Assembly: GCA_038063515.1 (NCBI GenBank)
Contig: JBBTUY010000006.1
Span: 26,505 to 90,504, forward strand
DNA from: Patescibacteria group bacterium
GTDB lineage: Bacteria > Patescibacteriota > Minisyncoccia > Phycocordibacterales > UBA9973
Direction: 5' to 3'
Length of the DNA: 64,000 nucleotides
The position numbers and the translations under genes were made by a program. Below the pieces are notes generated by a model. The model saw nothing but the letters and a program-made list of their open reading frames with translations, ran no database searches and had not been told where the DNA came from. Numbering within the stretch: position 1 is the stretch's first letter; each line of letters opens with the position of its first letter. Positions 1 through 64,000 of this stretch are shown here, in pieces.

Positions 1-1806
1 CCAGATCCTGATACTCCAGTGATAGATGTCATAACACCAAGCGGAACTTCAACATTTAAATTATCAATGTTAAAAACTTTCCCCCCTGCTATGCGTATCA
101 CGCCCTTACTCTCACGTCTCTTTTCTGGAAGCTCTATTTTTGTTTCTCCGCGGAGGTATGAGAGCGTTCTTGAATTACTTATATTCTTCTTAGCAGTTAA
201 CAATTCATCTAAATCACCTGATACAATAACCTGCCCACCATGGACTCCGGCCTTTGGCCCTATGTCTACTATGTAGTCTGAAGCATAAATAGTATCTTCA
301 TCGTGCTCTACCACCAAAATAGTATTCCCTAAATCACGTAAATTAAGAAGGGTTTTTATGAGCCTGTCATTATCCCTCTGGTGAAGTCCTATAGTAGGCT
401 CGTCTAAGACGTACAGAGCCCCTACAAGCCTAGATCCGAGCTGGGAAGCTAGACGTATGCGTTGTGCCTCGCCACCAGATAGCGTATTGGCTTTACGAGA
501 AAGCTGTAAATAATCGAGTCCTACATCGAGCATAAACTGTAGCCGTGCTTCTATCTCCTTTACCACTGGCACAGATATTTCCTTTTCTTGATCTGAGAGT
601 TTTAAATTTTTAAAAAAATCATGTGCGTCTTTTATAGAAAGAGATGCTAGGTCTAAAATATTTACTCTTTTATTTTTTTCCCCTAATTTACTTAAAAGAA
701 ATACATTTAAGGCTTCAGGTCGAAGTCTTGCTCCGTTACATGCATCACATGGCTCATCCCCCATGAAATATTTAGAGCCGAGACCATTACATACAGGGCA
801 TGCACCATAAGGTGAATTAAAAGAAAAAAGACGTGGCTCTATTTCAGGAAAAGAAAAGCCGTCATTTTTACAAGCAAACTTTGCTGACATTATGATTTCC
901 CCAGCAGAAGAATTCTTTTTTTCAGGTCCTCGGTTCTCTGGGTCCCCTACCCCAGCCAGACCATGCAAAAAAGTATTCTTCTGCTGATTTTTTCCAAAAG
1001 TAATAATTACAAGTCCATCAGACTCTATGAGGGCTCGCTCCAATGCTTCTGATAAACGCATACGAGCACCATCTTTGTCTCCCTTAAACTCATGCATTAA
1101 AAAACGATCAACCAAAACATCTATATTGTGGGCTTTATTTTTTGATAGAGTTATCTGCTCTCGCAATTTCTTCATAACTCCATCAAGCCTAATCTCAGAA
1201 AAACCTTTACCGAGCAAATCATAAAGTAACTGATAGTACTCACCCTTTCTACCTCGTACTATTGGAGAAAAAATACTGATCTCAGTTTCATCCCATTCAA
1301 CTCCCATTACTGATTTTTTATTTTTTTTACTCTTATTCTCTTTACTTAAAGTATTTATCTTGTCTAAAATAAAATTTAGAATTTCTTCATTCGAAAGTTT
1401 CTTAATTTCTTCTCCACACTGCGGACAATGCGGATGACCAATGCGAGCATACATGACACGCAGATAGTCGTATATCTCGGTGATGGTCGCCACTGTAGAG
1501 CGAGGATTATTTGACCGTGATTTCTGGTCTATAGATATAGCAGGAGAAAGACCTGTGATCTCATCCACGTCTGGCTTTGGCATTTGGTTTAAGAACTGCC
1601 TTGCATAAGAAGACAAAGACTCCACATACCTTCTCTGCCCTTCGGCAAATATTGTGTCGAATGCAAGTGAGGATTTACCTGACCCAGAGACACCTGTAAT
1701 AACCACCATTTTATTCCTTGGCATTTCTAAGCTAATATTTTTGAGGTTATGAGTTCGTGCCCCTTTAACCACTATTTTATCTATATTTTTGTCAGTTTTA
1801 CTCATA
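1..1806 (-). CDS. uvrA: Excinuclease ABC subunit A (UvrA), N-terminal ~600 codons; gene continues past the window start
   Basis: Reverse translation from 1806 gives MSKTDKNIDKIVVKGARTHNLKNISLEMPRNKMVVITGVSGSGKSSLAFDTIFAEGQRRYVESLS..., the canonical UvrA N-terminus with its first Walker A motif. Absent from the ORF track because it has no in-window stop. Confidence 0.85.
902..986 (+). repeat. GC-rich palindromic mini-element (copy K1), in-frame inside uvrA
   Basis: The core caggtcctcggttctctgggtcccctaccccagccagaccatg is flanked by the inverted arms cagcagaagaattcttttttt / aaaaaagtattcttctgctg. It adds roughly 28 codons (..LHGLAGVGDPENRGPEKK..) with no stop. Near-identical cores occur at 8201-8239 and 36520-36561. 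Confidence 0.8.
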
Positions 1807-1935
1807 AAAATAACCTGGAACGTAAGCACACCCCACTTTATTTATAGGGGGTGTATAAGAGTATTATAGCACAAAAAAGCTAGAAAGTCTTATATATTTT
1901 GAATCATTATTTAAGATTTTGTAGACGTCGAACGT

Positions 1936-4047
1936 CTACAAAGTTTTTAAACGTTCTTTTAACACTCCTATCTCATCTCTAAGTATTGCTGCAGTTTCGA
2001 AGTCGAGCTCTTTAACTGCTTTATTCATTTCCTTCTCTTTTATTTTAATTATTTTCTCATACACTAAATCATTCCTCTCACTGTCAGACATGTGCAACTT
2101 TACTTCTGTTACTCCCTTTTTCTTTGAAATTTTCATTTCATCCTTCTTTAATTCAGCAGCATATGCTTTTTTGAAAACCTCTAAATCTATAGCGAGCTCT
2201 GCATTCACAGCCTTACCGTGTTCACTTTCCAACTCTTCTGTTATATCTTTTATCTTTTTAAGTATTGTCTTTGGTGTAATGCCGTGCTTTTTATTATATG
2301 CGAGTTGAATGTCTCGGCGACGCTTTGTCTCACCCAGTGCCCGCTCCATAGAGCCAGTGAGGTTGTCAGCGTAAAGAATAACTTTTCCCTCTGAATTTCT
2401 GGCAGCACGACCTATAGTCTGAATGAGGGAGGTTTCAGAACGCAAGAAGCCTTCTTTGTCTGCATCGAGTATCCCAATCAAGGCAACTTCGGGTAAGTCG
2501 AGACCTTCGCGAAGCAAGTTCACCCCTACTAAGACATCGAAGTCCCCTTTTCTAAACTGAGTAAGGATCTTGATTCTATCCATCGTCTTTATATCACTAT
2601 GTAAGTATTCTGCTTTTATCTTTTTGTCTTTCAAATACACAGATAAATCTTCGGCCATCTTTTTAGTAAGCGTAGTAGCAAGAACTCTGAAACCCTTGCC
2701 GATAGTTTTTTCTGCCTCAGTTATAAAATCAAAAATCTGCCCCTTATAGCTAGCTTTTTCTCCTATTGGTCTTATGATTGTCTCTGGGTCTACAAGACCA
2801 GTAGGACGAATTATCTGCTCTACTATCTGCTCGCTTTCTGTACGCTCAAGCTCACTTGGTGTCGCACTTGTATAGATCACAGATTGGATGCGTTTTTTAA
2901 ATTCATCATATTTGAGAGGTCTGTTATCCTTTGCGGATGGTAAACGAAAACCATAATCCACCAGTGTCTTCTTACGAGACGCATCCCCAGCATACATACC
3001 CTGAAGTTGATGTAGTGTCACGTGTGACTCATCTATGATAGTAAGGAATCCAGTTTTAGGAAAATATGAGAGAAGTGTCTCTGGGGGCTCCCCTTCTGCC
3101 TTACCTGAGAGATGCCTAGAATAATTTTCTATGCCGTTACAGTACCCGACTTCTTTTATCATAGCCAAATCATAATTTGTTCTTCTTTTTATTCTTTCAG
3201 CTTCTAAAAGCTTGCCCTCTTTTTTGAATTTTTTTAATTGATTTTCAAGCTCACTTTTTATGACAACAAGTGCTTTTTTCTTTTTACTATCTTCGGTGAT
3301 GAAATGCTTTGCGGGAAAGATAAATATATTTTCTTCTTCACTTATAATACGTGAAGTTACCGGATCAATCTTTATTATTTTAGAAATTTTTCCTCCGAGC
3401 ATTTCGACTTGGTACATAATCTTTTCAGATACAGGCATGAATTCTACCTTAGACCCAATAGATCTAAAACTTCCAGGATTAAGGTCAGCATTTGTACGTT
3501 CAAAATGAATATTTATGAGATATTTCATGAGTGTGAGTCTGTCCATCTTCATACCAAGAGTGAGCTTTAAGTTAACCTTTTCATATTCTTCAGGACTTCC
3601 TAAACCATATATACAAGACACAGAAGCAACAATTATGACGTCAGAACGAGTGAGAAGTGCTTGAGTGCTCGCATGACGAAGCTGGTCTATTTCTTTGTTT
3701 ATAGAAGCATCCTTTTCTATATAAGTGTCGGATACAGGCATGTAGGCTTCGGGCTGATAATAATCATAGTAAGATACGAAGTAGTGCACAGCTGCATCAG
3801 GAAAAAACTGTCGAAACTCCTGAGCGAGCTGGGCAGCGAGAGTTTTATTGTGAGCTATGACGAGTGTCGGCATATTATGCTTTGCAATAACATTTGCCAT
3901 AGTAAAAGTCTTACCTGTACCCGTAGCACCGAGAAGCGTCTGTTTCTTCATCCCCTTCTCTAAACCACTAAGAAGCTTTGAAATAGCAACGGGCTGATCT
4001 CCCGCTGGCTGAAAGGGGTTATGTAAGTTAAAAATATTTTTTGACAT
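1936..4047 (-). CDS. uvrB: Excinuclease ABC subunit B (UvrB)
   Basis: 703 aa. The N-terminus QPAGDQPVAISKL..GATGTGKTFTMANVI gives the UvrB helicase motifs, and the C-terminal UVR domain is AAILRDEIGVLKERL. Confidence 0.95.
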   Translation of the reverse strand: MSKNIFNLHNPFQPAGDQPVAISKLLSGLEKGMKKQTLLGATGTGKTFTMANVIAKHNMPTLVIAHNKTLAAQLAQEFRQFFPDAAVHYFVSYYDYYQPEAYMPVSDTYIEKDASINKEIDQLRHASTQALLTRSDVIIVASVSCIYGLGSPEEYEKVNLKLTLGMKMDRLTLMKYLINIHFERTNADLNPGSFRSIGSKVEFMPVSEKIMYQVEMLGGKISKIIKIDPVTSRIISEEENIFIFPAKHFITEDSKKKKALVVIKSELENQLKKFKKEGKLLEAERIKRRTNYDLAMIKEVGYCNGIENYSRHLSGKAEGEPPETLLSYFPKTGFLTIIDESHVTLHQLQGMYAGDASRKKTLVDYGFRLPSAKDNRPLKYDEFKKRIQSVIYTSATPSELERTESEQIVEQIIRPTGLVDPETIIRPIGEKASYKGQIFDFITEAEKTIGKGFRVLATTLTKKMAEDLSVYLKDKKIKAEYLHSDIKTMDRIKILTQFRKGDFDVLVGVNLLREGLDLPEVALIGILDADKEGFLRSETSLIQTIGRAARNSEGKVILYADNLTGSMERALGETKRRRDIQLAYNKKHGITPKTILKKIKDITEELESEHGKAVNAELAIDLEVFKKAYAAELKKDEMKISKKKGVTEVKLHMSDSERNDLVYEKIIKIKEKEMNKAVKELDFETAAILRDEIGVLKERLKTL

Positions 4048-4449
4048 ATATATTACAAGAGACCTTCTGAAGTTAAATAACCATACCCATCATATACATT
4101 GTCGTATGCTTTTACAATTATCTTGTAGCTAAGAAATGAACCTACAAGAGTAATAATGAAAAAATATAAAAATGCTCTATTAAGCTTGTACATATGTATA
4201 AAGTTTATACAATAAACTCCTTTTTATCAAGACTGTGTTTTGTGGTTAGAAATTATGATGCAGTATTGAAGAAATAATGCCGATTGGCACACTACATCAA
4301 GAAAATGGTCAGATTCTGGAAATTACTCCTCAATCTGAACTTTTATCAGGAAAAGAAGTTACTACAAATATTAAGTTATTTCCAAAAAAAGAACGTCATT
4401 CTGAACAACAAGCTCAAGTAAAAAGAAGCTTTAATGCTGACTAAAAAAA

Positions 4450-4488
4450 GATACTACGAAATAAATTGTGGGATTATTTCGTAGTATC
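4450..4488 (-). terminator. Intrinsic terminator for the NUDIX gene (hairpin plus T-tract on the minus strand)
   Basis: 14-bp stem gatactacgaaata...tatttcgtagtatc, preceded on the plus strand by aaaaaaa, which is a U-tract after the hairpin on the minus strand. It overlaps the stop of the 4474..4995 CDS. Confidence 0.6.
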
Positions 4489-4995
4489 CACATAAAATTT
4501 TAAAGCCTGATATTGATGTGGAAAAATCTTCTCTGGTTGTTTTTTTAACAACTTTTTAAGTTCATCGATGCTAGCCCACATGGGATCTTTGGTTTCATCT
4601 TTTTGCATCTTTGGTTCTCCTTCAACTTCACAAATAAAAACAAAACCAAACCATAACTTTCCATCATTTTCATTAAGAACCTGCTGACACATAAATGGCT
4701 GGAAAACCATTGTTTTTTCAAACTCGTCCACCCTAAAAAATCTTTCTCGAAAAAAGTTTCGGAATGCTACTACTTTTAATCCACATTCTTCCTTTACTTC
4801 ACGTGAAACTGCGTCAAATACATTTTCATAACTATCAATACGTCCTCCGGGAATTTCTAGTAAACCTGAATATTTACGAGTAATTTTTGGCTTCCAGCGT
4901 GTTTGTAAAAACACTTTTTTAACATCGCCGTCCATTCTTTCCAATATAGCAGACACAAAAATAATTGATTCGTCTCTTTGTATTTTTTTAGGCAT
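4474..4995 (-). CDS. NUDIX family hydrolase
   Basis: 173 aa carrying the Nudix box GGRIDSYENVFDAVSREVKEECGLKV (GX5EX7REUXEEXGU pattern). Confidence 0.8.
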   Translation of the reverse strand: MPKKIQRDESIIFVSAILERMDGDVKKVFLQTRWKPKITRKYSGLLEIPGGRIDSYENVFDAVSREVKEECGLKVVAFRNFFRERFFRVDEFEKTMVFQPFMCQQVLNENDGKLWFGFVFICEVEGEPKMQKDETKDPMWASIDELKKLLKKQPEKIFPHQYQALKFYVDTTK

Positions 4996-5005
4996 ATAAA
5001 AAAAT

Positions 5006-5263
5006 TTATTTAATAATTTGTAAGACCCTGGCAGCTACACGTTCTGGTGAGATATCTGAAGCCCCTCTTTTATTTTCAGTTTCTCCATAATAAAATGAAT
5101 CTTCACTGTCTTTGAAACTTAAATCTACTAGAGCATCATTACGAATCATTTCTCTTCCGTAAGGATGAGTTACACGGAAAGTATTAGGACCAGACCAAAA
5201 TACAGAATTACTTAAACTAAACATAACATTAGGTGTTCCACACATACTTGAATAATGTCCCAA
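5006..5263 (-). CDS. Hypothetical small protein (85 aa)
   Basis: ORF sits 11 bp upstream of the NUDIX gene on the same strand. No recognisable motif. Confidence 0.3.
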   Translation of the reverse strand: MGHYSSMCGTPNVMFSLSNSVFWSGPNTFRVTHPYGREMIRNDALVDLSFKDSEDSFYYGETENKRGASDISPERVAARVLQIIK

Positions 5264-5436
5264 ACCTGTGTCTGGGGTTACGCTAAACGCAGTGTTTGTT
5301 CATTGTTTTCAAGCACTTTTCCAAAAATTATTCTTGATTCTAATATATTTACAATACTATATCATAGTTGTGTTAAGATATAAATTACATTTATTCTCAC
5401 CTTTAAATCTACTGAAAATAGGGGTTTGTCTCTTTG

Positions 5437-5509
5437 TGCGCCCGGTTGGGATCGAACCAACGACCTTATCCTTAAAAGGGATCTGCTCTACCGACTGAGC
5501 TACGGGCGC
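5437..5509 (-). tRNA. tRNA-Lys (anticodon TTT)
   Basis: Reverse complement is gcgcccgtagctcagtcggtagagcagatcccttttaaggataaggtcgttggttcgatcccaaccgggcgc. It has a cloverleaf with D-arm GCTC..GAGC, anticodon loop CTTTTAA and T-arm GGTTCGATCC. Confidence 0.85.
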
Positions 5510-5565
5510 ATTTATATATTTATATTTCTAATGAACATTTGGCTAGTAGTCAGTTGAATCCGCTA

Positions 5566-5583
5566 CGACTGAGCTACGGGCGC
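5566..5583 (-). repeat. Direct repeat of the tRNA-Lys 5' end (acceptor plus D-arm fragment)
   Basis: cgactgagctacgggcgc at 5566-5583 repeats 5492-5509 of the intact tRNA, 74 bp away. The fragment has no anticodon or T-arm. Confidence 0.5.
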
Positions 5584-5606
5584 GTAAAACTTATATTACC
5601 ATACTT

Positions 5607-6254
5607 TTAAAAAACTTCCAGTAAAAACTTCTCGAATACTATCTCGGCATCCTGTCCGTTTTTACGTGCTTCAGGCAGTAAGTAGCTTAGTTTTCGAGCT
5701 GAATCTTTAAGATTTTCTTCACCAAATTTAGAGAAATTCCTTTTGAATATCATATCTTTCATCTTCCAAAAAAGAACTCCAACAAGCTCTTCGAGCCCTA
5801 CACCCCTATCCACTGCCTGTCTATAATAAATCCAAAGATTTAATTTATTTCTATCTCCAAATGCATCTGCAAGCAAGAAATTGTTAAATTTTTCTTTTTT
5901 CTCTTTTGGTAATTCACTTAAAATAATCTCAGCACCCGCCTTTTCAAACTTACTAAGAATAGGCTTGAGTAATTTACTCTCTAAAAAAACAAAAGAATTC
6001 ATGGAGATCTTCATGAGGTCTAACCTTTCTAAGACAAAGTCTTCTAACTCTTTCCTCTCAAAAATGCCGGAGAAAATAACTACACACTTTTTAAAAAAGA
6101 GACCAGAACCAGAGTAAAAGCTCTCAAGCTCCAAGGGATTAAAATTATTCCTATTAATAGAAAAAACAGGGACATCACCTGGTATAGATTTTACAAATCT
6201 ATCATAGGCATCATGTTTCTTTTTAAAATCATCCCCGGCAAAAAGATATATCAT
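5607..6254 (-). CDS. holA: DNA polymerase III delta subunit-like protein (short, 215 aa)
   Basis: N-terminal MIYLFAGDDFKKK..VPVFSINRNNFNP..GLFFKKCVVIF resembles the HolA N-terminal domain. Its position between a tRNA and polA is typical. The protein is short relative to canonical delta. Confidence 0.5.
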   Translation of the reverse strand: MIYLFAGDDFKKKHDAYDRFVKSIPGDVPVFSINRNNFNPLELESFYSGSGLFFKKCVVIFSGIFERKELEDFVLERLDLMKISMNSFVFLESKLLKPILSKFEKAGAEIILSELPKEKKEKFNNFLLADAFGDRNKLNLWIYYRQAVDRGVGLEELVGVLFWKMKDMIFKRNFSKFGEENLKDSARKLSYLLPEARKNGQDAEIVFEKFLLEVF

Positions 6255-6256
6255 AA

Positions 6257-6748
6257 CTAAAACTTAACTAATTTCTTGTATGCTTTATAGTGATCGCCGT
6301 ATTTTTCTTCTAAAATTTTCTCGTGTTTATCCAAGAAAACAAAATGAGTTAAAAGAAAAGAAAAGATAGTAAGTAAAACCACAAAAAAAGCATTAGTCAT
6401 AAAACCGAAACCTAAAATAAGTAGGAAAAGCCCCCAGTGCGTAGGACTTCTCGTATACACATACGGACCACGGTAAAATATTTCTTTAGTAATTTCTTTT
6501 TCGATATTATTTATATTTTTACCGAAGATGCTGTGTGAAGTCTTCTGTGCCCAGAAGATTAAAAATGTACCGAAAATAATAAGGAAAACTCCGACAGGGG
6601 TCATTAGATGATTAGGGAAAATCTCGAAATCAAAAAAGGTGTCGAGTATCACTCCAATTATAAATAAAAACAAGTACACAGCATAAGAATGCACGAGTAC
6701 TTTATGTAATTTATTACTATGAAAATGTAAGCTATTTTCATCTTTCAT
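6257..6748 (-). CDS. Membrane methyltransferase, isoprenylcysteine carboxyl methyltransferase (ICMT)/phospholipid methyltransferase family
   Basis: 163 aa with 4-5 predicted TM helices. The C-terminal YRGPYVYTRSPTHWGLFLLILG resembles the ICMT motif. Confidence 0.5.
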   Translation of the reverse strand: MKDENSLHFHSNKLHKVLVHSYAVYLFLFIIGVILDTFFDFEIFPNHLMTPVGVFLIIFGTFLIFWAQKTSHSIFGKNINNIEKEITKEIFYRGPYVYTRSPTHWGLFLLILGFGFMTNAFFVVLLTIFSFLLTHFVFLDKHEKILEEKYGDHYKAYKKLVKF

Positions 6749-6771
6749 AAGTATATTATAGCATAAATAGC

Positions 6772-9189
6772 CTATTTTACCTCACCGAAATTGTTACCTG
6801 AGCCGTAGTGCACTTCGAGTGGAATATCCGTCTTGTATTTGAGATATGATCTCTGTAAAACTCCCTCCATCGCATCTTTTATTATTTTACTCGATTTTTC
6901 AAGAACACTCTCTTCTATCTCATATACCAGCTCGTCATGAATCTGAAGTACAAGATGAACTTTGTCGAGAAGTCCTGCCTTTTTTAAGTCTTCATGAGTA
7001 TATCTAATAGCGAGCTTTATGATGTCAGCTGCTGTCCCCTGCACTGGAGCATTTATAGCTGTACGTTCTGCCATATTTTTCAAAAAAGGTATGCGGGAAT
7101 TTATATTTGGGAAATATCTTTTTCTTCCAAATAAAGTCTCGGTATATGTATTTTTTGTCGCCATAGCTTTTACATTTTCCAAATAGTCCCGTATCCCAGA
7201 AAACTGGTGAAAATAATTATCGTAAAATTTCTGCGCTTCTTCGCGTGTGCCACCAAGATTTTTCTTAAGCGCTGAGACTCCCATCCCGTACAAAATACCA
7301 AAGTTTATCACCTTTGCTTTTCGGCGCATCTCACTATCAACCTTATCTACAGGTACGCCAAATACAAAAGATGCCACTCCTGAGTGCACGTCCTTTCTAT
7401 CATAAAAAACTTGCGTCATTTTCTTATCTCCTGAGAGCATGGCTGCAACACGGAGCTCCACCTGAGAGTAATCAAAAGCTGAGAGCTTATAACCTTTTGG
7501 AGCTATGAAGCCATTACGAATACGCCTACCAAGCTCACTCTTAATAGGTAAGTTTTGTAAATTAGGATCAATAGAAGAAAATCTGCCAGTCGTCGTCGCA
7601 TTTTGTAAAAACTTAGAATGAAGCCTATTATCCTCTCCCGCCATTTGAGGGATGACGTCTATGTACGTAGAGAGAAGTTTTTGTAATTCTCTGTATGAGA
7701 GTATTTCTTTTATTATAGGGTTTGCTTCTTCGAGTTCTTCTAATACAGATACTTTAGTAGAGAAAGATCCACTCGCATTTTTCTTTTTACTTGTTTTAAT
7801 TCCCATCTTATCAAACAGAATTTCTCCTAATTGTTTTGGAGAATTTACGTTAAACTCTGCACCAGCTAATTTATATATCTTCGTACGAAGTTTTTCTAAC
7901 TCTTTATGATACTCTTTACTCAAAGTAGTGAAATAATTTTTATCTATTAAAATACCGTGATTTTCTATCTCTTTTACTATACCTATAATCGGATATTCTA
8001 TCTCTTCATAAACCTTTTCTAAATTCTTCTCTTTTAGTTTCTTGAAAATGTTTTCATAAGCGACATTAAAATCCTCGGTTTTTCCGAAAATAAAAATATC
8101 TTCTAATTTAGGATTACTAATATCTGAATTAACTATCCACAAAGCGATACTTGCTTCTTGAAGTTTTTGGTCAGGAGCCCTCGGAAGAAAGTTTTGGAGC
8201 TGGTCTGGCCGGGGTAGGGGCCCCGGAGAACCGAGGACCCGAGAAAACTTTGCTTCCGAGGGCTCCTGACTGCTGTTGTTAAAAAATATTTTAAGTCGTG
8301 CAAACAAGCTACGAAATTCGTATTGAATAAAAGTCTTTTCAATTTTCTTTAAGTCAGCAGCTTCCCAAAATGTTTTCTCTGGTATGGAGAATTTAATAGG
8401 CGCATCAATGCGTATTGTTGCAAGAGTTTTTGAAAACAAAGCTTCTTCTTCATTGTTCTTAATAAGCTCTACTATCCTTGGACTTAAGCCACTTTTCTTA
8501 AATTCACTTTCATCTTTCTTTATCTTTTTGTAAATTTCTTCGATCGTACCAAAATTTACAATTAAAGTCTCAGCTGTCTTCTCACCAATACCTTTGATAC
8601 CTATAATGTTATCAGACGGATCTCCGCGGAGGCCCTTATAGTCTGGCAAAAGTTTTGGTTTGAATTTAAATCTTTCCAACACTTTATCTTCATCATATAA
8701 AATAGTGTCGTTAATTCCCTTTTTCAAAGTGTAAACCTGCACCTTTTTACCATCTATTAACTGCATGGTATCCATGTCTCCTGAAGCAATTATTATCCTT
8801 ATAGTCTTGTCCTTATGATACAAGTGAACAATGGTTCCCAATATATCATCAGCTTCAAAACCCGGAGCGTCGTAAATAGGTATATTAAAAGCTTCAAAAA
8901 TATTTCGAGAGCTTTTAAGCTGGGAAATTAATGCTTCGTCGGCTTTTGCCCTGCCTGCCTTGTATTCTTTATAAGCTTCATGTCTAAAGGTTTTCTGAGG
9001 TAGGTCATAACAAGCCACTATGTAGTCCGGCTTTAGGTCTGTGATTATCTTCATAATCATCGTAGACAGACCGTAGAGAGCCCCTGTAGGCACGCCATCA
9101 GACGAGAGAAAGTCGGGTAAGGCATGATACGCCCTGTGTATTATCGCGTGTGCATCAAGCAAAACAAGTGTTTTAGTAGTTTTGTTCAT
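6772..9189 (-). CDS. polA: DNA polymerase I (5'-3' exonuclease plus polymerase domains; compact, 805 aa)
   Basis: The N-terminal LVLLDAHAIIHRAYHA..GFEADD gives the FEN-like 5' nuclease domain. The C-terminal motifs RRKAKVINFGILYGMG and QIHDELVYE are the family A motifs B and C. The ORF contains an in-frame 112-bp GC-rich palindromic insertion at 8169-8280. Confidence 0.9.
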   Translation of the reverse strand: MNKTTKTLVLLDAHAIIHRAYHALPDFLSSDGVPTGALYGLSTMIMKIITDLKPDYIVACYDLPQKTFRHEAYKEYKAGRAKADEALISQLKSSRNIFEAFNIPIYDAPGFEADDILGTIVHLYHKDKTIRIIIASGDMDTMQLIDGKKVQVYTLKKGINDTILYDEDKVLERFKFKPKLLPDYKGLRGDPSDNIIGIKGIGEKTAETLIVNFGTIEEIYKKIKKDESEFKKSGLSPRIVELIKNNEEEALFSKTLATIRIDAPIKFSIPEKTFWEAADLKKIEKTFIQYEFRSLFARLKIFFNNSSQEPSEAKFSRVLGSPGPLPRPDQLQNFLPRAPDQKLQEASIALWIVNSDISNPKLEDIFIFGKTEDFNVAYENIFKKLKEKNLEKVYEEIEYPIIGIVKEIENHGILIDKNYFTTLSKEYHKELEKLRTKIYKLAGAEFNVNSPKQLGEILFDKMGIKTSKKKNASGSFSTKVSVLEELEEANPIIKEILSYRELQKLLSTYIDVIPQMAGEDNRLHSKFLQNATTTGRFSSIDPNLQNLPIKSELGRRIRNGFIAPKGYKLSAFDYSQVELRVAAMLSGDKKMTQVFYDRKDVHSGVASFVFGVPVDKVDSEMRRKAKVINFGILYGMGVSALKKNLGGTREEAQKFYDNYFHQFSGIRDYLENVKAMATKNTYTETLFGRKRYFPNINSRIPFLKNMAERTAINAPVQGTAADIIKLAIRYTHEDLKKAGLLDKVHLVLQIHDELVYEIEESVLEKSSKIIKDAMEGVLQRSYLKYKTDIPLEVHYGSGNNFGEVK
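8169..8280 (-). repeat. GC-rich palindromic mini-element (copy K2, inverted orientation), in-frame inside polA
   Basis: The core tggtctggccggggtaggggccccggagaaccgaggacc is the reverse complement of the uvrA and rsmA cores. Flanking inverted arms are ggtcaggagccctcggaag / cttccgagggctcctgac. It encodes ..SSQEPSEAKFSRVLGSPGPLPRPDQLQNFLPRAPDQ.. with no stop. Confidence 0.8.
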
Positions 9190-9231
9190 TATGAAAATAA
9201 TAACACTTAATGATAAATTATAGAAACCTGG

Positions 9232-9328
9232 AAAATATAATTTTTGGAGGGGTCTCGCGGCTGTCGAGCTGAGAGTTTCAGGATTTTTTAAGCTTCAAAA
9301 AATCTGTACCGGAAAAAATTGATATTTT
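9232..9328 (+). repeat. Intergenic structured repeat (family S, copy 1) in the polA/gspE divergent region
   Basis: Matches TTTTTGGAGGGGTCTC-[hairpin]-GAGAGTTTCAGGATTTTTTAAGCTTCAAAAAATCTGTACCGGAAAAAATTGAT, closed by the local inverted repeat aaaatataatttt / aaaattgatatttt. Confidence 0.8.
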
Positions 9329-9371
9329 ACAGGTTTCATAATTTACCAACTTAAGCTATAATTTATCTATT

Positions 9372-11069
9372 ATGAGTGATTTTGATACAGAAAAAGAAAA
9401 TAAACAAATAGACGATATCCATAAACAAGAGGAGGAGGAGCTCGTGGCCATGCTTGCCGAGTCAAAATATGACCTCCCATACATAAACCTCTACAACACA
9501 AAAATAGACAACGAAGCCTTGAGAGCAATACCCGAAGAAGAAGCAACGAAAATGAATGTGGCGCCATTTAAACTTTTTGGTAAAAAGATTTTCATAGCTG
9601 TCCGCTCTCCCAGCCCCGAGCTTTTAAAAGAGTTAAGTGATATGGCTGAACGTAAAAATCTAACTCCAGAATTCTACATGGCAAGCAGTAGCAGTCTAGA
9701 GAAAACTTGGGATAGATATAAAGAAATTTCAATGGCTGAAAATACAAGAGTTGGAGGTCTTGATATCTCAGCAGAGATCTTACGAGATACAGCTAAGGAC
9801 ATACAGCACATAGGAGACATTGAGAAGCTAATTGCTACCACACTCAAAGAAAAAGAAACTCATAAGATCTCTCGCATCCTAGAAATAATTTTAGCAGGTG
9901 CCATAGCAGTGAAAGCCTCTGATATACACATAGAGCCAGAAAAGGAGCGTGGGAGATTGCGCCTAAGACTCGATGGAATACTCCAAGACATAATCTTTTT
10001 TGATTTAGATACATATCATTTACTGAACTCAAGAATTAAATTAATCTCACAATTAAAATTAACATCAAAAATAGCCCAAGATGGAAGATTTAATATCATC
10101 GAAAGCGATGAAGAGATAAGCATACGCGTATCCCTCATCCCTGGTGCGTACGGCGAGGCTATTGTCATGCGTATCCTTGATCCGAAATCCATCCAAGTAA
10201 ACATCGAGGAATTAGGAATAGAAAAATACCTTTTTGACATAATACAAAAAGAAATAATTAAACCAAACGGACTCATACTCGTCACAGGTCCTACAGGCTC
10301 AGGTAAAACAACGACTCTGTATGCATTCCTAAGGAAAATATATTCTCCAGAAATAAATATAATAACCATAGAAGACCCAGTCGAATACCACCTTGCAGGC
10401 ATAACCCAGACACAGACAGATGTGAAAAAGGGCTACAATTTCCCTGAAGGACTTCGCTCAGCACTTCGTCAAGATCCTGACGTCATGATGGTCGGAGAGA
10501 TACGTGATGATGAGACAGCAGAGATAGCAGTGCAATCCTCCCTCACAGGACACATGGTCTTCTCTACGCTTCATACGAACAACGCAGCTGGAGTCATCCC
10601 CCGCCTGATAGACCTCAAAGTAAATCCTAAGATATTAGTATCTGCACTTTCATTATCTATAGCTCAGAGACTCGTCCGCAAACTTTGCGCATCTTGTAAG
10701 GTTGAAAAAATATTAAATGAAGAAGAATCTAAAGTTATAAAACTCGTAATGGATAGTATTAAAGACGAAGGCAAAAGCTTGTCTAACTACAACATAAATC
10801 CTGACGCACCCATAAAAGTATTTAACGCTGTGGGTTGTGCTGTATGCAACAACATAGGGTATGTAGGAAGATTAGGAATTTTTGAAGCTATTAAAACAGA
10901 CGAAAATATAGAAAAAATAATTTTACAAAACCCAAGTGAGAGAGAAATTAAAAAGGTGGCCCGCACTCAAGGCATCCTCTCCATGCGTCAAGATGGCATA
11001 GTTAAAATCTTAAACGGCGTGACCTCTATGGCCGAGGTGCAGAGCGTGGTGGATTTATTAGAAGAATAA
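9372..11069 (+). CDS. Type II secretion/type IV pilus assembly ATPase, GspE/PilB family
   Basis: 565 aa with Walker A LVTGPTGSGKTTTLYA, Asp box, Walker B and His box (..DVMMVGEIRD..HMVFSTLHTNNA). The C-terminal tetracysteine is CASC..CAVCNNIGY. The N-terminal T2SSE_N-like domain has KYDLPYINLYN. Confidence 0.85.
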   Translation: MSDFDTEKENKQIDDIHKQEEEELVAMLAESKYDLPYINLYNTKIDNEALRAIPEEEATKMNVAPFKLFGKKIFIAVRSPSPELLKELSDMAERKNLTPEFYMASSSSLEKTWDRYKEISMAENTRVGGLDISAEILRDTAKDIQHIGDIEKLIATTLKEKETHKISRILEIILAGAIAVKASDIHIEPEKERGRLRLRLDGILQDIIFFDLDTYHLLNSRIKLISQLKLTSKIAQDGRFNIIESDEEISIRVSLIPGAYGEAIVMRILDPKSIQVNIEELGIEKYLFDIIQKEIIKPNGLILVTGPTGSGKTTTLYAFLRKIYSPEINIITIEDPVEYHLAGITQTQTDVKKGYNFPEGLRSALRQDPDVMMVGEIRDDETAEIAVQSSLTGHMVFSTLHTNNAAGVIPRLIDLKVNPKILVSALSLSIAQRLVRKLCASCKVEKILNEEESKVIKLVMDSIKDEGKSLSNYNINPDAPIKVFNAVGCAVCNNIGYVGRLGIFEAIKTDENIEKIILQNPSEREIKKVARTQGILSMRQDGIVKILNGVTSMAEVQSVVDLLEE

Positions 11070-11396
11070 AATTATAAAGAAAAACATATTGAGAGAGAAT
11101 GTAAACCTGAAAATTAGAAATAAAAAAAGCATTAATCTCTAAACAATCCTTCCAGGACTGAGCCCCGAAAGTAATAAATTATTATAGGATAGCACCAGAA
11201 GATAATAAAATCACCAGAACGTCCTACGCAAATTTATATAACCTTAATAGCTGATTGCTTAGAGATTAATGCCTTCTTTTTCACACCAAAGAATTGTACT
11301 ACATAGAAATATTAACAAGTGCTATACTGTGTATAGCTATGTTGATACCATGTTGATAAACTCTTTATTTTCATACTATAGCATACTATTTAGTTA

Positions 11397-12404
11397 ATGT
11401 CAACTATCATGCCCGACAATGAAACAACCGAAAAAAATGAAGATTCCTTCTTAGACCACACACTACGCCCCCAAGTGTGGGATGAATACATAGGTCAAAA
11501 ACATATAAAAGATAATGTGAAAATTCTTCTTGAAGCTGCGTCTGGCCGAGGACAAATACCAGAGCACATTTTATTCTACGGACCACCAGGACTCGGGAAA
11601 ACTACACTCGCACATTTGATAGCAAGAGAAACAGGTAGACAGATGAGGATAACTTCTGGTCCTGCGATAGAGAAAGTGGGCGACCTCGCATCCATACTCA
11701 CAAATCTCTCTAGTGGAGACATACTTTTTATAGACGAGATACATAGATTAAATAAAATGGTGGAGGAAATACTTTACCCCGCCATGGAGTCTGGTGTCCT
11801 CGACATCATCATAGGTAAAGGCCCATCTGCACGCACTATACAGCTCGACTTACCACCCTTTACGATGATAGCTGCAACGACACGCGTGGCTATGGTATCA
11901 TCTCCCCTTCGCTCCCGCTTCTCTGGAGGAGTTTTCCGTCTTGAGTTTTATTCTGATGAAGAGATAGCGCAGATCGTAGAGAGGTCTAGTAGACTTCTCG
12001 AGACAAAATTAGATAAAGAAGCATTAGAAGAAATAGCAAAAAGAAGTAGGTTTACACCCCGTACTGCAAACTATTTTTTAAAGAGGGTGCGTGACTATGC
12101 CCAAGTACACAAGAAGGACTTAGATCAAAAGACAGTGAAGGAAGCTTTAAATATGCTCGCGATAGACGACATAGGATTAAACGGAGATGACAGGAAATTT
12201 TTAGAAATTTTGATTGAAAAATTTAATGGTGGACCAGTGGGATTAAAGACCATGGGTGCTGCACTCGCAGAAGAAGAAGCTACGATAGAAGAAGTCATAG
12301 AGCCATACTTGATCCAGCTCGGACTCCTCGAACGCACAGCAAGAGGACGCATAGCGACAAAGAAAGCATACGAGCATCTCGGTTTTGATTTTATAGAAAA
12401 ATAA
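11397..12404 (+). CDS. ruvB: Holliday junction branch migration ATPase RuvB
   Basis: 335 aa. LRPQVWDEYIGQ..ILFYGPPGLGKTTLA..LFIDEIHRL are the AAA+ RuvB motifs. Confidence 0.95.
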   Translation: MSTIMPDNETTEKNEDSFLDHTLRPQVWDEYIGQKHIKDNVKILLEAASGRGQIPEHILFYGPPGLGKTTLAHLIARETGRQMRITSGPAIEKVGDLASILTNLSSGDILFIDEIHRLNKMVEEILYPAMESGVLDIIIGKGPSARTIQLDLPPFTMIAATTRVAMVSSPLRSRFSGGVFRLEFYSDEEIAQIVERSSRLLETKLDKEALEEIAKRSRFTPRTANYFLKRVRDYAQVHKKDLDQKTVKEALNMLAIDDIGLNGDDRKFLEILIEKFNGGPVGLKTMGAALAEEEATIEEVIEPYLIQLGLLERTARGRIATKKAYEHLGFDFIEK

Positions 12405-12410
12405 AAAAAA

Positions 12411-12444
12411 GGGGTGAGAGTCGTGGGGATACGACTCTCACCCC
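12411..12444 (+). other. GC-rich hairpin immediately downstream of ruvB
   Basis: ggggtgagagtcg-tggggata-cgactctcacccc is a 13-bp perfect stem. No T-tract follows on the plus strand; an A-tract precedes it. Confidence 0.4.
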
Positions 12445-12569
12445 AACAGGATGGAGAAACCTATTACAGGTTCTTCTTAACTGTATTATTAAAGGTGTAA
12501 AAATGCAAATATGTTTATCCACATATATAAACATATAAATTTTAAAAATTTATTAAAAAGCAACAAAGG

Positions 12570-12778
12570 CCAAGCTGACGAGAACGTCAGCTTGGCTCTT
12601 GGTTGGACCTCAGGATGTGTAACACATCAGCTGAGCCTAAGTTGTCTAAATCGACAACTTAGGCTCAGCTCTCCTCGGCCTCTTCCATTTCAAATGGAAG
12701 AGGCCGATCGAGGTCTCTTGGCTCGATCGGAATAACATTCATGATTTTCTCCTTTCGAACCCAAAGGGGTTCGAAAAA
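12570..12778. other. Cluster of five consecutive strong hairpins (candidate structured RNA or palindromic repeat cluster) between ruvB and ruvC
   Basis: Perfect or near-perfect stems at 12570-12595 (ccaagctgacg..cgtcagcttgg), 12630-12669 (17-bp stem gctgagcctaagttgtc..gacaacttaggctcagc), 12677-12705 (ggcctcttccattt..aaatggaagaggcc), 12705-12731 (ccgatcgag..ctcgatcgg) and 12755-12778 (ttcgaaccc..gggttcgaa). The region is GC-enriched against an AT-rich background. Confidence 0.5.
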
Positions 12779-12906
12779 ATAAATTTTAGCACCTCCCCCA
12801 ACAGTCCTAAAAGACCAGGGAGGCACTTTCAAATAAAGAAGAACATATTGAGAGAGAAAATACAAATAAAGTTATCCCCACCCCAAAGACATGCTAGACT
12901 TAAGAT

Positions 12907-13410
12907 ATGGCAAGAATTTTAGGCATAGATCCGGGATATGAGAGACTCGGTATAGCGGTTTTAGAAAAGTCCTCCTCTGCACAAGGCTACAGAAGACTAA
13001 AAGAAAAAGTTTTATTTTCTGAATGTTTTAAAACTTCGAGTAAGTTACCCTTCGAAGAGAGGCTACTTCTCATCGCAGATGAGGCAAAAAGTGTCATAGA
13101 AAAATACAAGCCAGAAATACTATCTATCGAGACTTTGTTTCTAAATACAAATCAAAAGACTGTGATGCACGTAGCCGAAGCACGAGGTGTCATCATATGT
13201 GAAGCTATGAGGGCAGGTATGAAAGTATTTGAAGCGACTCCACTCCAGATAAAGATAGCGACGACAGGTTATGGAAGAGCAGATAAAACTCAAATGATAA
13301 AAATGGTAAAGATGCTCGTAGAGATAGATGAGAGTAAAAAGTCTGATGATGAACTCGACGCTATAGCCATAGCCCTCACTGCTTTTGCGAATCTAAGATT
13401 ACAGAGTTAA
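12907..13410 (+). CDS. ruvC: Crossover junction endodeoxyribonuclease RuvC
   Basis: 167 aa with MARILGIDPGYERLGIAVLEK (catalytic Asp in IDPG) and the C-terminal DDELDAIAIALT motif. Confidence 0.9.
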   Translation: MARILGIDPGYERLGIAVLEKSSSAQGYRRLKEKVLFSECFKTSSKLPFEERLLLIADEAKSVIEKYKPEILSIETLFLNTNQKTVMHVAEARGVIICEAMRAGMKVFEATPLQIKIATTGYGRADKTQMIKMVKMLVEIDESKKSDDELDAIAIALTAFANLRLQS

Positions 13411-13553
13411 AAATTTTCTTTAATACGACTTTTTATAGAAAATTTTTATACTTTGGGAGTTATCCACATTTTTTATTGCATAGTTTTTTATATTTTGTTA
13501 CAAAGGAGTCATTATTAGGGTTTTTAATAAAAAATTAAACATTTTAATTTCTT

Positions 13554-13688
13554 ATGAGTTACGATGAAGAAGAAAAGTTAGATGAAGAAGGAGTTTTTAA
13601 GATGGATGACGATGATGGATTAGATGACATGCCAGAAGGCTTTGTAGATGATACTGACAGCGACGATCCTGACGATAAATTCCACTAA
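13554..13688 (+). CDS. Candidate small acidic protein (44 aa, highly Asp/Glu-rich)
   Basis: MSYDEEEKLDEEGVFKMDDDDGLDDMPEGFVDDTDSDDPDDKFH, ending directly at a strong terminator hairpin. No clear SD sequence. Confidence 0.2.
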   Translation: MSYDEEEKLDEEGVFKMDDDDGLDDMPEGFVDDTDSDDPDDKFH

Positions 13689-13720
13689 AACAAAACACCC
13701 CTAGAGGGGTGTTTTGTTTT
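13687..13720. terminator. Bidirectional intrinsic terminator (shared with the tyrS 3' end)
   Basis: aaaacaaaacacccc-tag-aggggtgttttgtttt is a perfect GC-cored stem with A/T tracts on both sides. The tyrS stop codon overlaps the stem end. Confidence 0.6.
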
Positions 13721-14934
13721 TATTTTACATTTATCTTCAGAAACTTTTTCTTCCCTATTTTAAGTATTATATTATTTTTTATTTTAAAGCTTACTTCTAA
13801 GATGCGTGTGTTCCCAGACAGGTCGTGTATGGACTTACTTAGGACAAGCCTTCGCCACTCACTTTTTGAAGGAAGTATTTTTTTAGTTATCAAAACCTCA
13901 CCTAGGGTCTCCCCTGTTTTTGCTCGTATCTCCTCCATTTCTTCTGGTACTTCTTTTTTCTGGAAAGTACTAGAAAAATTCTCTTCTGCTTTTTCCGCTT
14001 CCTCTTTACTGTGGTAAAAAGAAACTATTTCCTTAGCAAGTATTTTTTTGAATTGCATTGGGTTAGCACCGCTTTCCACTTTTTTTCTCATTTCGTTAAT
14101 TTCTTCAATAGGGACACGAGTTACAAGTTCAAAGTAATCAAAAATAACATCGTCAATTACAGACATAATTTGCCCATACATATCACTTGGTGTGGCAGAA
14201 ATTGGTATAAAGTTTTGTAAACTTTTACCCATCGGTCTTCCATCCGATCCAAGTAATAATTTCATAACCACAGCGGATTGAGGCTCGAGTCCGAAAGATG
14301 GCATTATGTGTCGCCCCGCAAGAAGATTAAAGGTTTGATCTGTACCACCAAGCTCTACGTCACACTTAAGAGCCACGGAGTCGTATCCCTGCATAAGTGG
14401 GTACATAAATTCATCTAATCCAATTTCATTACCAGATTTATATCTTTGCATGAAAGACTGACGATCAAGCATCTGAGCAAGAGAAAACTGCTTTGTTAGA
14501 TTTATAACATCATTAAAGTTTAAATCTTTTAGCCATTCTGAATTATGTCTAATTTCTGTCTGTCTCTCTATTACTGTCTTAAAAAATTGATCTTTGTATT
14601 TTTTTTCATTTTCCTTGATTTCCTCGGAAGTGGTTTCTTTTCGCATATCAACCTTATCTGAATGATCTCCCACCAGAGTTGTGAAATCTCCAATAATCAA
14701 AGTAACTTTATGCCCAAGTTCTTGGAAGTCTCTAAGTTTTCTGTGTATAACTGAGTGGCCCAAATGTAGAAAGGACCCTGTAACATCTGTGCCCAATTTG
14801 AAATGCAGCCTCTTTCCACTAAGAAGTTTCTTACGGAGCTCCTCTTTTGTAAAAACTTCATGAACTCCACGACTTAAAATCTCATCTATTGTTTTCGGGT
14901 CAGTTACTACTTTCATGCTCGAATAATAACACAT
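13720..14934 (-). CDS. tyrS: Tyrosyl-tRNA synthetase
   Basis: 404 aa with the HIGH-type motif FLHLGHSV, the KMSKS-type motif PMGKSLQN and a C-terminal S4-like region. Overall layout of a class I TyrRS. Confidence 0.9.
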   Translation of the reverse strand: MCYYSSMKVVTDPKTIDEILSRGVHEVFTKEELRKKLLSGKRLHFKLGTDVTGSFLHLGHSVIHRKLRDFQELGHKVTLIIGDFTTLVGDHSDKVDMRKETTSEEIKENEKKYKDQFFKTVIERQTEIRHNSEWLKDLNFNDVINLTKQFSLAQMLDRQSFMQRYKSGNEIGLDEFMYPLMQGYDSVALKCDVELGGTDQTFNLLAGRHIMPSFGLEPQSAVVMKLLLGSDGRPMGKSLQNFIPISATPSDMYGQIMSVIDDVIFDYFELVTRVPIEEINEMRKKVESGANPMQFKKILAKEIVSFYHSKEEAEKAEENFSSTFQKKEVPEEMEEIRAKTGETLGEVLITKKILPSKSEWRRLVLSKSIHDLSGNTRILEVSFKIKNNIILKIGKKKFLKINVK

Positions 14935-14953
14935 TTTCTGCTATACTTCAAAA

Positions 14954-17527
14954 ATGGAAATGTTAAAGGAATTGTTTAAAAAATTAAAGAAAAATACTCT
15001 TAAAATAATATATGGGTTAAAGAAAGATAAGCACCTAGTAAAAAACATAATCATGTTTGGTGTGGGTATTTCTGTATTTTTTATAGCTGTTGTACTCATA
15101 TGGATCCTATCCCTTGAAATCCCAGATTTTAAATCTTTCGAGGATAGAAAAGTAGAAAATTCTACAAAGATATACGATCGCACAGGGGAAATACTTCTCT
15201 ACGATATACACCGCGATGCTAAAAGGACAGATATAACATTCGACAAAATTGGATCAAATATAAAAAATGCTACTCTTGCTATCGAAGATGCAGAGTTTTA
15301 CAACCACAGTGGTATACGCATAAGTTCTATAATGCGAGCAATAATATCAAACTTTTTTAGTACAGGTCGTACTCAAGGTGGATCTACTATAACCCAACAA
15401 TTAGTAAAAAATACACTCTTAACACAAGAAAGGTCTTATACAAGAAAAATAAAAGAGTGGGTTCTCGCACTTAAAATAGAGAAGTCTCTAAGTAAAGATC
15501 AGATTTTTGAGCATTATTTAAATGAGGCACCATACGGAGGAAATGTATACGGGATACAAGAAGCAAGTAACACATACTTTGATACTGATGCCTCTACTCT
15601 GACTCTCGCTCAAGCCGCATATCTTTCTGCAATACCTCAATCCCCTACAAGCCTATCTCCATACGGGAAAAATAAAGATAAACTAGAAGCTAGAAAAAAT
15701 CTAGTCTTATCAAGAATGCTTGATTTAAAATTTATAACTGAAGATGAATACAATCAAGCAAAAAATGAAGTTGTTTTATTCCAGCCTCAATCTGCTACAG
15801 GTATAAAAGCTGCTCATTTTGTATTTTTCATAAAAGAATATATAGAAGAAAAATATGGGCCAGAGTTATTAGAACAAGGTGGTATAAAAATCACTACGAC
15901 AATAGATTACAAGCTACAAGAAAAAGCTGAAGAAATAGTTAAAAATGGCGCACTACAAAACAAAAAAGACTGGAATGGTGAGAATGCTAGCCTAGTAGCA
16001 ATAGATCCAAAAACGGGGCAAATCTTAACAATGGTAGGCTCTAGGGATTACTTTGACAAAGAAATAGATGGAAACTTCAACGTAGCTACAGCCTCAAGAC
16101 AGCCAGGCTCTGCTTTTAAACCTTTCATATATGCAACAGCATTTAATAAAGGATTTACTCCGAGCACTGTATTGTTTGACCTGCCTACAGAATTCCAAAC
16201 TACATGTAATGCATATGGAAAAGCACTAGCAGGTCACAGTCAAAGTGACTGCTATATGCCAGAAAACTATGATGGTAAAACTGTTGGACCAATGACTCTA
16301 CGTAGTGCACTTGCTGAATCTCGAAACATCCCCGCAGTAAAGCTTTTCTACCTTGCTGGACTTGCAGACTCACTTAGGACGGCAGAAGAAATGGGCATAA
16401 GCACACTCACAGATGTGGGACGCTATGGACTAACTCTCGTTATCGGAGGTGGTGAAGTGAAGTTGCTAGATATAACAAGCGCATTTGGAGTATTTGCTAA
16501 CAGTGGTATAAGAAACCCTAGCACGGGAATACTAAAAATAGAAAGATTAAATGGAGAAATATTAGAGGAATTTAAACAAAATGAAAAAGAAGTATTACCA
16601 AAGAATACCGCGCTTATACTCTCAGACATAATGTCTGATGAGAAAGCGAGAATTCCTACATTCGGAGCACGCTCTCCTTTATATATACCTGGTGTAGATG
16701 TAGCAGTAAAAACAGGAACAACAAACAACAACAAAGATGCATGGACAATAGGCTACACACCCTCCATAGCTGTCGGCGTCTGGGCAGGAAACAACGACAA
16801 CAAGGCCATGAAAAAAGGTGGTGTTGCACTCGCTGGACCTATTTGGAATAAATTTATGAATGAAGCATTAAAAGTAATGCCTAGTGAGAACTTTGAGGAA
16901 CCAAACCTATACTATGATCCACAAGAAGTAAAACCAATACTACGTGGATTTTGGCAAGGAAATGAAAACTTCTTTATAGATAAAATTTCTGGAAAATTAG
17001 CGACAGAGTTTACCCCGCCTGAAACAATTCAAGAAAAAGTTGTTACAAACGTACACTCCATACTCTACTGGGTAGATAGAAACAACATAACAGGACCAGC
17101 ACCCAAAAATCCGACAAGTAATGCACAATTTAATAACTGGGAAATTCCAATACAAAACTGGTGGGCAAAAAACAGTAGTAGATACCCGCAAACTAGCTGG
17201 AGTGAGAAACCAAATGCAATAGATGACATACACACAGAGAACACAGAAAATAATAAAATCATCCACGTGGTTGAACCAAACGAAGATACAGTTTACCAAA
17301 AAGATCAGAAGATAAATCTAAAAATTCAAAAAACTGGTAATTTTCCTTTAGTAAAAATGGATATATTTATTAACAATACATACATAGATACAGTAGAATC
17401 ACCTTTTACTTTCTCTTTTACACCCTCAAACATAGAAGATATACAAGATGAAAATGAGCTAAAAATAATATCCTACAATAGTGTTTACAATAAAAGTGAA
17501 AATATTGTAAATTTTAAAGTTGAATAA
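14954..17527 (+). CDS. Class A penicillin-binding protein (bifunctional glycosyltransferase/transpeptidase, PBP1A-like)
   Basis: 857 aa with an N-terminal TM helix. GT51 motifs are EDAEFYNHSGI and GGSTITQQLVKN. Transpeptidase motifs are SxxK (ASRQPGSAFKP), SxN and KTGTT. Confidence 0.9.
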   Translation: MEMLKELFKKLKKNTLKIIYGLKKDKHLVKNIIMFGVGISVFFIAVVLIWILSLEIPDFKSFEDRKVENSTKIYDRTGEILLYDIHRDAKRTDITFDKIGSNIKNATLAIEDAEFYNHSGIRISSIMRAIISNFFSTGRTQGGSTITQQLVKNTLLTQERSYTRKIKEWVLALKIEKSLSKDQIFEHYLNEAPYGGNVYGIQEASNTYFDTDASTLTLAQAAYLSAIPQSPTSLSPYGKNKDKLEARKNLVLSRMLDLKFITEDEYNQAKNEVVLFQPQSATGIKAAHFVFFIKEYIEEKYGPELLEQGGIKITTTIDYKLQEKAEEIVKNGALQNKKDWNGENASLVAIDPKTGQILTMVGSRDYFDKEIDGNFNVATASRQPGSAFKPFIYATAFNKGFTPSTVLFDLPTEFQTTCNAYGKALAGHSQSDCYMPENYDGKTVGPMTLRSALAESRNIPAVKLFYLAGLADSLRTAEEMGISTLTDVGRYGLTLVIGGGEVKLLDITSAFGVFANSGIRNPSTGILKIERLNGEILEEFKQNEKEVLPKNTALILSDIMSDEKARIPTFGARSPLYIPGVDVAVKTGTTNNNKDAWTIGYTPSIAVGVWAGNNDNKAMKKGGVALAGPIWNKFMNEALKVMPSENFEEPNLYYDPQEVKPILRGFWQGNENFFIDKISGKLATEFTPPETIQEKVVTNVHSILYWVDRNNITGPAPKNPTSNAQFNNWEIPIQNWWAKNSSRYPQTSWSEKPNAIDDIHTENTENNKIIHVVEPNEDTVYQKDQKINLKIQKTGNFPLVKMDIFINNTYIDTVESPFTFSFTPSNIEDIQDENELKIISYNSVYNKSENIVNFKVE

Positions 17528-17530
17528 TAA

Positions 17531-17788
17531 TTACCTTATTTTTTTAGGAGCCTTCTCCCCTATCCTTTTTAACAGGATATTATAAATCTCTTCTTGTCTT
17601 ATGAGGATTTCGTTTTTATAGATCGGTTTTATGTTTAAATAAATAATATTATTTTTTATTTTTACATCTTCTCTTTTTACTTCTATTCCCAGAACTTCAT
17701 ATAGAGCTTCTCTTATAAGCTCAACTTTTAAACCCCCTTTTACAAGTATGTTGTCAAACTTACTAAGTAAATCTTTTATTTCTATCAT
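17531..17788 (-). CDS. Small DUF721-like protein (85 aa) downstream of dnaN
   Basis: Its position directly after dnaN on the same strand is typical for DUF721/DciA-like small proteins. The assignment rests on context and size only. Confidence 0.35.
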   Translation of the reverse strand: MIEIKDLLSKFDNILVKGGLKVELIREALYEVLGIEVKREDVKIKNNIIYLNIKPIYKNEILIRQEEIYNILLKRIGEKAPKKIR

Positions 17789-17794
17789 TAAAGA

Positions 17795-18892
17795 CTACCT
17801 ATTCATAGGCATAATAAGATACGTAAAAGAAGTATCAGAAACAGCAGAAACGACGATAGGGCGAGAGGTGTCGTGAAGTTTTATAGATATGCTATCTGTT
17901 GTTATAGACTGGAAACAATCTAAGAAGTATTTATAGTTAAAACCGAGCTCTACATTTTCTCCTTGTATAGCAGCATCTAAAAGTGTTTTATTTTCACCAA
18001 CATCATTATTAAAGGAAGATAATTCAAAAACTTTTTCTTTTGGTTTAATTACAAGATTAACTTGGTTAAATTTATCTGAAAATATATTAGATAGCTTTAG
18101 TGCGTTTAAAAGGTCTTGTTTAAGTAAGGTGGTTGTTGTTTTAAATTCTTTAGGAATAATTTGATGGTAATCAGGGAAAATGCCGTCTATGACACGGGAT
18201 GTCAGATATATATCATCAGAAGAAAAAGAAATTGAGTTTTTATTAAAACAAACCTTGATATTTCCTTTATAATCTCCGAAAATTCTAAGCATTTCTGAAA
18301 CATTTTTATATGGAATAAGGATGCCGAGTATCTCTGGTACACCTTTTACTTTTATCTTTTTCTCTGCAAGTCTAAATGAGTCTGTGGAAACAAAGACAAG
18401 GTTATCATCTTTTGTATACATAAAAACACTTGAAATTTCAGGTTTTATATCCGAAATAGATGAGCTGTAGTATACAGATTTTATTCCATTTATTAATTTA
18501 AGAGATTCTATTTCAAAAGTCTCCCCCACAACCCTTGGTATAGTAGGGAAATCATCGTGTGGTTGACCTTTTACTTTTATAGTACTTCTTTTGGTTTTTA
18601 TTAATAAATTTCCATCAACACCTTCAAATGAAATAGTTTCGTTTTGAAATAAATTAGAAAGTATCCCGGACAAAACAGAGCCGGAAACAGCCACAATACC
18701 CTCTTTCTCTACTTTAGCTGGTATGTCTACTTCTATGCCGAGGCTTAGGTTTGTAGATCTAATTTTTAATTTCTTATCTACCGCAATAAGTAGTACAGAG
18801 CTTAGTATTGGCAGAGTTAAATTTTTACCAGTAATCTTTTCTGCTTGGGTAATTCCGTTTTTGATTTGTTCTATTTTACATTCTAATTTCAT
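17795..18892 (-). CDS. dnaN: DNA polymerase III beta sliding clamp
   Basis: 365 aa, three-domain length. It sits immediately downstream of dnaA. Sequence runs MKLECKIEQIKNGI..TLPILSSVLL. Confidence 0.9.
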   Translation of the reverse strand: MKLECKIEQIKNGITQAEKITGKNLTLPILSSVLLIAVDKKLKIRSTNLSLGIEVDIPAKVEKEGIVAVSGSVLSGILSNLFQNETISFEGVDGNLLIKTKRSTIKVKGQPHDDFPTIPRVVGETFEIESLKLINGIKSVYYSSSISDIKPEISSVFMYTKDDNLVFVSTDSFRLAEKKIKVKGVPEILGILIPYKNVSEMLRIFGDYKGNIKVCFNKNSISFSSDDIYLTSRVIDGIFPDYHQIIPKEFKTTTTLLKQDLLNALKLSNIFSDKFNQVNLVIKPKEKVFELSSFNNDVGENKTLLDAAIQGENVELGFNYKYFLDCFQSITTDSISIKLHDTSRPIVVSAVSDTSFTYLIMPMNR

Positions 18893-19115
18893 TTGTTTAT
18901 ATTTTATATATTAAATTTATTAGTACTATTAGTGGTGTTAATAAGTGGATAACTTTTTCTACTTATATTTTATATACCTAAGTTACATAATTTCAATTTA
19001 ATTTTTATCTAATAACTCTCTTTAATTTATGCTAACTTTTTCACCTATTTCTTATCATTACCTTTTATTATTTTTAATTCACATATTATTTTTATTTATA
19101 CACACTTTATTCAGC
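18893..19115. promoter_or_regulatory. Candidate oriC segment (dnaA-dnaN intergenic) with DnaA-box-like sites and an AT-rich unwinding region
   Basis: aagtggataa at about 18940 is a TTATCCACT box on the reverse strand. ttatacaca at about 19098 has one mismatch. The region contains very AT-rich runs. Confidence 0.5.
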
Positions 19116-20462
19116 TTATTTAAACATTATTCGTATCTGCTCGAGTTCTTGTAGAAGCTGGGGGTCATTTTTTATATCAACTTTTATTTTCAAGCATGAA
19201 TGTATTACTGTGGTGTGATCTTTACCTCCTAGTTTTTGTCCAATGAGGGGGTAAGATACATTAAAGTCTTCTCTTAAAAGATACATTATTACTTGTCGAG
19301 CCTTTACTATTTCTTTCTTTCTTATTTTTTCATAGATTGATTCCTCTTCTATTTTATAGTACTCGCTAACTATTTTAACAACATCTTTTATTGCCATGTT
19401 CTTTTTTGGTTTGATGCTGTTTTTCAGAAGATTTTTTATTTCAGAAAGTGTGGGCGATCTACCTTTTAGTTTGTATTGGCATACTATTATATTTAGGCTA
19501 CCTTCCAGTTCGCGTATATTGCCCTCTATTGTGCCTGCTACGTACTCAACTATCTCTGGCTCTAGTTCTATGTTTAATTCTCTTAATTTAACCTTTAAAA
19601 TGGCTACACGAGACTCGTATTCAGGTTCTGTTATGTCTACTATCATCCCAGCTGCAAAACGAGACTTGAGCCTGTCTGCTAGTTCGGGGATGTGGTTTGG
19701 GTGTTTGTCTGAGGAGAAGACTATTTGTTTATTATTTTCGTAGAATGTGTTAAATGTGTGGAAAAGCTCTTCTTGAATCTTCTCCATCTTACCTATAAAC
19801 TGAATATCGTCTATGATGAGGAGATCATACTTCCTATATTTCTCTTTAAATGAGTTTGCTTTATTGTTTTGTAGAGAATTTATGAAATCAGTCGCAAATT
19901 TCTCTAGTGTCATATAGTGCACTTTCTTGTTTTCATACTTTTCTTTTATTGTATTCCCTATTGCTTGCAGGAGGTGTGTTTTTCCTAGGCCTGTTGGTCC
20001 ATATATAAAGAATGGATTGTATTTTGTTCCTGGACTGTCCACAATCGCACTTGCAGCAGCATATGCGAGCTCGTTAAATGTACCAACTACAAAGGAATCA
20101 AAGTGGTAGCGTGGATTTAAGTTGTCTTCTGGGTTTATATATAGGTCTTTTAAGGGTAATTCTTTGTTTACAAAAGAACTTTCACCTACTTTCGTTATTT
20201 CTTGCTTACTAACTTCTATTTTAGTGATTACATATTCTACTGCACGCATGTTTTCGTAAGCTATCGCTATAGTTTTAGTTATTAGTTTATGGTATTTATT
20301 CATTAACCAGTCACGCACGAACTCATTTGGTACTGCTATATACACTATTCCTAATTCTTCTTTTAAAATAGAGGTATTCTTAAACCAGGTACTGAAATTA
20401 GCCTTAGAAACCTCAGTTTCAATTTCTAGGAGGCAGTTTCTCCAGAGTTGTTTTGTATCCAT
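19116..20462 (-). CDS. dnaA: Chromosomal replication initiator DnaA
   Basis: 448 aa with the AAA+ Walker A GPTGLGKTHLLQAIGN and the C-terminal DNA-binding domain (..VKARQVIMYLLRE..). Confidence 0.95.
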   Translation of the reverse strand: MDTKQLWRNCLLEIETEVSKANFSTWFKNTSILKEELGIVYIAVPNEFVRDWLMNKYHKLITKTIAIAYENMRAVEYVITKIEVSKQEITKVGESSFVNKELPLKDLYINPEDNLNPRYHFDSFVVGTFNELAYAAASAIVDSPGTKYNPFFIYGPTGLGKTHLLQAIGNTIKEKYENKKVHYMTLEKFATDFINSLQNNKANSFKEKYRKYDLLIIDDIQFIGKMEKIQEELFHTFNTFYENNKQIVFSSDKHPNHIPELADRLKSRFAAGMIVDITEPEYESRVAILKVKLRELNIELEPEIVEYVAGTIEGNIRELEGSLNIIVCQYKLKGRSPTLSEIKNLLKNSIKPKKNMAIKDVVKIVSEYYKIEEESIYEKIRKKEIVKARQVIMYLLREDFNVSYPLIGQKLGGKDHTTVIHSCLKIKVDIKNDPQLLQELEQIRIMFK

Positions 20463-20609
20463 GGATCTATAATACCCTATTTACAGGGTAGAGGAAAATT
20501 TTTAATCTTATTAACTATGTTGATAATCTGTGGATAAAAAAGTTAGGGGTGTATATATTTATTGTTTTCCTCTCTTGATAATTTATTAATATTATTGTAG
20601 TATCTAAAT
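20463..20609. promoter_or_regulatory. dnaA upstream region with a perfect DnaA box (second oriC candidate and dnaA promoter)
   Basis: tgtggataa at 20529-20537 is TTATCCACA on the reverse strand. The surroundings are AT-rich, with ttgataat repeats. Confidence 0.5.
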
Positions 20610-20744
20610 ATGTCACAAACATACCAACCTAAAAAGAGAAAAAGAGCTAGATCTCACGGTTTTCTCGTTAGATCCCGAACTAAAACTGGCAGTAATGTCC
20701 TAAAGCGAAGACGTCAGAAAGGCAGAAAAAAGCTTTCTGTGTAG
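20610..20744 (+). CDS. rpmH: 50S ribosomal protein L34
   Basis: [44 protein letters not shown] (44 aa). It lies in the canonical position upstream of rnpA and is below the ORF-track size cutoff. Confidence 0.85.
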
Positions 20745-20751
20745 CATTTAA

Positions 20752-21099
20752 ATGCTTGCTAAAAAAAATAGATTAGACAAAAAAGGTGTAGATTTAGTCT
20801 TTAAGCTCTGTCCACCTAGTGGAAATAGAGGTTTTTTGCTGTTTTCTACCCATTTAACCTTTAAATTCCTAAAAGAAGAGCAAAATACAGACCCCCGTAT
20901 CTCATTTATAGCCTCAAAAGGAGTGGTAAAGCTTGCAGTTAAAAGGAACCTTTTAAGGAGAAGTGGGTATAGTGCTCTAGCTAAACATATCCAAACACTA
21001 CCCTCTTGTATATCAGGGGTCTTTATTTTTAAAAAGTATCAAGATGACGTCTCCATTTTAGAAAATGAAATTAAAACTATACTTCATAAGGTTAATTGA
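20752..21099 (+). CDS. rnpA: Ribonuclease P protein component
   Basis: 115 aa basic protein in the conserved rpmH-rnpA-yidD-yidC order. Sequence includes KKNRLDKKGV. Confidence 0.8.
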   Translation: MLAKKNRLDKKGVDLVFKLCPPSGNRGFLLFSTHLTFKFLKEEQNTDPRISFIASKGVVKLAVKRNLLRRSGYSALAKHIQTLPSCISGVFIFKKYQDDVSILENEIKTILHKVN

Positions 21100-21280
21100 C
21101 CTATATAAAAAGTACATTTCGCCTTCCATAAAAGGAAATTGTGTTTTTTACCCTACTTGTTCAGATTATACCAAGCAAGCAATAGAAAAGTACGGTATTT
21201 TTAAAGGCATGTATTTAGGATTTTTACGTATTTTACGCTGCCACCCCTGGCAGAAAGATCACATAGATCCAGTCCTTTGA
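21065..21280 (+). CDS. yidD: Membrane protein insertion efficiency factor YidD
   Basis: 71 aa with YKKYISPS..CVFYPTCSDYTKQAIEKYG..GFLRILRCHPW, the hallmark YidD motifs. Confidence 0.85.
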   Translation: MKLKLYFIRLIDLYKKYISPSIKGNCVFYPTCSDYTKQAIEKYGIFKGMYLGFLRILRCHPWQKDHIDPVL

Positions 21281-21310
21281 TTTTTGATCATTTTCATATA
21301 GAATAAGAAC

Positions 21311-22069
21311 ATGCTACATAATATATGGGATGCTGTTTTATACCATCCACTCATCAACGCGCTTGCATTTTTAGTCTCTATTGTACCTGGGGGTGATTTA
21401 GGTATTGCAGTCATACTCCTCACTATTTTAGTTAAATTAATTCTCTTCCCTCTTTCTCAAAAATCTCTTGAAAACCAAGCAGCAATGACCATGCTTGCTC
21501 CAGAGCTTAATAAAATAAAAAAAAGCGGGGCAACCAAAGAAGAGCAGGCACGAATGACATTTGAATTATATAAAAAGCACAAAACAAATCCTTTCTCTGG
21601 GTGTCTTTTAGTTTTAATACAAATCCCTATAATATTTGCTCTATATTACGTTTTCTATAAAGGTATAAAATTTGATGCTGGTGTTATATATTCTTTTATT
21701 CATGTTCCAGAAGAGATAAATACTGTTTTCTTAGGTATTCTCGATCTAAATGCAAAAAGTATATTTCTAGCAGTTTTGGCGGGTATCTCTCAATATTTGC
21801 AAGCATATTTTATGCCTACTCCAGCACCAAGCTCATCAAGCGACTCCTCTGACCCCAACTCTTTTGCTGAGAGCTTTTCTAAGAGTATGGCCATGCAGAT
21901 GAAATACATCTTCCCTTTTATTGTGGCATTTATAGCTTACAGTATCTCAGGTGCAATAGCTTTGTACTGGATTGTTAGTAATTTGTTTTCTGTTGCTCAA
22001 CAAGTGTATGTAAATAAAACAGAAAAGAAAAGATTAGACAAAGAAGTGGAAGTATTAATTCATGAATAA
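21311..22069 (+). CDS. yidC: Membrane protein insertase YidC/Oxa1 (short form)
   Basis: 252 aa with multiple TM helices, following yidD. The conserved region is KHKTNPFSGCLLVLIQIPIIFALY. Confidence 0.85.
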   Translation: MLHNIWDAVLYHPLINALAFLVSIVPGGDLGIAVILLTILVKLILFPLSQKSLENQAAMTMLAPELNKIKKSGATKEEQARMTFELYKKHKTNPFSGCLLVLIQIPIIFALYYVFYKGIKFDAGVIYSFIHVPEEINTVFLGILDLNAKSIFLAVLAGISQYLQAYFMPTPAPSSSSDSSDPNSFAESFSKSMAMQMKYIFPFIVAFIAYSISGAIALYWIVSNLFSVAQQVYVNKTEKKRLDKEVEVLIHE

Positions 22070-22547
22070 TCAAGAAATTGAAAATTTAATAAAAGAATTA
22101 ATTGAAAAAACTAATATAAAGATACAGAAGATTTCTGTTATTCCTGATACCATGAATAACACATGGTTTGCTGTTGATGTTGATGAACCACACTTCTTTA
22201 TAAACAATGAAGGTGAGGCATTACAAGCCTTAAATCACCTTGTTCGTAGGTTGGTAGAGAATAAGATGTTTTCAAATAAAACTGACGCTCTTAACGACAC
22301 GAGAAACAGCATCCTCATTGATATCAATGATTTTCAAAAGAAAAAAGTAGAAAGTGTGCGTGCTATTGCTCACATGATGGGAGAGCGCGCTAAATATTTC
22401 AAAGCAAATGTAGAAGTTGATCCTATGTCTTCTTTTGATCGAAGGATAGTACATGAATTTCTCGCTAATAGAGAAGATCTAAAGACAGAGTCTGTCGGCC
22501 TTGGCCCTACTCGTCGTGTGGTTATTAAATACGTAGGCGTAATTTAG
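22062..22547 (+). CDS. jag: Jag/KhpB-like RNA-binding protein (KH plus R3H domains)
   Basis: 161 aa following yidC with a 8-bp overlap. The C-terminal R3H-like region is SSFDRRIVHEFLANREDLKTESVG. Confidence 0.75.
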   Translation: MNNQEIENLIKELIEKTNIKIQKISVIPDTMNNTWFAVDVDEPHFFINNEGEALQALNHLVRRLVENKMFSNKTDALNDTRNSILIDINDFQKKKVESVRAIAHMMGERAKYFKANVEVDPMSSFDRRIVHEFLANREDLKTESVGLGPTRRVVIKYVGVI

Positions 22548-22550
22548 ATT

Positions 22551-22652
22551 AAATAAAATAATTTTTGGAGGGGTCTCTCGGCTGCCCTGCCGAGAGTTTC
22601 AGGATTTTTTAAATTTGAAAAATCTGTACCGGAAAAAATTGATTTTATTTAA
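22551..22652 (+). repeat. Intergenic structured repeat (family S, copy 2) between convergent jag and the T4SS-like operon
   Basis: tttttggaggggtctctcggctgccctgccgagagtttcaggattttttaaatttgaaaaatctgtaccggaaaaaattgat. The internal hairpin arms differ from copy 1 but still pair (ctctcggc/gccgagag). The closing inverted repeat is aaataaaataattttt / aaaattgattttattt. Confidence 0.8.
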
Positions 22653-22658
22653 TCTAAA

Positions 22659-24068
22659 TTACCTTAGTTTAAGCTCCCAGAGAATTGAATCTTTTTTGTT
22701 TACAAAAAATAAATAGTCTTCGTATGCACTAAGTGAAAGTTTTATACCATCAGTCTCTACCCCACCTAATTCTAATATAGGATCTACAAGCACAGTATTT
22801 TTTACATCTTTAATACCTATTTTCCATATCTGGTCTTCAAATGAAGCCTCTCCTTGATACCATGCATCTGGATATGTTAATCCAGGGATTGATTTAGGTA
22901 CTGCACAATACACATACTCACTTGTCTTGTTCCACACACATTTTTCTGGCAGTGTCCTTACTCCGAGTGCTGTGGAAGCCTTTGTTTCTGTGTTGTAGAC
23001 GTTTAAGGATAGATTGCTATCACTATACAATACAAGCTTGCCTGTGGGGCTCGTGAGTGTGGTGAGTCCATATATATCACCTAAGACTCTAGTGAAGCTC
23101 TTTTTATCTACATCGAGTGCATACATGTATCCAAGAACGATACCAGATGGTTTAGTTGTAAGTGTGACACTTTTACTACTTGGCCAGAAAGACAACCATT
23201 CAGTGAAGCTCGAATCAAATATTTGGCTCTTTTTACTATCTCTTAAATTTAAAATATTACCAACAATAGAATTAGAAACATTTGTTAGATAAAATATTTT
23301 AGATTGATCGGGAGATGGACTTATGTCTTGTATGTTTTCAGTTAAAAATATTCCTTTTGTTTCAATAATTTCTCCATCAGCTCCAAGCTTTTCTTTTGGT
23401 AGCTGTCCTAGGAAAGTCTCTATCGTAACACCGTCCCCTTTTAATCGTCTCATGACTACAGACTCTCCATGGTTTCCAAAATAAGCATCATATATTTTAG
23501 GTATCACAGTACTAGAAAATTTTATCTCTTGTATTTTGTCTATGAAAGTTTGATAAATGTTTCCAGTTGAACGATCCACATATCTAAGTGCTTCCATAAA
23601 TTCTGTTGGCGCAGGTGCTGGAGTTTTATTTATTACTTTTTTTACTTCAGGTTTTACCTCAACTTTTCCCGAGGGTTCACCTTGGGAGGTTGTGGTTGTA
23701 GAAGTTTGATTTTCTGTAGCGGGAGTTAATGGTGTTTCTATGACAGGTATTTCTTTAAATCTTTCTTTCATAAATATAGTAAATCCAGCAATAGGCATAG
23801 ATGAAACTTGTTTTAGTTTGGCCACTATCTCTACTTCATCAGGGTTTTCTTGTAGGTCTCCATTTTCATCTACAAATGGAGGGTTGGCTTCGTCTTTTTT
23901 ATTATCATCACTTCGAAATGGGTTAAATTGTGAGAGAAAATTTATCCCCTCACTTACAGGATTGTTATCCCCTTCTCCATTATCTTTGGCAAAATATGAA
24001 AAGCTAAAAAACGCAAGTACTGCGAGAGTTAAAGTTATTATTAAAATTAAAATACTTTTTTTAAGCAT
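22659..24068 (-). CDS. Secreted/membrane-anchored hypothetical protein (469 aa), last gene of the T4SS-like operon
   Basis: N-terminal hydrophobic signal/anchor (ILILIITLTLAVLAFFSF) and a Thr/Pro-rich linker. No recognised catalytic motif. Confidence 0.5.
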   Translation of the reverse strand: MLKKSILILIITLTLAVLAFFSFSYFAKDNGEGDNNPVSEGINFLSQFNPFRSDDNKKDEANPPFVDENGDLQENPDEVEIVAKLKQVSSMPIAGFTIFMKERFKEIPVIETPLTPATENQTSTTTTSQGEPSGKVEVKPEVKKVINKTPAPAPTEFMEALRYVDRSTGNIYQTFIDKIQEIKFSSTVIPKIYDAYFGNHGESVVMRRLKGDGVTIETFLGQLPKEKLGADGEIIETKGIFLTENIQDISPSPDQSKIFYLTNVSNSIVGNILNLRDSKKSQIFDSSFTEWLSFWPSSKSVTLTTKPSGIVLGYMYALDVDKKSFTRVLGDIYGLTTLTSPTGKLVLYSDSNLSLNVYNTETKASTALGVRTLPEKCVWNKTSEYVYCAVPKSIPGLTYPDAWYQGEASFEDQIWKIGIKDVKNTVLVDPILELGGVETDGIKLSLSAYEDYLFFVNKKDSILWELKLR

Positions 24069-24071
24069 AAA

Positions 24072-25100
24072 TTAAAAATTACATTTACGAGCTGCTCCCC
24101 ATGTCGGATACCATCTTCCTCTTTGTTCTGATAATAATTTTTGTGCAAAAGCTATATTAACTGCAGGGTTGTTCACATAGTTAGCACATCTGAGATATCC
24201 TTCTCTTCCTCCATTAGGTCCATCTGCTCTACAACTCTTATTTCCTGCTGTAAATTTACCTGTAAATACACCCCTACAAGCTGGAATTTCATCAGCATGA
24301 GCTACAATATTTATTTGAAATAATCCTATAGAAGCACTTGACCCATCTGCGCATATGTCTGTTCTACTGGGTTGATTTAAGCCACTACTTTCTCCCTGAC
24401 ACACACAGGATGCTTGGGTAGGATTTGAAAATCCAGCTTCTTGCATTTTTGCTATACTACAATCTCCTTTTGTTGCTGGCTGACCATTAAAATTACCTCT
24501 CCGATTTGCTTCATTTATACGATTTTGTTCATAGTTCGCTTCTTTTCTTATATCAAACTCTTTAATTTCAACTGTTAATGTTGTTTCTTCTATCCCTATA
24601 TCTAAATTAAGTAAATCAGGATTTATTTGATAAAGAATGACCCAAGATCCGAGAGCAAGGAGGAGGCCTAGGATTGCGTGCTGTATTTTCTCTAATCCGT
24701 CCGCTTTATTCCCTGGTAGCTCGCTCGTCATGTATTCCATACCTCCCATCACTATCATAACCACAGCAAGTACAGCACATATTCCTATAAATAATTGCAT
24801 GCCTAGATTGAGATACTTACTGAGTGCATTTGGATCTTCAGGGTCAAAACTTGTGAGTAGTTTACCATCTGTTCCGGGTAGTGGTTGGAGGAATTTGTAA
24901 CTTGTGTCAGTTGGTAGAGGTTTATTAGTTCCTGGTTCAAAATTTTGATTTTTACAAGGTGAATTATTTGGTACTGTAGTGACAAAATTATCAAAAGTAC
25001 AAGGCTCATTAGGATTTGTGGCTGACGCATTTATATCTTTTACAGAAAAAAAGGATCCGACCAGTATTATTATAAAAATGTATGTTAAAATTTTCTTCAT
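24072..25100 (-). CDS. VirB1-like lytic transglycosylase (GH23/SLT-like C-terminal domain) with an N-terminal signal and a hydrophobic hairpin segment
   Basis: 342 aa. The C-terminal CQGESSGLNQ...SIGLFQIN resembles the SLT catalytic Glu-Ser and GLMQ signatures. The central segment LGMQLFIGICAVLAVVMIVMGG..GLLLALGSWVILY is two adjacent TM helices (pilin/VirB2-like topology). Confidence 0.5.
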   Translation of the reverse strand: MKKILTYIFIIILVGSFFSVKDINASATNPNEPCTFDNFVTTVPNNSPCKNQNFEPGTNKPLPTDTSYKFLQPLPGTDGKLLTSFDPEDPNALSKYLNLGMQLFIGICAVLAVVMIVMGGMEYMTSELPGNKADGLEKIQHAILGLLLALGSWVILYQINPDLLNLDIGIEETTLTVEIKEFDIRKEANYEQNRINEANRRGNFNGQPATKGDCSIAKMQEAGFSNPTQASCVCQGESSGLNQPSRTDICADGSSASIGLFQINIVAHADEIPACRGVFTGKFTAGNKSCRADGPNGGREGYLRCANYVNNPAVNIAFAQKLLSEQRGRWYPTWGAARKCNF

Positions 25101-26089
25101 TAAAATTCTACAGTTATTGTTTTATTTGCTGTTTCTAAAATCTGGTATTTGTTTTCTATTTCTAATTTTAATCTAGAGATACCAGACACACCCTCTTCTA
25201 TCTTAAGCGGTATTATATTTTTTCTATATCCTACTATGTCTACTATCTCGTCATTTATATACCAAGTCCAAGCTAGTTGTGGACTATGTATTTGTTTTGG
25301 TGAAATAAAGTACGGCTCTGCTATTATTACTTCGTTGTCTTGTATTTGATGCCTGTCACGTAGAGCTTGCTCCCATAGAGTTCCTAGGAGAGGATCATTT
25401 CTATAAAAAGAAATTTTAGGAGACACCACTCCTATATCCATATTTTTCTTAGTTGAATACAATCCATCCACTGTGGATGCTATAACCTCTATGTTGTCAC
25501 TGTCTTCTAGGTAGTCATTTGTAAATGTGAAAGAATTCTTTCCATAACCAGAACCCTCAGCATCATTGTTGTAGTTTTTTTTCCAAGAGTAAATCATGTT
25601 TTTAGGACTTATGATTCCAGCTTTGTTTTTTATTTCAGGTAATGCTGTTACCTTTATCTCGCTGTCAGCTGTAGGGAGAGCTTTACCACGGTAAAATGGT
25701 GGTACATATGAGTTAGTTGCCTGCCAGAGCATTATCATGGTTAATGGCTTTGCTACTACTACCTTTTCTATTTCACCATCAGGGAGAGATATGACTGCTC
25801 TTATTGTTGTCTCGCTACCATTTACTGGGGTTGTTGTAGAAAAAGTTTTCTGACCTATTTGAGATGATATTTTTTTACCATTTACGTACCATGATATGAG
25901 TGTGCCGTCTAAGCTGGCTACATAGCTACTTACTGTTATAGACACACTTTCCCCAGCCTTAGGATTTTCTGGTGACATGTTTATGGATATAGCTGTGGGC
26001 GATACAGCAAAAGTTTTAACCGGTACTGTGTATACAGCAATAAATAATATAATAAATATATTTGCTACATATGTAAGCTCTCTACGCAT
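25100..26089 (-). CDS. Secreted hypothetical protein (329 aa)
   Basis: N-terminal signal/TM helix and beta-rich composition. It shares a junction base with the downstream gene at 25100. Confidence 0.5.
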   Translation of the reverse strand: MRRELTYVANIFIILFIAVYTVPVKTFAVSPTAISINMSPENPKAGESVSITVSSYVASLDGTLISWYVNGKKISSQIGQKTFSTTTPVNGSETTIRAVISLPDGEIEKVVVAKPLTMIMLWQATNSYVPPFYRGKALPTADSEIKVTALPEIKNKAGIISPKNMIYSWKKNYNNDAEGSGYGKNSFTFTNDYLEDSDNIEVIASTVDGLYSTKKNMDIGVVSPKISFYRNDPLLGTLWEQALRDRHQIQDNEVIIAEPYFISPKQIHSPQLAWTWYINDEIVDIVGYRKNIIPLKIEEGVSGISRLKLEIENKYQILETANKTITVEF

Positions 26090-26114
26090 TTTCTAATTGT
26101 ATAACAAAAAGTGA

Positions 26115-27977
26115 CTAAAGTCTCCCCTCTTTCATGGTTTCCTCGTAGTCTTCTTTTGCTTTTCTGTTTGACAATATTTGAGATGGATCTGATGTGATGA
26201 TCTGGTCTTCGGTGTAAGACGCTACTATTTTTATAGCTACGTGCTTGAGCCCAGCAAAGAATATCCCTTCACCTACCCCTGACTCTAAGAGGAGGTACTT
26301 TTCTTCATCTGTTAGGTTGAATGTCTTCTGGAGTACGTCTATGGTCGTAGGCGACTGTTTTAGGAGTATTTGAATTGAGGAGTTTGTAACTATAGGCACT
26401 CCGTAGGGAGATTTCATAAAGTCTGCAGCGTCTTGAGTAATGGTTGCAAGGCCTAAATAGTATTTTCTTCCTCTTTTAGCAATAGAGTATAAAAATGAAG
26501 CTGTGTCTTCTGATTTCATCATCCACCACGCTTCGTCTACTATGAGCAGACGCTTTTTTAGATTTTTCCTTATAGCATTCCATATATAATGCATGATTAT
26601 ATACATTGCTACTGGTTTTAACTCATCTTCCATGTCACGAATAGAGAAAACGACAAACTTTTTGTTTATGTCTACGTTACTGGGTCTGTTTAAAAATGTT
26701 GACCATGAGCCTTTTGTATATTTTGCGAGCCTAGAAACCACAGAATCACTTCCATCTATTCCAGATAATACCATTTCAAAATCTGAAAGAAGTGGCGGCT
26801 CTATGTTTGCAAAATTTGATTCTGGTGTTATGTCTTTTAATGCATATGTTTCAGATATTGCATGGTCGACTATAGAGTCTTCTTCTGGAGTAAGTCCTCC
26901 TAACATAAGTCTAAAGAGTCCTACTAAGTTTATTATGTTTGACCGGAGTACGTCTTCTGCTGTCTCGTCTTCTCTTGGAATTGGTAGGTCAAAGGGGTTC
27001 ATGTGGTGGTCTGATGATAGAGAAATATTAAAATATCTACCTCCCACAGCTTCTGCGAGGAATTCGTATTCCCTCTCTGGGTCTATGACTATAATGTCTA
27101 TATCAAACATAAGAGATCTTAGTATTTCTAATTTTGTTGCGTAAGATTTACCAGATCCTGATTTTGCAAATGTTACAGAGTTGTAGTTTTCAAGAGAAAA
27201 TCGATCAAAAATAACGAGGCTTGAATTATGTCTGTTTATACCATAAAGTATGCCGTTGTCTGACGTTAAGTCGAAAGAAATAAATGGGAAAACACTAGAG
27301 AGAGGCTCTGAATTTAATTTTTGGTGTATGTTTAGTAAGTCTGTGTTTATGGGGATGACACTTTTAAATCCTTCTTCTTGTTGAAATAATGCTGGTTTTA
27401 TATAGATTAAACGAGACTCTAATATTGATTTGATTTCATTTTCGATCTTAAATAGTTCTAAATCATTGTCTGCATATATGGTAATGTATATTCCCATATC
27501 AAACATTTTCTCTTGAGCTTGAATGAGACTATCACGAAGACCTTCGAGGTCATCGTATGCAGTATCGAGCATTGGATCACGCACCATTCCTTTTGTTTGT
27601 CTCACACTTATCTGACTCTGTACTTCAGCTACCTTTTTTTGAAACTGTCTGAGCACAAGAGAAGTATCTATTGGATGAATAAATATTGAAATATCAAATA
27701 CTTTGTCTAGGTTTATGATCGGAGAGAACCAGTTGTCAGTAAGGTATCTAGGGTATGAGATTATGAAAAACGTACGAGCTATCTTCTCTCCTAAGTTTAT
27801 AGCTTTAGGTTCTATTTTAAGTGCTGATGGAGCTATGATGTCTTGTAACTCTAAGCTCGCTGCTTCATATATCTGCTCAGGCAGGATATTTAAAGTAGAG
27901 ACTTCTGTCTCTTTCACCATTTGTTTATCTGGAGCTAGCGGTGTTTTTTTAGCGAATAATTTTTTAAAAATTTCCAT
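26115..27977 (-). CDS. VirB4/TrbE/CagE-family type IV secretion ATPase (main body, 620 aa)
   Basis: Walker A is FAKSGSGKSYATK and Walker B is KRLLIVDEAWWMM. The upstream conserved VirB4 segment is IARTFFIISYPRYLTDNWFSPII. It begins 4 nt after the stop of the 27982..28620 ORF, in a different frame. Confidence 0.8.
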   Translation of the reverse strand: MEIFKKLFAKKTPLAPDKQMVKETEVSTLNILPEQIYEAASLELQDIIAPSALKIEPKAINLGEKIARTFFIISYPRYLTDNWFSPIINLDKVFDISIFIHPIDTSLVLRQFQKKVAEVQSQISVRQTKGMVRDPMLDTAYDDLEGLRDSLIQAQEKMFDMGIYITIYADNDLELFKIENEIKSILESRLIYIKPALFQQEEGFKSVIPINTDLLNIHQKLNSEPLSSVFPFISFDLTSDNGILYGINRHNSSLVIFDRFSLENYNSVTFAKSGSGKSYATKLEILRSLMFDIDIIVIDPEREYEFLAEAVGGRYFNISLSSDHHMNPFDLPIPREDETAEDVLRSNIINLVGLFRLMLGGLTPEEDSIVDHAISETYALKDITPESNFANIEPPLLSDFEMVLSGIDGSDSVVSRLAKYTKGSWSTFLNRPSNVDINKKFVVFSIRDMEDELKPVAMYIIMHYIWNAIRKNLKKRLLIVDEAWWMMKSEDTASFLYSIAKRGRKYYLGLATITQDAADFMKSPYGVPIVTNSSIQILLKQSPTTIDVLQKTFNLTDEEKYLLLESGVGEGIFFAGLKHVAIKIVASYTEDQIITSDPSQILSNRKAKEDYEETMKEGRL

Positions 27978-27981
27978 ATAT

Positions 27982-28620
27982 TTATTCTAATTTAATCTTC
28001 CCTTCTACTTCCCCTGGATTAAAGACTTTGTAGAATACCTCTATCACTTCTTCGGTGCCCAAAAGAGCTGATTTTATACCACAACGGCTAAGACCCTGCT
28101 GTATGACACCCACTCTCTGTTCTAGCTGTGACTTCTTTTCTTCGAAGTCTTCCTGTTTCCTCAGTAGTTTTTCTTCTTTACTCTTTCTCTTAAATATTCT
28201 ATCTAGTATACCTTCATCTGATTTTAAAACATTATGAGAATACGGGACTATAATAAAGAAGCTTTTAGTCATTATGTTTACAGATTCTGTAAAATTCATA
28301 ATAAAATTTATGTATTCTTTGGTCTGCAGTTTAAGTAATGGTTCACTCTGTACTTTCATTCTATTTTCTAAAAGTAAAATGTATGGCCTTATGTCTAGTT
28401 TCCTTGATTGTACTGATATTTGAATAGTAAAATCTAAAGTGTTTAGGAAATTTTGAAATTGAAATATTGTAGCTTTTTGCTCATCTGAAGATTTTAGCGA
28501 AAGGTTCACTGAGTTTGCAAGGACTATGGCTCGCAAGCCACCGTCTTTTAGCACAATGATTCCATCGCGTACTTCTTTTATGGGTACAAATTCTTGTGTT
28601 GCTTTAGCTTTTAATGCCAT
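27982..28620 (-). CDS. VirB4 N-terminal-domain-like protein (212 aa), apparently the detached N-terminal part of the ATPase
   Basis: FVPIKEVRDGIIVLKDGGLRAIVLANSVNLSLKSSDEQKATIFQFQNFL matches the pattern at the extreme N-terminus of VirB4/TraE-type ATPases. Together 212+620 = 832 aa, the usual VirB4 size. Confidence 0.45.
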   Translation of the reverse strand: MALKAKATQEFVPIKEVRDGIIVLKDGGLRAIVLANSVNLSLKSSDEQKATIFQFQNFLNTLDFTIQISVQSRKLDIRPYILLLENRMKVQSEPLLKLQTKEYINFIMNFTESVNIMTKSFFIIVPYSHNVLKSDEGILDRIFKRKSKEEKLLRKQEDFEEKKSQLEQRVGVIQQGLSRCGIKSALLGTEEVIEVFYKVFNPGEVEGKIKLE

Positions 28621-28660
28621 TTATATATTGTATACTATTTTTACCTAAAAATTCTTAAAC

Positions 28661-29095
28661 TTACTTGTTTATTTCGTGTTTACTTAAATCAAGTACGTCC
28701 AAACTCCATGCAAGGTCTCTAAGCTTACTTTTGTTTAATCGTGGATTGCTTACCGACAGTGCCACCTCCTTCTCTTTTTTTGCAGCCTCAATCGTTTTAT
28801 TTGGATTTACTTTATTTTGGCGTCTTTTCCAAATATACAATTTACTTTGTAGTCCATATCTGAGCCCTGCTTCAAGCATTTCTATAAATGGCTTGTTGTT
28901 TGGCTTATAGAATGTGAGCGTCAGAGAAAATCCAGCTACGGCAAGCATAGGCACTAACCCTAAAAGTAAGCCTAGTAATTCGTAAATTACAAAACACATT
29001 CCCGCCCCGCCTGCTAGATATATAAATTCTTTAAAGGTAAATGGACCAAAAATTTTGTCTTCTACTTCTAAAAATTGTGGTACTTTGAATTGCAT
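28661..29095 (-). CDS. Small two-TM membrane protein, VirB3/TcpE-like by size, topology and position upstream of VirB4
   Basis: 144 aa with the hydrophobic hairpin FIYLAGGAGMCFVIYELLGLLLGLVPMLAVAGFSLTLTFY. Assignment is by context only. Confidence 0.35.
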   Translation of the reverse strand: MQFKVPQFLEVEDKIFGPFTFKEFIYLAGGAGMCFVIYELLGLLLGLVPMLAVAGFSLTLTFYKPNNKPFIEMLEAGLRYGLQSKLYIWKRRQNKVNPNKTIEAAKKEKEVALSVSNPRLNKSKLRDLAWSLDVLDLSKHEINK

Positions 29096-29124
29096 ATTGT
29101 TTTATTTATGGTGAGCTTACTCTG

Positions 29125-29892
29125 CTATTCGTCCGGTGAGAGACGATACGGATCCCCTTTGGGCGGATAGGACACTCTTACTTCTTCTTTGTTTTGTCCG
29201 CTTACCTTACTCTCTTTCTTTGTTTCAGTTGTTCCTATTGTGTATTCTGTTTTTGTTGTGGGATTTTGTACTGATGTTGCTATCTTTTCTTTGATTAATG
29301 GGTGAATACCTCCACTTACTGTATTTAAATTATTATTTATAGGTGTTGGCTCTGGATTCTCTACCATTTTTAAGGTGTCCTCTCTTTCCTCATTAGTAGC
29401 TTTTTTTATTTTTATTCCTTCTTCTACGTCTGGTTCTATTCTCGGATTGATTTTTATACCTGTTGATTCTAGTATGTCGTTATCAACTTTTTTTATTTCT
29501 TGTTCTATTTCAATACTTTGCTCTGGTTTCGGCTCAGCTTTTTTAGTAAAACTATTTTTTCTTTCTGTGATTTGAATCATCTCCTCTTTTATCTTTTTAA
29601 AGATAGACTCATTTAGTTCATGTGTTAATTCTTGTGCAGATGCTTCAGATATATGCATTTTTTCCGCTATTGTCTTGGTGTACTCGTGTGGATTTAATAG
29701 TCCACAGAGTAATAATTCTGTTTCTAATTCTAAGTCCCCGAGTTGTTCAAAATCATACCCTTTTGTTTCACGTAATTTTAAAAGGGCAGCCCTCCAGTCT
29801 ACTTGCGCAATAGCATTTAGGGTGTCTTCGGGCAATTTTGCTTTTGCCTGTTCTATTTTTATTTGTAGTGATGCGGGTATGTTGTTTTGCAT
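29125..29892 (-). CDS. Hypothetical protein (255 aa, hydrophilic, no TM)
   Basis: Operon member with no recognisable motif. Confidence 0.4.
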   Translation of the reverse strand: MQNNIPASLQIKIEQAKAKLPEDTLNAIAQVDWRAALLKLRETKGYDFEQLGDLELETELLLCGLLNPHEYTKTIAEKMHISEASAQELTHELNESIFKKIKEEMIQITERKNSFTKKAEPKPEQSIEIEQEIKKVDNDILESTGIKINPRIEPDVEEGIKIKKATNEEREDTLKMVENPEPTPINNNLNTVSGGIHPLIKEKIATSVQNPTTKTEYTIGTTETKKESKVSGQNKEEVRVSYPPKGDPYRLSPDE

Positions 29893-29901
29893 TTATGTAT
29901 T

Positions 29902-30429
29902 TTATTCCTCTTTATCATTATATAGGAATTTACTTTTTATGTCTTTGATTTTGGAATCATTTTCTACTACATACCCACCTATTTTTTGATTATTTTTAGG
30001 GTGAGTAGGTTCTTCCCTGTCACTTGGTGTAAGAAATGATGCGTAGTCTCCACCAGAGAGAATAAAATTCATATCCTTCTCTAATTTCTTTGAGGGGTCG
30101 GAGCTTACGGCATGATTCATGATATCTAAGAGTTCTTTAAAACTAGAGAATATTTCTCTATGTATTTCTTCTACTATATTAGATGCCTTTAGGTGATCAA
30201 TTTTTAATTCTTGGGTAAGCGAAGACTCGAAGTTTTTTAAAGGTGCGAGCCCCATCATTATAAGTGTGGTCTCTTTCCCTAAAATATCTATGCCTTCTTG
30301 ATCTAGCTCGTTTTTCATACCTATACTTGCTAGGGCCTCCTCGTAGTGAGGTGACATAATTTCCTCCTGAATAGTTTGGGGGAGAGCATAAAATTTTTCT
30401 TGTATTATTTTTATTGTATCGTTATCCAT
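29902..30429 (-). CDS. Hypothetical protein (175 aa)
   Basis: Operon member with no recognisable motif. Confidence 0.4.
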   Translation of the reverse strand: MDNDTIKIIQEKFYALPQTIQEEIMSPHYEEALASIGMKNELDQEGIDILGKETTLIMMGLAPLKNFESSLTQELKIDHLKASNIVEEIHREIFSSFKELLDIMNHAVSSDPSKKLEKDMNFILSGGDYASFLTPSDREEPTHPKNNQKIGGYVVENDSKIKDIKSKFLYNDKEE

Positions 30430-30446
30430 ATTTTTAGCTAAATTAA

Positions 30447-32846
30447 TTAATGGTGTGCTGCGTGACTGTCATGAGCTGGTGCGGAACTAGTAGTAGGTGT
30501 TGTATGTGTTGCAGCAGCTGGTACGGGGTGTGCTGGTGCAGCCGGGTGTGCAGCATCGTGTGGGTTAAGTATGTGTCCTAAGTGTTCGAGCACCTCATCT
30601 TTTTCAGATTCAATTTTAGCTCCACCTACTTTTGCAACAAATTCTCTGTTTTGTACACTTATACCCTCTCTAAAGGCATGTATAAATCCTCCCAGTGCTG
30701 GTGCTACTATCATCCCTACTCCTCCTGTTACAGCTCCTGCTGCTAAAGTTCCTATTTGACCCATCGGTGATGTAAGGGTCTTTCCTACTCCCATTTTATA
30801 ATTATCCCAGAAATTTTTCATTGCTTTTTCTACCTTAATAGCTCCACTATCTGTGTCTTTTATTGAGTTACTTAAACTATTTAGGTATGCAGCCTTGCGT
30901 CTTTTATTTACTTCTTCAGCTGTCTCTACTTTTATAAGTTTTTTACCTAGACCTTTAAAGTTTAACCCATACTCTTTGAGATCTACACCATTTTCATAAT
31001 CAGCTTTAAATTTCTTTTCATCAAACTCAAGACCCTTTCCTGCAACAAACTTCCTTGCGTTTTCTAGATTTTCCTCATATTTTTTATATATTTCATTTTG
31101 CGCCTTTCCTTGTTCAGAGGATGCAAAGTTGTCTTGATCCTTTGCGTTGGCACCACTTAATTCATGAGTCTTCATTCTATCCTGTGCTTTTTTCGCATCT
31201 CGTTTCTCTTTTGCTTTATATCCACCCTTAAGACTTGCACTATCTAATCCGAGAATAGTACCTCCTTTGGCAAAATCTAACCCACCCTTACTTTTAAGAA
31301 GTTTACCGAGTCCTGTATCTCTAGGATCGAAACTCTTACTAGCTATCGAGTTTGCAAAATCAAGTTTTCTTTGTGCCCATCTATCACCTGACGCAGCTTT
31401 ATCCTGGAGTTCTCTGTTGTTCGCTGTTGACATTGCTGCTGCCCCTATGGTGCTTCTTAGTGCAACACTTGTGCCACCTGATGCTACTCCGACTGCAAGG
31501 CCTCCTACTGCAGCTGCAAGTGTCGCTCCTCCTGATATGACTGCTTTACTAAATTCTCCACTACCCTTCTTTGCATAGTCTACAGCCTTTAAGAGAAGGC
31601 TTATGTTTATAATTGCAGGAAGTATTGTAAGTAATAATAATCCAGCAAATGCTTCCAAGCCTTTATTTTGTGTAAATGTATTCCCTATATTTTTAAATAT
31701 ATCTATTTGAATAATTTTAGATATTATAAGCATAAAGAACATGAAAATAGGAGCCATGAATGCTACGGAAAATAGTCGGCTAGACCATGAATCCCATCCT
31801 ATATAATCCATTTTCTTTAATTCTGGCATTGCAAAAGACATAAATGCAAAAGGTGCAAAAATTATAAGTATCCAGAATTCTATAAGTCTACCAAGAAAAG
31901 CAAATGCAGCTATAAAAAATGCGTAAGATGCTATCAAGAATATAGCTCCAGCAGTAAATATAAGTAGTAAGGTTATAGATGTTGGCACACCTACGCTGTT
32001 ACCAAATACTGCTTGTTGTACAACACCACCCACTGCTGCTCCACCCGGTATTGGAGTCATTGCACCTATAATAGCACCCGTAAGCCAGCTTGCGCCTTGT
32101 GTTTCTTTAAATTTATCTAGATTGATAAAATTGTTTGGGTTAAAGCCGGATACTATTCCCCCAGCAAAATTCTTTTCTTCCACCCCAGTCTTTTCTGTGT
32201 TTGTAATTGGTTCTGATTTAGTTACTACCTCACCATTTTTTGTGACCACTGTTATTTTATTGTAGAAGACAAGCGCAAGTACGTTTGAAGAATCTATAAC
32301 TACTTGCGTGAAAAACATACTGAAGTTTATAAATAGTGCTACTATTATAACTTCTGATATTACTTTCTTAACTTCCGATCCTCCTAATCCAAGTATGGTT
32401 TTAAATGCTACATGTAAGAGTATTATTATAAAAAATATATTAGAGATATCTCTAACTATCTTCCATGCTTCAGAAAGGAAGTCGTTATCAAATAGGAGAC
32501 TGCTTAATGTTATTGCCAAGCTTGCATTGAAAAGTTGTGCCACCAGCCACAATATCCCTGAAGGTAATACGTAAAATAGAGTGTAAATTATTCTAGTTAA
32601 ACATTTATCAGGAGATCCATCAAAAAAGTTTGCACATCCAATGCTTTCGTCGAGGCTGGTCTTTGTGTCTTTTGTACTACCATCTGGAGTTGGTGATGAT
32701 GCAGCACCAGTTGGTGTGGTTGTTGTAGGAGGTAGTGGCGACGTTTCAGTTTCTGGTGAGCCTTGTGCTTGTACATTAAAAACTGGACTAAAAAATCCTG
32801 AGGTAAATGCAGTTATTAATATTAAAGTTAAAAACCTTTTTTTCAT
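30447..32846 (-). CDS. Polytopic membrane protein with a long hydrophilic C-terminal extension (VirB6/TrbL/TcpH-like architecture), 799 aa
   Basis: Signal peptide, Thr/Pro-rich linker and at least 6 strongly hydrophobic helices (e.g. ITLLLIFTAGAIFLIASYAFFIAAFAFLG, FWILIIFAPFAFMSFAM, FMAPIFMFFMLIISKII). A roughly 330-aa charged C-terminal tail ends in a His/Ala/Pro-rich segment. Confidence 0.4.
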   Translation of the reverse strand: MKKRFLTLILITAFTSGFFSPVFNVQAQGSPETETSPLPPTTTTPTGAASSPTPDGSTKDTKTSLDESIGCANFFDGSPDKCLTRIIYTLFYVLPSGILWLVAQLFNASLAITLSSLLFDNDFLSEAWKIVRDISNIFFIIILLHVAFKTILGLGGSEVKKVISEVIIVALFINFSMFFTQVVIDSSNVLALVFYNKITVVTKNGEVVTKSEPITNTEKTGVEEKNFAGGIVSGFNPNNFINLDKFKETQGASWLTGAIIGAMTPIPGGAAVGGVVQQAVFGNSVGVPTSITLLLIFTAGAIFLIASYAFFIAAFAFLGRLIEFWILIIFAPFAFMSFAMPELKKMDYIGWDSWSSRLFSVAFMAPIFMFFMLIISKIIQIDIFKNIGNTFTQNKGLEAFAGLLLLTILPAIINISLLLKAVDYAKKGSGEFSKAVISGGATLAAAVGGLAVGVASGGTSVALRSTIGAAAMSTANNRELQDKAASGDRWAQRKLDFANSIASKSFDPRDTGLGKLLKSKGGLDFAKGGTILGLDSASLKGGYKAKEKRDAKKAQDRMKTHELSGANAKDQDNFASSEQGKAQNEIYKKYEENLENARKFVAGKGLEFDEKKFKADYENGVDLKEYGLNFKGLGKKLIKVETAEEVNKRRKAAYLNSLSNSIKDTDSGAIKVEKAMKNFWDNYKMGVGKTLTSPMGQIGTLAAGAVTGGVGMIVAPALGGFIHAFREGISVQNREFVAKVGGAKIESEKDEVLEHLGHILNPHDAAHPAAPAHPVPAAATHTTPTTSSAPAHDSHAAHH

Positions 32847-32858
32847 TTTATTAATTTT

Positions 32859-35060
32859 CTAACTCGGTGTCCATTTATTGTTTTTTTCTATACCTAAACA
32901 TTCATCTTTAGTTAATCCTGGTATTTTAAGCACACCTATTTGGCAGATGCCACGTGTTTCTGTCGGTGTTGTTGTTGGATTTACAGTCGTGCTGTATGGT
33001 GAAGGTGTGTCTGATATTTTGTAGTCTCCTGAGCTACTGTTATATATAGCGTTACAATTTATATTGTTATTACCATAAGATGTGCAGAATACAGTTTTTT
33101 CTGTTTGGATGTTATTAAATAGACTATTCTCTCCTCCTGGGTTGGTCCATGTTTTAGCTGTTCTTTCATTCGAACACTTTATTATTAGGGTATTTTGGTA
33201 ATTCACTTTATCTTTTAAATCATCTACTACGTTTTGTGCTTCCCTAACTGTTTCATTTGTAGAAAGCTCTAATATCATTCCATTGATTCTCTCTTTTAGT
33301 CTTACCATTGTTTTTTCATTTTCAGATCCTGGTGCTGGTTGTGTTGTTATTGCACTTAAACTTCCTCTTATTGATTCTAGTTTTACTAAAGTTTGAGTTA
33401 GTGTATCTTTTCTAGCTACTAATTCGTTTACTTTTTCACTTGTGGTTTTAGTAGAAGATACTTCACTCAAGTAGCTCGGTGAACTCGGTAATTCACTTCT
33501 CATTTTATTTTTCACCCACTCTTTAAAAGAGTTGGCTGTGGCAGTGATACTGTCATTGTAGGCAGTATCTGTTGTGAATTTGCTCTGTATGTCATTGTCA
33601 AGCCTATCTTCCCATCCAACATTTGGTCCAGGTAGGCACATGTCGAGTTCTTGTGTTTTTTGTAACACTCGATCAAATAATTGTGACAATCCAAGGTTGT
33701 TTACATCAGTATTGTCTATTAATTTTAGTTCTGTATTGGCTCTAGTTATCGCATCATTTACATCTTTTTTGAAAGTAGTTAAGATTATTTCCTCATCTGG
33801 TCCTCCCCAGTTAAAGCCGGTACCACTTGTAGTATTCACTGATGGGCTACCGAGTGTATGTCCGTAGTAACTAAAATTGTCGTCATCAGTATTGTTTCCA
33901 TTACCACTTATTTTACTTGAAAGTGCGTTTAATCCATCCTTCATAAATTTATTTAAGAGCGCATCAAATATCGCAGAGAGACTGTTGCCCATAGCAGCAG
34001 CGAGTGAGGTCTGGTCGTATGGTCCAGTGATCGCTTTCATGATTTGTGCACTGACTACTGAGCCTGGAGTAGTATTTACAAGTCCACCTGGGCAACCATT
34101 TTCTGATTCCCAATTTATTCTTTCATTATCATTTTTTATACTCCATTGCAGTTTTTGTTCATCGTATGTATCATAAATTGAATTATATCTTGTATTCCAT
34201 TCGTCATTTGATTCATCTGGTCTCCTTGTCGGTACTTCAGGTTCAGTTGGTTCAGGAGTAGACGACTTAAATGTAGGCTGGTTAAATTGGTTTTTTAGAT
34301 TATTATATCGTGGGTTACTTGGACATGTCTGTGGAGACAAGAAGCCCATACCTTGTTGTAGTGTGTCTTTTACAATATCAGCTTGGTTTTGACCTGTACC
34401 TCGGAGTCTTTTTGCTAGCTCATCTTCGTACATCATCTGGAATCCAAGAGAATTGTTTTGAGGGTATTGAGTATTTAAAAGGAATCCATTCCATCCTCCA
34501 ACACTAAAGTTGTTTCTATATCTAGAAAGAAGCTGTGGATCTCTCGTCACTTGGCTTAAGCTATATTGTGCGTTCGTAGCAAACTGTTTTTTGTAGCTTT
34601 CTATTGTGTTTATGGCTGTTGACTTACCAAATGGGTATTTATTACTGTCATAACCTATGATGTTTACTAGTTTTTTGATCTCGTATTTTCCTATGTCTTT
34701 AAAAAATGCTCCTGGGCGCTCTAGGAAAAGTGGTGCTCCATGAAAGCCGGAGTTTATCCAGTTTATGGTGGCTTGAGTCATCTGTTGTAAGAGTCTGCGT
34801 GCAAAGGTACGTAGTGTTTCGCGTAATACTTCTTTAGCCCATTCTTTTATATTAATGCTTGCAGTTGTAGCACTACTAACTGATGTTGCACCAGTAAAAA
34901 ACTTAGTAAGCCATGATACTGGGGCTGTGTCGTTAACTATAGTTGCTGGAAATACTGCCTCTGTTTTTTTAGGTGTAGAAAATATAAAAATAGGTGTTAT
35001 TATTGCAATAATAACTAAGAAAGAAATTATTTTTTGATTTATTTTGTTTTTAAAATTCAT
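32859..35060 (-). CDS. Large secreted/anchored hypothetical protein (733 aa)
   Basis: N-terminal TM/signal (IISFLVIIAIITPIFIFS). Ser/Thr/Asn-rich with a Cys-containing C-terminus. No recognised domain. Confidence 0.45.
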   Translation of the reverse strand: MNFKNKINQKIISFLVIIAIITPIFIFSTPKKTEAVFPATIVNDTAPVSWLTKFFTGATSVSSATTASINIKEWAKEVLRETLRTFARRLLQQMTQATINWINSGFHGAPLFLERPGAFFKDIGKYEIKKLVNIIGYDSNKYPFGKSTAINTIESYKKQFATNAQYSLSQVTRDPQLLSRYRNNFSVGGWNGFLLNTQYPQNNSLGFQMMYEDELAKRLRGTGQNQADIVKDTLQQGMGFLSPQTCPSNPRYNNLKNQFNQPTFKSSTPEPTEPEVPTRRPDESNDEWNTRYNSIYDTYDEQKLQWSIKNDNERINWESENGCPGGLVNTTPGSVVSAQIMKAITGPYDQTSLAAAMGNSLSAIFDALLNKFMKDGLNALSSKISGNGNNTDDDNFSYYGHTLGSPSVNTTSGTGFNWGGPDEEIILTTFKKDVNDAITRANTELKLIDNTDVNNLGLSQLFDRVLQKTQELDMCLPGPNVGWEDRLDNDIQSKFTTDTAYNDSITATANSFKEWVKNKMRSELPSSPSYLSEVSSTKTTSEKVNELVARKDTLTQTLVKLESIRGSLSAITTQPAPGSENEKTMVRLKERINGMILELSTNETVREAQNVVDDLKDKVNYQNTLIIKCSNERTAKTWTNPGGENSLFNNIQTEKTVFCTSYGNNNINCNAIYNSSSGDYKISDTPSPYSTTVNPTTTPTETRGICQIGVLKIPGLTKDECLGIEKNNKWTPS

Positions 35061-35072
35061 TTTTAAAAATTT

Positions 35073-35978
35073 CTAATTACTTAATTTTTTATTTATAAGT
35101 GTTGACAACTTTTCAATGCTTACTTGTACACTTTCTGAATTTTTACTATATTGGCTTATACCACTTAATGCTACTACGATATCAGTATCATACAATCTAA
35201 TGTCGCTAATGTTTTCTGAGAGTTTCTGCATTATGTTTACAACTTCTAAATGTGAGGTAGAGAGACTCTCTGGGACACCAATACTTATTATATTTATAAT
35301 AATGTTATTTACTTGTTTTATCAGAGGATCAAGTTCTTTTAGTATAGTTACATCTACGTTTTCTTCGTCAATTACGAATTTTTGCAATACATCTAGTACT
35401 GTGTATTTTATAGGTTCTTTACTAAAAATTTTATTTAAATCGTCGTTATAATTTTTAATACTTTGGCTATTTTCCGCCTTTATTATTTTTAAGTCATTTA
35501 TTGTATAAGTCTTTCTCTGCACAGAATTTTGTACTTTTTCTGCGAGATTGCCTGCGAGTGTCTCTACTGTATTTTCATCTATCTCTCCTACTTGGTTTAA
35601 GGCTGCTATGGAGGAAAAGAGTTCTCGGGAGAGCTTGTCTGTCTCTGTTAGATTTTGCTCTTCAGTTTCATTTAGGTTTAGTTCACCAGTCGATGATATG
35701 CCTTTTCTGTCTCGTATCGTGACTTTGTCTGGCACACCTGCTACTGTCTCAGCTTTTGTCGGATCTGTGCCATACAGCCCTTCTTCCCAATCTGAGATAG
35801 TATCATTATCTGTGTCTTTGTTCACTAAATCTTCTAAAGTTTCTGTACCACTGTATACTAGGCCACTTTTTTCTATTTGATTTTTGAAAATTAAATTATT
35901 CTTTGAGAGAAAAAGTGCAAGTAGAAAAAGCACCACGAGGATGATTAAAATTATTTTCTTTTGTTTCAACCAATACAT
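35073..35978 (-). CDS. N-terminally membrane-anchored hypothetical protein (301 aa), first gene of the operon (possibly VirB8/TcpC-like by topology only)
   Basis: Single N-terminal TM (KIILIILVVLFLLALFL) followed by an acidic extracytoplasmic domain. Confidence 0.4.
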   Translation of the reverse strand: MYWLKQKKIILIILVVLFLLALFLSKNNLIFKNQIEKSGLVYSGTETLEDLVNKDTDNDTISDWEEGLYGTDPTKAETVAGVPDKVTIRDRKGISSTGELNLNETEEQNLTETDKLSRELFSSIAALNQVGEIDENTVETLAGNLAEKVQNSVQRKTYTINDLKIIKAENSQSIKNYNDDLNKIFSKEPIKYTVLDVLQKFVIDEENVDVTILKELDPLIKQVNNIIINIISIGVPESLSTSHLEVVNIMQKLSENISDIRLYDTDIVVALSGISQYSKNSESVQVSIEKLSTLINKKLSN

Positions 35979-36024
35979 GTTATGTATATTAATTGTAACA
36001 CTTTTTTAAAAAGGAAACTATATT

Positions 36025-36861
36025 TTATGTGAGTAAACTAAGGGTAATCCAGTCTTTTGGAGATAGATTTTCTGCCCTTTTATCTTTGAGATCTTCGAAA
36101 GATGAATTTTTAGATAAATTCATGCTTTTTAGGTTGCCACTGAGCTTCTTTCTTTTGTGTGCAAAGCCTAATTTTACTAATTTCCAGAAATCTTCTTCAC
36201 TTATTTTGTTTTCATAAAAAATTCTCTTAGAAATATTTTTTATGACTATCACAGATGAGTCTACTTTGGGTTGTGGGGAGAAATATCGCGCGCCCACCTT
36301 GGCCACTATTTTAGGCTCCCCGTATGCCTTTACTGATATAGAGAGCAGGCTTTCCTTTTTGTCACGGGCAACTATTCTCTGTGCTACTTCTTGCTGTACG
36401 AGGAGGACCATAGATGTCGGCTGTGTATCACCTCCTAAAAATTTCTTTAGTATTGCGCCCGTTATATTGTAGGGAATGTTTGCAATTATTTTGTAACGAA
36501 ATTTTTTCGAAGTTTTTTTCAGGTCCTCGGACCCCTCCGTCCCTATCCCAGCCAGACCATGTAAAAAACTTGAAAAAATTTCATTCACGTTAAGTTCTAG
36601 TATATCTTCTTCAATTAAAATTAATTTTTCGTCTTTAATTTCTTTTTCAAATTTTATTTTAAGTAGTTCAAAAAGGTCATGATCTTTTTCTATGGCTATG
36701 ACTTTCCCTGCTTTTTCTAAAAGTTTACTAGTGAGGGCACCTTTACCTGGACCTATCTCTAATATCAAATTATCAGGATCTATCTCTCCTGCTTTGATGA
36801 TTTTATCTAAAATAAGATTTGATTTTAAAAAATTTTGCCCCAATGATTTTTTAGCTTTCAT
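36025..36861 (-). CDS. rsmA: 16S rRNA (adenine1518/1519-N6)-dimethyltransferase RsmA/KsgA
   Basis: 278 aa with KSLGQNFL, SAM motif ILEIGPGKGALT and NIPYNI. It contains an in-frame GC-rich palindromic insertion at 36499-36581. Confidence 0.85.
   Translation of the reverse strand: MKAKKSLGQNFLKSNLILDKIIKAGEIDPDNLILEIGPGKGALTSKLLEKAGKVIAIEKDHDLFELLKIKFEKEIKDEKLILIEEDILELNVNEIFSSFLHGLAGIGTEGSEDLKKTSKKFRYKIIANIPYNITGAILKKFLGGDTQPTSMVLLVQQEVAQRIVARDKKESLLSISVKAYGEPKIVAKVGARYFSPQPKVDSSVIVIKNISKRIFYENKISEEDFWKLVKLGFAHKRKKLSGNLKSMNLSKNSSFEDLKDKRAENLSPKDWITLSLLT
36499..36581 (+). repeat. GC-rich palindromic mini-element (copy K3), in-frame inside rsmA
   Basis: The core caggtcctcggacccctccgtccctatcccagccagaccatg is flanked by the inverted arms aaattttttcgaagttttttt / aaaaaacttgaaaaaattt. 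It encodes ..FLHGLAGIGTEGSEDLKK.., similar to the peptide encoded by the uvrA copy. Confidence 0.8.
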
Positions 36862-38411
36862 GTTTTTGAGTTTTTTAATATTTTATTTATCTCTTTTGTA
36901 TTAAATGGGAAATAGTATTTGACTATAGGCTCTAAGAGCTTTTCTGTTGGAGCAAAGTTGTTTGTTAGAATTGTGTATCTAGAATTATTAAGGGGTTCAT
37001 TTTTCACTAATTTTTTAGCCAAAAAGCTTTTATCCAAAAGTAATTTTTCATATAGTTTTTTTTCACTCATTGGTAATTTACCTTTTATTCCGACTAATAT
37101 TATATTTTGTATATTTTCGGTGTTATCTCCCATAGCAAAAACATAAGAGCTTGGAAAACTCAGCTGAAAGGTTTTTAAGGTACTTTTTATAAATTCTGAC
37201 TTATTGCCAGAAAGTGAGCCTATTAAGTTTATAGCATAAATACCATCATTATTTAGTTTTTGTTTTATCTCATCATTCCACTCTTTTGTTAAGAGATACC
37301 ATGGTACTGAGATAAATGAAGTGTATGCGTCGCTAAAAATAACATCATATTTTTGTGGGCTTTTTTTTAATACAATTTTAGCATCACCGATGGTTGTCTC
37401 AATATTGTATTTTTTTAAATCAAAAAAATTATTACCAATGTTTACAACTTCTGGATCGAGCTCTGCCACCAGTACTTTACTTTTCGGGTAATATTTTACA
37501 AGGTGTTTTGGTATGATATATGCACCAGCCCCTATAACTAGAATGTCATTTATCTCTTTTTTTAGATATGAAAATAACGGGTATGTGTCAGTATATATTT
37601 CTGTAGGTGCTTGAAATTCATAACTTTGAGCAGAAAAATCAAGTAATAATACTCTCGAGCTTCCATATGTTGAAGAATACGTATCTACTACTTTCGCATT
37701 ATAGTAATTAGTTTCTTTATTAAATAAAACTTCTCTGTGTTCTGTGACTTTTTCTGCTGTATAAATAAGCCCGATTATCATGATTCCCGCTCCTATAAAT
37801 GTAAAAAGTATTTTTTTATTTCTAATTCCATATACTAAGCCTAATATAAACAGAAGTCCTGCCATAAACCAAACTGTCTCTTTTGTTCCGAGGTAAGATA
37901 CAAAAAAGAATCCAGTTAAAAAAACTCCTAGTATACCTCCCAGAGACCATGTAAAAGATAGTATTCCATAATGGCTACCAATTTTTGTAAAATCATCTGC
38001 AAATTTTTTTAGAATAATAGGTTGTATCATCCCTATAGAAAGTGTCGGTAGTAAAAATAAATATAATGCGAGTGATAGGTTGAGTTTCATTATTGAATTT
38101 ATTGAATTTAAAATAAAATTAGTGTGTTCCGCAAGTAAGGGTATGATTACCACAAAAAATCCAGAAGCAAGGAATGTCAAAGGTAGTACATTACTATATT
38201 TTTTGTCAGCTACAATCCCACCTAAGAAATTTCCACCTGCAAGACCTAAGAGTGTGACACCTATAACTGATGTCCAGGTAAATACTGAACCACCTATGAG
38301 TGGTGCCATTATTCTATTTGAAATGAGTTCAATAGTCATAACTACAAAGCCTGCTATAAATGAACTTATTGCGTAGAGTATTTTTTTATTTGATATATTT
38401 TCTATTTTCAT
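36858..38411 (-). CDS. Spermidine/spermine synthase-like protein fused to an N-terminal polytopic membrane domain
   Basis: 517 aa with roughly 7 N-terminal TM helices. The C-terminal aminopropyltransferase/SAM-MTase-like fold has VLVIGAGAYIIPKHL, VAELDPEVV and YDVIFSDAY. Confidence 0.6.
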   Translation of the reverse strand: MKIENISNKKILYAISSFIAGFVVMTIELISNRIMAPLIGGSVFTWTSVIGVTLLGLAGGNFLGGIVADKKYSNVLPLTFLASGFFVVIIPLLAEHTNFILNSINSIMKLNLSLALYLFLLPTLSIGMIQPIILKKFADDFTKIGSHYGILSFTWSLGGILGVFLTGFFFVSYLGTKETVWFMAGLLFILGLVYGIRNKKILFTFIGAGIMIIGLIYTAEKVTEHREVLFNKETNYYNAKVVDTYSSTYGSSRVLLLDFSAQSYEFQAPTEIYTDTYPLFSYLKKEINDILVIGAGAYIIPKHLVKYYPKSKVLVAELDPEVVNIGNNFFDLKKYNIETTIGDAKIVLKKSPQKYDVIFSDAYTSFISVPWYLLTKEWNDEIKQKLNNDGIYAINLIGSLSGNKSEFIKSTLKTFQLSFPSSYVFAMGDNTENIQNIILVGIKGKLPMSEKKLYEKLLLDKSFLAKKLVKNEPLNNSRYTILTNNFAPTEKLLEPIVKYYFPFNTKEINKILKNSKT

Positions 38412-38417
38412 ATCTAT

Positions 38418-40520
38418 TTACAGATAAATAGTTTTAATTCTTCCACTCTCTCCTTCTCTTTCTAATATATCACCAGGTATGTCTGAAATAAATTCTGACG
38501 GCGCATTTATTTGTCGTGATCCAAATATTGTACGATAATTTGCAAAAGATAAATACAACTTTTCTTTAGCCCTTGTTAATGCTACATAAAAAAGCCTCCT
38601 CTCTTCTTCTTTGTCGCCCTCATCTCCACTATTATGCCTCTGGTGCGGAAAAAGTCCATCTTCGAGTCCAACGATAAAAACCTCTTTAAATTCAAGCCCT
38701 TTTGCCGCGTGGACGGTCATGAGTTTTACACCACTGTTTTTTTTGAGCAAGGGGAGTCCTTGCTCATTTTTCTCTTCGTTAATGATTATGCTGTCTTGGT
38801 CTGAGGCAAGGGAGGCATCTTCTAAAAGCTTTTCTACTCCCCGACCATTTTCCAAATTGTCGTATTTGAGTGCGAGTGTTGCTAGTTCTTTTATGTTTTC
38901 GAGTCTTTCTATGTCCTCGTCAGTGCCGTTTGAGAGCTCGTGTTCTATGCCGGATTTTTTAATTACAAATCTTATTATGTCGCTTGCTTTTAATGTTTCT
39001 ATATTTTCTTTTATTTCTTCTAGCGTTTTATAAAAATTATCAATCTTTATTCGCATTTTTATCGGTAAGCTTTCCATGTCTCCTGAAAAAATTTTCACTA
39101 AAGTTACCTTGCCTATGCCACGTGTAGGGAAATTTATTATTCTTTTTACGTCCCCGAGACTTTGGGGATTCAGTGCTGCGCGAAGGTATGCAAGTGTGTC
39201 TTTTATTTCACGTCTCTCAAAAAATTTAATACCTAAAACTTGATACGGGATGTTGTAGCGTAGCATTGCTTCTTCGATAACTCTAGACTGGAAATTTGCG
39301 CGGTATAGTACGCATACTTCTGACAGAGACAGTAGTGCAGGTTCTGTCTCTGCGGGGTCGCTGTCTGAATCTGCTGATTCAGCGCTACCTCTCGGCTCCT
39401 CAGCCAAGGGTACTTCCCGCAAAGACAAACCTGCACTACTGTCCATAATTTCTACAATTTTTGTTGCCACAAATTCTGCTTCATCATTTTCGTCGAGTGC
39501 CTCATAGAGCCCTATTTTCTCACCTTTTTGGTTTTTAGTAAAAAGATTTTTGTCTGGGCGGTATTTGTTTTTCTTAATTATTTCATTTGCTGCTTCTAAA
39601 ATATTTTGTGTTGAGCGATAGTTTTCTTCGAGCATGACTATCTTTGCATTTGGATAATCTTTTTCAAAATTCAAGATATTTTTAATGTTTGCTCCACGCC
39701 AAGAATATATATTTTGATCCGCGTCTCCCACTACGGCTATGTTTTTATTGTCTTCTGAGAGTAATTTTGACATCAGGTACTGCACTTCATTTGTATCCTG
39801 ATACTCATCTATGTGTATGTATTCCCACTTTTCTTGGTAGATTTTTCTGATCTCTGGGTTATCCTTTAGCAAATTTGTGGCCTTTAAGAGCAAGTCATCA
39901 AAGTCGAGAGAGTTTTCTTTCATTTTCCTCTTTTCGTATAATCCCCATACTTGAGCTATTATTTTCCCTAAGGTGTTGGCACTGTTTCTCTCTATGTAGT
40001 CTTCTATTTTGGTAAATTTACCCTTTTCTCGTGAAATGACACCTTTTATTTTCTTTGGTTCATATTGCTTTGGATCAATACTTAGCTCTTTTAGTATTTC
40101 CTTTATCATTCCATTCGCATCTCCTTCATCGAGAATGGTGAAATACCTCGTCAGACCTATTAATTTCGCATTTTCTTTTATTATGTAGACTCCTAGAGAG
40201 TGAAAAGTGGAAACAAATGGTATCGTGTCTTGCTCACCTACTCCATTTGAATTTCTTTTTATTTCAGCTATGACCCGCTCACGCATTTCCTTCGCTGCTT
40301 TGTTGGTAAAAGTCACAGCGAGTATCCTCTCAGGTGCCACACCTTCTTTTATGAGGTTCACTATTCTGTGAGTTATGGTCTTTGTCTTACCTGCTCCTGC
40401 TCCTGCAACAATAAGAAGCGGCCCCTTAGTATGTAGTGCCGCTTCTTTTTGACCAGTATTTAAGCCTTTCAAATGATCCATCAATCTAATATAGCATAAC
40501 AACACTCGCTGCAAGCACAC
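38418..40520 (-). CDS. uvrD: ATP-dependent DNA helicase, UvrD/PcrA family
   Basis: 700 aa. Motif I is VAGAGAGKTKTITHRI, motif II is HIDEYQDTN and motif VI is VALTRAKEKLYLS. It contains a GC-rich in-frame patch (about 39330-39420) encoding GSAESADSDSDPAETEPALLSLS. Confidence 0.9.
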   Translation of the reverse strand: MCLQRVLLCYIRLMDHLKGLNTGQKEAALHTKGPLLIVAGAGAGKTKTITHRIVNLIKEGVAPERILAVTFTNKAAKEMRERVIAEIKRNSNGVGEQDTIPFVSTFHSLGVYIIKENAKLIGLTRYFTILDEGDANGMIKEILKELSIDPKQYEPKKIKGVISREKGKFTKIEDYIERNSANTLGKIIAQVWGLYEKRKMKENSLDFDDLLLKATNLLKDNPEIRKIYQEKWEYIHIDEYQDTNEVQYLMSKLLSEDNKNIAVVGDADQNIYSWRGANIKNILNFEKDYPNAKIVMLEENYRSTQNILEAANEIIKKNKYRPDKNLFTKNQKGEKIGLYEALDENDEAEFVATKIVEIMDSSAGLSLREVPLAEEPRGSAESADSDSDPAETEPALLSLSEVCVLYRANFQSRVIEEAMLRYNIPYQVLGIKFFERREIKDTLAYLRAALNPQSLGDVKRIINFPTRGIGKVTLVKIFSGDMESLPIKMRIKIDNFYKTLEEIKENIETLKASDIIRFVIKKSGIEHELSNGTDEDIERLENIKELATLALKYDNLENGRGVEKLLEDASLASDQDSIIINEEKNEQGLPLLKKNSGVKLMTVHAAKGLEFKEVFIVGLEDGLFPHQRHNSGDEGDKEEERRLFYVALTRAKEKLYLSFANYRTIFGSRQINAPSEFISDIPGDILEREGESGRIKTIYL

Positions 40521-40632
40521 TTTTTAAAAAGCCTTTCGCAGGCTGACGAGCCGAGAAGTTCGCTGGCATAGCAATGCCAGATAGATTGCTTTATAAAAAG
40601 TTGTGCTAAGGGCGAGTGTTGTTAATAAATTA
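40493..40632. repeat. Nested imperfect palindrome (about 140 bp) in the uvrD 5' region
   Basis: The outer arms are taacaacactcgc / gcgagtgttgtta. The inner arms are cacactttttaaaaagc / gctttataaaaagttgtg. The central hairpin is ctggcatagcaatgccag, and the centre is GC-rich. Confidence 0.5.
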
Positions 40633-40935
40633 ATTTCCTATCTGCCCCATTATGTCGTTAGTATGATCTTTAAATTTGAGTGCCTCTTCTTCTATTATTT
40701 TTTCAAAATTATCTACTTTGCTATTTAGAAAATTAAATATTTCTTCAGGCTGTGCATTGTTGTCTAATATTTTCTCAAATTCATCTTGCACTTCTTCTGG
40801 TATAGTCTCCATGACACGCATGAGTACATTTTGATAAATGATACTTCCTATGTCGAGTATTTTCTTCTCTTGTTCTTCAGGTGGTAGATGGCTGAAATCA
40901 AACACATCTGTTATATTTTTTTGTATAGGGTTCAT
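40630..40935 (-). CDS. Hypothetical acidic protein (101 aa)
   Basis: ORF with no recognisable motif. Confidence 0.35.
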   Translation of the reverse strand: MNPIQKNITDVFDFSHLPPEEQEKKILDIGSIIYQNVLMRVMETIPEEVQDEFEKILDNNAQPEEIFNFLNSKVDNFEKIIEEEALKFKDHTNDIMGQIGN

Positions 40936-40956
40936 ATGTTTTAGTTAAATAATAAT

Positions 40957-43566
40957 TTATTGTAGTTTTAATTTATTTAAATCTCCATTTTTTTCTGCAT
41001 ATTGCAATGCTCGTATCACATACTGTTCAGCTGTCTCAGGTTTTTTGAAGAGAATACTGCCAGATGTGTTGCTTTTTGGCTCTAATCCTGTTGTCTCATA
41101 TATCTTTTTTAAGTAATTCATTAGTGGGCTTTCTGGAACATAGTTACCATCTTTTACATTTTGAAGTAAATCCCTCACTTTAAAGGTCTTCATACTGAAC
41201 CACTCAGCTGCGTATGTGCTATTGTGTGCTTGTGTCATGTGCAATATATTTTCTTTGTAGACTTTAGCAGTTTCTGCTAGCTCCTCCGTTGTGAGGTTGA
41301 ATTCATTTTTTATAAAATCAGTGTTTTTGAGTGCTGGATTTTCTTCTAAAATTTTTGCAATATTACTTCTCGTATCTGGTGCACTACTTGTATTATTTAT
41401 ATTTCCTCCAGTCGTTGCTTCAGGAGCTTCTGTTTTAATATCTAAATTTTCTGGTTTGATAATATTATATTGACCAAATAATTTATTTCTTATATCAGTT
41501 TCTGTGAGTAATTTATCTGTTTCTAATACTTCGCTCCTTATCTGGTCTGGTGTTGCTCCACCTAGCCCTCTATGAGGATGTTCTGTTAGAATTTTATTTA
41601 TTCTTTCTTCTTGTGTAAGTATTGGTTTTGTCTCTGTTGTATCAATAACAGGACTTTCAGCTTCTGTCGGTTCTATTTGGGGTCGTTCTATATTTTGATC
41701 TTCAGCTGGCATTTCTACCGTTGGTGTATGTAGCTTTGCTACAGGTATTTCTTTTTTATGAACTGTATCGTAAGGATTATCAGGATTTTGTCCAAAATCA
41801 GCTCCGTTCGGGTTAGCATAAGTAGCTAGCACATCACCTTTTATATCTACTTCTGTAACTGTAAAATTTCCTTTTGTGTCTGCTGTAATTTGGTAGCCAA
41901 CTTTATCTGCTTCCATTATTCTAACTTCCCGACCAGTTTCTGGGTCAACATATCCTTTTTCAATAGCTATGCCATGTGCTTTGTGTTGAGCAAATATATG
42001 TAATGCTTTTTTGTCTGTGATGTCTCCCTTAAATCCTAATTTTTCTGCGAGGTCAGTATTATTTTCTATTTGTCTGATAAATGCATTCTCTATTCCTTCA
42101 CCTTGATGTACAACTGCATCATCTATAACAGCTACTTTTTCAGGAGCCACACCGTCAGGCATTTTCATTCTTCCGCCTAAGTCTGTTTCACCACTTGATG
42201 CTTTTGGAATTTCTGGTGTCGGGGATACTTTTACTATTGGTGTGGCTTCCGAGGAGGCTGATGTTACAGGAGGAGTTGTATTTGGAGCTGTGCTTGTTGT
42301 CGGTTTTTCAGCTGTTGTGTTTATATGCTTTTCAGATGACACAGGTATATCTCCTAATTCCCTTCCTATTGCTATAGATGTTGTAAGTCCTAACGCTAAC
42401 CCACCCGCTGCCTTCATCACAAGGAGTGCTCTTTTATCTTTCTTCTCCCTTCCCAAGATTTTTTCGTATTGTATTTTTGTTTGATCTAAATTTTGTATAT
42501 CAAATGTTGTACGAAGTTCTTCCGTTGTATTTTCTCTTAATTTCGTAGTGAGTTTACCAAGAGTTTTATCAACTAACATTCCCCAGCCCTTTCCTATTGT
42601 TACTGATCCAGCTACACGCGCAGCTTTTATTCCTAAAAATGTTGCTCCTTGAAGAGTTGTAGAAACTCCACCAGTAATTATTGCAAAAATAAGAGAAAGT
42701 CCTACTGAGGCAGCTAGCCTTTTTGTAGGACTTAGTTTTAAATACGCATCTAATGCTTTACCCACGAGACCTCTCTCCTTCGCTGGTAAACTTTCTGCCT
42801 TAGCTAGTATTAAAGTCTTTTGTTCTTCTATGATTATTCTTTGAAAGATTTCATTTTGTTTATAGTTATTTAAAGCTGGGTTTGTAGTTGATTGATCTAG
42901 CCCGAGCTCTTCTTGTTTTGTTTCATACATAGCTTTGCCGAGAATTATGGTGGCAGAGGTATATTCAGATTCAAGCTTTTTTAAATCTTCCGGTGTCTCA
43001 CTTTCTTTTATTGTTTTTCCAACTAAGGATTCATATGCATATCTTACCTTACCTAAAACACCCTTCCTTCTGTCTTTTATAAATTTCTGATATGCAGTAA
43101 CGTATGCATCTCTAGCCGCTGTTAATGCAGCTTCTTCTCGTGATCCGAGAACACCTTCCTGCCTTACCTTAACTCTCGTATTTTCTGTGCTTGTTCCATG
43201 GGCTAGTCTGTACAGATGTTCTTTTATTTCCTGATCTTCTTTTTTACGAGCTTCCTCTTCTTCTGGAGTTAGTTCCCAGGGATCTTTAAAATCATTTTCA
43301 TCCTCTACTGGAGGAATAAATCTTCTGACCGCGTTTACTTTTTTAGGTTCTGTTGGAACAGGGGTTGGTTCACTCTCATTGTTTACTACGGGCTGTTCAT
43401 CTACCTTTAATTCTCTTTCTAATATTGCAATCTCTGCAGCATTTTTCCTAATTCTTTCTTCCTTACTCTTATCAAGTTTCTGCAGCTGCTCTTTTAGCTC
43501 TGCCAGGTCTTTAGCCTCTTGTTCTTCCTCGGTTTGATCTTTCTTTGTATTTAAATCTTCAGTCAT
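40957..43566 (-). CDS. Large hypothetical protein (869 aa) with a central hydrophobic segment and coiled-coil N-terminus
   Basis: Charged coiled-coil N-terminus, a membrane segment around LAASVGLSLIFAIITGGV and a Thr/Pro-rich linker. No recognised domain. Confidence 0.45.
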   Translation of the reverse strand: MTEDLNTKKDQTEEEQEAKDLAELKEQLQKLDKSKEERIRKNAAEIAILERELKVDEQPVVNNESEPTPVPTEPKKVNAVRRFIPPVEDENDFKDPWELTPEEEEARKKEDQEIKEHLYRLAHGTSTENTRVKVRQEGVLGSREEAALTAARDAYVTAYQKFIKDRRKGVLGKVRYAYESLVGKTIKESETPEDLKKLESEYTSATIILGKAMYETKQEELGLDQSTTNPALNNYKQNEIFQRIIIEEQKTLILAKAESLPAKERGLVGKALDAYLKLSPTKRLAASVGLSLIFAIITGGVSTTLQGATFLGIKAARVAGSVTIGKGWGMLVDKTLGKLTTKLRENTTEELRTTFDIQNLDQTKIQYEKILGREKKDKRALLVMKAAGGLALGLTTSIAIGRELGDIPVSSEKHINTTAEKPTTSTAPNTTPPVTSASSEATPIVKVSPTPEIPKASSGETDLGGRMKMPDGVAPEKVAVIDDAVVHQGEGIENAFIRQIENNTDLAEKLGFKGDITDKKALHIFAQHKAHGIAIEKGYVDPETGREVRIMEADKVGYQITADTKGNFTVTEVDIKGDVLATYANPNGADFGQNPDNPYDTVHKKEIPVAKLHTPTVEMPAEDQNIERPQIEPTEAESPVIDTTETKPILTQEERINKILTEHPHRGLGGATPDQIRSEVLETDKLLTETDIRNKLFGQYNIIKPENLDIKTEAPEATTGGNINNTSSAPDTRSNIAKILEENPALKNTDFIKNEFNLTTEELAETAKVYKENILHMTQAHNSTYAAEWFSMKTFKVRDLLQNVKDGNYVPESPLMNYLKKIYETTGLEPKSNTSGSILFKKPETAEQYVIRALQYAEKNGDLNKLKLQ

Positions 43567-43578
43567 AAAATATTTAAA

Positions 43579-45423
43579 TTATTTAAATTCTACCACTAAA
43601 TTCCCATTTTCTATATACATTTTATTAACTTTTCTATTTTTACCATCATTTTTCTCCACATACTCCCTTAGTATTTTACCAATTTCTCTTATTTTAGGTT
43701 CCATTTTTTCTATGATAAGACTCCTCACTATCATGTTTGCTCTAATATTTTTTTGATCAAAAGATCTTACTCCAATTTCATCACCTATATTTTCTAATAT
43801 AATGTTTATGCCAACCTTCATAGAGCCTGTGGTTGTAACTATTTCTGTATTTAAACTTAAACTATTTCCGTCTTTATTTTCGAGATTAATTTCCCTAACA
43901 GATTTTATGTTTAAGTTTTTTTTAAGCAAATTCTCTATCTCTTGTTTTATTTCCACTATTGAAAAAGTTTTTATTTTAGGTTCTTGTTCTAACAACTTAT
44001 TTTCCTTTCTTTTGGCCATTCTTCTTTCTATAGCTGTAATTTTCGCTAATATTGCCTGTCGCATCTCTTCTTCTTCCGCATCTTCTTTCTGTTGTTTTCG
44101 TAGTAGTTCTAGTCTTGCTATACGTGGGTCTATCTGAGTTGCAGCTTTTTTTTCTTTTATTTCATTTTCACCAGTTCGACGTTGTGGTGCTGGATTATAA
44201 AAACCGTATGTTACATTTGTGCCATAATCTGTTGGTTTGCCTTGCCTAATACCAATATCTTTTGTATATTTTTTTTTAAACTCAACATCTTCTTCTAAAT
44301 CTGTTTTTCCAGATGCTACTTGTGTGCTTGCGGGTGTTTTCAATTTCTCTGAATCCTTTTCAGTAAGTGCTTGTTGTATGTTTAATAAACGGTTTATTTC
44401 TTGGAGTATTTCATTTGCGGTCGGGTCATTAGTAAGATCTTCATCACTATTACCATTCCTTCTACTACTTTCATATACACCATAGAGTAAAGCTCTGGCA
44501 TTGTATTCTTTGGTTTTGAAATATTCTATTGGTTTTGAAGTCAATAATATTAAATCAGTCCTGGTATGGTATAGATTTTCTAAATTTGTTTGATTATTTA
44601 AATCCTCATCCTCTGCAATCTTTGCTCTATTTATTAAAATTTCAAATTCGTCATTGATCATTTGATCAACACTCTCTATCCCAGTAGTAGGAACTTTATA
44701 TTTCTCATAGTTAAATTCAGGAGTGATTGGTGTTGTTTCTGTCAGTACTTCCGTTGGTGCAGAGGTTGCGGCTTCCATCTTTTCGGTTCTTGCCTGTATT
44801 TCATCAGGGGTGGGATTTAAAAGTTTTATTTCCTGTGTAGGTGCTTTTTCCTTAGGTTTCGTTATGTATATATGTCGTTGTGCAGCTTCTAGTTCTTCTA
44901 TTATTTCTATATAGATATCCGAAAGTCCCTTCATATGCTGGTCAGTTTTTCCATTCTCTTTCCATTTCTTCCATATTTTTTTTCCTTCTATTTTAAAATA
45001 CTCAATAGGATTTTTAGATAAGATTTTTATTCTTCTTGATGCCTCGATCTTGCTAACCTCTTGATCTTGAAGATCACCACTAATTATTTTGATATATCTT
45101 TCTTTTGCTTCAGCAATAACTCTTTTTGTTGTCGGAGATAATTTATTTAACTCTAAAACATAAGCATAGGATGACTCGATAGGATCATCTGCTTTATAAG
45201 GAACTTTTTTATTCTTATCTTGTTTGCTTTGGTCGATGCTTTTAGGTTGTTCTACTGTAGACACTTCAGCTGTTTCAGGTATCCGTTGCATGGTACCGCT
45301 GTGTACGGTATTTGCTTCCTTAGATTCAACAGGTTCTCCACTTTCATCAACGTCAATAATAGGACTTCGTTCATAGTCATTTGAAGTTCTTTTTGTTTGT
45401 AGTAATTTTTTTTCTCCTGCCAT
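43579..45423 (-). CDS. Large hypothetical charged protein (614 aa)
   Basis: Highly charged and Lys/Glu-rich with no TM. It overlaps no other gene. No recognised domain. Confidence 0.45.
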   Translation of the reverse strand: MAGEKKLLQTKRTSNDYERSPIIDVDESGEPVESKEANTVHSGTMQRIPETAEVSTVEQPKSIDQSKQDKNKKVPYKADDPIESSYAYVLELNKLSPTTKRVIAEAKERYIKIISGDLQDQEVSKIEASRRIKILSKNPIEYFKIEGKKIWKKWKENGKTDQHMKGLSDIYIEIIEELEAAQRHIYITKPKEKAPTQEIKLLNPTPDEIQARTEKMEAATSAPTEVLTETTPITPEFNYEKYKVPTTGIESVDQMINDEFEILINRAKIAEDEDLNNQTNLENLYHTRTDLILLTSKPIEYFKTKEYNARALLYGVYESSRRNGNSDEDLTNDPTANEILQEINRLLNIQQALTEKDSEKLKTPASTQVASGKTDLEEDVEFKKKYTKDIGIRQGKPTDYGTNVTYGFYNPAPQRRTGENEIKEKKAATQIDPRIARLELLRKQQKEDAEEEEMRQAILAKITAIERRMAKRKENKLLEQEPKIKTFSIVEIKQEIENLLKKNLNIKSVREINLENKDGNSLSLNTEIVTTTGSMKVGINIILENIGDEIGVRSFDQKNIRANMIVRSLIIEKMEPKIREIGKILREYVEKNDGKNRKVNKMYIENGNLVVEFK

Positions 45424-45462
45424 GTAAGTATATTATATAACTTACATGAACAGAGGACAAAT

Positions 45463-45518
45463 TATCTCGAAGTTCCGATGAGATATTTCCTTGGATTTTC
45501 ACCGAGGTCTACGAAGTC
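45463..45518. repeat. 57-bp direct repeat (left copy) flanking the toxin-antitoxin cassette; non-coding copy of the NYN gene 3' end
   Basis: ttatctcgaagttccgatgagatatttccttggattttcaccgaggtctacgaagtc is identical, bar one mismatch, to 46135-46191. Confidence 0.85.
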
Positions 45519-45524
45519 GTTTGC

Positions 45525-45800
45525 CTAAAAAAGCTCTGAATGCGTGCCCATGTCAAATAATACCAAAACCAATTCCTGGTTCTTTATGTAATATATCAAA
45601 AGAATGTCAGGTCTTATGTGACACTCTCGAAAACCTTCAAAATTTCCTTGTAATGGATGGTCTTGATACTTACGGTCGAGCTTTTGTACAGATGCTAAGA
45701 CATCTATAACAAACTCGACTTCTTCTCTCTTGATTTTTCCTGAACGAGCTATCTTCTTGAAAGATTTTTGAAACCGTTTTGTGTAATGTCTGTAATACAT
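45525..45800 (-). CDS. Type II toxin, RelE/YafQ family mRNA interferase
   Basis: 91 aa. HYTKRFQKSFKKI...DHPLQGNFEGFRECHIRPDILLIYYIKNQELVLVLFDMGTHSELF matches the YafQ family signature (..GY/FRECHI.PDWLLIY....L.L.R.G.HS.LF). Confidence 0.8.
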   Translation of the reverse strand: MYYRHYTKRFQKSFKKIARSGKIKREEVEFVIDVLASVQKLDRKYQDHPLQGNFEGFRECHIRPDILLIYYIKNQELVLVLFDMGTHSELF

Positions 45801-45803
45801 ATC

Positions 45804-46085
45804 TTATTTTACCCTTTCCATGTCATCAAACATCTCTTTTGTTGAAGAGTATCTCTTGCCATGCTTTATGGCTTGTTCCGCCTCTTTTTTATATGTAGCT
45901 AGCATTTTTGGAGTGTATTTATGCATAAAGCCGAACGGGCATATATAGGTAGTACTTTTTGGGTCCCCTACCTGGGTTAAAAGATATTTTATACCAGAAG
46001 ATAAATCCAGTCCCATGTCCTTAAAAGCCTTTTTAGCTTTTGTTTTTGTGGATGCATCTATTCTTATTTGTATAGTTGTACTCAT
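45804..46085 (-). CDS. Antitoxin, DinJ/RelB family
   Basis: 93 aa with the N-terminal IQIRIDASTKTKAKKAFKDMGLDLSSGIKYLLTQV ribbon-helix-helix pattern. It sits immediately upstream of the toxin with a 3-bp gap. Confidence 0.7.
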   Translation of the reverse strand: MSTTIQIRIDASTKTKAKKAFKDMGLDLSSGIKYLLTQVGDPKSTTYICPFGFMHKYTPKMLATYKKEAEQAIKHGKRYSSTKEMFDDMERVK

Positions 46086-46134
46086 AGCTACATCATATAT
46101 TTATGTAATGACAATGTCAATACAACAATAATCT

Positions 46135-46191
46135 TTATCTCGAAGTTCCAATGAGATATTTCCTTGGATTTTCACCGAGGTCTACGAAGTC
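46135..46191. repeat. 57-bp direct repeat (right copy), which is also the last 18 codons of the NYN gene
   Basis: The reverse strand encodes DFVDLGENPRKYLIGTSR*, the C-terminus of the 46135..46647 protein. Confidence 0.85.
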
Positions 46192-46647
46192 ATCTACTGC
46201 TTCTCTCAGTTTACCTGAGGTAGATTTGCCGAATGATACGACTTCTACTTGTATGCCTATGGTTTGTAAATATTCTACGAGTGGTATGAAGTCTCCGTCA
46301 CCAGAGATGATGACTACAGAGTCTAGTCGTGAAGACATCTTGATGGCATCCACTGCAAGTCCGACGTCCCAGTCTGCTTTTTTGCTTCCACCAGCAAAGA
46401 TTTGTAAATCTTTTGTTTTTGTTTCTATGCCGAGCTTGCCTAATGCTTCAAAAAAGTTCTTCTCATCCCCTGCTTCTGTGGTGATGACGTATGCGACGGC
46501 GCGCACGAGCTTTCTGCCTGCCACGGCTTCTTTTAATACTGCACCAAAATTCACTCGTGCCTTGTATAAGTTGCGAGCACAGTGGTATAGATTTTGAGTA
46601 TCGATGAAAACACCAACTCTTTGTTCTTTATGTTTTATTACTGTCAT
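46135..46647 (-). CDS. NYN/LabA-like domain protein (predicted RNase)
   Basis: 170 aa. VGVFIDTQNLYH...DWDVGLAVDAI...IISGDGDFIPLV are the LabA/NYN conserved acidic residues. Confidence 0.8.
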   Translation of the reverse strand: MTVIKHKEQRVGVFIDTQNLYHCARNLYKARVNFGAVLKEAVAGRKLVRAVAYVITTEAGDEKNFFEALGKLGIETKTKDLQIFAGGSKKADWDVGLAVDAIKMSSRLDSVVIISGDGDFIPLVEYLQTIGIQVEVVSFGKSTSGKLREAVDDFVDLGENPRKYLIGTSR

Positions 46648-46685
46648 AGTTTGATTGTATCAATAAGGTATAAGTAAAGCAAAAA

Positions 46686-46807
46686 TAATAAGATTTCCGA
46701 AAACCGAAATTTTTGTCGGTACAGATTTTTTGAAGTTTAAAAAATCCTGAAACTCGCGGCTCGACAGCCGCGAGACCCCTTAAAAATTTGTTTCCGGAAA
46801 TCTTATT
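46686..46807 (-). repeat. Intergenic structured repeat (family S, copy 3, long form, inverted orientation)
   Basis: The reverse complement contains ttaaggggtctcgcggctgtcgagccgcgagtttcaggattttttaaacttcaaaaaatctgtaccgacaaaaatttcgg. The closing inverted repeat is aataagatttccgaaaac / gtttccggaaatcttatt. Confidence 0.8.
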
Positions 46808-46857
46808 ATTTTTGCCTAACGTAAAAACCATACTACATGTAGTATGGTTTTTCTAAG

Positions 46858-47121
46858 TTATGCTAAGTCCATTTTCTTCATGAGTGCGTTGTAGCGAGTC
46901 TTGTCCTTGCGTTCGAGGTACTTTAGGTGTGTACGTCTGTCCGCAACCATCTTTATAAGACCTCTACGAGAGTGATTATCCTTTTTATGTTTCTTTAAAT
47001 GTTTCGCAAGTTCGTCAATTGAAGTAGACAATACAGCTACCTGCACCTCTGGAGAGCCTGTATCCTTGTCATGTATCTGATTTTTCTTTATAACTGCCTG
47101 CTTTTTCTTTGTAGCTATCAT
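46858..47121 (-). CDS. rpsO: 30S ribosomal protein S15
   Basis: 87 aa with GSPEVQVAVLSTSIDELAKHLKKHKKDNHSRRGLIKMVADRR, the conserved S15 core. Confidence 0.9.
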   Translation of the reverse strand: MIATKKKQAVIKKNQIHDKDTGSPEVQVAVLSTSIDELAKHLKKHKKDNHSRRGLIKMVADRRTHLKYLERKDKTRYNALMKKMDLA

Positions 47122-47220
47122 ATGTACATAGTAGCATAAAAGTCTTTAAATTGCAAGTCCCTTACATAAGGTGTAGATATTTGATGACTCTATATACCGC
47201 ACACATGCTACAATGTATAT

Positions 47221-48138
47221 ATGGCTTCCCTAAAGCAACTCAAAACTCAGTTTCTAGAATACACAGAAATAGAAAAAGGGCGGGCTGCAAGGACTTTAGA
47301 AAATTACGATCATTATCTCAGTAGATTTTTAGCGTACATAAAGACTGACGATCCTAAAAATATAACTGATGAAAAAGTCCGTGAATTCCGTATCTGGTTA
47401 AATAGGCAATCAAATAATCACAAGAGCGACATAGAAACCCTTTCTAGGAAAACCCAAGGGTACCATTTGATAGCTATTCGTGCGTTTTTGAAATATCTAG
47501 TGAGGCAAGGAGTTGCTTCTATGGCCCCTGAGCGTATCGAGCTACCAAAGATTCCCGAACGTTCCCTCGACCTTATCACCAGAGAAGAGCTCCAAAGATT
47601 GCTCGATTCTCCGAGTACTACAGACCTGCAAGATCTGCGAGATAAGGCTATTTTAGAATTATTGTTTTCTACGGGTCTACGTGTCTCAGAATTGTGTTCA
47701 CTTACTGTTGATCTCAATCTCTCTTCTGATGAGCTCTCTATACGGGGTAAGGGTGGCAAGGTGCGTGTGGTCTTTTTGTCACCTGATGCGAAAAAACATA
47801 TAAGAGAATATCTTAAAGCTCGTAAAGACATGAGTGAAGCACTATTTGTGCAGCTTCCAGCTAAAGGAAAAGAAAATAAAAAAGAGGTAGAAGCTCTCAC
47901 GAAGAGATCAGTAGAACGTATGGTAAAACAGCGTGCAATACAGTCTGGTATTTCAAAAAAGGTTACCCCGCACGTGATACGTCACTGCTTCGCGACAGAT
48001 TTGCTAAGTAACGGTGCAGACCTCCGCTCTGTTCAGGCTATGCTTGGACATGCGAGCATATCTACCACTCAGATATATACACACGTGACTGATAAACATT
48101 TGCGTGACGTACACAAAAAGTTTCACAATAGTAAATAA
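47221..48138 (+). CDS. Tyrosine recombinase, XerC/XerD family
   Basis: 305 aa. The C-terminal catalytic domain has R..HVIRHCFATDLLSNGADLRSVQAMLGHASISTTQIYTHV (R-H-R-Y tetrad with the terminal Tyr). The N-terminal core-binding domain is present. Confidence 0.85.
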   Translation: MASLKQLKTQFLEYTEIEKGRAARTLENYDHYLSRFLAYIKTDDPKNITDEKVREFRIWLNRQSNNHKSDIETLSRKTQGYHLIAIRAFLKYLVRQGVASMAPERIELPKIPERSLDLITREELQRLLDSPSTTDLQDLRDKAILELLFSTGLRVSELCSLTVDLNLSSDELSIRGKGGKVRVVFLSPDAKKHIREYLKARKDMSEALFVQLPAKGKENKKEVEALTKRSVERMVKQRAIQSGISKKVTPHVIRHCFATDLLSNGADLRSVQAMLGHASISTTQIYTHVTDKHLRDVHKKFHNSK

Positions 48139-48140
48139 AA

Positions 48141-48265
48141 AAAATAAGATTTACAAAAACCGAAATTTTTGTCGGTACAGATTTTTTGAAGCTTAAAAAA
48201 TCCTGAAACTCGCGGCTCGACAGCCGCGAGACCCCTTAAAAATTTGTTTTTGTAAATCTTATTTT
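48141..48265 (-). repeat. Intergenic structured repeat (family S, copy 4, long form, inverted orientation), directly downstream of the recombinase gene
   Basis: Same core as copy 3 (about 95% identical). The closing inverted repeat aaaataagatttacaaaaac / gtttttgtaaatcttatttt differs from copy 3 but still pairs. Confidence 0.8.
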
Positions 48266-48315
48266 AATGCGAGCTTTGTTTACAAAAAGTTTTTGACTGT
48301 GATATATTTATCTAT

Positions 48316-48969
48316 ATGGATTACCAAGAACATAAAGACTACTTTAAAATGTCGTACCAAAATGGTGCAGACATTTGGACACACTTACCAAACAAGGTTA
48401 AAAGCATGAAGGACCTAGTGACACACATAGACTACGGCGCATCTATTTTAGACTTGGGCTCTGGTCGCGGACTTGTGGCAAAACACTTAGCTGAGATGGG
48501 TTTTAAGGTTACAGGTATTGATTTCGATAAAGATATAGTAGCTAAAACAAGTGAGGAGATAGAAAACTGGGGTCTCAAGGATAATTTAAAATTTCTCGAA
48601 GCTGACGTTTTCCACTTACCTTTCCCGGATGCAAGCTTTGATGCAGTTTGTGATATAGGACTATTACAAAATTTATATAAAGAAGATTGGGACAAGTATA
48701 TTATAGAAATAAATCGTGTTTTAAAACCAGGTGGCTTTTATGTAAATTTAACAGTATCAAGAAAAACAAAGACTTTCCTTGGATTCTCCCCTATCAATTC
48801 TTCTGATGGAGAGTACGACAATCTCGGGCTTCACTACCATTTCTTTGACACAGAAGAGCTTGAGAAGATATTTGGAGGTAATATGAAATTAATTAGTGAT
48901 CACACAGACTACATAGAGGAGCCTACAGAGCTCATGATGCTCCAGACTTTTTGGCAGAAAAATACCTAG
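48316..48969 (+). CDS. Class I SAM-dependent methyltransferase
   Basis: 217 aa with motif I ILDLGSGRGLVAKHLAEMG and the post-I acidic residue in GIDFDKDIV. Confidence 0.7.
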   Translation: MDYQEHKDYFKMSYQNGADIWTHLPNKVKSMKDLVTHIDYGASILDLGSGRGLVAKHLAEMGFKVTGIDFDKDIVAKTSEEIENWGLKDNLKFLEADVFHLPFPDASFDAVCDIGLLQNLYKEDWDKYIIEINRVLKPGGFYVNLTVSRKTKTFLGFSPINSSDGEYDNLGLHYHFFDTEELEKIFGGNMKLISDHTDYIEEPTELMMLQTFWQKNT

Positions 48970-48979
48970 TATTTATTTA

Positions 48980-49747
48980 ATGAAAATCATAAGTTGGAAT
49001 ACAAATGGCTTGCGTGCTACTGCGAAACAAGGATTCTTCATGCCTTTATTTGAAGATTTAAAGGTAGACATCTTGTGTCTCCAAGAGACTAAGGTAGAGC
49101 CAGATCAGCTGTCAGATAGTGTGCGAAATATACCAGGATACTATTCATATTTCTCTCATCCTAAAGTTAAAAAGGGCTACAGTGGAGTCGCTATCTATTC
49201 TAAGGAAAAACCAAAAGAAGTTTTCTATGGTATGGGAGTAAAAAAGCTAGATGATGAAGGCAGGCTCATCGGTGCCAAGTTTAAAAATTTCACCATTATA
49301 AATGGATATTTCCCAAACGGAGGTCAGGGGCCGGAGAGACTCAAATACAAGTTAGAATTTTACGAAGCGTTTTTAAAATTCATTTTAAAGCTTCGCAAAA
49401 ATGGTGAGAACGTCATCTTTTGTGGAGATGTAAACACAGCCCACGAAGCCATAGACCTCGCTCGTCCCAAGACCAATGAAGAAAATACAGGCTTTTTGCC
49501 CATAGAGCGTGCATGGATTACGAAAGTTGTTAAAAATGATTTTGTAGATATATGGAGAAATTTAAATAAAGACGCGAAAGACATGTATACCTACTGGGAT
49601 CAGAAGACTAGAGCTCGAGACAGAAATGTCGGCTGGCGTATAGATTACTTTTTTGTTGATAAAAAGATAATAAATAAAATTAAATCTACTGGCATGATAT
49701 CGAGCTACTTAGGTTCAGACCATTGCCCGATTTATTTAGAAATGTAA
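48980..49747 (+). CDS. xth: Exodeoxyribonuclease III (AP endonuclease, Xth family)
   Basis: 255 aa with MKIISWNTNGLRA, LCLQETK, GDVNTAHEAIDL and the C-terminal SDHCPIYLE, the canonical ExoIII motifs. Confidence 0.9.
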   Translation: MKIISWNTNGLRATAKQGFFMPLFEDLKVDILCLQETKVEPDQLSDSVRNIPGYYSYFSHPKVKKGYSGVAIYSKEKPKEVFYGMGVKKLDDEGRLIGAKFKNFTIINGYFPNGGQGPERLKYKLEFYEAFLKFILKLRKNGENVIFCGDVNTAHEAIDLARPKTNEENTGFLPIERAWITKVVKNDFVDIWRNLNKDAKDMYTYWDQKTRARDRNVGWRIDYFFVDKKIINKIKSTGMISSYLGSDHCPIYLEM

Positions 49748-49757
49748 TAATGTTTTC

Positions 49758-50423
49758 ATGAGCCACACAAGATTAGAACAGCTTTCAGACGGTATTTTTG
49801 CCATCGTTATGACAGTCCTCGTTTTTCAGATCGAGCTACCTACTACCATCTGGGATCCTATAAGCAACAGACAGCTCTGGTCTGAGATCACAAATCTCTT
49901 ACCCCTTCTCTTAAGCTATATCCTTAGTTTCTCTCTTCTTTTTACGTACTGGCGAGCGCATCATTTCTTTATCTCGATCTATGCTAAAAACATAGACTCA
50001 CTCCTTACAAATATAAACGCACTTTTTTTCATGCTTCTCAGCCTTATACCATTCTCTGCGAGCATCTTAGGACAGTTTAGTAGTAACGAGCTTGCAATAG
50101 TGATCTTCGGAGTACACATCATACTCATCGGTCTTTGTCTCTACTGGATGAGGACATACGTACTGTACTCTGACCACATCAAAAATCCTGAGATAAGTAA
50201 AAAGGAAATCCGTGGCAGTACTATCCGCACCCTCATCCCTGTCACCTTTTCTCTCATCGCTATATTCCTCGCATTTATAAGTATAAAGCTCTCACTCACA
50301 CTATTTACTCTCGCTGTGATATTCAACCTTTCTTCTTACAGTACTGTTATATTTGAAAAAATTACAAAAACCATACACCACCTCTTATTTGGTGCTGATA
50401 CTAAAGGACATTTTGTTGATTAG
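49758..50423 (+). CDS. DUF1211/TMEM175-like membrane protein (putative K+ channel family)
   Basis: 221 aa with RLEQLSDGIFAIVMTVLVFQI (the family RxxxFSDGVFAIAITLLVLEI signature) and 5-6 TM helices. Confidence 0.6.
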   Translation: MSHTRLEQLSDGIFAIVMTVLVFQIELPTTIWDPISNRQLWSEITNLLPLLLSYILSFSLLFTYWRAHHFFISIYAKNIDSLLTNINALFFMLLSLIPFSASILGQFSSNELAIVIFGVHIILIGLCLYWMRTYVLYSDHIKNPEISKKEIRGSTIRTLIPVTFSLIAIFLAFISIKLSLTLFTLAVIFNLSSYSTVIFEKITKTIHHLLFGADTKGHFVD

Positions 50424-51207
50424 CTTTCTTTAATTCCGCATCACATCTCTTCGCCTCTGCCCAGGCAAGCTCAAAAATCTTTTTCATCGCATCTGCTATT
50501 TCATCACTTTCTATAGTAATACCAAGCTCTTCCTTCCATGACGCTATCATAATTTTATTATCATAAATATTTATTTCCGGAGAGAAAAGAAATTTGTCAT
50601 GTGGGACCATCGCTGTCTCTCGTAGCTGTTCTTTATCATGTTTACTTAATTCTACCCCGTCCTCCGTATACGGAAATATTGCTCGTATTTTTATACCTTT
50701 CTCTGCACGGCGATAAAAGTATTCTGGAAAATATCCAGGTAATGTTTCTTGCATGTTGTCATATGTAGCACAAGCTCGTATTTCTCCATGTGAGGAAAGT
50801 GTATCCTCATACACTTTTTTCAATCCCTCCTTTCCTTCGTAAAACATTATCTTCGGTCTGTTTTTTATATTATGTATCGATTTTAGTTGTGGCACGAGAG
50901 AATCCTGAACCTTTTTTAAGTCATTTTTCTTTTTCTCAAATTCCTTTTCTATATATGTATTGAGCTCGTCCGGTGAAAGTGCGACGTATTCTTGTTTCGG
51001 TTCTTTTCCCGAGAGTGTAACTAATCCTTTATCAAACAAAGAACTTAGTATGTCATATACGGTAGTTCTTGCTATGTGTGCACTACGGGCAATTTTCGAA
51101 GCTGTGCCTCTGCCAAGTGTAAGTATTGCAATGTATACTTCCGCTTCTTTATTGGAAAAGCCTATTTCTAAGAGAGGATTTTTAAGTTCATTTCTATCTT
51201 GAGACAT
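50401..51207 (-). CDS. TrmB-family transcriptional regulator
   Basis: 268 aa. The N-terminal winged HTH is LEIGFSNKEAEVYIAILTLGRGTASKIARSAHIARTTVYDILSSLFDKGLV. Confidence 0.7.
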   Translation of the reverse strand: MSQDRNELKNPLLEIGFSNKEAEVYIAILTLGRGTASKIARSAHIARTTVYDILSSLFDKGLVTLSGKEPKQEYVALSPDELNTYIEKEFEKKKNDLKKVQDSLVPQLKSIHNIKNRPKIMFYEGKEGLKKVYEDTLSSHGEIRACATYDNMQETLPGYFPEYFYRRAEKGIKIRAIFPYTEDGVELSKHDKEQLRETAMVPHDKFLFSPEINIYDNKIMIASWKEELGITIESDEIADAMKKIFELAWAEAKRCDAELKKANQQNVL

Positions 51208-51371
51208 ATGTATATTATAGTTATAAAATAAATTGTGTCAATCTTTTTCGACAAAATTAACCTTATTTTAATAAATCCTTTACTAAATATGAATATAATA
51301 CTTATTTTATTGACGAAATCTATTGACATTATCTATTTTTGTGACATAATCTTGCATAGAAAGGAGGAATT

Positions 51372-51503
51372 ATGAAAGAAGATTTGCAACCTAGCATTCT
51401 TCTAAGAGAATTACCGGTATTGCCGGTAATTCTCTGGACAAGAGCTCAGGAAAGCATCGCTTCCCTGTGGCTTGACCTAGCTCTCCCTAAGAAAGAGAGT
51501 TAG
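51372..51503 (+). CDS. Candidate small ORF (43 aa) with a canonical SD, upstream of the Cys-rich protein gene
   Basis: aggagg lies 5 nt upstream of the ATG. The peptide is MKEDLQPSILLRELPVLPVILWTRAQESIASLWLDLALPKKES. It contains a perfect 10-bp palindrome gaattaccgg-tat-tgccggtaattc (51407-51431) and is followed by the hairpin gggggcagcaatgccccc plus a T-run. It could instead be a non-coding operator/leader. Confidence 0.3.
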   Translation: MKEDLQPSILLRELPVLPVILWTRAQESIASLWLDLALPKKES

Positions 51504-51595
51504 GTAAACCGGGGGCAGCAATGCCCCCTAAAATTTTAGGAAGGATAATAAAATTTAAAAATAATTTCGTGATATTATTAATTTAATAAAAAACT

Positions 51596-53368
51596 ATGCA
51601 AAAAAATTGTAATTTTTGTAAAAAAGATTTTGAAATACCAAAACAAGAACTTTCTTTTTATGAAAAGATAAATGTTCCCCTCCCCCAATTCTGCTCTGAC
51701 TGTCGACTTCAAAACAGAATGGTTTTTCGCAATGAACGAACTCTCTATAAAAGAAAATCAGATGCGCCAAACTCTACGGGAGAAATTTTCTCAATATTTT
51801 CACCAGACTCAGATCAAACAGTTTATGATCACAAGACATGGTGGGGAGATTCTTGGGATGCAATGAGCTACGGTGAGGAAATAGATTTTACTAAATCATT
51901 TTTTGAACAATTAAAAAGTTTATGGAGAAAAGTTCCTGATGTCGCACTTCTCAATATCAATCCTGTTAACAGTGATTACTGTAGTATAACTGAAGGGAAT
52001 AAAAATTGTTATTTAGTTGTAGGCGGAGACTTCAATGAAAATGTAATGTATTCAAGTTTTACATTTAATACTCGTGATAGTGTAGACCTACATTGGGTGT
52101 CTAAAAGTGATCTTTGTTATGAGAGTACTGACTGCACTTCTTGTTCAAAAGTTTTATATAGCAGACAATCAGAGTCATGTCTCGACTCTGCATTTTTATT
52201 TAATTGTAAAAATTCTAGTAATTGTTTTGGTTGTGTAAATTTACGCAATGCGCAGTACTGTTTTTTCAATGAACAGTTAGATAAGGAGACGTATGAAGCA
52301 AAAATGAAAAGTATCGACCTAACTTCTTTTTCTCAAGTAGAAGAATATAAGAAAAAATTTGAAGATTTTATTTTAAAATACCCACATAAATTTGCTCGTA
52401 TCATTAGATCAGTAAACTCTACTGGAGACAACCTAGAAGGAACAAAGAATTGTATAAATAGCTTTGACGTATTTGGTGGAGCAAAGGATTGTGGCAACAT
52501 TTGGCTTGCTTATTCTGAGGTGGGTGATTGTTATGACTGTGATCATTTTGGTAAAAATTCACAAGACTCTTATCAGACCTCTACTGTGTATCCTGGAAAT
52601 AAAGTTTTATTTTCAAGATTTATTTTTGAGTCTCATGATATTTCATACTCATACAACTGCCATAATTCTTCCAATCTTTTTGGTTGCGTAGGACTTCGTA
52701 ATAAAAATTATTGTATTTTCAACAAACAATATTCCAAAGAAGAATATATGGAGCTTGTAGAAAAATTAAAAGAGCATATGAATACCATGCCGTATGTAGA
52801 TAAGACAGGCGTACTATATGCATATGGTGACTTCTTCCCATCAGATCTTTCACCTTTTGGTTATAATGAAACAGTTGCACACGAGCTCTTCCCTCTTACG
52901 AAAGAAGAAGCAGAAAACAAAGGTTTTTCTTGGAGAGAAAAGCCTGTTCGTACCTACACTATAGACATACATTCGAAGGACTTATCAGATACATACGAGG
53001 GCGTGGATGAAAACATTCTCGAGAAAGTAATAGGTTGTATGCATGATGAGAATTGCGTACATCAATGTACAAAAGCTTTTCGATTTACTCAGAATGAATT
53101 TGATTTTTATAAAAAAATGAAAGTTCCTCTTCCTCGACTTTGCTATAACTGTAGATATCACGAAAGAATATTTAAAAGAAATCCAGTAAAATTATGGACA
53201 AGAATATGTGAATGTAGCGGAGAAAATTCTTCTAATGGAGTTTACAAAAATACTCGTAAACATGATCACGCAAGTGCACCATGTACTAATGAATTTGAAA
53301 CTCCCTATCCACCTACTAGTAAGGAGATAATATACTGCGAGAAGTGTTATCAGCAAGAAGTTTATTAG
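51596..53368 (+). CDS. Cysteine-rich repeat protein of unknown function (590 aa) with zinc-ribbon-like termini
   Basis: N- and C-terminal CxxC...CxxC pairs lie in similar contexts (FYEKINVPLPQFCSDCRLQNRMVFRNE / FYKKMKVPLPRLCYNCRYHERIFKRNP). The internal repeats are NCKNSSNCFGCVNLRNAQYCFFN / NCHNSSNLFGCVGLRNKNYCIFN. No family is recognised. Confidence 0.6.
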   Translation: MQKNCNFCKKDFEIPKQELSFYEKINVPLPQFCSDCRLQNRMVFRNERTLYKRKSDAPNSTGEIFSIFSPDSDQTVYDHKTWWGDSWDAMSYGEEIDFTKSFFEQLKSLWRKVPDVALLNINPVNSDYCSITEGNKNCYLVVGGDFNENVMYSSFTFNTRDSVDLHWVSKSDLCYESTDCTSCSKVLYSRQSESCLDSAFLFNCKNSSNCFGCVNLRNAQYCFFNEQLDKETYEAKMKSIDLTSFSQVEEYKKKFEDFILKYPHKFARIIRSVNSTGDNLEGTKNCINSFDVFGGAKDCGNIWLAYSEVGDCYDCDHFGKNSQDSYQTSTVYPGNKVLFSRFIFESHDISYSYNCHNSSNLFGCVGLRNKNYCIFNKQYSKEEYMELVEKLKEHMNTMPYVDKTGVLYAYGDFFPSDLSPFGYNETVAHELFPLTKEEAENKGFSWREKPVRTYTIDIHSKDLSDTYEGVDENILEKVIGCMHDENCVHQCTKAFRFTQNEFDFYKKMKVPLPRLCYNCRYHERIFKRNPVKLWTRICECSGENSSNGVYKNTRKHDHASAPCTNEFETPYPPTSKEIIYCEKCYQQEVY

Positions 53369-55021
53369 TTATTTCCTCACCCCATGCTTTTGGTGAAGTT
53401 TTGCTACTTCTTTTTCTTCGAGCTCTTCTTTTTTCTCTTTAGCACTATCTCCTAAGGCTTTTAATTCTTTGTCATTTAATTTATTCAGAGATAAGGTAAT
53501 TTCACTCAAATTCTCCACTGTGTTTTTAGTAGGATCATCGAGAACTTCTTCGAGGAGTGCATTTAAGATCCAGCCCATTCTTGGTCCTGGATTTATTTGT
53601 AATTCTTTCATCAGATACTCTCCATTTATTTTTAACTGTCCGACAGAGATCGGATCTCGGAGCGCCTCCTCTATCATGGCATGATATTTTCTTAGTCTGT
53701 ATGAAGTCTCTTTTTTATTTGTTCCTACTCTGTCGCATTCGCGGAGATTCATTAGGAGCCAGATATTTTCTTTACCAATTTTTGCAATTATCCTTCTCAC
53801 GGCAGAGAGTGTGATCTGCTCTGTGTCAGAGAAAAACATATGGTTTCGTACTAGCTTTTCTACGAGCTCAATTTCCTTTCGAGGGAATTTCAATCTCTCC
53901 ATAATCTTTTTTGTCATGCGTGCACTTACGACTTCATGTCCATAAAAAGTGTATTGCTTCTTCCCTACTCTACTCTCTTCTCTCCTGCTTCGTGGCTTGC
54001 CTATGTCATGGAAAAGCGCAGCGAGCCTCACTTCTTTTTGCCATTTCTTGTCTACTGCATGCTGGAGTCCATAGAGTAAATGATTCCATACATCATACAC
54101 ATGCTCGCCTGACTGCATACATCCTATTCCCTCTTCGAGTTCAGGAATAATATTTTTTAATAAATTAAATTTTTGTAGCAATACTATCCCCGCACTCGCA
54201 TTGTCTGACATTATTATCTTCACGAACTCTTCACGTATCCTTTCGGGGGATATTTTTTTTATTGAATCTGCATTTTTTAAAATACTTTCTGTCGTGTCAG
54301 ATGATATTGAGAAATCTAATTGTGTGGAAAAACGCACAGCACGTAAAATGCGAAGTGCATCTTCACTGAAACGTTCATCAGCATCCCCCACTGTCCGTAA
54401 GGTTTTATTATCTATGTCTTTTATGCCATCAAACATGTCTGTTATATGTCCTTTAATATAGGACATAGCATTTATGGTGAAATCACGTCTCTTAAGGTCT
54501 TCTTCTAGTGTTTCTGCGAACTTTATATTGTCTGGATGTCTAGAATCAGTATAATCTGTCTCTGTTCTGTATGGAGTGACTTCTACTATAAGGTACTTAT
54601 CTCTATTTAAAGGGTTATTTTCCTCTAATGTTACATGTGAAACACTCTCAGAGGACGTTTCATGTGTAACGTCATCTGTCTGTTTATCAGCTTCGCTTAG
54701 TAGTGTTACATGTGAAACAATCGGTATACCCTCTTTTGCTGAACCTTCGACAGGTATACCCTTCTCCGCTGAAGCTACTAAGGGCACGCACACAGCTACT
54801 GTGCCAAAGGTATTCTCATATACTGTCTTTTCAAACAGTCTGACGATCTCTTCAGGCTTAGCATTAGTAGTGATATCCCAGTCATTAGGTTCCCTGCTCA
54901 TAAGTAGATCACGCACACATCCACCGACTAAATACGCTTCAAAACCACCTTTTTCAAGTGTTTGTGTTACATGTGAAACCTCTTTTGGGATTTTATGGTC
55001 TAAATTCTTTAGAATATCCAT
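53369..55021 (-). CDS. cca: CCA-adding enzyme / poly(A) polymerase family nucleotidyltransferase with an HD domain and a repeat-containing insertion
   Basis: 550 aa. The head domain has GFEAYLVGGCVRDLLM and DWDITT. The HD domain has LFHDIGKP. A roughly 60-aa low-complexity insertion (EKGIPVEGSAKEGIPIVSHVTLL..VSHVTLEEN) carries repeats of the DNA motif GTGTTACATGTGAAAC. Confidence 0.8.
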   Translation of the reverse strand: MDILKNLDHKIPKEVSHVTQTLEKGGFEAYLVGGCVRDLLMSREPNDWDITTNAKPEEIVRLFEKTVYENTFGTVAVCVPLVASAEKGIPVEGSAKEGIPIVSHVTLLSEADKQTDDVTHETSSESVSHVTLEENNPLNRDKYLIVEVTPYRTETDYTDSRHPDNIKFAETLEEDLKRRDFTINAMSYIKGHITDMFDGIKDIDNKTLRTVGDADERFSEDALRILRAVRFSTQLDFSISSDTTESILKNADSIKKISPERIREEFVKIIMSDNASAGIVLLQKFNLLKNIIPELEEGIGCMQSGEHVYDVWNHLLYGLQHAVDKKWQKEVRLAALFHDIGKPRSRREESRVGKKQYTFYGHEVVSARMTKKIMERLKFPRKEIELVEKLVRNHMFFSDTEQITLSAVRRIIAKIGKENIWLLMNLRECDRVGTNKKETSYRLRKYHAMIEEALRDPISVGQLKINGEYLMKELQINPGPRMGWILNALLEEVLDDPTKNTVENLSEITLSLNKLNDKELKALGDSAKEKKEELEEKEVAKLHQKHGVRK

Positions 55022-55028
55022 TTTTATG

Positions 55029-55100
55029 TGCCCCTGGAGAGAATCGAACTCCCATCCTTAGTTCCGAAGACTAATGCTCTATCCATTGAGCTACAAGGGC
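55029..55100 (-). tRNA. tRNA-Arg (anticodon TCG)
   Basis: Reverse complement is gcccttgtagctcaatggatagagcattagtcttcggaactaaggatgggagttcgattctctccaggggca. It folds as a cloverleaf with anticodon loop CTTCGGA and T-arm GGGAGTTCGATTCTCTC. Confidence 0.8.
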
Positions 55101-55248
55101 AAACCTAATTTATAATAATAGAATTATACACTTTTATATAAAATTTACAATCTGTGCTTATTTTACAAGCTTATTACGTGATTGCTTTAAGATAAATAAA
55201 ATATTATAATCTATGTGTTAATTTTTGTTTAGGTTTTGATTAATACAT

Positions 55249-55319
55249 GCGGCCATAGTTTAGTGGTAAAACGGGTCCTTGCCAAGGATCAGATTGGAGT
55301 CCGATTCTCCATGGCCGCA
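55249..55319 (+). tRNA. tRNA-Gly (anticodon GCC)
   Basis: gcggccatagtttagtggtaaaacgggtccttgccaaggatcagattggagtccgattctccatggccgca has a 7-bp acceptor stem, anticodon loop TTGCCAA and T-arm TGGAG-TCCGATT-CTCCA. Confidence 0.85.
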
Positions 55320-55501
55320 CAGAATATATAATTGTCCTTTAATCAGGTCTTGTTAAATAAGGATTTTGTGGATAAATGTGTATAACTCTGTTGATAATGT
55401 TTATAAAGGACAGGTCTTAAAGGTGTCTTTGAAGTCCATTTTTACCCAAATAGCTTGTTAAATAAGGATATTTTAGTAAAAGACAGGATTTTAGACAAAG
55501 T

Positions 55502-55531
55502 GTTTCACGTGAAACGTGTTACATGTGAAAC
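55502..55531. promoter_or_regulatory. Tandem palindromic motif pair upstream of the YraN-family gene
   Basis: gtttcacgtgaaac (a perfect 14-bp palindrome) is immediately followed by gtgttacatgtgaaac. The second 16-mer also occurs at 54703-54718 and 54964-54979 inside cca, with variants at 54629-54643 and 54657-54670. Confidence 0.45.
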
Positions 55532-55549
55532 TAGATTAAAAATATTACT

Positions 55550-55948
55550 ATGCCAAAGGTATTTACCTCCGAAAAACAAAAAATAGGGGAATTAGGTGAG
55601 AATATGGCTGTAAAGTTCCTTGTGAAACAAGGATTTAAGGTTCTTGATAGAAATTATACTAAGAAATGGGGTGAAATAGACATAATAGCTAAAAAGGACT
55701 CCAAACTATACTTTATAGAGGTAAAAAGTGTTTCGTCTATTGTGAATCCTAATTCATCGTCAGATTATAGGGCAGAGGATAATATGCATCCGTGGAAAAT
55801 GCAGCGTTTATCAAGGACAATACAGACATATCTTTTAGAGAAAGATGTCGATGAAGACATAGAATGGCAGGTTGATCTTCTTGTGGTTTATTTAGATTTA
55901 AAAACCAATAAAGCAAAGGTGAAAGTGGTCAACGACATTATTTTATGA
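55550..55948 (+). CDS. YraN/UPF0102 family endonuclease-like protein
   Basis: 132 aa. GELGENMAVKFLVKQGFKVLDRNYTKKWGEIDIIAKKDSKLYFIEVKSVS is the PD-(D/E)xK-like YraN signature (E..A...L...G...L.RN.R...GEIDII..D....V.VEVK). Confidence 0.7.
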   Translation: MPKVFTSEKQKIGELGENMAVKFLVKQGFKVLDRNYTKKWGEIDIIAKKDSKLYFIEVKSVSSIVNPNSSSDYRAEDNMHPWKMQRLSRTIQTYLLEKDVDEDIEWQVDLLVVYLDLKTNKAKVKVVNDIIL

Positions 55949-56051
55949 CCCATTCGACAGGCTCAGGGTCATGGTCAAAAAAACAGAACCATGATATAGT
56001 AAATTATCTTCAAAGTTTAAGCGGGCTTGCCTGCCATAGCTTTAGCGAAGA

Positions 56052-56122
56052 CGGGCTGTAGTATACCGGTAGTACAAGCGCTTTGGGAGCGTTTAGACTG
56101 GGTTCGATTCCCAGCAGCCCGA
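56052..56122 (+). tRNA. tRNA-Pro (anticodon TGG)
   Basis: cgggctgtagtataccggtagtacaagcgctttgggagcgtttagactgggttcgattcccagcagcccga has anticodon loop TTTGGGA and T-arm CTGGG-TTCGATT-CCCAG. Its 3' terminal 15 nt are repeated at 56237-56251. Confidence 0.8.
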
Positions 56123-56124
56123 CA

Positions 56125-56236
56125 AGTCGGAATTGAACCGAGGTTCGAGTCACAATTTTTCTGCTGAAAAATCTCGCGACCCCGCCTCGCGTCGTCACGC
56201 TCCGGCTCTTTGATCAGGTCCCTGTCCCAATCAAAG
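56125..56236. other. 112-bp GC-rich segment bounded by 15-bp direct repeats of the tRNA-Pro 3' end
   Basis: cccagcagcccgaca (56110-56124) and cccagtagcccgaca (56237-56251) flank agtcggaattgaaccgaggttcgagtcacaattttt...gatcaggtccctgtcccaatcaaagc. The interior contains the T-arm-like ccgaggttcgagtc and a caggtccct stretch reminiscent of the family K core. Confidence 0.5.
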
Positions 56237-56266
56237 CCCAGTAGCCCGACAGTTGGATGTTTTCAT

Positions 56267-56337
56267 GCGGGATTAGTTTAGTGGTAAAACGACAGTTTTC
56301 CAAACTGTAGTCAAGGGTTCGATTCCCTTATCCCGCA
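56267..56337 (+). tRNA. tRNA-Gly (anticodon TCC)
   Basis: gcgggattagtttagtggtaaaacgacagttttccaaactgtagtcaagggttcgattcccttatcccgca has anticodon loop TTTCCAA and T-arm AGGGTTCGATTCCCT. Confidence 0.85.
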
Positions 56338-56375
56338 CAATTAAGTACTATTTATTATTAAGTAACTTATCTATT

Positions 56376-57125
56376 ATGACAACAATATATTTATATAGCT
56401 TTGCAAGCGTTATTGTGGTGAGCCTGATTTCTCTTGTTGGGGTTTTTACACTCTCATTAAAAGAGAAATTTATGCGTAAATACATCTTTGTATTTATTAG
56501 TGTTGCTGTGGGGGCATTATTAGGAGATGCATTTATACATCTTATTCCTGAAGCTTTTGAGATTTCAAATAATCAAATCCTAACAAGTATTTTTATTATT
56601 GCAGGAATATTTTTCTTTTTTAGCTTGGAGAAATTTCTGCACTGGCATCACCATGGTGAAGATGAAGGTGAGACAAGTGTGCATCCTATGGGAAAGCTAT
56701 TACTTGTGTCTGATGGTGTGCATAATTTTATTGATGGTGTAGTTATCGGGGCGAGTTTTCTTGTGAGTGTGCCTGTCGGTATAGCTACTTCTATAGCTGT
56801 TATTCTACATGAAATTCCTCAAGAGATAGGGGATTTTGCTGTACTTATGCATTCAGGATATTCTAAAGGTAGGGCACTTTTCTTGAATTTTCTTTCAGGC
56901 ATCTTTTCAGTATTTGGTCTTGTGTTTTTGTTTACGATACAAAATGTATCAGAGATTGCTGAGTTTGTTTTCCTGCCACTTGCTGCAGGGGGATTTATTT
57001 ACATAGCTCTCGCTGACCTCATACCTGAGCTTCATAAAACAAAAGAGGTGAGGCATTCTTTACTCCAACTATTTTCTGTTATTGTCGGAGTTTTGTTTAT
57101 GGTTGGTTTGCTTTGGTTGGAATAA
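56376..57125 (+). CDS. ZIP family metal cation transporter (ZupT-like)
   Basis: 249 aa with 8 TM helices and the conserved HNFIDGVVIGASF and HEIPQEIGDFAVL motifs. Confidence 0.8.
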   Translation: MTTIYLYSFASVIVVSLISLVGVFTLSLKEKFMRKYIFVFISVAVGALLGDAFIHLIPEAFEISNNQILTSIFIIAGIFFFFSLEKFLHWHHHGEDEGETSVHPMGKLLLVSDGVHNFIDGVVIGASFLVSVPVGIATSIAVILHEIPQEIGDFAVLMHSGYSKGRALFLNFLSGIFSVFGLVFLFTIQNVSEIAEFVFLPLAAGGFIYIALADLIPELHKTKEVRHSLLQLFSVIVGVLFMVGLLWLE

Positions 57126-57238
57126 AATAACAAAGACACTTTTTGGAGGGGTCTCTCATCTGGCGAGATGAGAGTTTCAGGATTTTCCAAGCTTCGGAAA
57201 ATCCGTACCGAAAAAAAGTCGGTCTTTGTTATTTTATT
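57121..57238 (+). repeat. Intergenic structured repeat (family S, copy 5) between convergent ZIP and M23 peptidase genes
   Basis: The core has hairpin 1 tctcatct-ggcg-agatgaga and hairpin 2 gattttCC-aagcttc-GGaaaatc (a double compensatory change relative to copies 1-4). A 24-bp site-specific closing inverted repeat is aataaaataacaaagacac / gtcggtctttgttattttatt. Confidence 0.8.
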
Positions 57239-57245
57239 TCATGTA

Positions 57246-58337
57246 TTAGAAAGGATTTTTACCACCGAGGACTTCGATGTGTAGATGGTTACCTCTGGAG
57301 CTACCTGTGTTTCCTACGTAGCCAATAGTTTCTCCTTGGGCAACTGTATCGCCTGCACCGGTGCCGAGCTTGGACATATGAGCATAGAGAGTTTTAACAC
57401 CATTAGCGTGTTGAATGATGACCATGTTACCAAAACCTCCATTGAAACCCATTCTCGCTACAAGCACCTTGCCTGCTGCTGGGGCATAAATAGGGGTACC
57501 TTCAGGCGCTGCTAAGTCTACGCCTTTGTGTGTTACAGTTATTCCTCGTGTTCTTCTTGCACCTGGGACTGGATTTTTAAACAAGCCAGATAGACTTACA
57601 GTAGAAGATGATTGTGTACTTTTAGGTTTTGTTGTTGCTACCTTTTTAGGTGCGGTCGGTTTTTCATTTTCTGTTTCAGCACCTGGTATTATGAGCTTTT
57701 CACCTACAGGGAGATTTGTACCTATTTCTATGTTGTTGGCAGAAAGTATGTCTCCAAGCTCAACTTTGTATGTGGTAGCTATTGTTTTTAGTGTTTGGCC
57801 TTTTGTTATGGTGTGTTCTATTCCAGAAAAGGGAAGTATGAGCAAAACATCGCCCTCTTTTACTGATTCACCCTTCTTTATATCATTTGCGCTCATTATC
57901 GTACTTACAGAGACATCAAACATCTCTGCTATTTGTGAAATACTGTCTCCTTTTCTGACTATGTATACGCTTACTTGCTCAAAAGTGAACTCTTCAACTT
58001 CTTTGCCATCTGAAACACCGAGTGGGCTTGTGGCTGGAACTAAAGCATTGTTTGAGATAGCAGTTGCATTATTTTGATCATCGGATACCTCATTTTTCTT
58101 GTCTCCGGTTACTGGGGGGAGTTTACTTGCTTGCAGGAGAGTCATTGTCTGGGAATTGTTGCTAGGTTTTGTTTCAGGAAGGTTTAAAGGCTGGGCATTC
58201 GCCTCATTTCCTAAGAGGGATGAGATTATGCCTGCTTCAGCATCTGCTGGGACGCCTAGAAGCAAAAAAAGCATCCCTATGGATAGGAAAGGCGAGAGAA
58301 TATGACCAAATATGTTAGATTTATGTTTTATAAACAA
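57246..58337 (-). CDS. M23 family metallopeptidase with two LysM domains
   Basis: 363 aa. The C-terminal HxxxD...HxH has HKGVDLAAPEGTPIYA ... GNHLHIEV. The LysM repeats are YIVRKGDSISQIAEMFDVSVSTIMSANDI and HTITKGQTLKTIATTYKVELGDILSANNI. Confidence 0.8.
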   Translation of the reverse strand: MFIKHKSNIFGHILSPFLSIGMLFLLLGVPADAEAGIISSLLGNEANAQPLNLPETKPSNNSQTMTLLQASKLPPVTGDKKNEVSDDQNNATAISNNALVPATSPLGVSDGKEVEEFTFEQVSVYIVRKGDSISQIAEMFDVSVSTIMSANDIKKGESVKEGDVLLILPFSGIEHTITKGQTLKTIATTYKVELGDILSANNIEIGTNLPVGEKLIIPGAETENEKPTAPKKVATTKPKSTQSSSTVSLSGLFKNPVPGARRTRGITVTHKGVDLAAPEGTPIYAPAAGKVLVARMGFNGGFGNMVIIQHANGVKTLYAHMSKLGTGAGDTVAQGETIGYVGNTGSSRGNHLHIEVLGGKNPF

Positions 58338-58748
58338 ATAAAATACCGCAAGATTTCCTTTCTAGCCCAAAATTTACATAAGAAAATAAGGGTAGAATTG
58401 CAGGACGACCATATTTATATAGTGCTGCACTCGCCAAAGGCGATAAGGTTCTTACGATGGTTACTATCTTTACAGGGTTTCGGTGGGGTCTGTCGGGCTC
58501 CTTTACGGGGGTATGTATTAAGGGTAGTTCAATTCACCTACCAAGTCAACCCAAATGTGGATAACTTTATTTTGACTGATTTTTGTTTTATTGTGTAATA
58601 AATAGGTTAAAAATTTGTATTTTTGAGTTAAAAGTGGTAATGTAAGGGTACTTATAAATTAATTTGTTCGTATTTAGACATATAGTAGTGTTCTTATTGA
58701 ACAATACTCCAGTCTGGATACGAGCTCTACCCATTTGGGTTTAAAAAC

Positions 58749-60866
58749 ATGCAAAAAAAGGAATATTCTGTTGAGGTAGGAGGCAAGACGCTTACAGCTA
58801 TCTTTACTGATCTCTCAGATCAGGCTCATGGGTCTGTAATGCTAAAATATGGCGATAGTGTGGTTATGGCTAATGTCTGTATGTCTAAGGACAGCCAGGC
58901 AGGGCTCGGGTATTTCAACCTTACAGTGGACTATGCAGAGAAGTTTTATGCCGCAGGGAAAATCCTCGGCTCACGTTTTGTACGAAGAGAAGGGAAGCCT
59001 TCTGAAGATGCAATTCTTGCAAGTCGTGTCATAGATCGTACTCTTCGTCCGCTCTTTGACCAGTCTATACGTCATGCAGTGCAGGTGATTGTGACTGTGA
59101 TCGCAGTTGATGACAATGATCCTACTATCCTTGCTGTAAATGCGGCATCTCTCGCACTTGCAGTATCAAACATCCCTTGGGCAGGGCCTATTGGATGTGT
59201 ACGTATTGGAAAGTATGACAGTGACGAGCTTGTTATAAATCCTTCACAGAAACTACGCCAAGATGATTCTACATATAAATACGACCTCACTATCTGTGGT
59301 AAAGACGGAAATATAAATATGATCGAGGCTGCAGCTCACGAAACTACAGAGGAAGAGCTTGCTGAAGCATTTAAAAGAGCAAGTATTGAGATAACAAAAT
59401 TAGAAAATTTCCAGAAAAGTATTGTCAAAGAAATAGGTAAAGAAAAAAGAGTGATAGAAAAAGGCACGATCAGTGCTGAGTCTGTAAAGCTTTTTAATGA
59501 AAATATAAGACCTAAGATGGAGAAAGCTATTTTCTCTGGTCCAGGTAAAAAGGAAATAGATGAGTTACACACTATATGGAACAATTTAGTGCGTGAAACA
59601 TTTACAGAGCAAAAAGATTTCTCCCATGAAGACAATTTATTTGATGATACAGAAAATGAAATCCTGCATAAGAAAGCAATAGAGGACAACAAAAGAGCAG
59701 ACGGAAGGGATATGGATGGACTTCGTGATTTGTATGCACAGGCAGGAGGAGTGTCTTCAGTGTTACACGGTTCCGGTATTTTTTACAGAGGGGGGACACA
59801 TGTACTTTCTGTGCTTACTCTCGGTGGACCAGAAGATAGAAACCTCGTAGACGGTCTACAGCTCAAAGTAGAAAAAAGATTTATGCATCACTACAACTTT
59901 CCTCCGTATTCTGCGGGAGAAGTCGGACGATCTGGTTTTACTAATAGACGAGAAGTAGGCCACGGTGCACTTGCAGAAAAGGCTCTCGCTATGGTGCTTC
60001 CCCCCGTTTCTGAATTTCCATATACTATAAGACTCGTATCTGAATCTATGGCATCAAATGGCTCTACTTCACAGGCTTCTATCTGTGCATCAATACTCGC
60101 ACTCATGGATGGAGGTGTACCTATAAAGGCACCAGTCGCTGGTATTGCTATGGGACTCATGTATGAGAGCGATGATAAATACAAAGTGCTCACTGACATT
60201 CAAGGTCCCGAAGATCACCATGGTGATATGGATTTTAAAATTGCTGGTACACGTGCGGGCGTCACAGCTATACAGCTCGATGTAAAAGTAGAGGGCGTGC
60301 CTATAAAGATTCTTTACGAAGCAATGGTGCAGTCTAAAAAAGCTAGATTTAGTATCATTGATGCAATAGAAAAAGAAATTCCTAGTCCACGTACTGAGAT
60401 ATCTTCTAATGCTCCTAAAATTTTAATAATAAAAATATTCCCAGATCAGATCGGAATGGTGATAGGTGGCGGAGGTAAAAATATAAAAGAATTAAAAGAA
60501 AAGACAGGAGCCGAGATAACAATTGAGGATGATGGAACTGTGTACTTTACTGGTAAAGACGGCTCTGCCGAAAAAGCACGAGACATGGTACTCGAGATGA
60601 CGCATGAGTTTAAAGTAGGGGAAATGCTCTCAGGTGAAGTTGTGAAAGTTGCGGACTTTGGTGCGTTTGTGAGACTCAATGCTTTTTCTGATGGACTTGT
60701 GCACATTTCTGAGATGGCACCATTTCGTGTTGAGAGAGTTTCAGATATAATAAAAGAAGGAACAATCGTGCCCGTGAAAGTTATCAAAGTTGATAGAGAA
60801 AACGGAAAGATAAGTCTATCTATCAAAGAGGCAAATATTGATTTCTTTAAAAATATTAAAATATAA
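58749..60866 (+). CDS. pnp: Polyribonucleotide nucleotidyltransferase (PNPase)
   Basis: 705 aa with two RNase PH domains, a KH domain (IPDQIGMVIGGGGKNIKELKEKTGA) and a C-terminal S1 domain (GEVVKVADFGAFVRL). Confidence 0.95.
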   Translation: MQKKEYSVEVGGKTLTAIFTDLSDQAHGSVMLKYGDSVVMANVCMSKDSQAGLGYFNLTVDYAEKFYAAGKILGSRFVRREGKPSEDAILASRVIDRTLRPLFDQSIRHAVQVIVTVIAVDDNDPTILAVNAASLALAVSNIPWAGPIGCVRIGKYDSDELVINPSQKLRQDDSTYKYDLTICGKDGNINMIEAAAHETTEEELAEAFKRASIEITKLENFQKSIVKEIGKEKRVIEKGTISAESVKLFNENIRPKMEKAIFSGPGKKEIDELHTIWNNLVRETFTEQKDFSHEDNLFDDTENEILHKKAIEDNKRADGRDMDGLRDLYAQAGGVSSVLHGSGIFYRGGTHVLSVLTLGGPEDRNLVDGLQLKVEKRFMHHYNFPPYSAGEVGRSGFTNRREVGHGALAEKALAMVLPPVSEFPYTIRLVSESMASNGSTSQASICASILALMDGGVPIKAPVAGIAMGLMYESDDKYKVLTDIQGPEDHHGDMDFKIAGTRAGVTAIQLDVKVEGVPIKILYEAMVQSKKARFSIIDAIEKEIPSPRTEISSNAPKILIIKIFPDQIGMVIGGGGKNIKELKEKTGAEITIEDDGTVYFTGKDGSAEKARDMVLEMTHEFKVGEMLSGEVVKVADFGAFVRLNAFSDGLVHISEMAPFRVERVSDIIKEGTIVPVKVIKVDRENGKISLSIKEANIDFFKNIKI

Positions 60867-60954
60867 ATTTTGGAGGGGTCTCTCATCTGGCGAGATGAGA
60901 GTTTCAGGATTTTCCAAGCTTCGGAAAATCCGTACCGGAAAAATTTGATATTTT
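60858..60954 (+). repeat. Intergenic structured repeat (family S, copy 6), immediately after the pnp stop
   Basis: About 97% identical to copy 5 across the core. The closing inverted repeat is aaaatataaatttt / aaaatttgatatttt. Confidence 0.8.
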
Positions 60955-60971
60955 AATATTTTTTACTACAA

Positions 60972-61829
60972 ATGGACCAACAGCAAAATAATAAAAAAAA
61001 GGGTGATATTGTCCAAACTTATGCCGAAGACATAGTAAAGGTTTTTGAAACTGGGCAAGTGGGAGCTGGTATCAAGGAAATGCTTCACAGTGAAGAGGAG
61101 CAGGAGAAGGTAAGGAACAATTTGTCTCCTCAGTCTACAAAAAACAGAGCATTTATGTTTTTGGGTGTTTTTCTTTTAGCTATTTCCTTTGGGACTTTAA
61201 TTTTCTTTCTATCTAGAGATTACACTCCTTCTGTGGTAGCTACACAACAATTTACCCCTTTAATATTTAACGACAAAGTTGCTCTTGTAGACATAGCAGA
61301 CTTAAAAAAGGATTCTATTGCACCTAAGGTTTTAAAGGATGTGGACACGTCAAAACTAAAAGATGGAGGAGTGGTGGGTATATACCTCACGCTTAAAAAA
61401 TCTCCTGTTTACTTGCGTAATTTTATAGAAATAATAGAAGGTGATGTGGTTTTCCCTGACAAGACTTTTGTTGAGGAAAATTTCTTGCTCGGCATGGTGA
61501 AGAATACAGAGAATGATGTTTTTATGTTAATTAAAATGCGTTCTGTGGCTGATATATTTCCATCTATGCGTCTTTGGGAGAATAAAATGTTTGAGGATCT
61601 GCACTCATTCTTTGGCGTAGATCTTTCATCTGTTACAAAAGACCTCTTAACAAAGGATTTTGAAGACGGAATTATAGAAAATAAAAATGCACGAATGCTT
61701 TATGACGTTGAAGGCAAGATAGTCATGATGTATGTCTTTGCAGATAACAATTCTCTTATTATCACAAACACGCGTGAAGCTGCACGAGAAATAATACTAC
61801 GCTTGGCGACTAGTACTCTTAAGAAGTAG
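60972..61829 (+). CDS. Hypothetical single-pass membrane protein (285 aa)
   Basis: One TM helix (FMFLGVFLLAISFGTLIFFL). No recognised domain. Confidence 0.45.
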   Translation: MDQQQNNKKKGDIVQTYAEDIVKVFETGQVGAGIKEMLHSEEEQEKVRNNLSPQSTKNRAFMFLGVFLLAISFGTLIFFLSRDYTPSVVATQQFTPLIFNDKVALVDIADLKKDSIAPKVLKDVDTSKLKDGGVVGIYLTLKKSPVYLRNFIEIIEGDVVFPDKTFVEENFLLGMVKNTENDVFMLIKMRSVADIFPSMRLWENKMFEDLHSFFGVDLSSVTKDLLTKDFEDGIIENKNARMLYDVEGKIVMMYVFADNNSLIITNTREAAREIILRLATSTLKK

Positions 61830-62055
61830 TTTCTTCGCGTAAAAGTTCCAGTGCATCTTCACAAGCAAGTAAAGCATTTGCCCCTTTCCCAGCTATATCT
61901 ATATTATTTGGTTTAGTGAGGGTCACAGTAAAAGCATCTTGTTCATTTTTACCATACTTCATTTCATAACCCTTCTCTCTTGCAAGTGTTATCAATTCTG
62001 TTTCTGCGTTATTTTTTAACCACCCATGATTTGTTTCTATATTTTCTCCTGGCAT
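61819..62055 (-). CDS. Small hypothetical protein (78 aa), possibly HicB-like
   Basis: The pattern YEMKYGKNEQDAFTVTLTKPNNIDIAGKGANALLACEDALELL loosely resembles the HicB/UPF0150 fold signature. Weak. Confidence 0.25.
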   Translation of the reverse strand: MPGENIETNHGWLKNNAETELITLAREKGYEMKYGKNEQDAFTVTLTKPNNIDIAGKGANALLACEDALELLREETTS

Positions 62056-62190
62056 ATATTTAAATTTTATACTTATTTATAAAATAAACAAGTTTTTAGT
62101 TTTTTAACTTAAAACTCAAGCTATATTTCTTGAATGTAGTTCCTTAAATCGATTATAGACATATTAATTTATGTGTAGTATTATAATTAT

Positions 62191-62580
62191 ATGAGTGAAG
62201 GTAAAAATACATTAAAAAAACCTAATTTGATAGTAATATTTGGACCTCCTGGGTCCGGTAAATCTACACAATCAGTTCTACTTGAGGAGAAAATGGGCTA
62301 TAAATATATTTCCTGGGGTAGAATTACTAGGAATATTATGAACGGCAATTTTGGATCTGATGATGATAAAAGAATAGTTCTTAACGATCTGGAGCATAAT
62401 TTTTTTTATCCAGAAAAATACATTAAAAATAAAGTACTAGAAAATTTTAAAGAAGAATTACAATTAGGCAATACTAATTTTGTTATTGATGGATTTCCAA
62501 AAAGGCTTCAAGAAGCTAAAGAATGTATAGAAATTATTAAAGAATTAAAGTTGATCGAATGTTTCACAACCAAGATTTAA
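62191..62580 (+). CDS. Adenylate-kinase-like P-loop NMP kinase fragment (129 aa, shorter than a full Adk)
   Basis: LIVIFGPPGSGKSTQSVLLEEKMGYKYISWGRITRN is the Adk P-loop and NMP-binding start. DGFPKRLQEA is the DGFPRT motif. It lacks the LID/C-terminal part and is overlapped by the next ORF. Confidence 0.45.
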   Translation: MSEGKNTLKKPNLIVIFGPPGSGKSTQSVLLEEKMGYKYISWGRITRNIMNGNFGSDDDKRIVLNDLEHNFFYPEKYIKNKVLENFKEELQLGNTNFVIDGFPKRLQEAKECIEIIKELKLIECFTTKI

Positions 62581-63248
62581 TTACAAACAAGCATGAGCAT
62601 GTACAGAATGTATCTGGTAGTTTCATAGAAATAGAGAAAAAATATTTATTAAGTAAGAAGGAAGTTGAGCTTCTTGAACAAAAATGTATAGAAATATCTT
62701 TACAACAAACGTCACATGCATACGAAAAAAATCAAAACTTCGATAGAGAAAATATCTTTGAAAAAGATGATGCTAGATTACGACTACGTACTAAGATATT
62801 AGATTTAAATGGGCAAGAAAAGAATTTTGAATTTACGTATAAAAAAAGACTTTCTACGGAAGGTGGTATAAAAAAAGAAAGCGAACTTAATTTTAACTTC
62901 ACTTCCACTCAATCATCTGAAAACTTATTAAGTATTTTTAAGATTATGGGTTTTAATGAAAAGGATTCCTATGAAAGAATAAGAAAAACTTTCAAGAATA
63001 ATGAGATTCAGTTGACTATAGATGAATTTCCTTTTGGATATATTGCTGAAATTGAAGGTGAGGAGGAAATGGTACTAAAATACGATAATTTACTTAAAAT
63101 GAGTAATTTTTTATTATATTCATTAAGTTGTGATGATGTATATGCTGAGTTGTGTAGAAAAAAAAGGATTAAGCCAAAAAACAACATTCTCTTTGAAGAT
63201 AAAGATATGCCAAAACTTGAAGATTATTTGAAGACATGGAAGAGATAA
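62559..63248 (+). CDS. CYTH-like domain protein (229 aa)
   Basis: IEIEKKYLL resembles the CYTH (CyaB/thiamine triphosphatase) N-terminal EIERKFLV signature. It overlaps the preceding Adk-like ORF by 22 nt in another frame. Confidence 0.4.
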   Translation: MFHNQDLITNKHEHVQNVSGSFIEIEKKYLLSKKEVELLEQKCIEISLQQTSHAYEKNQNFDRENIFEKDDARLRLRTKILDLNGQEKNFEFTYKKRLSTEGGIKKESELNFNFTSTQSSENLLSIFKIMGFNEKDSYERIRKTFKNNEIQLTIDEFPFGYIAEIEGEEEMVLKYDNLLKMSNFLLYSLSCDDVYAELCRKKRIKPKNNILFEDKDMPKLEDYLKTWKR

Positions 63249-64000
63249 AAAAACTTTTTATAAAACATTTTGGTTTTTTGCCTGATATAATATCAACAAC
63301 TGAACATTCTTATGTTTCTCCACCTTCTCGCTTAGTAAGTAGCTTAATTCAAATTTCAAATTTTACTAATAAAAAAGTACTTAGAATAATAATGACAGAT
63401 AGCTATGCTTCTCCACTGGATACAAGTATGAAAAGTATATGTTTGCCACATATTTTAAATAAAAATATATTCGTAATTGACTTAACGAAATCTAAAGAGG
63501 AAATCATTTCTAAATTAGAAGAAGATTGTCAATTCTTCGAAATGATTCTAGATAAGAAAAATATTTTTTCCAAAGAAGAAAGGTTAAATTATAATACTAT
63601 TATAAATATATACAGATATTCAATAAATAGTTTATCGGACATCGATTCTGTGAGTTTGTATAATAAGATAGTCCAAAAATACATAGAAATTTTCCAATTG
63701 GTTGATTTAAATAAATGGTTAAGTAACAGTGCTTCATTAGGTATAGATTGTTTAAAAATGAGAGTATTTTTAGAGCAGGCCTTCAAAATATTAATAAATA
63801 TTGACCCTGATGCTGTCGATTTGTTTGGAAAATATCTTGAAAATAATAAAAGACTGAAAGTTAGAGACATCAATAATTCTATTAAAATTGTTGATTGGGT
63901 TGTATATAAAAAAGAATTAACAAACAGTTCAAATTCCTACAATGTTATTTCAGAAATAATTTTATATATTTATAGTTATTGTGGAGGTTCTCATTTCGGT
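63236..64000 (+). CDS. Hypothetical protein, 5' portion (open to the window end, 255 codons or more)
   Basis: The reading frame is uninterrupted from ATG 63236 (MEEIKKLFIKHFGFLPDIISTTEHSY...) to position 64000 in a very AT-rich region. No motif is recognised. Confidence 0.4.
   Translation, partial: MEEIKKLFIKHFGFLPDIISTTEHSYVSPPSRLVSSLIQISNFTNKKVLRIIMTDSYASPLDTSMKSICLPHILNKNIFVIDLTKSKEEIISKLEEDCQFFEMILDKKNIFSKEERLNYNTIINIYRYSINSLSDIDSVSLYNKIVQKYIEIFQLVDLNKWLSNSASLGIDCLKMRVFLEQAFKILINIDPDAVDLFGKYLENNKRLKVRDINNSIKIVDWVVYKKELTNSSNSYNVISEIILYIYSYCGGSHFG

Follow-up and report, generated by a model that had tools for sequence, protein, structure and literature searches.

The stretch of DNA analysed here, referred to below as the window, comprises 64,000 nucleotides from a Patescibacteria group bacterium, and three long open reading frames on its minus strand each carry, in frame, one and the same GC-rich core at the tip of a hairpin of 83-101 nt. 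The first of these genes is a partial uvrA (3..1805, minus strand), an open translation of the N-terminal 601 codons that runs off the start of the window and whose product contains the Pfam domains UvrA_inter and ABC_tran and has Geobacillus UvrA (2r6f) as its best PDB match (E = 4.6e-120). The second is polA (6772..9189, minus strand), specifying a protein with 5'-3' exonuclease and family A polymerase domains (Pfam matches at residues 7-271 and 418-803), while the third, rsmA/ksgA (36025..36861, minus strand), encodes a 16S rRNA dimethyladenosine transferase (Pfam RrnaAD, E = 3.8e-55) that is identical to protein P0001, named RsmA by NCBI. In agreement with the first-pass annotation, which had reported three copies of a GC-rich element in these genes, exactly three matches to the pattern GGTCCTCGG-N(15-35)-CCAGACC were found in the window, at 925-962 (+), 8202-8239 (-) and 36522-36558 (+), as compared to none in 100 shuffled versions of the window sequence, and no further partial copies of the core were found within the window. 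The 36-nt stretches over the cores have a GC content of 67-78%, as compared to ~35% for the window.

The insert in uvrA (902..986, plus strand) contains a conserved unit at approximately 916-972, with the core at 925-962 and its C-rich strand on plus; its inverted arms lie at 902-924 and 964-986, of which 902-915 and 973-986 are site-specific, and it is read in reverse by the host gene, giving upon translation the peptide QQKNTFLHGLAGVGDPENRGPEKKNSSAG. The insert in polA (8170..8270, minus strand) belongs to a subfamily, B, of the same core family (family 1), has its core at 8202-8239 with the C-rich strand on minus, is bounded by GC-rich arms of 26 nt each (8170-8195 and 8245-8270) and is read forward by the host as KFSRVLGSPGPLPRPDQLQNF. 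That in rsmA (36499..36581, plus strand; core at 36522-36558 with the C-rich strand on plus, inverted arms at 36500-36521 and 36560-36581) is a variant with CGGA-N4-TCCG and is read in reverse as EIFSSFLHGLAGIGTEGSEDLKKTSKKFR; NGLAGVGDPENRGPEK is an example of a peptide predicted to span an insert. DNA folding energies of -22.4 kcal/mol (z = -7.0), -37.0 kcal/mol (z = -8.8) and -19.3 kcal/mol (z = -5.6) were obtained for the uvrA, polA and rsmA inserts, respectively, and no shuffled version of these units folded as well as the real unit, in keeping with the original proposal that each is a hairpin with inverted arms. Translation reproduced the open, stop-free frames and the peptides that had been quoted for the three copies; the polA peptide, which had been called unrelated, does differ from the others, but only owing to the inversion of the core in polA. 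Another candidate hairpin, at 9773-9872, is not GC-rich and lacks the core, and is therefore probably a chance occurrence.

Alignment with characterised orthologs, a check that the first-pass annotation had put forward, bore out the insertions. Geobacillus UvrA has 3 residues where the window protein has ~31 (~28 extra), the alignment with B. subtilis KsgA has a gap across the rsmA insert, and Taq polymerase aligns to the window PolA only over residues 8-296 and 379-800, on either side of the insert, which lies in a poorly conserved linker (approximately residues 340-374). In an AF2 model of RsmA the insert residues 103-118 have a pLDDT below 50 and are located between the strands at 80-83 and 124-128. 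All rsmA loci found by tblastn stay in frame, and the frames of the core that host genes use are only the stop-free ones. Copies that lie in genes always preserve the frame, contain no stop and occupy loops in which additional residues are tolerated, which implies that they are translated as disordered loops of ~25-30 residues.

A sequence logo established that conservation around the core ends at -9 and +10, and the conserved unit is accordingly ~58 nt from T-run to A-run, (C)TTTTT-N-TCA-GGTCCTCGG...GCCAGACC-ATTC-N-AAAAA(G), and not the 39-43 nt given originally. The T-run adjoins every copy, with T at -6 and -7 in 119/119, and the A-run lies on the opposite side. An internal 5-bp stem contains one covarying pair, which is C:G in 53 copies, T:A in 49 and G:C in 6, with 3 mismatches. 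This stem with its 7-nt loop is T-arm-like, but the loop lacks the T-loop sequence. The core is near-identical among copies and the arm sequence differs at every site: the paired nucleotides outside the core have a median of 24 when each copy retains its own arms, as compared to a median of 3 when arms are swapped between copies, with a minimum of 15 in any copy, which agrees with the earlier statement that the arms are specific to the host site. Mismatches in the outer arms are biased (72 A.C versus 26 G.T), and this bias tracks the strand of the element and not the direction of host transcription. Core identity is ~90% or higher between genomes in which RsmA shares only 55-70% identity, the former figure being partly due to ascertainment because copies were collected with a 25-base exact pattern, and degraded cores are present at the rsmA site. 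Conservation of the core exceeds what would be expected of a purely passive parasite, and suggests a conserved trans-acting partner or function.

A search of related genomes for the core, as had also been proposed, revealed a dispersed, clade-wide family. A scan of 185,579 species genomes identified 109 stretches that carry the core, all in Patescibacteria/CPR MAGs, and further metagenome contigs carry it as well; at least 119 distinct family-1 copies are present in at least 46 species-level genomes, with as many as six or more strict matches in a single MAG. All genomes with family 1 are Patescibacteria labelled Nomurabacteria or Paceibacterota, and the family is confined to one Patescibacteria clade. 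With regard to the location of 117 copies, 63 (~54%) lie inside long ORFs with the frame kept, in at least 17 groups of host proteins, and 47 (~40%) are intergenic or at gene ends; the earlier picture of an in-gene element therefore holds for the in-frame gene copies but not for the remainder that lies between genes. Many of the intergenic copies have outer A-runs and T-runs. The 58-nt unit contains no ORF of its own. The core had no match in 2.9 million viral contigs, by which a viral origin was rejected, and identity with a known RNA family was rejected by Rfam scans, in which five tRNAs were the sole matches at gathering score within the window, while permissive settings applied to the uvrA copy gave only sub-threshold microRNA-hairpin matches. 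A tRNA origin was likewise rejected, the core having no similarity to these five tRNAs. In accordance with the remark that no established equivalent was known, Rfam and searches of the open literature on CPR, Nomurabacteria, Parcubacteria or Patescibacteria yielded no account of these elements, and among the papers retrieved with a wider literature search none named the candidate phyla radiation.

The build of family 1 recurs in at least two other core families, which occupy the same protein loops. One of these, family 3, occurs once in the window, within a UvrD/PcrA-type helicase gene (38418..40520, minus strand; Pfam UvrD-helicase and UvrD_C), as an insert that is absent from the first-pass annotation (39328..39443, minus strand). 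This insert of 116 nt is a three-way hairpin with a DNA fold of -43.4 kcal/mol (z = -9.3) and perfect outer arms of 16 nt, one of which (39428-39443) reads GACAGTAGTGCAGGTT on the minus strand and comprises the host codons D-S-S-A-G, the other (39328-39343) being an inverted copy of GACAGTAGTGCAGGTT. The DSSAG codons are common to the window helicase and to species with family 1 at this site. The helicase contains a second hotspot loop, between FVATKI.EI.D and LSE.A.LYRANF, which was surveyed in 56 orthologs; in the alleles L138 and L013 and in the window, a GAC codon conserved in the host opens the left arm and GTC closes the right one, the arms of L138 being 22 nt long and perfect. The core of family 3 is found elsewhere at other loci in both orientations, and family 2 is absent from the window. 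Unrelated core families are interchangeable at the same loops, in rsmA as well as in the helicase, and short inverted repeats are present at the inner ends in all three families; families 2 and 3 have no T-run and A-run ends, yet they display the same arm build.

The origin of the arms is evident from alleles of the same site with and without an insert. The empty alleles L171 and L167 read ...CAAAAAATGGACTGCGAATTTTTT|GGAAAT, and at this junction the occupied allele L186 carries a 75-nt insert composed of the core and GAAAAATTTCATTCCATTTTTG. Read in reverse complement, this added arm corresponds at ~20 of 24 positions to the host codons QKMDCEFF upstream, and the T-run belongs to the host. Direct repetition is limited to an ATTTTT microhomology of 6 nt, with no further direct target duplication. 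An inverted copy of the host flank was likewise observed in L111 and L113 as compared to the empty allele L110, and the new sequence is the reverse complement of neighbouring sequence in L186, L111, L113, L138, L013 and the helicase insert of the window, the copied flank being identifiable only in cases from two neighbouring genes and on one strand. The junctions of the insert consist of the T-run and A-run, followed by the inverted flank copy. Of the two arms, the one upstream in the gene belongs to the host and the downstream one is its inverted copy, added together with the core, the layout of a copy in gene order being host sequence (usually ending in a T-run), core, and inverted copy of the preceding 10-25 nt of the host; it is thus the target itself from which the long hairpin is built. 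Because the ATTTTT microhomology permits either direction, the polarity of the empty and occupied pairs is ambiguous: an 'empty' allele might in principle have lost the core and one arm secondarily, by deletion. The first-pass annotation had suggested, as examples of a mechanism to which the site-specific flanks might point, insertion into, or creation of, local foldbacks: the latter agrees with both the L171/L167 versus L186 comparison and the helicase hotspot, and insertion into pre-existing hairpins was rejected for coding sites because L110, L171 and L167 have no second arm. A change of Y to F before KIIAN was considered as a general mark of arm overwriting and discarded as too weak (10/109 occupied versus 2/71 empty alleles).

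Close relatives differ in whether a site is empty, occupied, forward or reversed. Empty, forward, reverse and other-family alleles were all observed among RsmA proteins that are 7-11% different in their C-terminal part, as judged by direct pairwise distances, the average-linkage ordering being unreliable, and the comparison with insert-free sister alleles that had been proposed thus found empty alleles in close relatives. A census of 88 rsmA alleles comprised 51 empty or short alleles, 21 with family 1 (13 forward and 8 reverse), 4 with family 2, 1 with family 3 and 11 others; L149 represents a scar allele in which the core was lost, and internally deleted cores also occur. A single site can hold either orientation in rsmA, polA, uvrA and two more groups of host proteins, and forward and reverse alleles of one site have site-specific core variants in common. 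At the polA site, seven other species carry the insert in the opposite orientation to the window copy, and in silico inversion of the latter yields the peptide of their alleles; inversion of each window copy in turn yields an allele type seen in other species. An in-place inversion relates the forward to the reverse alleles of a given site. Relatives that are ~7% different in the C-terminal part of RsmA already have quite different arms, and orthologous copies in polA and rsmA have arms that differ yet still pair, showing that arms remain paired while their sequence changes. Many insert sites are orthologous across species, and some copies are therefore old. The same nucleotide core is read in at least three frames and in both orientations. 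The original likening to an RPE-like in-frame element is sustained to the extent that the element is a multi-copy, non-coding, GC-rich hairpin that is absent from the empty alleles of relatives.

The reading that we favour, with a probability of roughly 0.6, is that these are selfish, non-coding inserts in the form of hairpins, the stems of which originate, stay paired and flip through template switching during replication, and that they survive only in frame in permissive loops. Template-switch mutations are described as generating perfect stems by reverse-complement insertion, stem extension, multi-base compensatory changes and loop inversion (PMC8794818). The arms probably result from such switching of template (snap-back synthesis) as DNA is replicated: having just copied the core with its short inverted ends (the T-run and A-run), a nascent strand would fold back, copy its own upstream sequence and rejoin the template at a microhomology, and later rounds of template switching would correct the arms against each other and flip the loop. 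Spread of the core to a new T-run site may likewise involve a template switch onto another copy and need no transposase; this is the least certain part of the scheme, and no donor-to-target event was observed directly. The strong conservation of the core, the ambiguous polarity of the empty and occupied pairs, the origin of all identifiable copied flanks in two neighbouring genes and the mismatch bias of the outer arms also weigh against the favoured reading. We read the elements as selfish inserts filtered by selection, for which no host function is required. The broader proposal is tentative: that several GC-rich hairpin families represent transposase-free 'snap-back' elements that spread by replication template switching at microhomologies, have the inverted duplication of one target flank as their hallmark, maintain and flip their own stems, and remodel surface loops of essential proteins lineage-wide.

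Transposition of the whole hairpin, arms included, as a classical MITE is unlikely. In such a scenario a transposase would act in trans at terminal inverted repeats and the arms would since have diverged with compensatory changes, and the element is indeed small, non-coding, multi-copy and palindromic, with short inverted repeats at the inner ends of all three families and a share of old copies at orthologous sites. The arms, however, comprise codons of the host that empty alleles also possess and that specify conserved host residues, the arms of different sites are unrelated (median of 3 pairs when swapped) despite nearly identical cores, and RsmA relatives only ~7% different already differ strongly in them; moreover, no direct target duplication beyond the 6-nt microhomology accompanies L171/L186, and among the 16 window ORFs scanned there was no transposase, the sole recombinase being an Xer-like tyrosine recombinase. 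A hybrid, with enzymatic movement of the core and arms built by template switching, is conceivable. Retro-insertion, by which a hairpin RNA with an A-rich 3' end would undergo target-primed reverse transcription at a nick in a T-run and the cDNA would snap back to copy the flank, is very unlikely, even though it would account for the invariant T at -6/-7 (119/119 copies) with an A-run opposite. An RNA intermediate would also ease dispersal to unlinked sites, and self-priming from hairpins is classically associated with reverse transcriptases; the T-run in L186 being the host's own is likewise compatible with this route. Nevertheless, families 2 and 3 have the same arms without T-run and A-run ends, the 16 window ORFs scanned contained no reverse transcriptase, and nothing points to transcription of the core as a unit.

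A structured DNA or RNA element maintained by host selection, for example as a site bound by a conserved protein, as a terminator acting in both directions or as a signal for replication or segregation, is quite unlikely. The conservation of the core in at least 46 species-level genomes, the covarying pair of the internal stem (C:G 53, T:A 49, G:C 6, 3 mismatches), the outer A-runs and T-runs that give many intergenic copies the appearance of two-way terminators, and a mismatch bias that follows the element strand and not host transcription all speak for such an element. Template switching, however, also yields hairpin covariation without selection (PMC8794818), presence varies among close relatives that include scar alleles and internally deleted cores, and unrelated core families are interchangeable at the same loops. 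The occurrence of either orientation at one site, furthermore, rules out a function on the host mRNA. The view that the proteins had these residues ancestrally, or that assembly chimeras produced the GC-rich cores, has nothing in its favour beyond the metagenome-assembled source of the DNA, and was refuted by the absence of the insert from characterised orthologs and many close CPR orthologs, by the reading of one nucleotide core in at least three frames and both orientations, and by its recovery in dozens of independent assemblies and metagenomes; we consider its probability negligible.

The elements also differ from the repeats that they most resemble. The palindromic elements of Rickettsia (RPEs) are ~100-150 bp long with a family consensus that is conserved along the element, and to our knowledge neither in-place flipping nor inverted target duplication is known for them. 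RPEs have been described as short non-coding palindromic repeats of a reduced genome, often located in frame in unrelated housekeeping genes and also between genes, each encoding a conserved peptide (PMC10969869). The likeness lies in the in-frame insertion into unrelated ORFs, adding a peptide, together with intergenic copies (63 and 47 of 117), whereas here only the ~58 nt at the hairpin tip are conserved, the target supplies the stem, several frames and both orientations of the core are read in place of a conserved peptide, and family 1 resides in a different phylum, the Patescibacteria. The GC clusters of yeast mitochondria are GC-rich palindromes in an AT-rich genome that are polymorphic between strains, regarded as mobile and optional in frame in var1, and end in AG or TAG direct repeats taken as target-site duplications (PMC8811140). 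They are similar to the present inserts in composition, in being optional between relatives and in their ability to stay in frame, and differ in these direct repeats, where we observe an inverted copy of one flank, and in their organellar location as compared to free-living or episymbiotic bacteria. All four signatures of template switching described by Monttinen and Loytynoja (2022; PMC8794818), namely the one-event perfect stem, stem extension, multi-base compensation and loop inversion, are found here; that work, however, concerns rRNA and microRNA stems with small loops, not a conserved core of 40-100 nt dispersed over many loci, and leaves the spread of the core unexplained. Long near-perfect inverted repeats have also been reported inside translated protein-coding genes (PMC6649704), but both arms of those palindromes encode conserved parts of the protein, have no common core and are not insertions, whereas here the entire hairpin is extra loop sequence with a family-specific core. 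MITEs and REP/REPIN (RAYT) elements are likewise small, non-autonomous, hairpin-forming and multi-copy; MITEs, however, have family-wide terminal inverted repeats and direct target duplications, a description that does not fit here, and REPINs consist of two conserved REP arms and are extragenic, as compared to the unconserved arms and ~54% intragenic copies of family 1.

We rate the insertion footprint, a core accompanied by a back-to-front copy of upstream host DNA, as undescribed in the searchable literature and as kin to RPEs and mitochondrial GC clusters. If the favoured reading is correct, this would represent a new type of footprint, a conserved tip on a target-made stem, that is not sought by annotators or repeat finders, and searches by terminal inverted repeats or direct target duplications would miss such elements. 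In addition, template switching, for which the evidence to date comes mostly from rRNA and microRNA stems, could be studied in a natural system, through dated alleles (empty, occupied or flipped) from hundreds of genomes. The elements would also account for some of the lineage-specific insertions in CPR housekeeping proteins, and the length and sequence of such inserts would be poor phylogenetic characters because the loop of near relatives may be empty, forward, reverse or occupied by another family.

The window holds three copies of a GC-rich hairpin insert, here called family 1, and reading of the window DNA reproduced the copy sequences reported in the first-pass annotation. The pattern GGTCCTCGG-N(15-35)-CCAGACC matched three times in the window and in 0 of 100 shuffles, placing the core, or conserved hairpin tip, at 925-962 (+) in the partial UvrA ORF (3-1805, -), at 8202-8239 (-) in the PolA ORF (6772-9189, -) and at 36522-36558 (+) in the RsmA/KsgA ORF (36025-36861, -); no fourth family-1 copy was found in the window with looser patterns from either half-core or with blastn-short using the consensus. 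Window GC content is approximately 35%, and the three cores rank within its 15 GC-richest 36-nt stretches, being the only ones of the 15 with long flanking inverted repeats. These flanks (arms), which form the outer stem, are unlike one another among the three sites. The earlier claims that each unit is a long hairpin and is read through in frame were borne out, with DNA z-scores of -7.0, -8.8 and -5.6, and host frames that are open across the copies and specify the same peptides as those quoted.

Ortholog alignment, which the first-pass annotation had proposed as a check, established that the insert residues are missing from UvrA and KsgA of known structure: Geobacillus UvrA (2r6f) has 3 residues opposite approximately 31 in the window UvrA, and B. 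subtilis KsgA (6ifs) is gapped over the window RsmA insert. Taq polymerase aligns with window PolA residues 8-296 and 379-800, leaving unaligned the linker that joins the 5'-3' exonuclease domain to the polymerase domain, which is where the PolA insert lies. This interdomain stretch comprises approximately 80 residues, about 30 of them insert, as compared to approximately 130 in Taq polymerase, and no 3'-5' exonuclease domain was detected in the window PolA (6772-9189). In the AlphaFold2 model of the window RsmA (mean pLDDT 84.8), insert residues 103-118 have a pLDDT below 50 and lie between strands 80-83 and 124-128, so that the insert is predicted to be an exposed loop immediately ahead of the catalytic NIPY strand.

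The genome-wide search suggested earlier, made with a 25-base pattern on one genome from each of 185,579 species, revealed a dispersed family that is confined to one clade within that scan. All 109 matching stretches were in MAGs labelled Candidatus Nomurabacteria, Paceibacterota, Minisyncoccia or 'Patescibacteria group', a few of them carrying the label Saccharibacteria; family 1 is present in at least 46 assemblies, the number from which the first 80 loci come, and viral contigs contained no match to the core. With forward denoting genes that read the C-rich strand, 63 of 117 copies are located in long ORFs without loss of frame (34 forward, 29 reverse), 47 fall between genes or at their ends and seven are at locus edges. 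The core is open in all three forward frames and in one or two reverse frames, and only stop-free readings are in use. Host proteins cluster into orthologous sets, within each of which the element occupies an equal protein position, including RsmA (9 copies), PolA (8), UvrD-type helicase (11, over two sites), HD-domain protein (6) and UvrA (2).

A position table of 119 distinct family-1 copies showed that conservation spans -9 to +10 around the core, as (C)TTTTT-N-TCA, GGTCC...AGACC and ATTC-N-AAAAA(G), with T at -6 and -7 in 119/119 copies, and that outside these limits the sequence differs by site. Complete hairpins measure 93 nt at the median (range 72-125), and a median of 24 bases per copy pair outside the core, as compared to 3 when arms of unlike copies are joined. 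The core contains a 5-bp stem capped by a 7-8-nt loop, and one pair of this stem covaries (C:G 53, T:A 49, G:C 6, 3 mismatches). Core conservation is far above that of the surrounding host genes, being in part an ascertainment from the search pattern, and the rsmA site does have degraded cores; that one core nevertheless recurs in dozens of genomes that diverged deeply is suggestive of a conserved partner or an unnamed constraint. Outer-arm mismatches, counted in the C-rich orientation over the 119 copies, of which orthologous ones are not independent, comprise 72 A.C/C.A and 26 G.T/T.G, and the bias has the same direction in forward, reverse and intergenic copies, indicating that the G-rich strand of the hairpin is the more wobble-tolerant regardless of the direction of host transcription.

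The source of the arms was traced at the rsmA loop, bounded by the conserved motifs DIL.F and YKIIANIPYNIT, using 120 CPR orthologs (57-71% identity) retrieved with the window RsmA and the DNA of 80 more rsmA loci from a metagenome scan. Four kinds of allele were found: empty (a loop of approximately 8-12 residues), family 1 in both orientations, a core with an internal deletion, and a quite different insert. In the cleanest comparison, the empty loci L171 and L167 read CAA AAA ATG GAC TGC GAA TTT TTT followed directly by GGA AAT TAT AAA, whereas the occupied locus L186 reads CAA AAA ATG GAC TGC AAA TTT TTC, then 75 nt, then GGA AAT TAT AAA. These 75 nt consist of the core and then GAAAAATTTCATTCCATTTTTG, the reverse complement (approximately 20 matches) of the 24 host bases directly upstream; the T-run of L186 therefore represents the host's own two Phe codons, and the A-run and downstream arm are an inverted copy gained along with the core. 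In rsmA this relation also applies to L111 as compared to the empty L110, and to L113, where the palindrome extends into the conserved N-F codons of DILNF. At a helicase hotspot (L138), the left arm GACAGGGCTGGTGTTGCTTTTG begins at a conserved host Asp codon, and the right arm matches its reverse complement exactly over 22 nt, giving a new Val ahead of LSE. The copied flank is the gene-upstream one in all cases with an identifiable source, its direction being readable only in host genes on one strand, which would fit a replication-direction rule. As every copy has arms, with 15 the fewest paired arm bases in any of them, the data fit arm formation at insertion or soon after.

Insert states turn over, as RsmA proteins just 7-11% different in their C-terminal part hold an insert or an empty site (P0056 vs P0085), a reverse or a forward copy with other arms (P0003 vs P0051), or family 1 or family 2, a second core family (P0013 vs P0032); in the scar allele L149 the core was lost between short repeats. 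A single site can hold either orientation: rsmA has 5 forward and 4 reverse copies in the first set, polA has 7 reverse copies against the forward window copy, uvrA has one of each, and two further host-protein groups show both. Forward and reverse alleles of a site have rare core variants in common: CCATGC in uvrA, TTTATCAGG...CCATGCTAAATTAT in the HD-domain protein, and, in polA, subfamily B together with a bulged C that is found on opposite sides in gene orientation. When inverted in silico, 48 of 69 coding copies remain stop-free, and all three window copies yield exactly the allele types found in other species (FFQVLGSLGPLPQPDH in uvrA, SFGAGLAGVGAPENRGPEKTLL in polA and FFSGPRTPPSLSQPDHVKN in rsmA), which argues for in-place inversion over repeated independent insertion.

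The family-2 core (approximately 95 nt, including GCGACGGCGACGGACAGAGAAAATTTTCAGCAGAAAATTTT) is present in the rsmA loop, the helicase and other loci, each time with perfect site-specific arms, and is absent from the window. Family 3, with the peptide RGVSQADGPRGSAPRARGDSDP or, reversed, GSLSPRARGALPLGSSACETPR, fills the helicase loop of many species and does so in either orientation. The first-pass inventory of window inserts was incomplete in that it omitted a family-3 copy in the gene for the UvrD-type helicase (38418-40520). This copy, at 39328-39443, is a three-way hairpin of 116 nt (-43.4 kcal/mol, z = -9.3), and its outer arms, perfect over 16 nt, consist of the host codons D-S-S-A-G and an inverted copy of them; in other species these host codons lie upstream of a family-1 insert. 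Since the three families are alike in build, target-derived arms are a trait of this lineage's hairpin inserts and not of one core. Some helicase-loop alleles hold two elements in tandem; in L086, L045, L116, L126 and L145 families 1 and 2 are adjacent and add approximately 55-60 residues to an essential helicase. Other insert types recur in the rsmA and helicase loops (L095, L059, L061-type alleles, L123, L142, L155, L161, L125), with the peptides FSSLRPSRITGWDPREAQNRK, NGDVAKQDILRK / SGDDAVQDIPRK and SIAQADE.SIA, and are probably additional element families.

The inserts have the anatomy of host flank, core and inverted copy of the same flank, are polymorphic for presence, invert in place, and change their arms while still pairing. 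The reading frame is strictly kept, which implies that the inserts are translated, as removal at the RNA level would need no frame. Template-switch mutations are reported to create perfect stems via reverse-complement insertion, and also to lengthen stems, cause multi-base compensatory change and turn loops around (PMC8794818), and by analogy we infer that the inserts match such replication errors. A nascent strand ending in the T-run would copy the core out of another copy, the fresh A-run would anneal to the T-run of the same strand, the 3' end would copy backward over its own upstream sequence, and microhomology would return the strand to its template; in L186 an ATTTTT microhomology is correctly placed for this return. 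Copying of the core from another copy is the weakest step, and the core could instead be delivered by a reverse transcriptase or an unknown enzyme. The closest kinds are the Rickettsia palindromic elements (RPEs; PMC10969869) and the in-frame GC clusters of yeast mitochondrial var1 (PMC8811140), with a looser likeness to the coding palindromes of Nematomorpha mitochondria (PMC6649704), and the inserts belong to none of these. Tests of the inserts found neither the palindrome conserved family-wide in RPEs and MITEs nor the direct duplication of the target that marks MITEs and GC clusters. No Rfam model matches the inserts and no description of them was found in the literature searched; their footprint is unusual and testable.

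Elsewhere in the window, two 127-nt direct repeats (94% identical) at 46681-46807 and 48137-48263, both containing the GC-rich hairpin CTCGCGGCT-CGACA-GCCGCGAG, flank an ORF (47221-48138, +) for a 305-residue tyrosine recombinase (Pfam Phage_integrase, E = 1.3e-42). They could represent a small element that has integrated, or a Xer-type gene whose sites are duplicated, and no tie between the repeats (46681-48263) and the hairpin inserts was found. The approximately 500-nt intergenic stretch at 12404-12907, between ruvB (11397-12404) and ruvC (12907-13410), contains five perfect or near-perfect GC-rich hairpins (12411-12444, 12564-12601, 12629-12670, 12675-12707 and 12746-12783); it has no Rfam match at gathering score and may be an unannotated structured RNA. 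Across the window, cumulative GC skew declines between position 1 and approximately 50-54 kb, upstream of which the minus strand holds most genes, and rises afterwards, a four-tRNA gene cluster being located at 55.0-56.3 kb; the turn could correspond to an origin of replication or to a change in strand bias.

Follow-up and report, generated by a model that had tools for sequence, protein, structure and literature searches.

The six copies of an intergenic double-hairpin repeat found in 64 kb of Patescibacteria DNA (the window, i.e. the whole stretch that was analysed) are, on balance, probably members of a family of short mobile DNA elements of these bacteria, non-autonomous and hairpin-forming, with closing stems made by fold-back copying. 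Like MITEs, REPs and Rickettsia palindromic elements, they are apparently selfish repeats of palindromic structure; a role at the RNA level is possible. Mobile DNA was preferred over an RNA gene because copies occur in either orientation to their neighbours and in some cases in divergent promoter regions, because orthologous sites are filled, empty or oppositely filled in related assemblies, because copy number differs greatly between sampled stretches of assemblies, because the outer stems pair almost perfectly without G-U strand bias, and because one variant has kept its termini around a different interior. The repeat matters since close relatives of it are inserted in-frame in essential genes and each copy lies within a site-specific perfect palindrome.

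All six copies reported in an earlier note on this DNA were recovered at their positions. The 15-mer GAGTTTCAGGATTTT has exactly six exact matches in the window, and a covariance model scored the six copies at 89-104 bits (E ~1e-23 to 1e-28) and found no seventh full copy there. The cores (GGGTCTC…GTACC) are 61 nt long, 60 nt in copy 2, and consist of GGGTCTC, hairpin 1, GAGTTTCA, hairpin 2 and YGTACC. Copy 1 (9223..9337, + strand) has its core at 9250-9310 between arms at 9223-9245 and 9315-9337, with an imperfect extension farther out. The other cores are located at 22571-22630 in copy 2 (22539..22662, + strand; 28-nt arms), 46718-46778 in copy 3 (46671..46823, - strand; 34-nt arms), 48174-48234 in copy 4 (48141..48265, - strand; perfect 20-nt arms), 57149-57209 in copy 5 (57118..57241, + strand) and 60876-60936 in copy 6 (60849..60963, + strand). 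Besides the core, the copied unit takes in short A/T-rich inner arms (TTTTT.. / ..AAAAA) and, depending on the subfamily, some additional arm sequence. All six copies fold into a long outer stem with a three-way junction (z-scores of -3.8 to -9.7 versus shuffles), and no Rfam family matched the repeat. The stem of hairpin 2 is nearly invariant in sequence, with a 9-7-9 layout (GGATTTTTT-AAGCTTC-AAAAAATCC); the unpaired core bases AGGGG, UUUCA and the AAGCUUC loop are strongly conserved, as is an extrahelical base on one arm. Additionally, an intergenic divergent relative at 40497..40624 (+ strand), which escaped the covariance-model search, carries the same hairpin 1 sequence (GGCTGACGAGCCGAGA) but differs in the second hairpin (GCTGGCATAGCAATGCCAG) and is closed by 34-nt arms of its own.

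Each of the six copies is closed by a long stem, the outer part of which is particular to its own site. Beyond the conserved 89 nt, pairing of flanks with their own partner averaged 12.5, versus 5.6 with the flanks of other copies. The enclosing inverted repeat had been described as unique to each locus; this holds for the outermost 8-15 bp, the only truly site-specific portion, whereas an inner layer (TTTTT../..AAAAA, subfamily-specific bases and a conserved bulge of 1-2 nt) is common to the copies, and copies 3 and 4 have most of the closing stem in common. The long stems form palindromes of almost perfect Watson-Crick pairing, and neither strand has an excess of G-U (29 versus 32 in ~600 pairs). 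No direct target-site duplication was visible at the copies. In copy 2 the outermost ends of both arms overlap ancestral gene ends, which is ambiguous for flank duplication. Long perfect A..T-flanked palindromes are also used as terminators in the host and its relatives, e.g. at 46825-46852, 12629-12670 and 13687-13720 and 3′ of rpsO in L024.

The neighbouring genes (pnp, jag/R3H, ZIP, Xer and rpsO) had been named correctly. The placement of copies at gene 3′ ends applies in part: ~10 of 19 copies start no more than a few bases from a stop codon, but copy 1 separates polA (-) from a PilB-like ATPase gene (+), which start divergently on either side of it. Several copies occupy the whole spacer of convergent genes, as do the arms of copy 2 between jag(R3H) and a T4SS-cluster gene, where they overlap both stop codons, and those of copy 5 between the ZIP and LysM/M23 peptidase genes. 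The arms of copy 3 are located 3′ of rpsO and of its separate palindromic terminator (46825-46852) and 5′ of an NYN gene; those of copy 4 start 2 nt past the Xer stop codon, antisense to xer and to the following methyltransferase gene. The left arm and inner arm of copy 6 encode the last pnp codons and stop, and its right arm ends 9 nt from the start of the next gene. With respect to the abutting gene ~6 copies are sense and ~4 antisense. U-tracts 3′ of the stem are inconsistent between copies, and a simple terminator scan did not call the long hairpins. Pfam scans detected no transposase, RAYT or other partner gene in the window.

Other Patescibacteria assemblies contributed 16 additional copies, giving 22 with the six of the window; the hosts are tiny groundwater bacteria. 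Copy number varies widely with the assembly and the stretch sampled: six in the 64 kb of the window, three in 14 kb of L013, one or two per ~20 kb in L039, L042, L043 and L027, none in the sampled stretches of L024, L025 and L031, and none in that of L029 except a copy in pcrA. A strict pattern matched 1 of 185,579 species genomes. Between rpsO and the NYN gene the window has a copy, L027/L028 have one that points the other way, and L024 and L025 have an ordinary terminator instead. Between dnaA and rpmH a copy is present in L042, whose DnaA is 82% identical, and absent from the window. In the L039 variant the same termini enclose a longer and different interior.

Judging from their sequences, the six copies are part of a larger set of elements that is also found in-frame in genes, a membership that the earlier note had missed. 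Sister elements share with the six copies, at the nucleotide level, a 5′ module comprising GGGGTCTC and hairpin 1. One is inserted in-frame in pcrA/uvrD (39328..39443, - strand; ORF 38418-40520, residues ~367-398), with the hairpin 1-like GGCTGAGGAGCCGAGAG and perfect 16-nt arms, and is present in the window and in most orthologues. The same peptide occurs elsewhere inside RrnaAD/KsgA, TGT, TsaD, PAP2, an HHH_3 protein and a second site of PcrA, and a second family is located in-frame in uvrA and polA. The in-ORF sister copies have perfect arms of 16-27 bp within coding sequence. In pcrA the 5′-side arm encodes DSSAGLS (ancestral DSSAG), matching DSSADVFS of an insertion-free orthologue (L031), in which the palindrome is absent from the site; the 3′ arm is the reverse complement of the 5′ arm and contributes new residues. 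By this comparison the 5′-side arm represents the original coding sequence, and its partner is the inverted copy. The PcrA proteins of L030 and L029 are ~95% identical; in L030 most of the core is gone, and the retained arms differ from those of L029 by a double change, C-G to T-A. L030 is most simply read as a deletion derivative, because the core is present in its nearest relatives.

These observations suggest a mechanism in which the element would fold as single-stranded DNA of the GGGGTCTC strand. Upon entry into a site or later, the nascent strand or the 3′ end of the element would fold back and copy the 5′-side flank, so that flank X, element and inverted copy X′ would result. Such copying could account for the perfect site-specific stem at every copy. 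Hairpin-templated (quasipalindrome/template-switch) synthesis would keep the arms and both core hairpins complementary, which may explain the apparent compensatory changes. The polarity of flank duplication appears from one in-ORF sister element, not from the six intergenic copies.

Covariation had been taken in the earlier note as a sign of selected structure. It is real: 94% of core cells are paired, and double-sided changes occur at 11 of 21 core pairs among the 22 copies. The arms of hairpin 1 vary among copies yet pair within each copy, as had been claimed, except for a G.A mismatch in copy 1. The double change in hairpin 2 (TT/AA to CC/GG) is found in copies 5 and 6, but copies 2 and 3 have AAATTTG and AAACTTC, respectively, in place of the AAGCTTC loop that had been given as constant. 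A tandem G.A/A.G mismatch at hairpin 1 pairs 22-37 and 23-36 persists in 11 of the 22 copies, and variation there can be read as alternative repairs of this putatively ancestral mismatch. The covariation is no proof of an RNA under selection, because the Watson-Crick stems lack G-U excess on either strand, because arms within a coding region (pcrA of L030 versus L029) also show paired double changes, and because hairpins are known to arise and to be kept paired through template switching during replication (PMC8794818). For E. coli there is work on quasipalindrome correction by this route (PMC7202029).

Of the three readings offered in the earlier note (small RNA, mobile element of the REP/MITE type, recombination site), the evidence favours the mobile element. 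A cis-acting structured RNA, either a Y-shaped 3′-UTR terminator or mRNA 3′-end protector (against PNPase and other exonucleases) or a small RNA, is an unlikely alternative. Under it, the covariation would be the outcome of selection on RNA pairing, and the extent of pairing, the conserved junction and loop bases, the tandem G.A and G-U pairs that are favourable on just one of the strands, the copies close to stop codons or spanning convergent-gene spacers, and the L027 hairpin, which directly follows rpsO and precedes a T-run where relatives have an ordinary terminator, all fit. However, the mixed orientation to the upstream gene (copy 4 and those of L017, L021 and L027 are antisense) argues against the terminator or 3′-UTR role that had been considered, at least as the primary one. 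Furthermore, copy 1 and those of L006, L013c, L015, L018, L039 and L042 lie upstream of or between divergent genes, a separate canonical terminator precedes copy 3, the inconsistent U-tracts, the terminator scan, the G-U counts and the Rfam result count against it, and sister elements lie in coding regions, where little use is expected of a 30-bp hairpin. In the mobile-DNA reading, hairpins of copies abutting a stop codon may secondarily serve as bidirectional transcription stops or 3′-end protectors, a role regarded as a by-product.

Somewhat more doubtful still is a mobile core that inserts into loops of pre-existing palindromic terminators, the site-specific stems being old terminator stems. 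Parallels are IS1397 or IS110-type elements at REPs and class C group II introns at terminators. Palindromic terminators of this type are in use here, many copies are exactly at expected terminator positions and L030 has arms without a core; but no terminator is expected in the divergent promoter regions, in-ORF copies have perfect arms where insertion-free L031 has no palindrome, L030 is most simply a deletion derivative, and the L027 spacer 3′ of pnp is only 20 nt long and has no hairpin. It is very improbable that the repeat is a double-stranded DNA protein-recognition or recombination site, with hairpin 2 as a Xer core site or the folded element attC-like. The geometry of hairpin 2, with its near-invariant stem, is that of a tyrosine-recombinase core site, the extrahelical base recalls attC, and xer lies between copies 3 and 4, which have the same orientation. 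However, this Xer is a housekeeping recombinase (~75% conserved across Paceibacteria) with the same rpsO/NYN synteny in assemblies without the repeat there, so its association with the repeat is coincidental; copies 1, 2, 5 and 6 and all copies in other assemblies have no recombinase nearby, cassette arrays and attC R/L boxes are absent, and hairpin 1 varies freely while staying paired, unlike half-sites. Against the mobile-DNA reading itself, an RNA or protein-binding function is likewise compatible with the conserved unpaired bases and with tandem G.A and G.T pairs being accepted on just one strand, roughly half of the copies lie at a stop codon as terminators do, templated correction, if very frequent, should have removed the tandem G.A mismatch seen in half of the copies, and neither a partner gene nor a direct target-site duplication was found in the window.

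Quasipalindrome or template-switch mutagenesis (PMC7202029, PMC8794818) explains how inverted copies of adjacent sequence can be made in one step, and likewise the one-step 'compensatory' correction of hairpin arms, as in the arms here; however, it denotes a way of mutating rather than a family of elements, and leaves the spread of the core to new loci unexplained. REP/BIME/REPIN elements, mobilised by RAYT transposases (PMC3733652), are likewise dense extragenic palindromes in both orientations, often 3′ of stop codons, are thought to be active as folded single-stranded DNA and may stabilise mRNA or terminate transcription. In contrast to them, the repeat has no GTAG or CGTC head, a 61-nt double-hairpin core instead of a 20-40 nt single hairpin, site-specific outer stems and no RAYT gene in the window. 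With bacterial MITEs (Correia/NEMIS, RUP, ERIC and Nezha, reviewed in PMC10969869) it shares small size, non-coding nature, multiple copies, patchy distribution, conserved termini forming imperfect inverted repeats around a variable interior (here the L039 variant), and long hairpin folds, often at gene ends, with a possible effect on transcripts. Here, however, the flanks are inverted copies without direct target-site duplication, no parent IS with matching ends was found for the repeat, and the conserved part is a branched tip rather than termini only.

Palindromic mobile repeats of organelles are GC-richer double-hairpin units scattered in AT-rich compact genomes, in spacers and occasionally in coding regions; to our knowledge no enzyme is known for them and they are assumed to be selfish. 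The present repeat is alike in these respects. The organelle repeats comprise fungal mitochondrial double-hairpin elements, GC clusters and Volvox palindromic repeats (PMC2670323, PMC5910586). Unlike them, it is found in a bacterial chromosome, is unrelated in sequence and has long site-specific closing stems. The Rickettsia palindromic elements (RPE) were reportedly described by Ogata et al. in 2000. Their host phylum is unrelated and the likeness is one of features; the six copies of the Patescibacteria family are all intergenic and have site-specific, perfectly complementary flanks, a feature we know of no description of for RPE. RPE, which are mentioned in PMC1779305 and PMC10969869, are also short (~100-150 bp) dispersed palindromic repeats of small AT-rich reduced genomes without their own transposase, and they occur between genes as well as in-frame in housekeeping genes, where they add a surface peptide; the in-frame parallel is provided here by the sister elements only, in pcrA, uvrA and polA and, elsewhere, in KsgA, TGT, TsaD and PAP2 proteins.

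The six intergenic stretches that an earlier note had described as sharing one module were aligned, and this description was borne out. The cores are located at 9250-9310 (+) between divergent polA and pilB-like genes (copy 1), at 22571-22630 (+) between jag and a T4SS-cluster gene (copy 2), at 46718-46778 (-) between rpsO and an NYN-domain gene (copy 3), at 48174-48234 (-) after xer (copy 4), at 57149-57209 (+) between a ZIP transporter gene and a peptidase gene (copy 5) and at 60876-60936 (+) after pnp (copy 6). A regular-expression census gave a constant core length of 61 nt (60 nt in copy 2), counted from GGGTCTC to GTACC. The core starts with GGGGTCTC, and the window contains exactly six instances of the invariant 15-mer GAGTTTCAGGATTTT. 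Every copy was folded into a three-way junction with two hairpins closed by a long outer stem, with folding-energy z-scores of -3.8 to -9.7 relative to dinucleotide shuffles and a nearly equally good fold of the reverse strand. The element has no ORF of its own. Since two reading frames of the core contain no stop codon (window 46628-46831 (-) and similar positions), small spurious proteins are called across copies, for example 'hypothetical protein A2W67_00345' (P0247) from a Nomurabacteria genome.

When 185,579 species genomes were scanned for the exact pattern, one true relative was obtained, in a Saccharibacteria MAG (locus L006), all other matches being due to chance; a metagenome scan yielded nine loci from aquifer samples; three copies lie within 14 kb of locus L013. 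The search of protein space with the translated core of this family, here termed family A, returned only eight small spurious ORFs and zero in-frame copies. Via these ORFs three further loci were reached: L039, a match to a Nomurabacteria genome from Rifle with a copy upstream of ftsK, L042, with a copy in the dnaA-rpmH spacer, and L043. A diverged copy is carried by locus L027. In total 22 distinct copies were obtained, six of them in the 64-kb window, and on this enlarged set the covariation claimed from the window copies holds. Standard pairs make up 94% of the cells over 21 core pairs of the 22-copy alignment, double-sided changes occur at 11 core pairs, and the observed covariation score was reached by none of 500 shuffles. 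Shifting the 3' partner by one to three columns reduced pairing to 31-56%. Both hairpins and the GGU/ACC closure are therefore real features of the family. In hairpin 1 a tandem G.A/A.G mismatch is still present in 11 of the 22 copies, and the variants CTCTC/GAGAG, CTCGC/GCGAG and TTGAG/CTCGA can be read as alternative repairs of this mismatch at pairs 22-37 and 23-36; copy 1 would then stand half-way through such a repair. Only the GGGGTCTC strand can accommodate G.A and G.T pairs, which suggests that this strand is the folding one, as DNA or as RNA.

A search of the whole window against Rfam 15 at the gathering threshold returned five tRNAs only, and permissive filters applied to copy 5 gave chance-level matches only (E >= 0.46). 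Hammerhead, twister and other ribozyme junctions as well as group II intron domain V were rejected, as the junction strands (0 nt, UUUCA, GU) misfit by eye and the respective Rfam models were unmatched. An intrinsic terminator is a GC-rich stem with a short loop and an immediate U-tract, oriented with its gene. The copies abutting a stop codon are arranged about six times in sense and about four times antisense to that gene, and others (copy 1 and those of L006, L013c, L015, L018, L039 and L042) are located in front of genes or in spacers between divergent ones. Ahead of copy 3, rpsO has its own separate, canonical palindromic terminator, T-runs past the stems are inconsistent, and the long hairpins were not called by a simple terminator scan, which within copies 3-5 picked up nothing but a small ACCGA..TCGGT hairpin. 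G-U pairs in the closing stems were counted to test for RNA, and no strand bias was found (29 on one strand versus 32 on the other among about 600 pairs). Such nearly pure Watson-Crick stems are expected if the palindromes are young DNA, whereas RNA helices would drift through G-U intermediates. On the grounds of orientation, redundancy, tails and stems we do not read the copies as an RNA gene or a dedicated terminator, and of the terminator or 3'-UTR role suggested earlier only a narrower form is retained: the unpaired core bases are strongly conserved, which leaves room for a protein-binding or RNA role of the core, possibly including use as terminator or 3'-end protector.

The closing stems are built in layers. 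The innermost A/T layer (TTTTT../..AAAAA) is common to all copies. It is followed by a subfamily layer with a conserved bulge of 1-2 nt, which is common, for example, to copies 3 and 4 and loci L020 and L039, or to copies 1, 2 and 6 and the three L013 copies; the termini AAACAAATTTTTAAGGGG .. CCGTACCGNCAAAAATTTCGGTTT are common to copies 3 and 4, L020, the first L039 element and the longer second one. The outermost layer is site-specific: outside the 89-nt modelled unit, flanks of the same copy pair with a mean local score of 12.5, versus a mean of 5.6 with the flanks of other copies. The proposal that each copy is enclosed by an inverted repeat unique to its locus is thereby confined to the outermost layer, the two inner ones being shared. 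At 9950-10130 of L042, perfect 15-bp arms are followed beyond an internal loop by a second, imperfect pair (about 24 nt; CTAAGTCACTTTGAATTACAAAACTC / GAGTTTCGTAATTCACGACTTAAG), and this palindrome appears to have grown outward in layers.

Relatives were sought by an inverted-repeat scan, and further elements of like architecture were found, some of them inside genes. A divergent relative at 40497-40624 has hairpin 1 in common with the family (GGCTGACGAGCCGAGA) and a different second hairpin. A sister element is located within pcrA at 39328-39443, where the protein has about 33 extra residues exactly at this position compared with PcrA of PDB 1pjr. Among 24 orthologues, five have no insertion at this site; most have one there, with the conserved peptide RG(L/V)SQADEPRGSA…DSDP. 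In nucleotide sequence, the pcrA copy of locus L029 starts with CGGGGTCTCTCGCAGGCTGACGAGCCGAGAGG, the 5' half of the intergenic family. A profile of this peptide matched 31 proteins at E <= 0.001 among 1.84 billion representative proteins, and peptides of this type were found embedded in RrnaAD/KsgA, TGT, TsaD, PAP2, HHH_3 (ComEA-like) and phosphoribosyltransferase-like proteins as well as at a second site of PcrA. The PcrA proteins P0122 and P0145 of loci L029 and L030, which are about 95% identical, also differ by a 10-residue indel (NVPTKVEDPRL..) at residues ~571-583, possibly a further small insertion of this type.

A second family (family B, core GGTCTGGCYGGGGTAGGGG..) is located in uvrA and polA. 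The uvrA copy at 902-986 lies inside the ORF 3-1841 (-), which runs off the window start; it carries the core GGTCTGGCTGGGGTAGGGGACCCAGAGAACCGAGGACC on the minus strand between site-specific 23-nt arms and is in frame, adding about 28 residues relative to solved UvrA structures. The polA copy at 8170-8270, inside the ORF 6772-9189 (-), has 26-nt arms, and its translation ..FSRVLGSPGPLPRPDQLQNF.. forms part of the linker that joins the 5' nuclease domain to the polymerase domain; as this linker is unalignable, the boundaries of the insertion are approximate. The peptide VLGSPGPYPGQ, similar to the polA translation, is present at a different site in PcrA of other lineages (P0139, P0201, P0216).

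Hairpins of other kinds were also observed. Between the pilB-like gene and ruvB, a 27-nt inverted repeat (11122-11279; 89% complementary, arms 104 nt apart) forms a long closing stem around an interior unlike the other families. Palindromes with loops of 2-6 nt are located at gene ends at 12629-12670, 13687-13720, 46825-46852 and 1910-1950, the last with 19 nt at 84% complementarity and the other three perfect over 15-18 bp. Their stems are unusually long for intrinsic terminators, and they could be ordinary bidirectional terminators of the lineage or products or footprints of the process that forms the palindromes of the family. In spacers of relatives downstream of pnp, rpsO and jag, elements with GC-rich cores (e.g. 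CCCCTCTCCTTATTAAGGAGAGGGG) closed by local stems were seen at 5085-5205 (-) and 8065-8155 (-) of L025, both folded as Y shapes, and at 12336-12403 of L042, judged by eye. This suggests several unrelated core families with one architecture.

The family behaves like a selfish palindrome of the MITE/REP/RPE type and is read here as probably mobile DNA, on the layered stems described above and on the following comparisons. Copy density is very uneven across the sampled stretches of related assemblies. The rpsO-NYN spacer is occupied in the window, occupied in reverse orientation in L027 and L028, and contains an ordinary or a different hairpin in L024 and L025. The dnaA-rpmH spacer is occupied in L042 and empty in the window, with DnaA being 82% identical. 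In the longer variant of L039 the termini are kept (AAACAAATTTTTAAGGGG .. CCGTACCGACAAAAATTTCGGTTT) and the interior differs; conserved ends with a variable interior are the usual pattern of MITEs. The nearest relatives compared for copies 1-6 share conserved proteins of only about 77-82% identity. At copy 6, the pnp C-terminus FFKNIKI* corresponds to FFKKV* or FFKKA* in relatives, consistent with a putative insertion at the pnp stop codon, and the arm origin of copy 2 is ambiguous because the outermost ends of both arms overlap conserved gene ends. Short-read contigs with rpsO and xer break exactly within repeat copies, at both ends of L023 (1422 bp, from the window's own species) and at the 5' end of L028, the short-read counterpart of L027; the element therefore fragments assemblies. 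Searches of viral contigs for a phage origin gave zero matches to the full pattern and to the hairpin 2 module. Seven matches to a hairpin 1 17-mer were attributed to chance, all being phage contigs of 55-68% GC without the element architecture. When orientation was compared with replication, the GC-skew profile tracked gene strand, with no clear origin switch.

The window has a GC content of 35.7%, and many Paceibacteria/Nomurabacteria-type genomes encode Xer and PcrA proteins with 75-80% identity to its own. It contains uvrA, uvrB, polA, a pilB-like ATPase gene, ruvB, ruvC, tyrS, a PBP gene, dnaN and dnaA, then rnpA, yidC and jag followed by a T4SS-like cluster, ksgA, pcrA, a YafQ/RelB pair, the NYN-domain gene, rpsO and xer, and the genes for a CCA-adding enzyme, five tRNAs, a ZIP transporter and pnp. 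The stretch at 20463-20751, between dnaA and rnpA, is a probable oriC region; a block with the DnaA-box-like ..TGTGGATAA.. is 88% conserved with L042 and is followed by a short rpmH (L34) gene below the 100-aa ORF listing. The minus-strand cluster at 22659-35978 comprises TraG-like ATPase, PrgI-like and T4SS-pilin-like genes and several proteins without Pfam match, and its synteny beside jag is kept in L029, L031 and L042. No transposase, as would be encoded by an autonomous IS related to a MITE, was found among the window ORFs. Copies 3 and 4 do lie beside xer, as had been pointed out, but a functional link to this recombinase is considered unlikely: xer is associated with no other copy, and Xer was rejected as cognate enzyme because it is a conserved housekeeping protein whose synteny is the same in assemblies without copies.

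The pcrA site gives the closest view of how the arms may have arisen. The GGGG-side arm GACAGTAGTGCAGGTTTGTCT of the window gene encodes DSSAGLS, the counterpart of DSSADVFS in L031, an orthologue without insertion and without palindrome at this position. The other arm, AGACAGAACCTGCACTACTGTC, is the reverse complement of the first and encodes extra residues; what was gained is thus the core together with the upstream flank copied in inverted form. Compared with L029, whose PcrA is about 95% identical, pcrA of L030 has lost 39 + 26 nt of the core and retained the arms, in which one pair is now T-A instead of C-G; this substitution is synonymous in one arm and non-synonymous in the other. These facts fit fold-back or template-switch DNA synthesis, in which one arm or flank would be copied onto the other in a single event. 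Template switching is documented for quasipalindromes and was proposed to create and maintain hairpins (PMC7202029, PMC8794818). Alternatively, the core may target pre-existing terminator hairpins, which accounts for many intergenic copies but fails for the copies in promoter regions and inside genes. Starting from fold-back synthesis, a so far undescribed route of DNA movement in Patescibacteria can be proposed, which we consider speculative and, taken as a whole, rather unlikely. On this view, a double-hairpin element, folded as a single strand, would insert at a site and there prime synthesis that folds back on the adjoining flank; no dedicated transposase would be needed, and the target duplication would be inverted instead of direct. 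The same process would keep re-symmetrising the palindromes and would let related elements colonise spacers as well as in-frame sites in pcrA, uvrA, polA, ksgA, tgt and tsaD across the phylum.

Among bacterial repeats, inverted flanks that are specific to each site are uncommon; they point to a part of fold-back or template-switch synthesis in the shaping of these genomes. Such flanks also provide a concrete case in which "compensatory covariation" need not mean a functional RNA, which is relevant to RNA-motif discovery pipelines. Furthermore, insertions in proteins, broken assemblies and falsely called small ORFs would be among the consequences of such elements.

In the literature searched, no description of such elements in Patescibacteria was found, and the known classes match in part. 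Like MITEs, the family is a small non-coding unit with many dispersed copies and with terminal inverted repeats conserved between copies (the inner arms and subfamily termini). MITEs are flanked by a direct target-site duplication, whereas the flanks here are mutual reverse complements; the only direct repeat found is the 4-nt TGTC at the pcrA copy. This inverted flank duplication would be the unusual feature of the family. REP/REPIN elements are palindromes of 20-40 nt with a GTAG/CGTC head and a nearby RAYT (Y1 HUH transposase) gene, whereas the present element is a 61-nt double hairpin without such a head, and no RAYT gene was found in the 64-kb window or the fetched loci. Integron attC sites carry R''/L''-L'/R' boxes (GTTRRRY) at the hairpin base and form same-orientation cassette arrays beside intI; here the hairpin base is the variable part, and the copies lie dispersed, in either orientation, between housekeeping genes. 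The dif site has an 11-6-11 structure; hairpin 2 is a 9-7-9 palindrome. Rickettsia palindromic elements (RPE) are inserted in frame into genes whose proteins stay otherwise intact, which the translated-core search did not find for the six intergenic copies. The relatives inside genes, i.e. the sister elements in pcrA, KsgA, TGT, TsaD and PAP2 and family B in uvrA, match the situation known for RPE; CPR genomes carry RPE-like in-frame insertions. Patescibacteria (CPR) have tiny genomes, in which mobile DNA is usually described as scarce. A dense palindromic family, present about once per 10 kb in the window and having relatives that are translated as part of essential proteins of repair, replication and RNA modification, would be the equivalent in CPR of the Rickettsia palindromic elements.

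Follow-up and report, generated by a model that had tools for sequence, protein, structure and literature searches.

The spacer of 502 nt that separates ruvB (11397-12404, plus strand) from ruvC (12907-13410, plus strand) carries a dense array of GC-rich palindromes, which, judged by comparison with related loci, appears not to be a conserved RNA gene. Our tentative explanation is that the array represents palindromic DNA specific to this lineage and present in a single copy, which was acquired or remodelled as one piece in a variable slot upstream of ruvC. Transcription of the block probably proceeds on the minus strand, and its effect would at most be that of a transcription barrier; this account is quite possible, while stopping short of being probable. 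All coordinates refer to the window, i.e., the whole 64-kb stretch of DNA that was analyzed (GC content 35.7%), which comes from a Nomurabacteria/Paceibacterota (CPR) MAG. The dense clustering of hairpins in this spacer is not a product of chance, and the array is a real, though probably ordinary, feature of modest interest.

The preliminary description of this DNA placed consecutive strong hairpins, all of them different, at 12570-12778; they are present there, and their clustering is far from chance. On the ruvB side, a GC-rich hairpin of 14 perfect bp (12411-12444, minus strand) begins 7 nt past the ruvB stop codon and is followed by an AT-rich palindrome of 10 bp (12509-12536) and by a second AT-rich palindrome, ATAAATTTT-A-AAAATTTAT, at 12535-12553. 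Hairpin G (12569-12596, minus strand) comprises 12 perfect bp; extended to 12564-12601, its stem reaches 17 bp and includes two mismatches. A nested module occupies 12606-12715, in which a closing helix formed by GACCTC (12606-12611) and GAGGTC (12710-12715) surrounds three hairpins, namely those at 12614-12628 (6 bp), at 12629-12670 (18 bp, with a loop of 6 nt) and at 12675-12707 (15 bp within the module, 15-16 bp when taken singly); the same module is predicted on either strand. The stem at 12629-12670 had been reported as the longest, with 17 bp, which was confirmed with one further A-T pair. The hairpin CCGATCGAG/CTCGATCGG (12704-12730, 9 perfect bp) shares 4 nt with the one at 12675-12707 and also competes with the closing helix, and the hairpin TTTCGAACCC/GGGTTCGAAA (12753-12776) has 10 perfect bp. 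The hairpin nearest to ruvC (12788-12826, minus strand) lies, like the one at 12411-12444, outside the range named in the preliminary description; it is imperfect, contains G-U pairs and has the arms CCTCCCC/GGGAGG. Beyond it, a 26-nt segment (12833-12858) is identical in 25 of 26 positions to 11074-11099.

The palindrome island (about 12564-12826) has a GC content of approximately 47%, as compared with 36% for the genome, and lies within AT-rich flanks, which favors import over a local origin. The array is bracketed by a 10-nt direct repeat, ATAAATTTTA (left copy 12535-12544, right copy 12779-12788), and by a 10-bp inverted repeat with the left arm AAAATTTATT (12545-12554) and the right arm AATAAATTTT (12778-12787). 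These AT-rich repeats are compatible with an insertion but statistically weak (local P of about 0.01, computed after the repeats had been sighted, with about 0.3 exact 10-mer repeats expected by chance per such spacer). Repeat finding detected no direct repeats among the hairpins, the sequences of which all differ, and nothing beyond two-copy matches of 9-15 nt within 12300-13000. A decayed CRISPR array, already considered unsupported in the preliminary description, was rejected, as regularly spaced direct repeats are absent from 12300-13000.

Perfect hairpins with a stem of at least 9 bp number 26 in the window, and seven of them lie inside the ruvB-ruvC spacer, as against about 0.15 expected from the rate elsewhere (Poisson P of the order of 1e-9). 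In 1.08 Mb of sequence (the window together with the related loci described below), GC-rich perfect hairpins reach a density of at least three per 300 nt in three places; all three are located upstream of ruvC, and only in the cluster of the window do all hairpins differ from each other. Folding of both strands, which had been proposed as a check, yielded strong structures on both (z-scores of -12 to -16). For 12400-12910 the energies on the two strands were -200 and -216 kcal/mol (z of -14.1 and -15.8 relative to shuffled sequences), and for the core (12555-12777) they were nearly strand-equal at -124 and -120 kcal/mol (z of -14.1 and -11.6). The core stems, about 84 bp in total, consist of Watson-Crick pairs throughout and include no G-U pairs. 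Strand-equal folding and core stems made of Watson-Crick pairs only point to palindromes at the level of the DNA. The hairpin at 12788-12826 is the sole strand-asymmetric one (-22.6 kcal/mol on the minus strand versus -11.0 kcal/mol on the plus strand).

Related loci were collected via RuvB (80 genome loci, identity up to 87%) and via RuvC (80 metagenome loci, identity up to 76%). None of these 160 ruvB/ruvC loci showed similarity to the spacer beyond the end of ruvB and the start of ruvC (blastn with word size 7, nhmmer and shared 12-mers), so that the conservation in related genomes for which the preliminary description had suggested looking was not found. Because the closest relatives reach no more than 87% identity in RuvB and 78% in RuvC, the array may still be conserved over a more recent span. 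Phages and plasmids yielded no blastn match to the spacer. When viral contigs were scanned with four hairpin patterns, three had no match, and the single match of the fourth, a pattern of 18 bases, lies within a GC-rich coding region and is attributed to chance. No second copy of any array hairpin was present in the window or in about 1 Mb of relatives; likewise, no donor element or transposase for the array was found. Further contigs from this organism match at 99.98-100% identity across 1-7 kb and offer no usable polymorphism.

At the gathering thresholds of Rfam, the window yielded five tRNAs and no other family, and thus no family in the spacer. Under permissive settings the best scores in the spacer were 25-30 bits, as compared with gathering scores of 70-93, and represent generic hairpin matches; the loci of 16 relatives gave no Rfam match either. 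The window contains a family of 80-nt repeats with two hairpins each, for which an nhmmer profile recovered six copies (E-values of 1e-21 to 1e-27) and none within 12405-12906 (E-values up to 1). Regarding integron attC sites, a regular-expression search for the core sites (RYYYAAC...GTTRRRY) found no pairs in 12541-12800, and the stems of the array are perfect, without extrahelical bases. (Avoidance of restriction sites as a sign of foreign origin was uninformative: AGCT, GGCC, CGATCG, TTCGAA and CAGCTG occur at the frequencies expected for the window.)

The neighboring gspE-ruvB spacer served as a positive control. It contains an element at 11120-11279 (minus strand) that nhmmer recovered ahead of ruvB in 120 loci, with E-values as low as 1e-41. 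In the consensus structure of its minus strand, obtained from an alignment of 54 copies, 27 of 52 pairs show compensatory double changes and several G-U pairs are conserved, and the spacer folds with -87 kcal/mol on the minus strand versus -57 kcal/mol on the plus strand. From this comparative evidence the gspE-ruvB spacer is predicted to encode a conserved, covarying minus-strand RNA, which has no match in Rfam. Since this RNA was recovered in 120 of the same loci, the search was able to detect conservation where it exists. The array differs from it in lacking homologues, in lacking G-U pairs in its core and in being strand-symmetric, whereas the RNA is conserved, covarying and strand-biased. 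The array is not a paralogue of this RNA, as the profile of the latter matches 11120-11279 alone. The idea of a structured small RNA put forward in the preliminary description suits the gspE-ruvB spacer, not the array.

In the relatives, ruvB and ruvC remain syntenic, and the gene directly upstream of ruvC, determined in 144 loci, is yebC in 80 and ruvB in 64. The yebC products in this slot comprise 174-179 amino acids and belong to the Pfam family TACO1/YebC. The gap upstream of ruvC is mostly shorter than 100 nt; about 45 loci contain 200-2600 nt of unrelated extra DNA. This DNA includes, in locus L022, an IS200-like Y1_Tnp gene flanked by perfect hairpins, in L019 and L143 REP-like TACCAAGGG hairpins, and in L047, L052 and L137 cassettes with a DUF559 endonuclease-like gene bounded by inverted CCTCCCCT-GCGA-AGGGGAGG hairpin repeats. 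Hairpins of the type CCTCCCCT-NNNN-AGGGGAGG occur upstream of ruvC in L014, L033, L047, L052 and L093, and the arms of the hairpin at 12788-12826 recall them. In several relatives the slot contains GC-rich mini-ORFs on the minus strand that are accompanied by Shine-Dalgarno (SD)-like motifs. Judged from these loci, the slot upstream of ruvC is an insertion hotspot in relatives.

No trace of yebC was detected in the spacer or in the whole window (tblastn and an HMM built from 17 YebC sequences, filters off, all frames), nor in six-frame translations of the spacer from which one arm of each hairpin (left or right) or the hairpins as a whole had been deleted. A yebC pseudogene is ruled out by the lack of residual YebC similarity in any frame, and yebC has apparently been lost from the slot in the lineage of the window. 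The 26-nt segment at 12833-12858 was absent from all relatives examined and, as a duplicate of 11074-11099, marks a lineage-specific remodelling of the spacer.

Promoters in the window are predominantly of a leaderless type, in which an extended -10 element TGCTAnAnT lies 6 nt ahead of the ATG; ruvC and several other genes use this layout. The ruvC promoter TGCTAGACT (12892-12900, plus strand) is followed by 6 nt and the ATG at 12907, and with a promoter of its own ruvC does not need read-through from ruvB. On the minus strand, the element TGCTAAAAT (12791-12783) matches the extended -10 type of the genome exactly, with a predicted start near 12776, so that transcription would begin at the first hairpin of the array (12753-12776). 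Outside ORFs, the window contains seven instances of the strict motif TGNTANAAT: five precede a gene of the same orientation at a distance of 7-59 nt, one stands before an ORF truncated by the end of the window, and the seventh is TGCTAAAAT.

Regarding termination, the preliminary description had stated that none of its five hairpins has the classic terminator layout of a stem followed by a U-tract. This holds for the hairpins at 12629-12776, which have no U-tract on either strand. It does not hold for the hairpin at 12569-12596, which is terminator-like, with a U-rich tail CTTTGTTGCTTTTT on the minus strand. The hairpin at 12411-12444 had been described as a separate, terminator-like hairpin of ruvB; a hairpin is indeed there, but its T8 (12410-12403) lies on the minus strand, the only strand with the canonical layout of an intrinsic terminator. 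When the plus strand is read, A8 stands before this hairpin and AACAGG after it, and with A8 in front the layout is not that of a ruvB terminator. The layout of intrinsic terminators was thus found at 12444-12411 (T8) and 12596-12569 (CTTTGTTGCT), and terminator-like tails in the spacer are confined to the minus strand.

In the reading that we favor, the GC-rich island at about 12564-12826 would most likely have entered the slot, or been remodelled there, as a single piece of foreign or mobile DNA. The promoter and terminator signals suggest that it is probably transcribed on the minus strand from TGCTAAAAT, starting near 12776, and that the transcript would stop at the hairpin at 12569-12596 with its U-rich tail or at the hairpin at 12411-12444 with its U8 tail. 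The product would be an orphan RNA with extensive folding, about 220 nt long or, upon read-through to the second terminator, about 370 nt. The sole likely effect of the block would be to hinder transcription in both directions and so to separate ruvB from ruvC, which is leaderless and has its own promoter; on the plus strand the barrier role is a guess, because hairpins without U-tracts terminate weakly. The core stems are all perfect, which argues against a pile of relics of differing age and favors a single recent acquisition or remodelling, an ongoing palindrome-correcting mutation process, or selection. A neutral block with such stems would have to be very young; otherwise their perfection points to selection or to palindrome-correcting mutation.

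The array works most like a cluster of terminators or insulators made from palindromes of the mobile-element type and belongs to no named family. With intrinsic (Rho-independent) terminators, including tandem and bidirectional ones, it shares GC-rich intergenic stem-loops, the hairpins at 12411-12444 and 12569-12596 having U-rich tails on the minus strand. It differs from them in that the four or five other array hairpins lack a U-tract and that stems of 15-18 bp exceed the usual length; the ordinary terminators of the window, unlike the array, are single hairpins between A- and T-runs.

The strongest rival, which we nevertheless regard as unlikely, is a functional lineage-specific gene on the minus strand, either for a small RNA that would span 12776 to about 12556 (about 220 nt) or for a small mRNA encoding a 25-amino-acid peptide, MNVIPIEPRDLDRPLPFEMEEAEES. 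Its layout would consist of a stabilizing 5' hairpin, one open segment with GGAG-N6-ATG, and tandem terminators. In its favor, the consensus extended -10 element is suitably spaced relative to the first hairpin, the terminator-like tails are limited to the minus strand, and apart from the GGAG...AUG segment the predicted RNA has no long unpaired stretch. The perfection of the stems suggests constraint, the genome already encodes a minus-strand RNA beside ruvB in the gspE-ruvB spacer, and the mini-ORFs in the slot of several relatives provide a parallel. On the other hand, neither the RNA nor the peptide has a homologue in any of the collections searched, the stems are strand-symmetric and free of G-U pairs, unlike the RNA of the gspE-ruvB spacer, and G-U pairs are confined to the hairpin at 12788-12826, which precedes the predicted start.

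The 25-codon ORF (12742-12665, minus strand) is preceded by GGAG at 12752-12749, starts with the ATG at 12742-12740 and ends with the stop codon at 12667-12665. An SD-like motif occurs in just one of the 47 genes of the window, so that the GGAG carries little weight; with 46 of 47 genes lacking such a motif, the combination of SD and ATG was discounted as a sign of a small gene. The ORF also holds two of the perfect array palindromes (9-15 bp). It is probably not a gene, given the rarity of SD motifs in this genome, the two palindromes inside it and its lack of homologues. Two longer ORFs across the array had been described as non-coding, with which the lack of homologues and Pfam matches agrees: in searches of protein sets of 5.8 billion and 1.8 billion sequences and of Pfam, the 74-amino-acid ORF on the plus strand matched only itself in the very large protein collections and nothing in Pfam, and the 66-amino-acid ORF on the minus strand had no match among the 1.8 billion representatives or in Pfam.

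Less likely still is a more specific reading, in which a young lineage-specific minus-strand RNA gene of about 220 nt, starting at 12776 from TGCTAAAAT, would form a four-way junction of perfect helices with tandem terminators and would have been born from, or captured together with, palindromic mobile DNA. A remoter version of it would have the nested palindromes serve as a cruciform or four-way-junction DNA site between the Holliday-junction genes ruvB and ruvC.

It is improbable that the array is a pile-up of relics, in which different palindromic elements (REP/REPIN, MITE or ends of the IS200/IS605 type) inserted independently and left one hairpin each. Such elements do land in the slot in relatives, and the hairpin at 12788-12826 resembles the CCTCCCCT hairpin family of L014, L033, L047, L052 and L093. 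Relics of mixed age would be expected to show graded decay, yet the core stems are all perfect; moreover, no hairpin was met a second time in the window or in the 1 Mb from relatives, none belongs to the six-copy repeat family of the window, and the window lacks both a Y1 transposase gene (no tblastn match with the Y1_Tnp ORF of L022) and a DUF559 gene. The earlier suggestion that palindromic insertions akin to the hairpin-enclosed repeats of the window left these relics survives in part: the slot is a hotspot for insertions in relatives, but the array stands outside that six-copy family and its hairpins are not repeated.

REPs are multi-copy, imperfect palindromes with a common conserved head motif, and REP/BIME (REPIN) elements are reportedly associated with RAYT transposases. 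The array resembles them in consisting of short GC-rich extragenic palindromes clustered between genes, and the slot of relatives holds a Y1_Tnp gene and REP-like TACCAAGGG hairpins; it differs in that its hairpins are each unique, perfect and single-copy in 64 kb and that the window has no Y1 transposase match. An assignment to REP/BIME (REPIN) elements, which occur as many copies of one imperfect palindrome, was rejected, as each array hairpin is unique in the 64-kb window and 1 Mb of relatives. With hairpin-ended cassettes and MITEs (the IS200/IS605 and DUF559 elements of relatives) the array shares the slot, GC-rich hairpins in an AT-rich host and the bracketing 10-nt repeats, whereas it contains no cargo gene, no similarity to the cassettes and no second copy, and its end repeats are AT-rich and statistically weak. 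An assignment to MITEs or other non-autonomous insertion sequences was likewise rejected, no second copy having been found in the window or the related loci. The GC clusters of yeast mitochondria are mobile GC-rich palindromes in AT-rich organelle genomes and form repeated families. They are similar to the array in being GC-rich palindromes in the AT-rich spacers of a reduced genome, and they differ from it in that neither the window nor the related loci contain a further copy of the array.

As improbable as the pile-up of relics is template switching in place, i.e., quasipalindrome correction and short inverted duplications in DNA left unconstrained after the deletion of yebC; a mechanism of this kind that forms palindromes has been described for E. 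coli (PMC7202029). It produces perfect, strand-symmetric stems without selection, and the nested and abutting inverted repeats, together with the local 26-nt duplication, indicate local rearrangement. An island with a GC content of about 47% is hard to derive from a local AT-rich spacer in a genome with 36% GC, though, removal of either arm of each hairpin recovers neither yebC nor any recognizable sequence, and the process is not seen in any other spacer of the window.

Very improbable is a site that acts as DNA, be it a fragment resembling a single-strand origin or an oriT from a plasmid or phage, or a cruciform or four-way-junction site tied to ruvB and ruvC. Symmetry based on Watson-Crick pairs only suits DNA hairpins, the closing helix and its three arms are predicted to form a four-way junction on either strand, and the position between ruvB and ruvC is suggestive. 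Yet no Rep, relaxase or transposase gene was found near the array, similarity to phages, plasmids and viral contigs is lacking, and the relatives retain ruvB and ruvC without such a site, which is hence not required for ruv function.

A member of a conserved family of structured non-coding RNAs, 6S-like or of another known class, is hardly credible: the folding energy is very low, and the array resembles 6S RNA and other multi-stem small RNAs of Rfam in its length of about 200 nt and its strong predicted structure, but it has no covariance-model match, no conservation in the 160 related loci, no G-U pairs and no rod with a central bubble, being predicted instead as separate perfect hairpins plus one four-way module, identical on both strands, rather than as an irregular rod on one strand. 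The multi-stem small RNA of the preliminary description, 6S-like or of a novel class, is not supported, its strand-symmetric core and the absence of any Rfam match or homologue all speaking against it.

The array shows that low folding energy by itself does not mark an RNA gene, and the RNA of the gspE-ruvB spacer, being absent from Rfam, merits a separate study. Across the related Nomurabacteria/Paceibacterota loci examined, the ruvB-(yebC)-ruvC junction is hypervariable. As the array illustrates, dense perfect palindromes at an insertion hotspot are tolerated, and perhaps transcribed, in a reduced CPR genome; if the minus-strand transcript were functional, it would represent a rare species-specific structured RNA built from palindromic DNA.

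The site directly upstream of ruvC, which in the window is the ruvB-ruvC spacer at 12405-12906, is an insertion hotspot in the clade (loci as grouped: L019, L022, L135, L143; L047, L052, L137; L014, L033, L093). Its content in relatives includes IS200-like Y1 transposases with REP-like or perfect flanking hairpins, as well as DUF559 cassettes between inverted hairpin repeats of the form CCTCCCCT-GCGA-AGGGGAGG; the same hairpin motif is also found shortly upstream of ruvC or yebC. A gene of the YebC/TACO1 family lies between ruvB and ruvC in 80 relatives; none was found in the slot at 12405-12906 or anywhere else in the 64-kb window.

Where the slot of relatives lacks yebC or carries extra DNA, a common content is GC-rich sequence that includes a minus-strand mini-ORF of 27-58 aa, with an SD-like AGGAG/GGAGG upstream and a strong hairpin downstream (loci L031 (= L099/L100/L104), L033, L037, L014, L010 and L107). 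Comparison of the spacers of these loci at the DNA level revealed no mutual similarity, and an Rfam scan of six mini-ORF loci, L014, L031 and L037 included, yielded no match. In the window itself, ruvB is flanked by a near-identical 26-nt direct duplicate, ATAAAGAA[A/G]AACATATTGAGAGAGAA, with the copy at 11074-11099 placed 5 nt past the gspE stop and that at 12833-12858 preceding ruvC by 74 nt; it was found in none of the 160 related ruvB/ruvC loci.

An intergenic repeat of approximately 80 nt, GGAGGGGTCTCTC...GAGAGTTTCAGGATTTTyyAAGCTTCrrAAAATC..GTACCGGAAAAAA, occurs in six copies in the window, four of them on the plus strand (9240-9320, 22561-22640, 57139-57219 and 60866-60946) and two on the minus strand (46708-46788 and 48164-48244). 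Each copy contains two hairpins, with compensatory differences among the copies, and the repeat is mostly located directly 3' of gene ends or shortly upstream of promoters. Further copies are present in four related loci (L010, L027, L095 and L129). No Rfam match was obtained for it at the gathering threshold.

Gene starts throughout the window show a leaderless layout, in which TGCTAnAnT is followed by 6 nt and ATG; examples are the motifs at 6755-6763 and 46654-46662 (both minus strand), 12892-12900, 14939-14947 and 47206-47214. Of the 47 window genes, only 1 has an SD-like motif in the 18 nt that precede its start.

Upstream of ruvB, the gspE-ruvB spacer (11070-11396) holds a structured RNA candidate of approximately 165 nt on the minus strand (11120-11279). 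Between this candidate and the ruvB start, a block on the plus strand (11320-11372) is conserved throughout an alignment of 54 loci. It includes an extended -10 element, TGCTATACT (11320-11328), 3' of which lie three DnaA-box-like repeats, TGTGTATAG, TGTTGATAC and TGTTGATAA, which are of the TGTGGATAA type in relatives. The dnaA gene is located in the window at 19116-20462. The block may serve DnaA control of ruvB or may be an origin-related site.

The RNA candidate, which is single-copy within the window, is predicted to consist of a closing helix of 25 bp and three inner helices, with a U7 run at its end. Folding of the spacer gave -87 kcal/mol for the minus strand versus -57 kcal/mol for the plus strand. 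No Rfam match was found at E values up to 1. Among the related loci, 120 gave an nhmmer hit for the candidate ahead of ruvB (E down to 1e-41), and compensatory changes were observed at 27 of the 52 predicted pairs. It appears to represent an ncRNA family of the Nomurabacteria/Paceibacterota that has not been described before.
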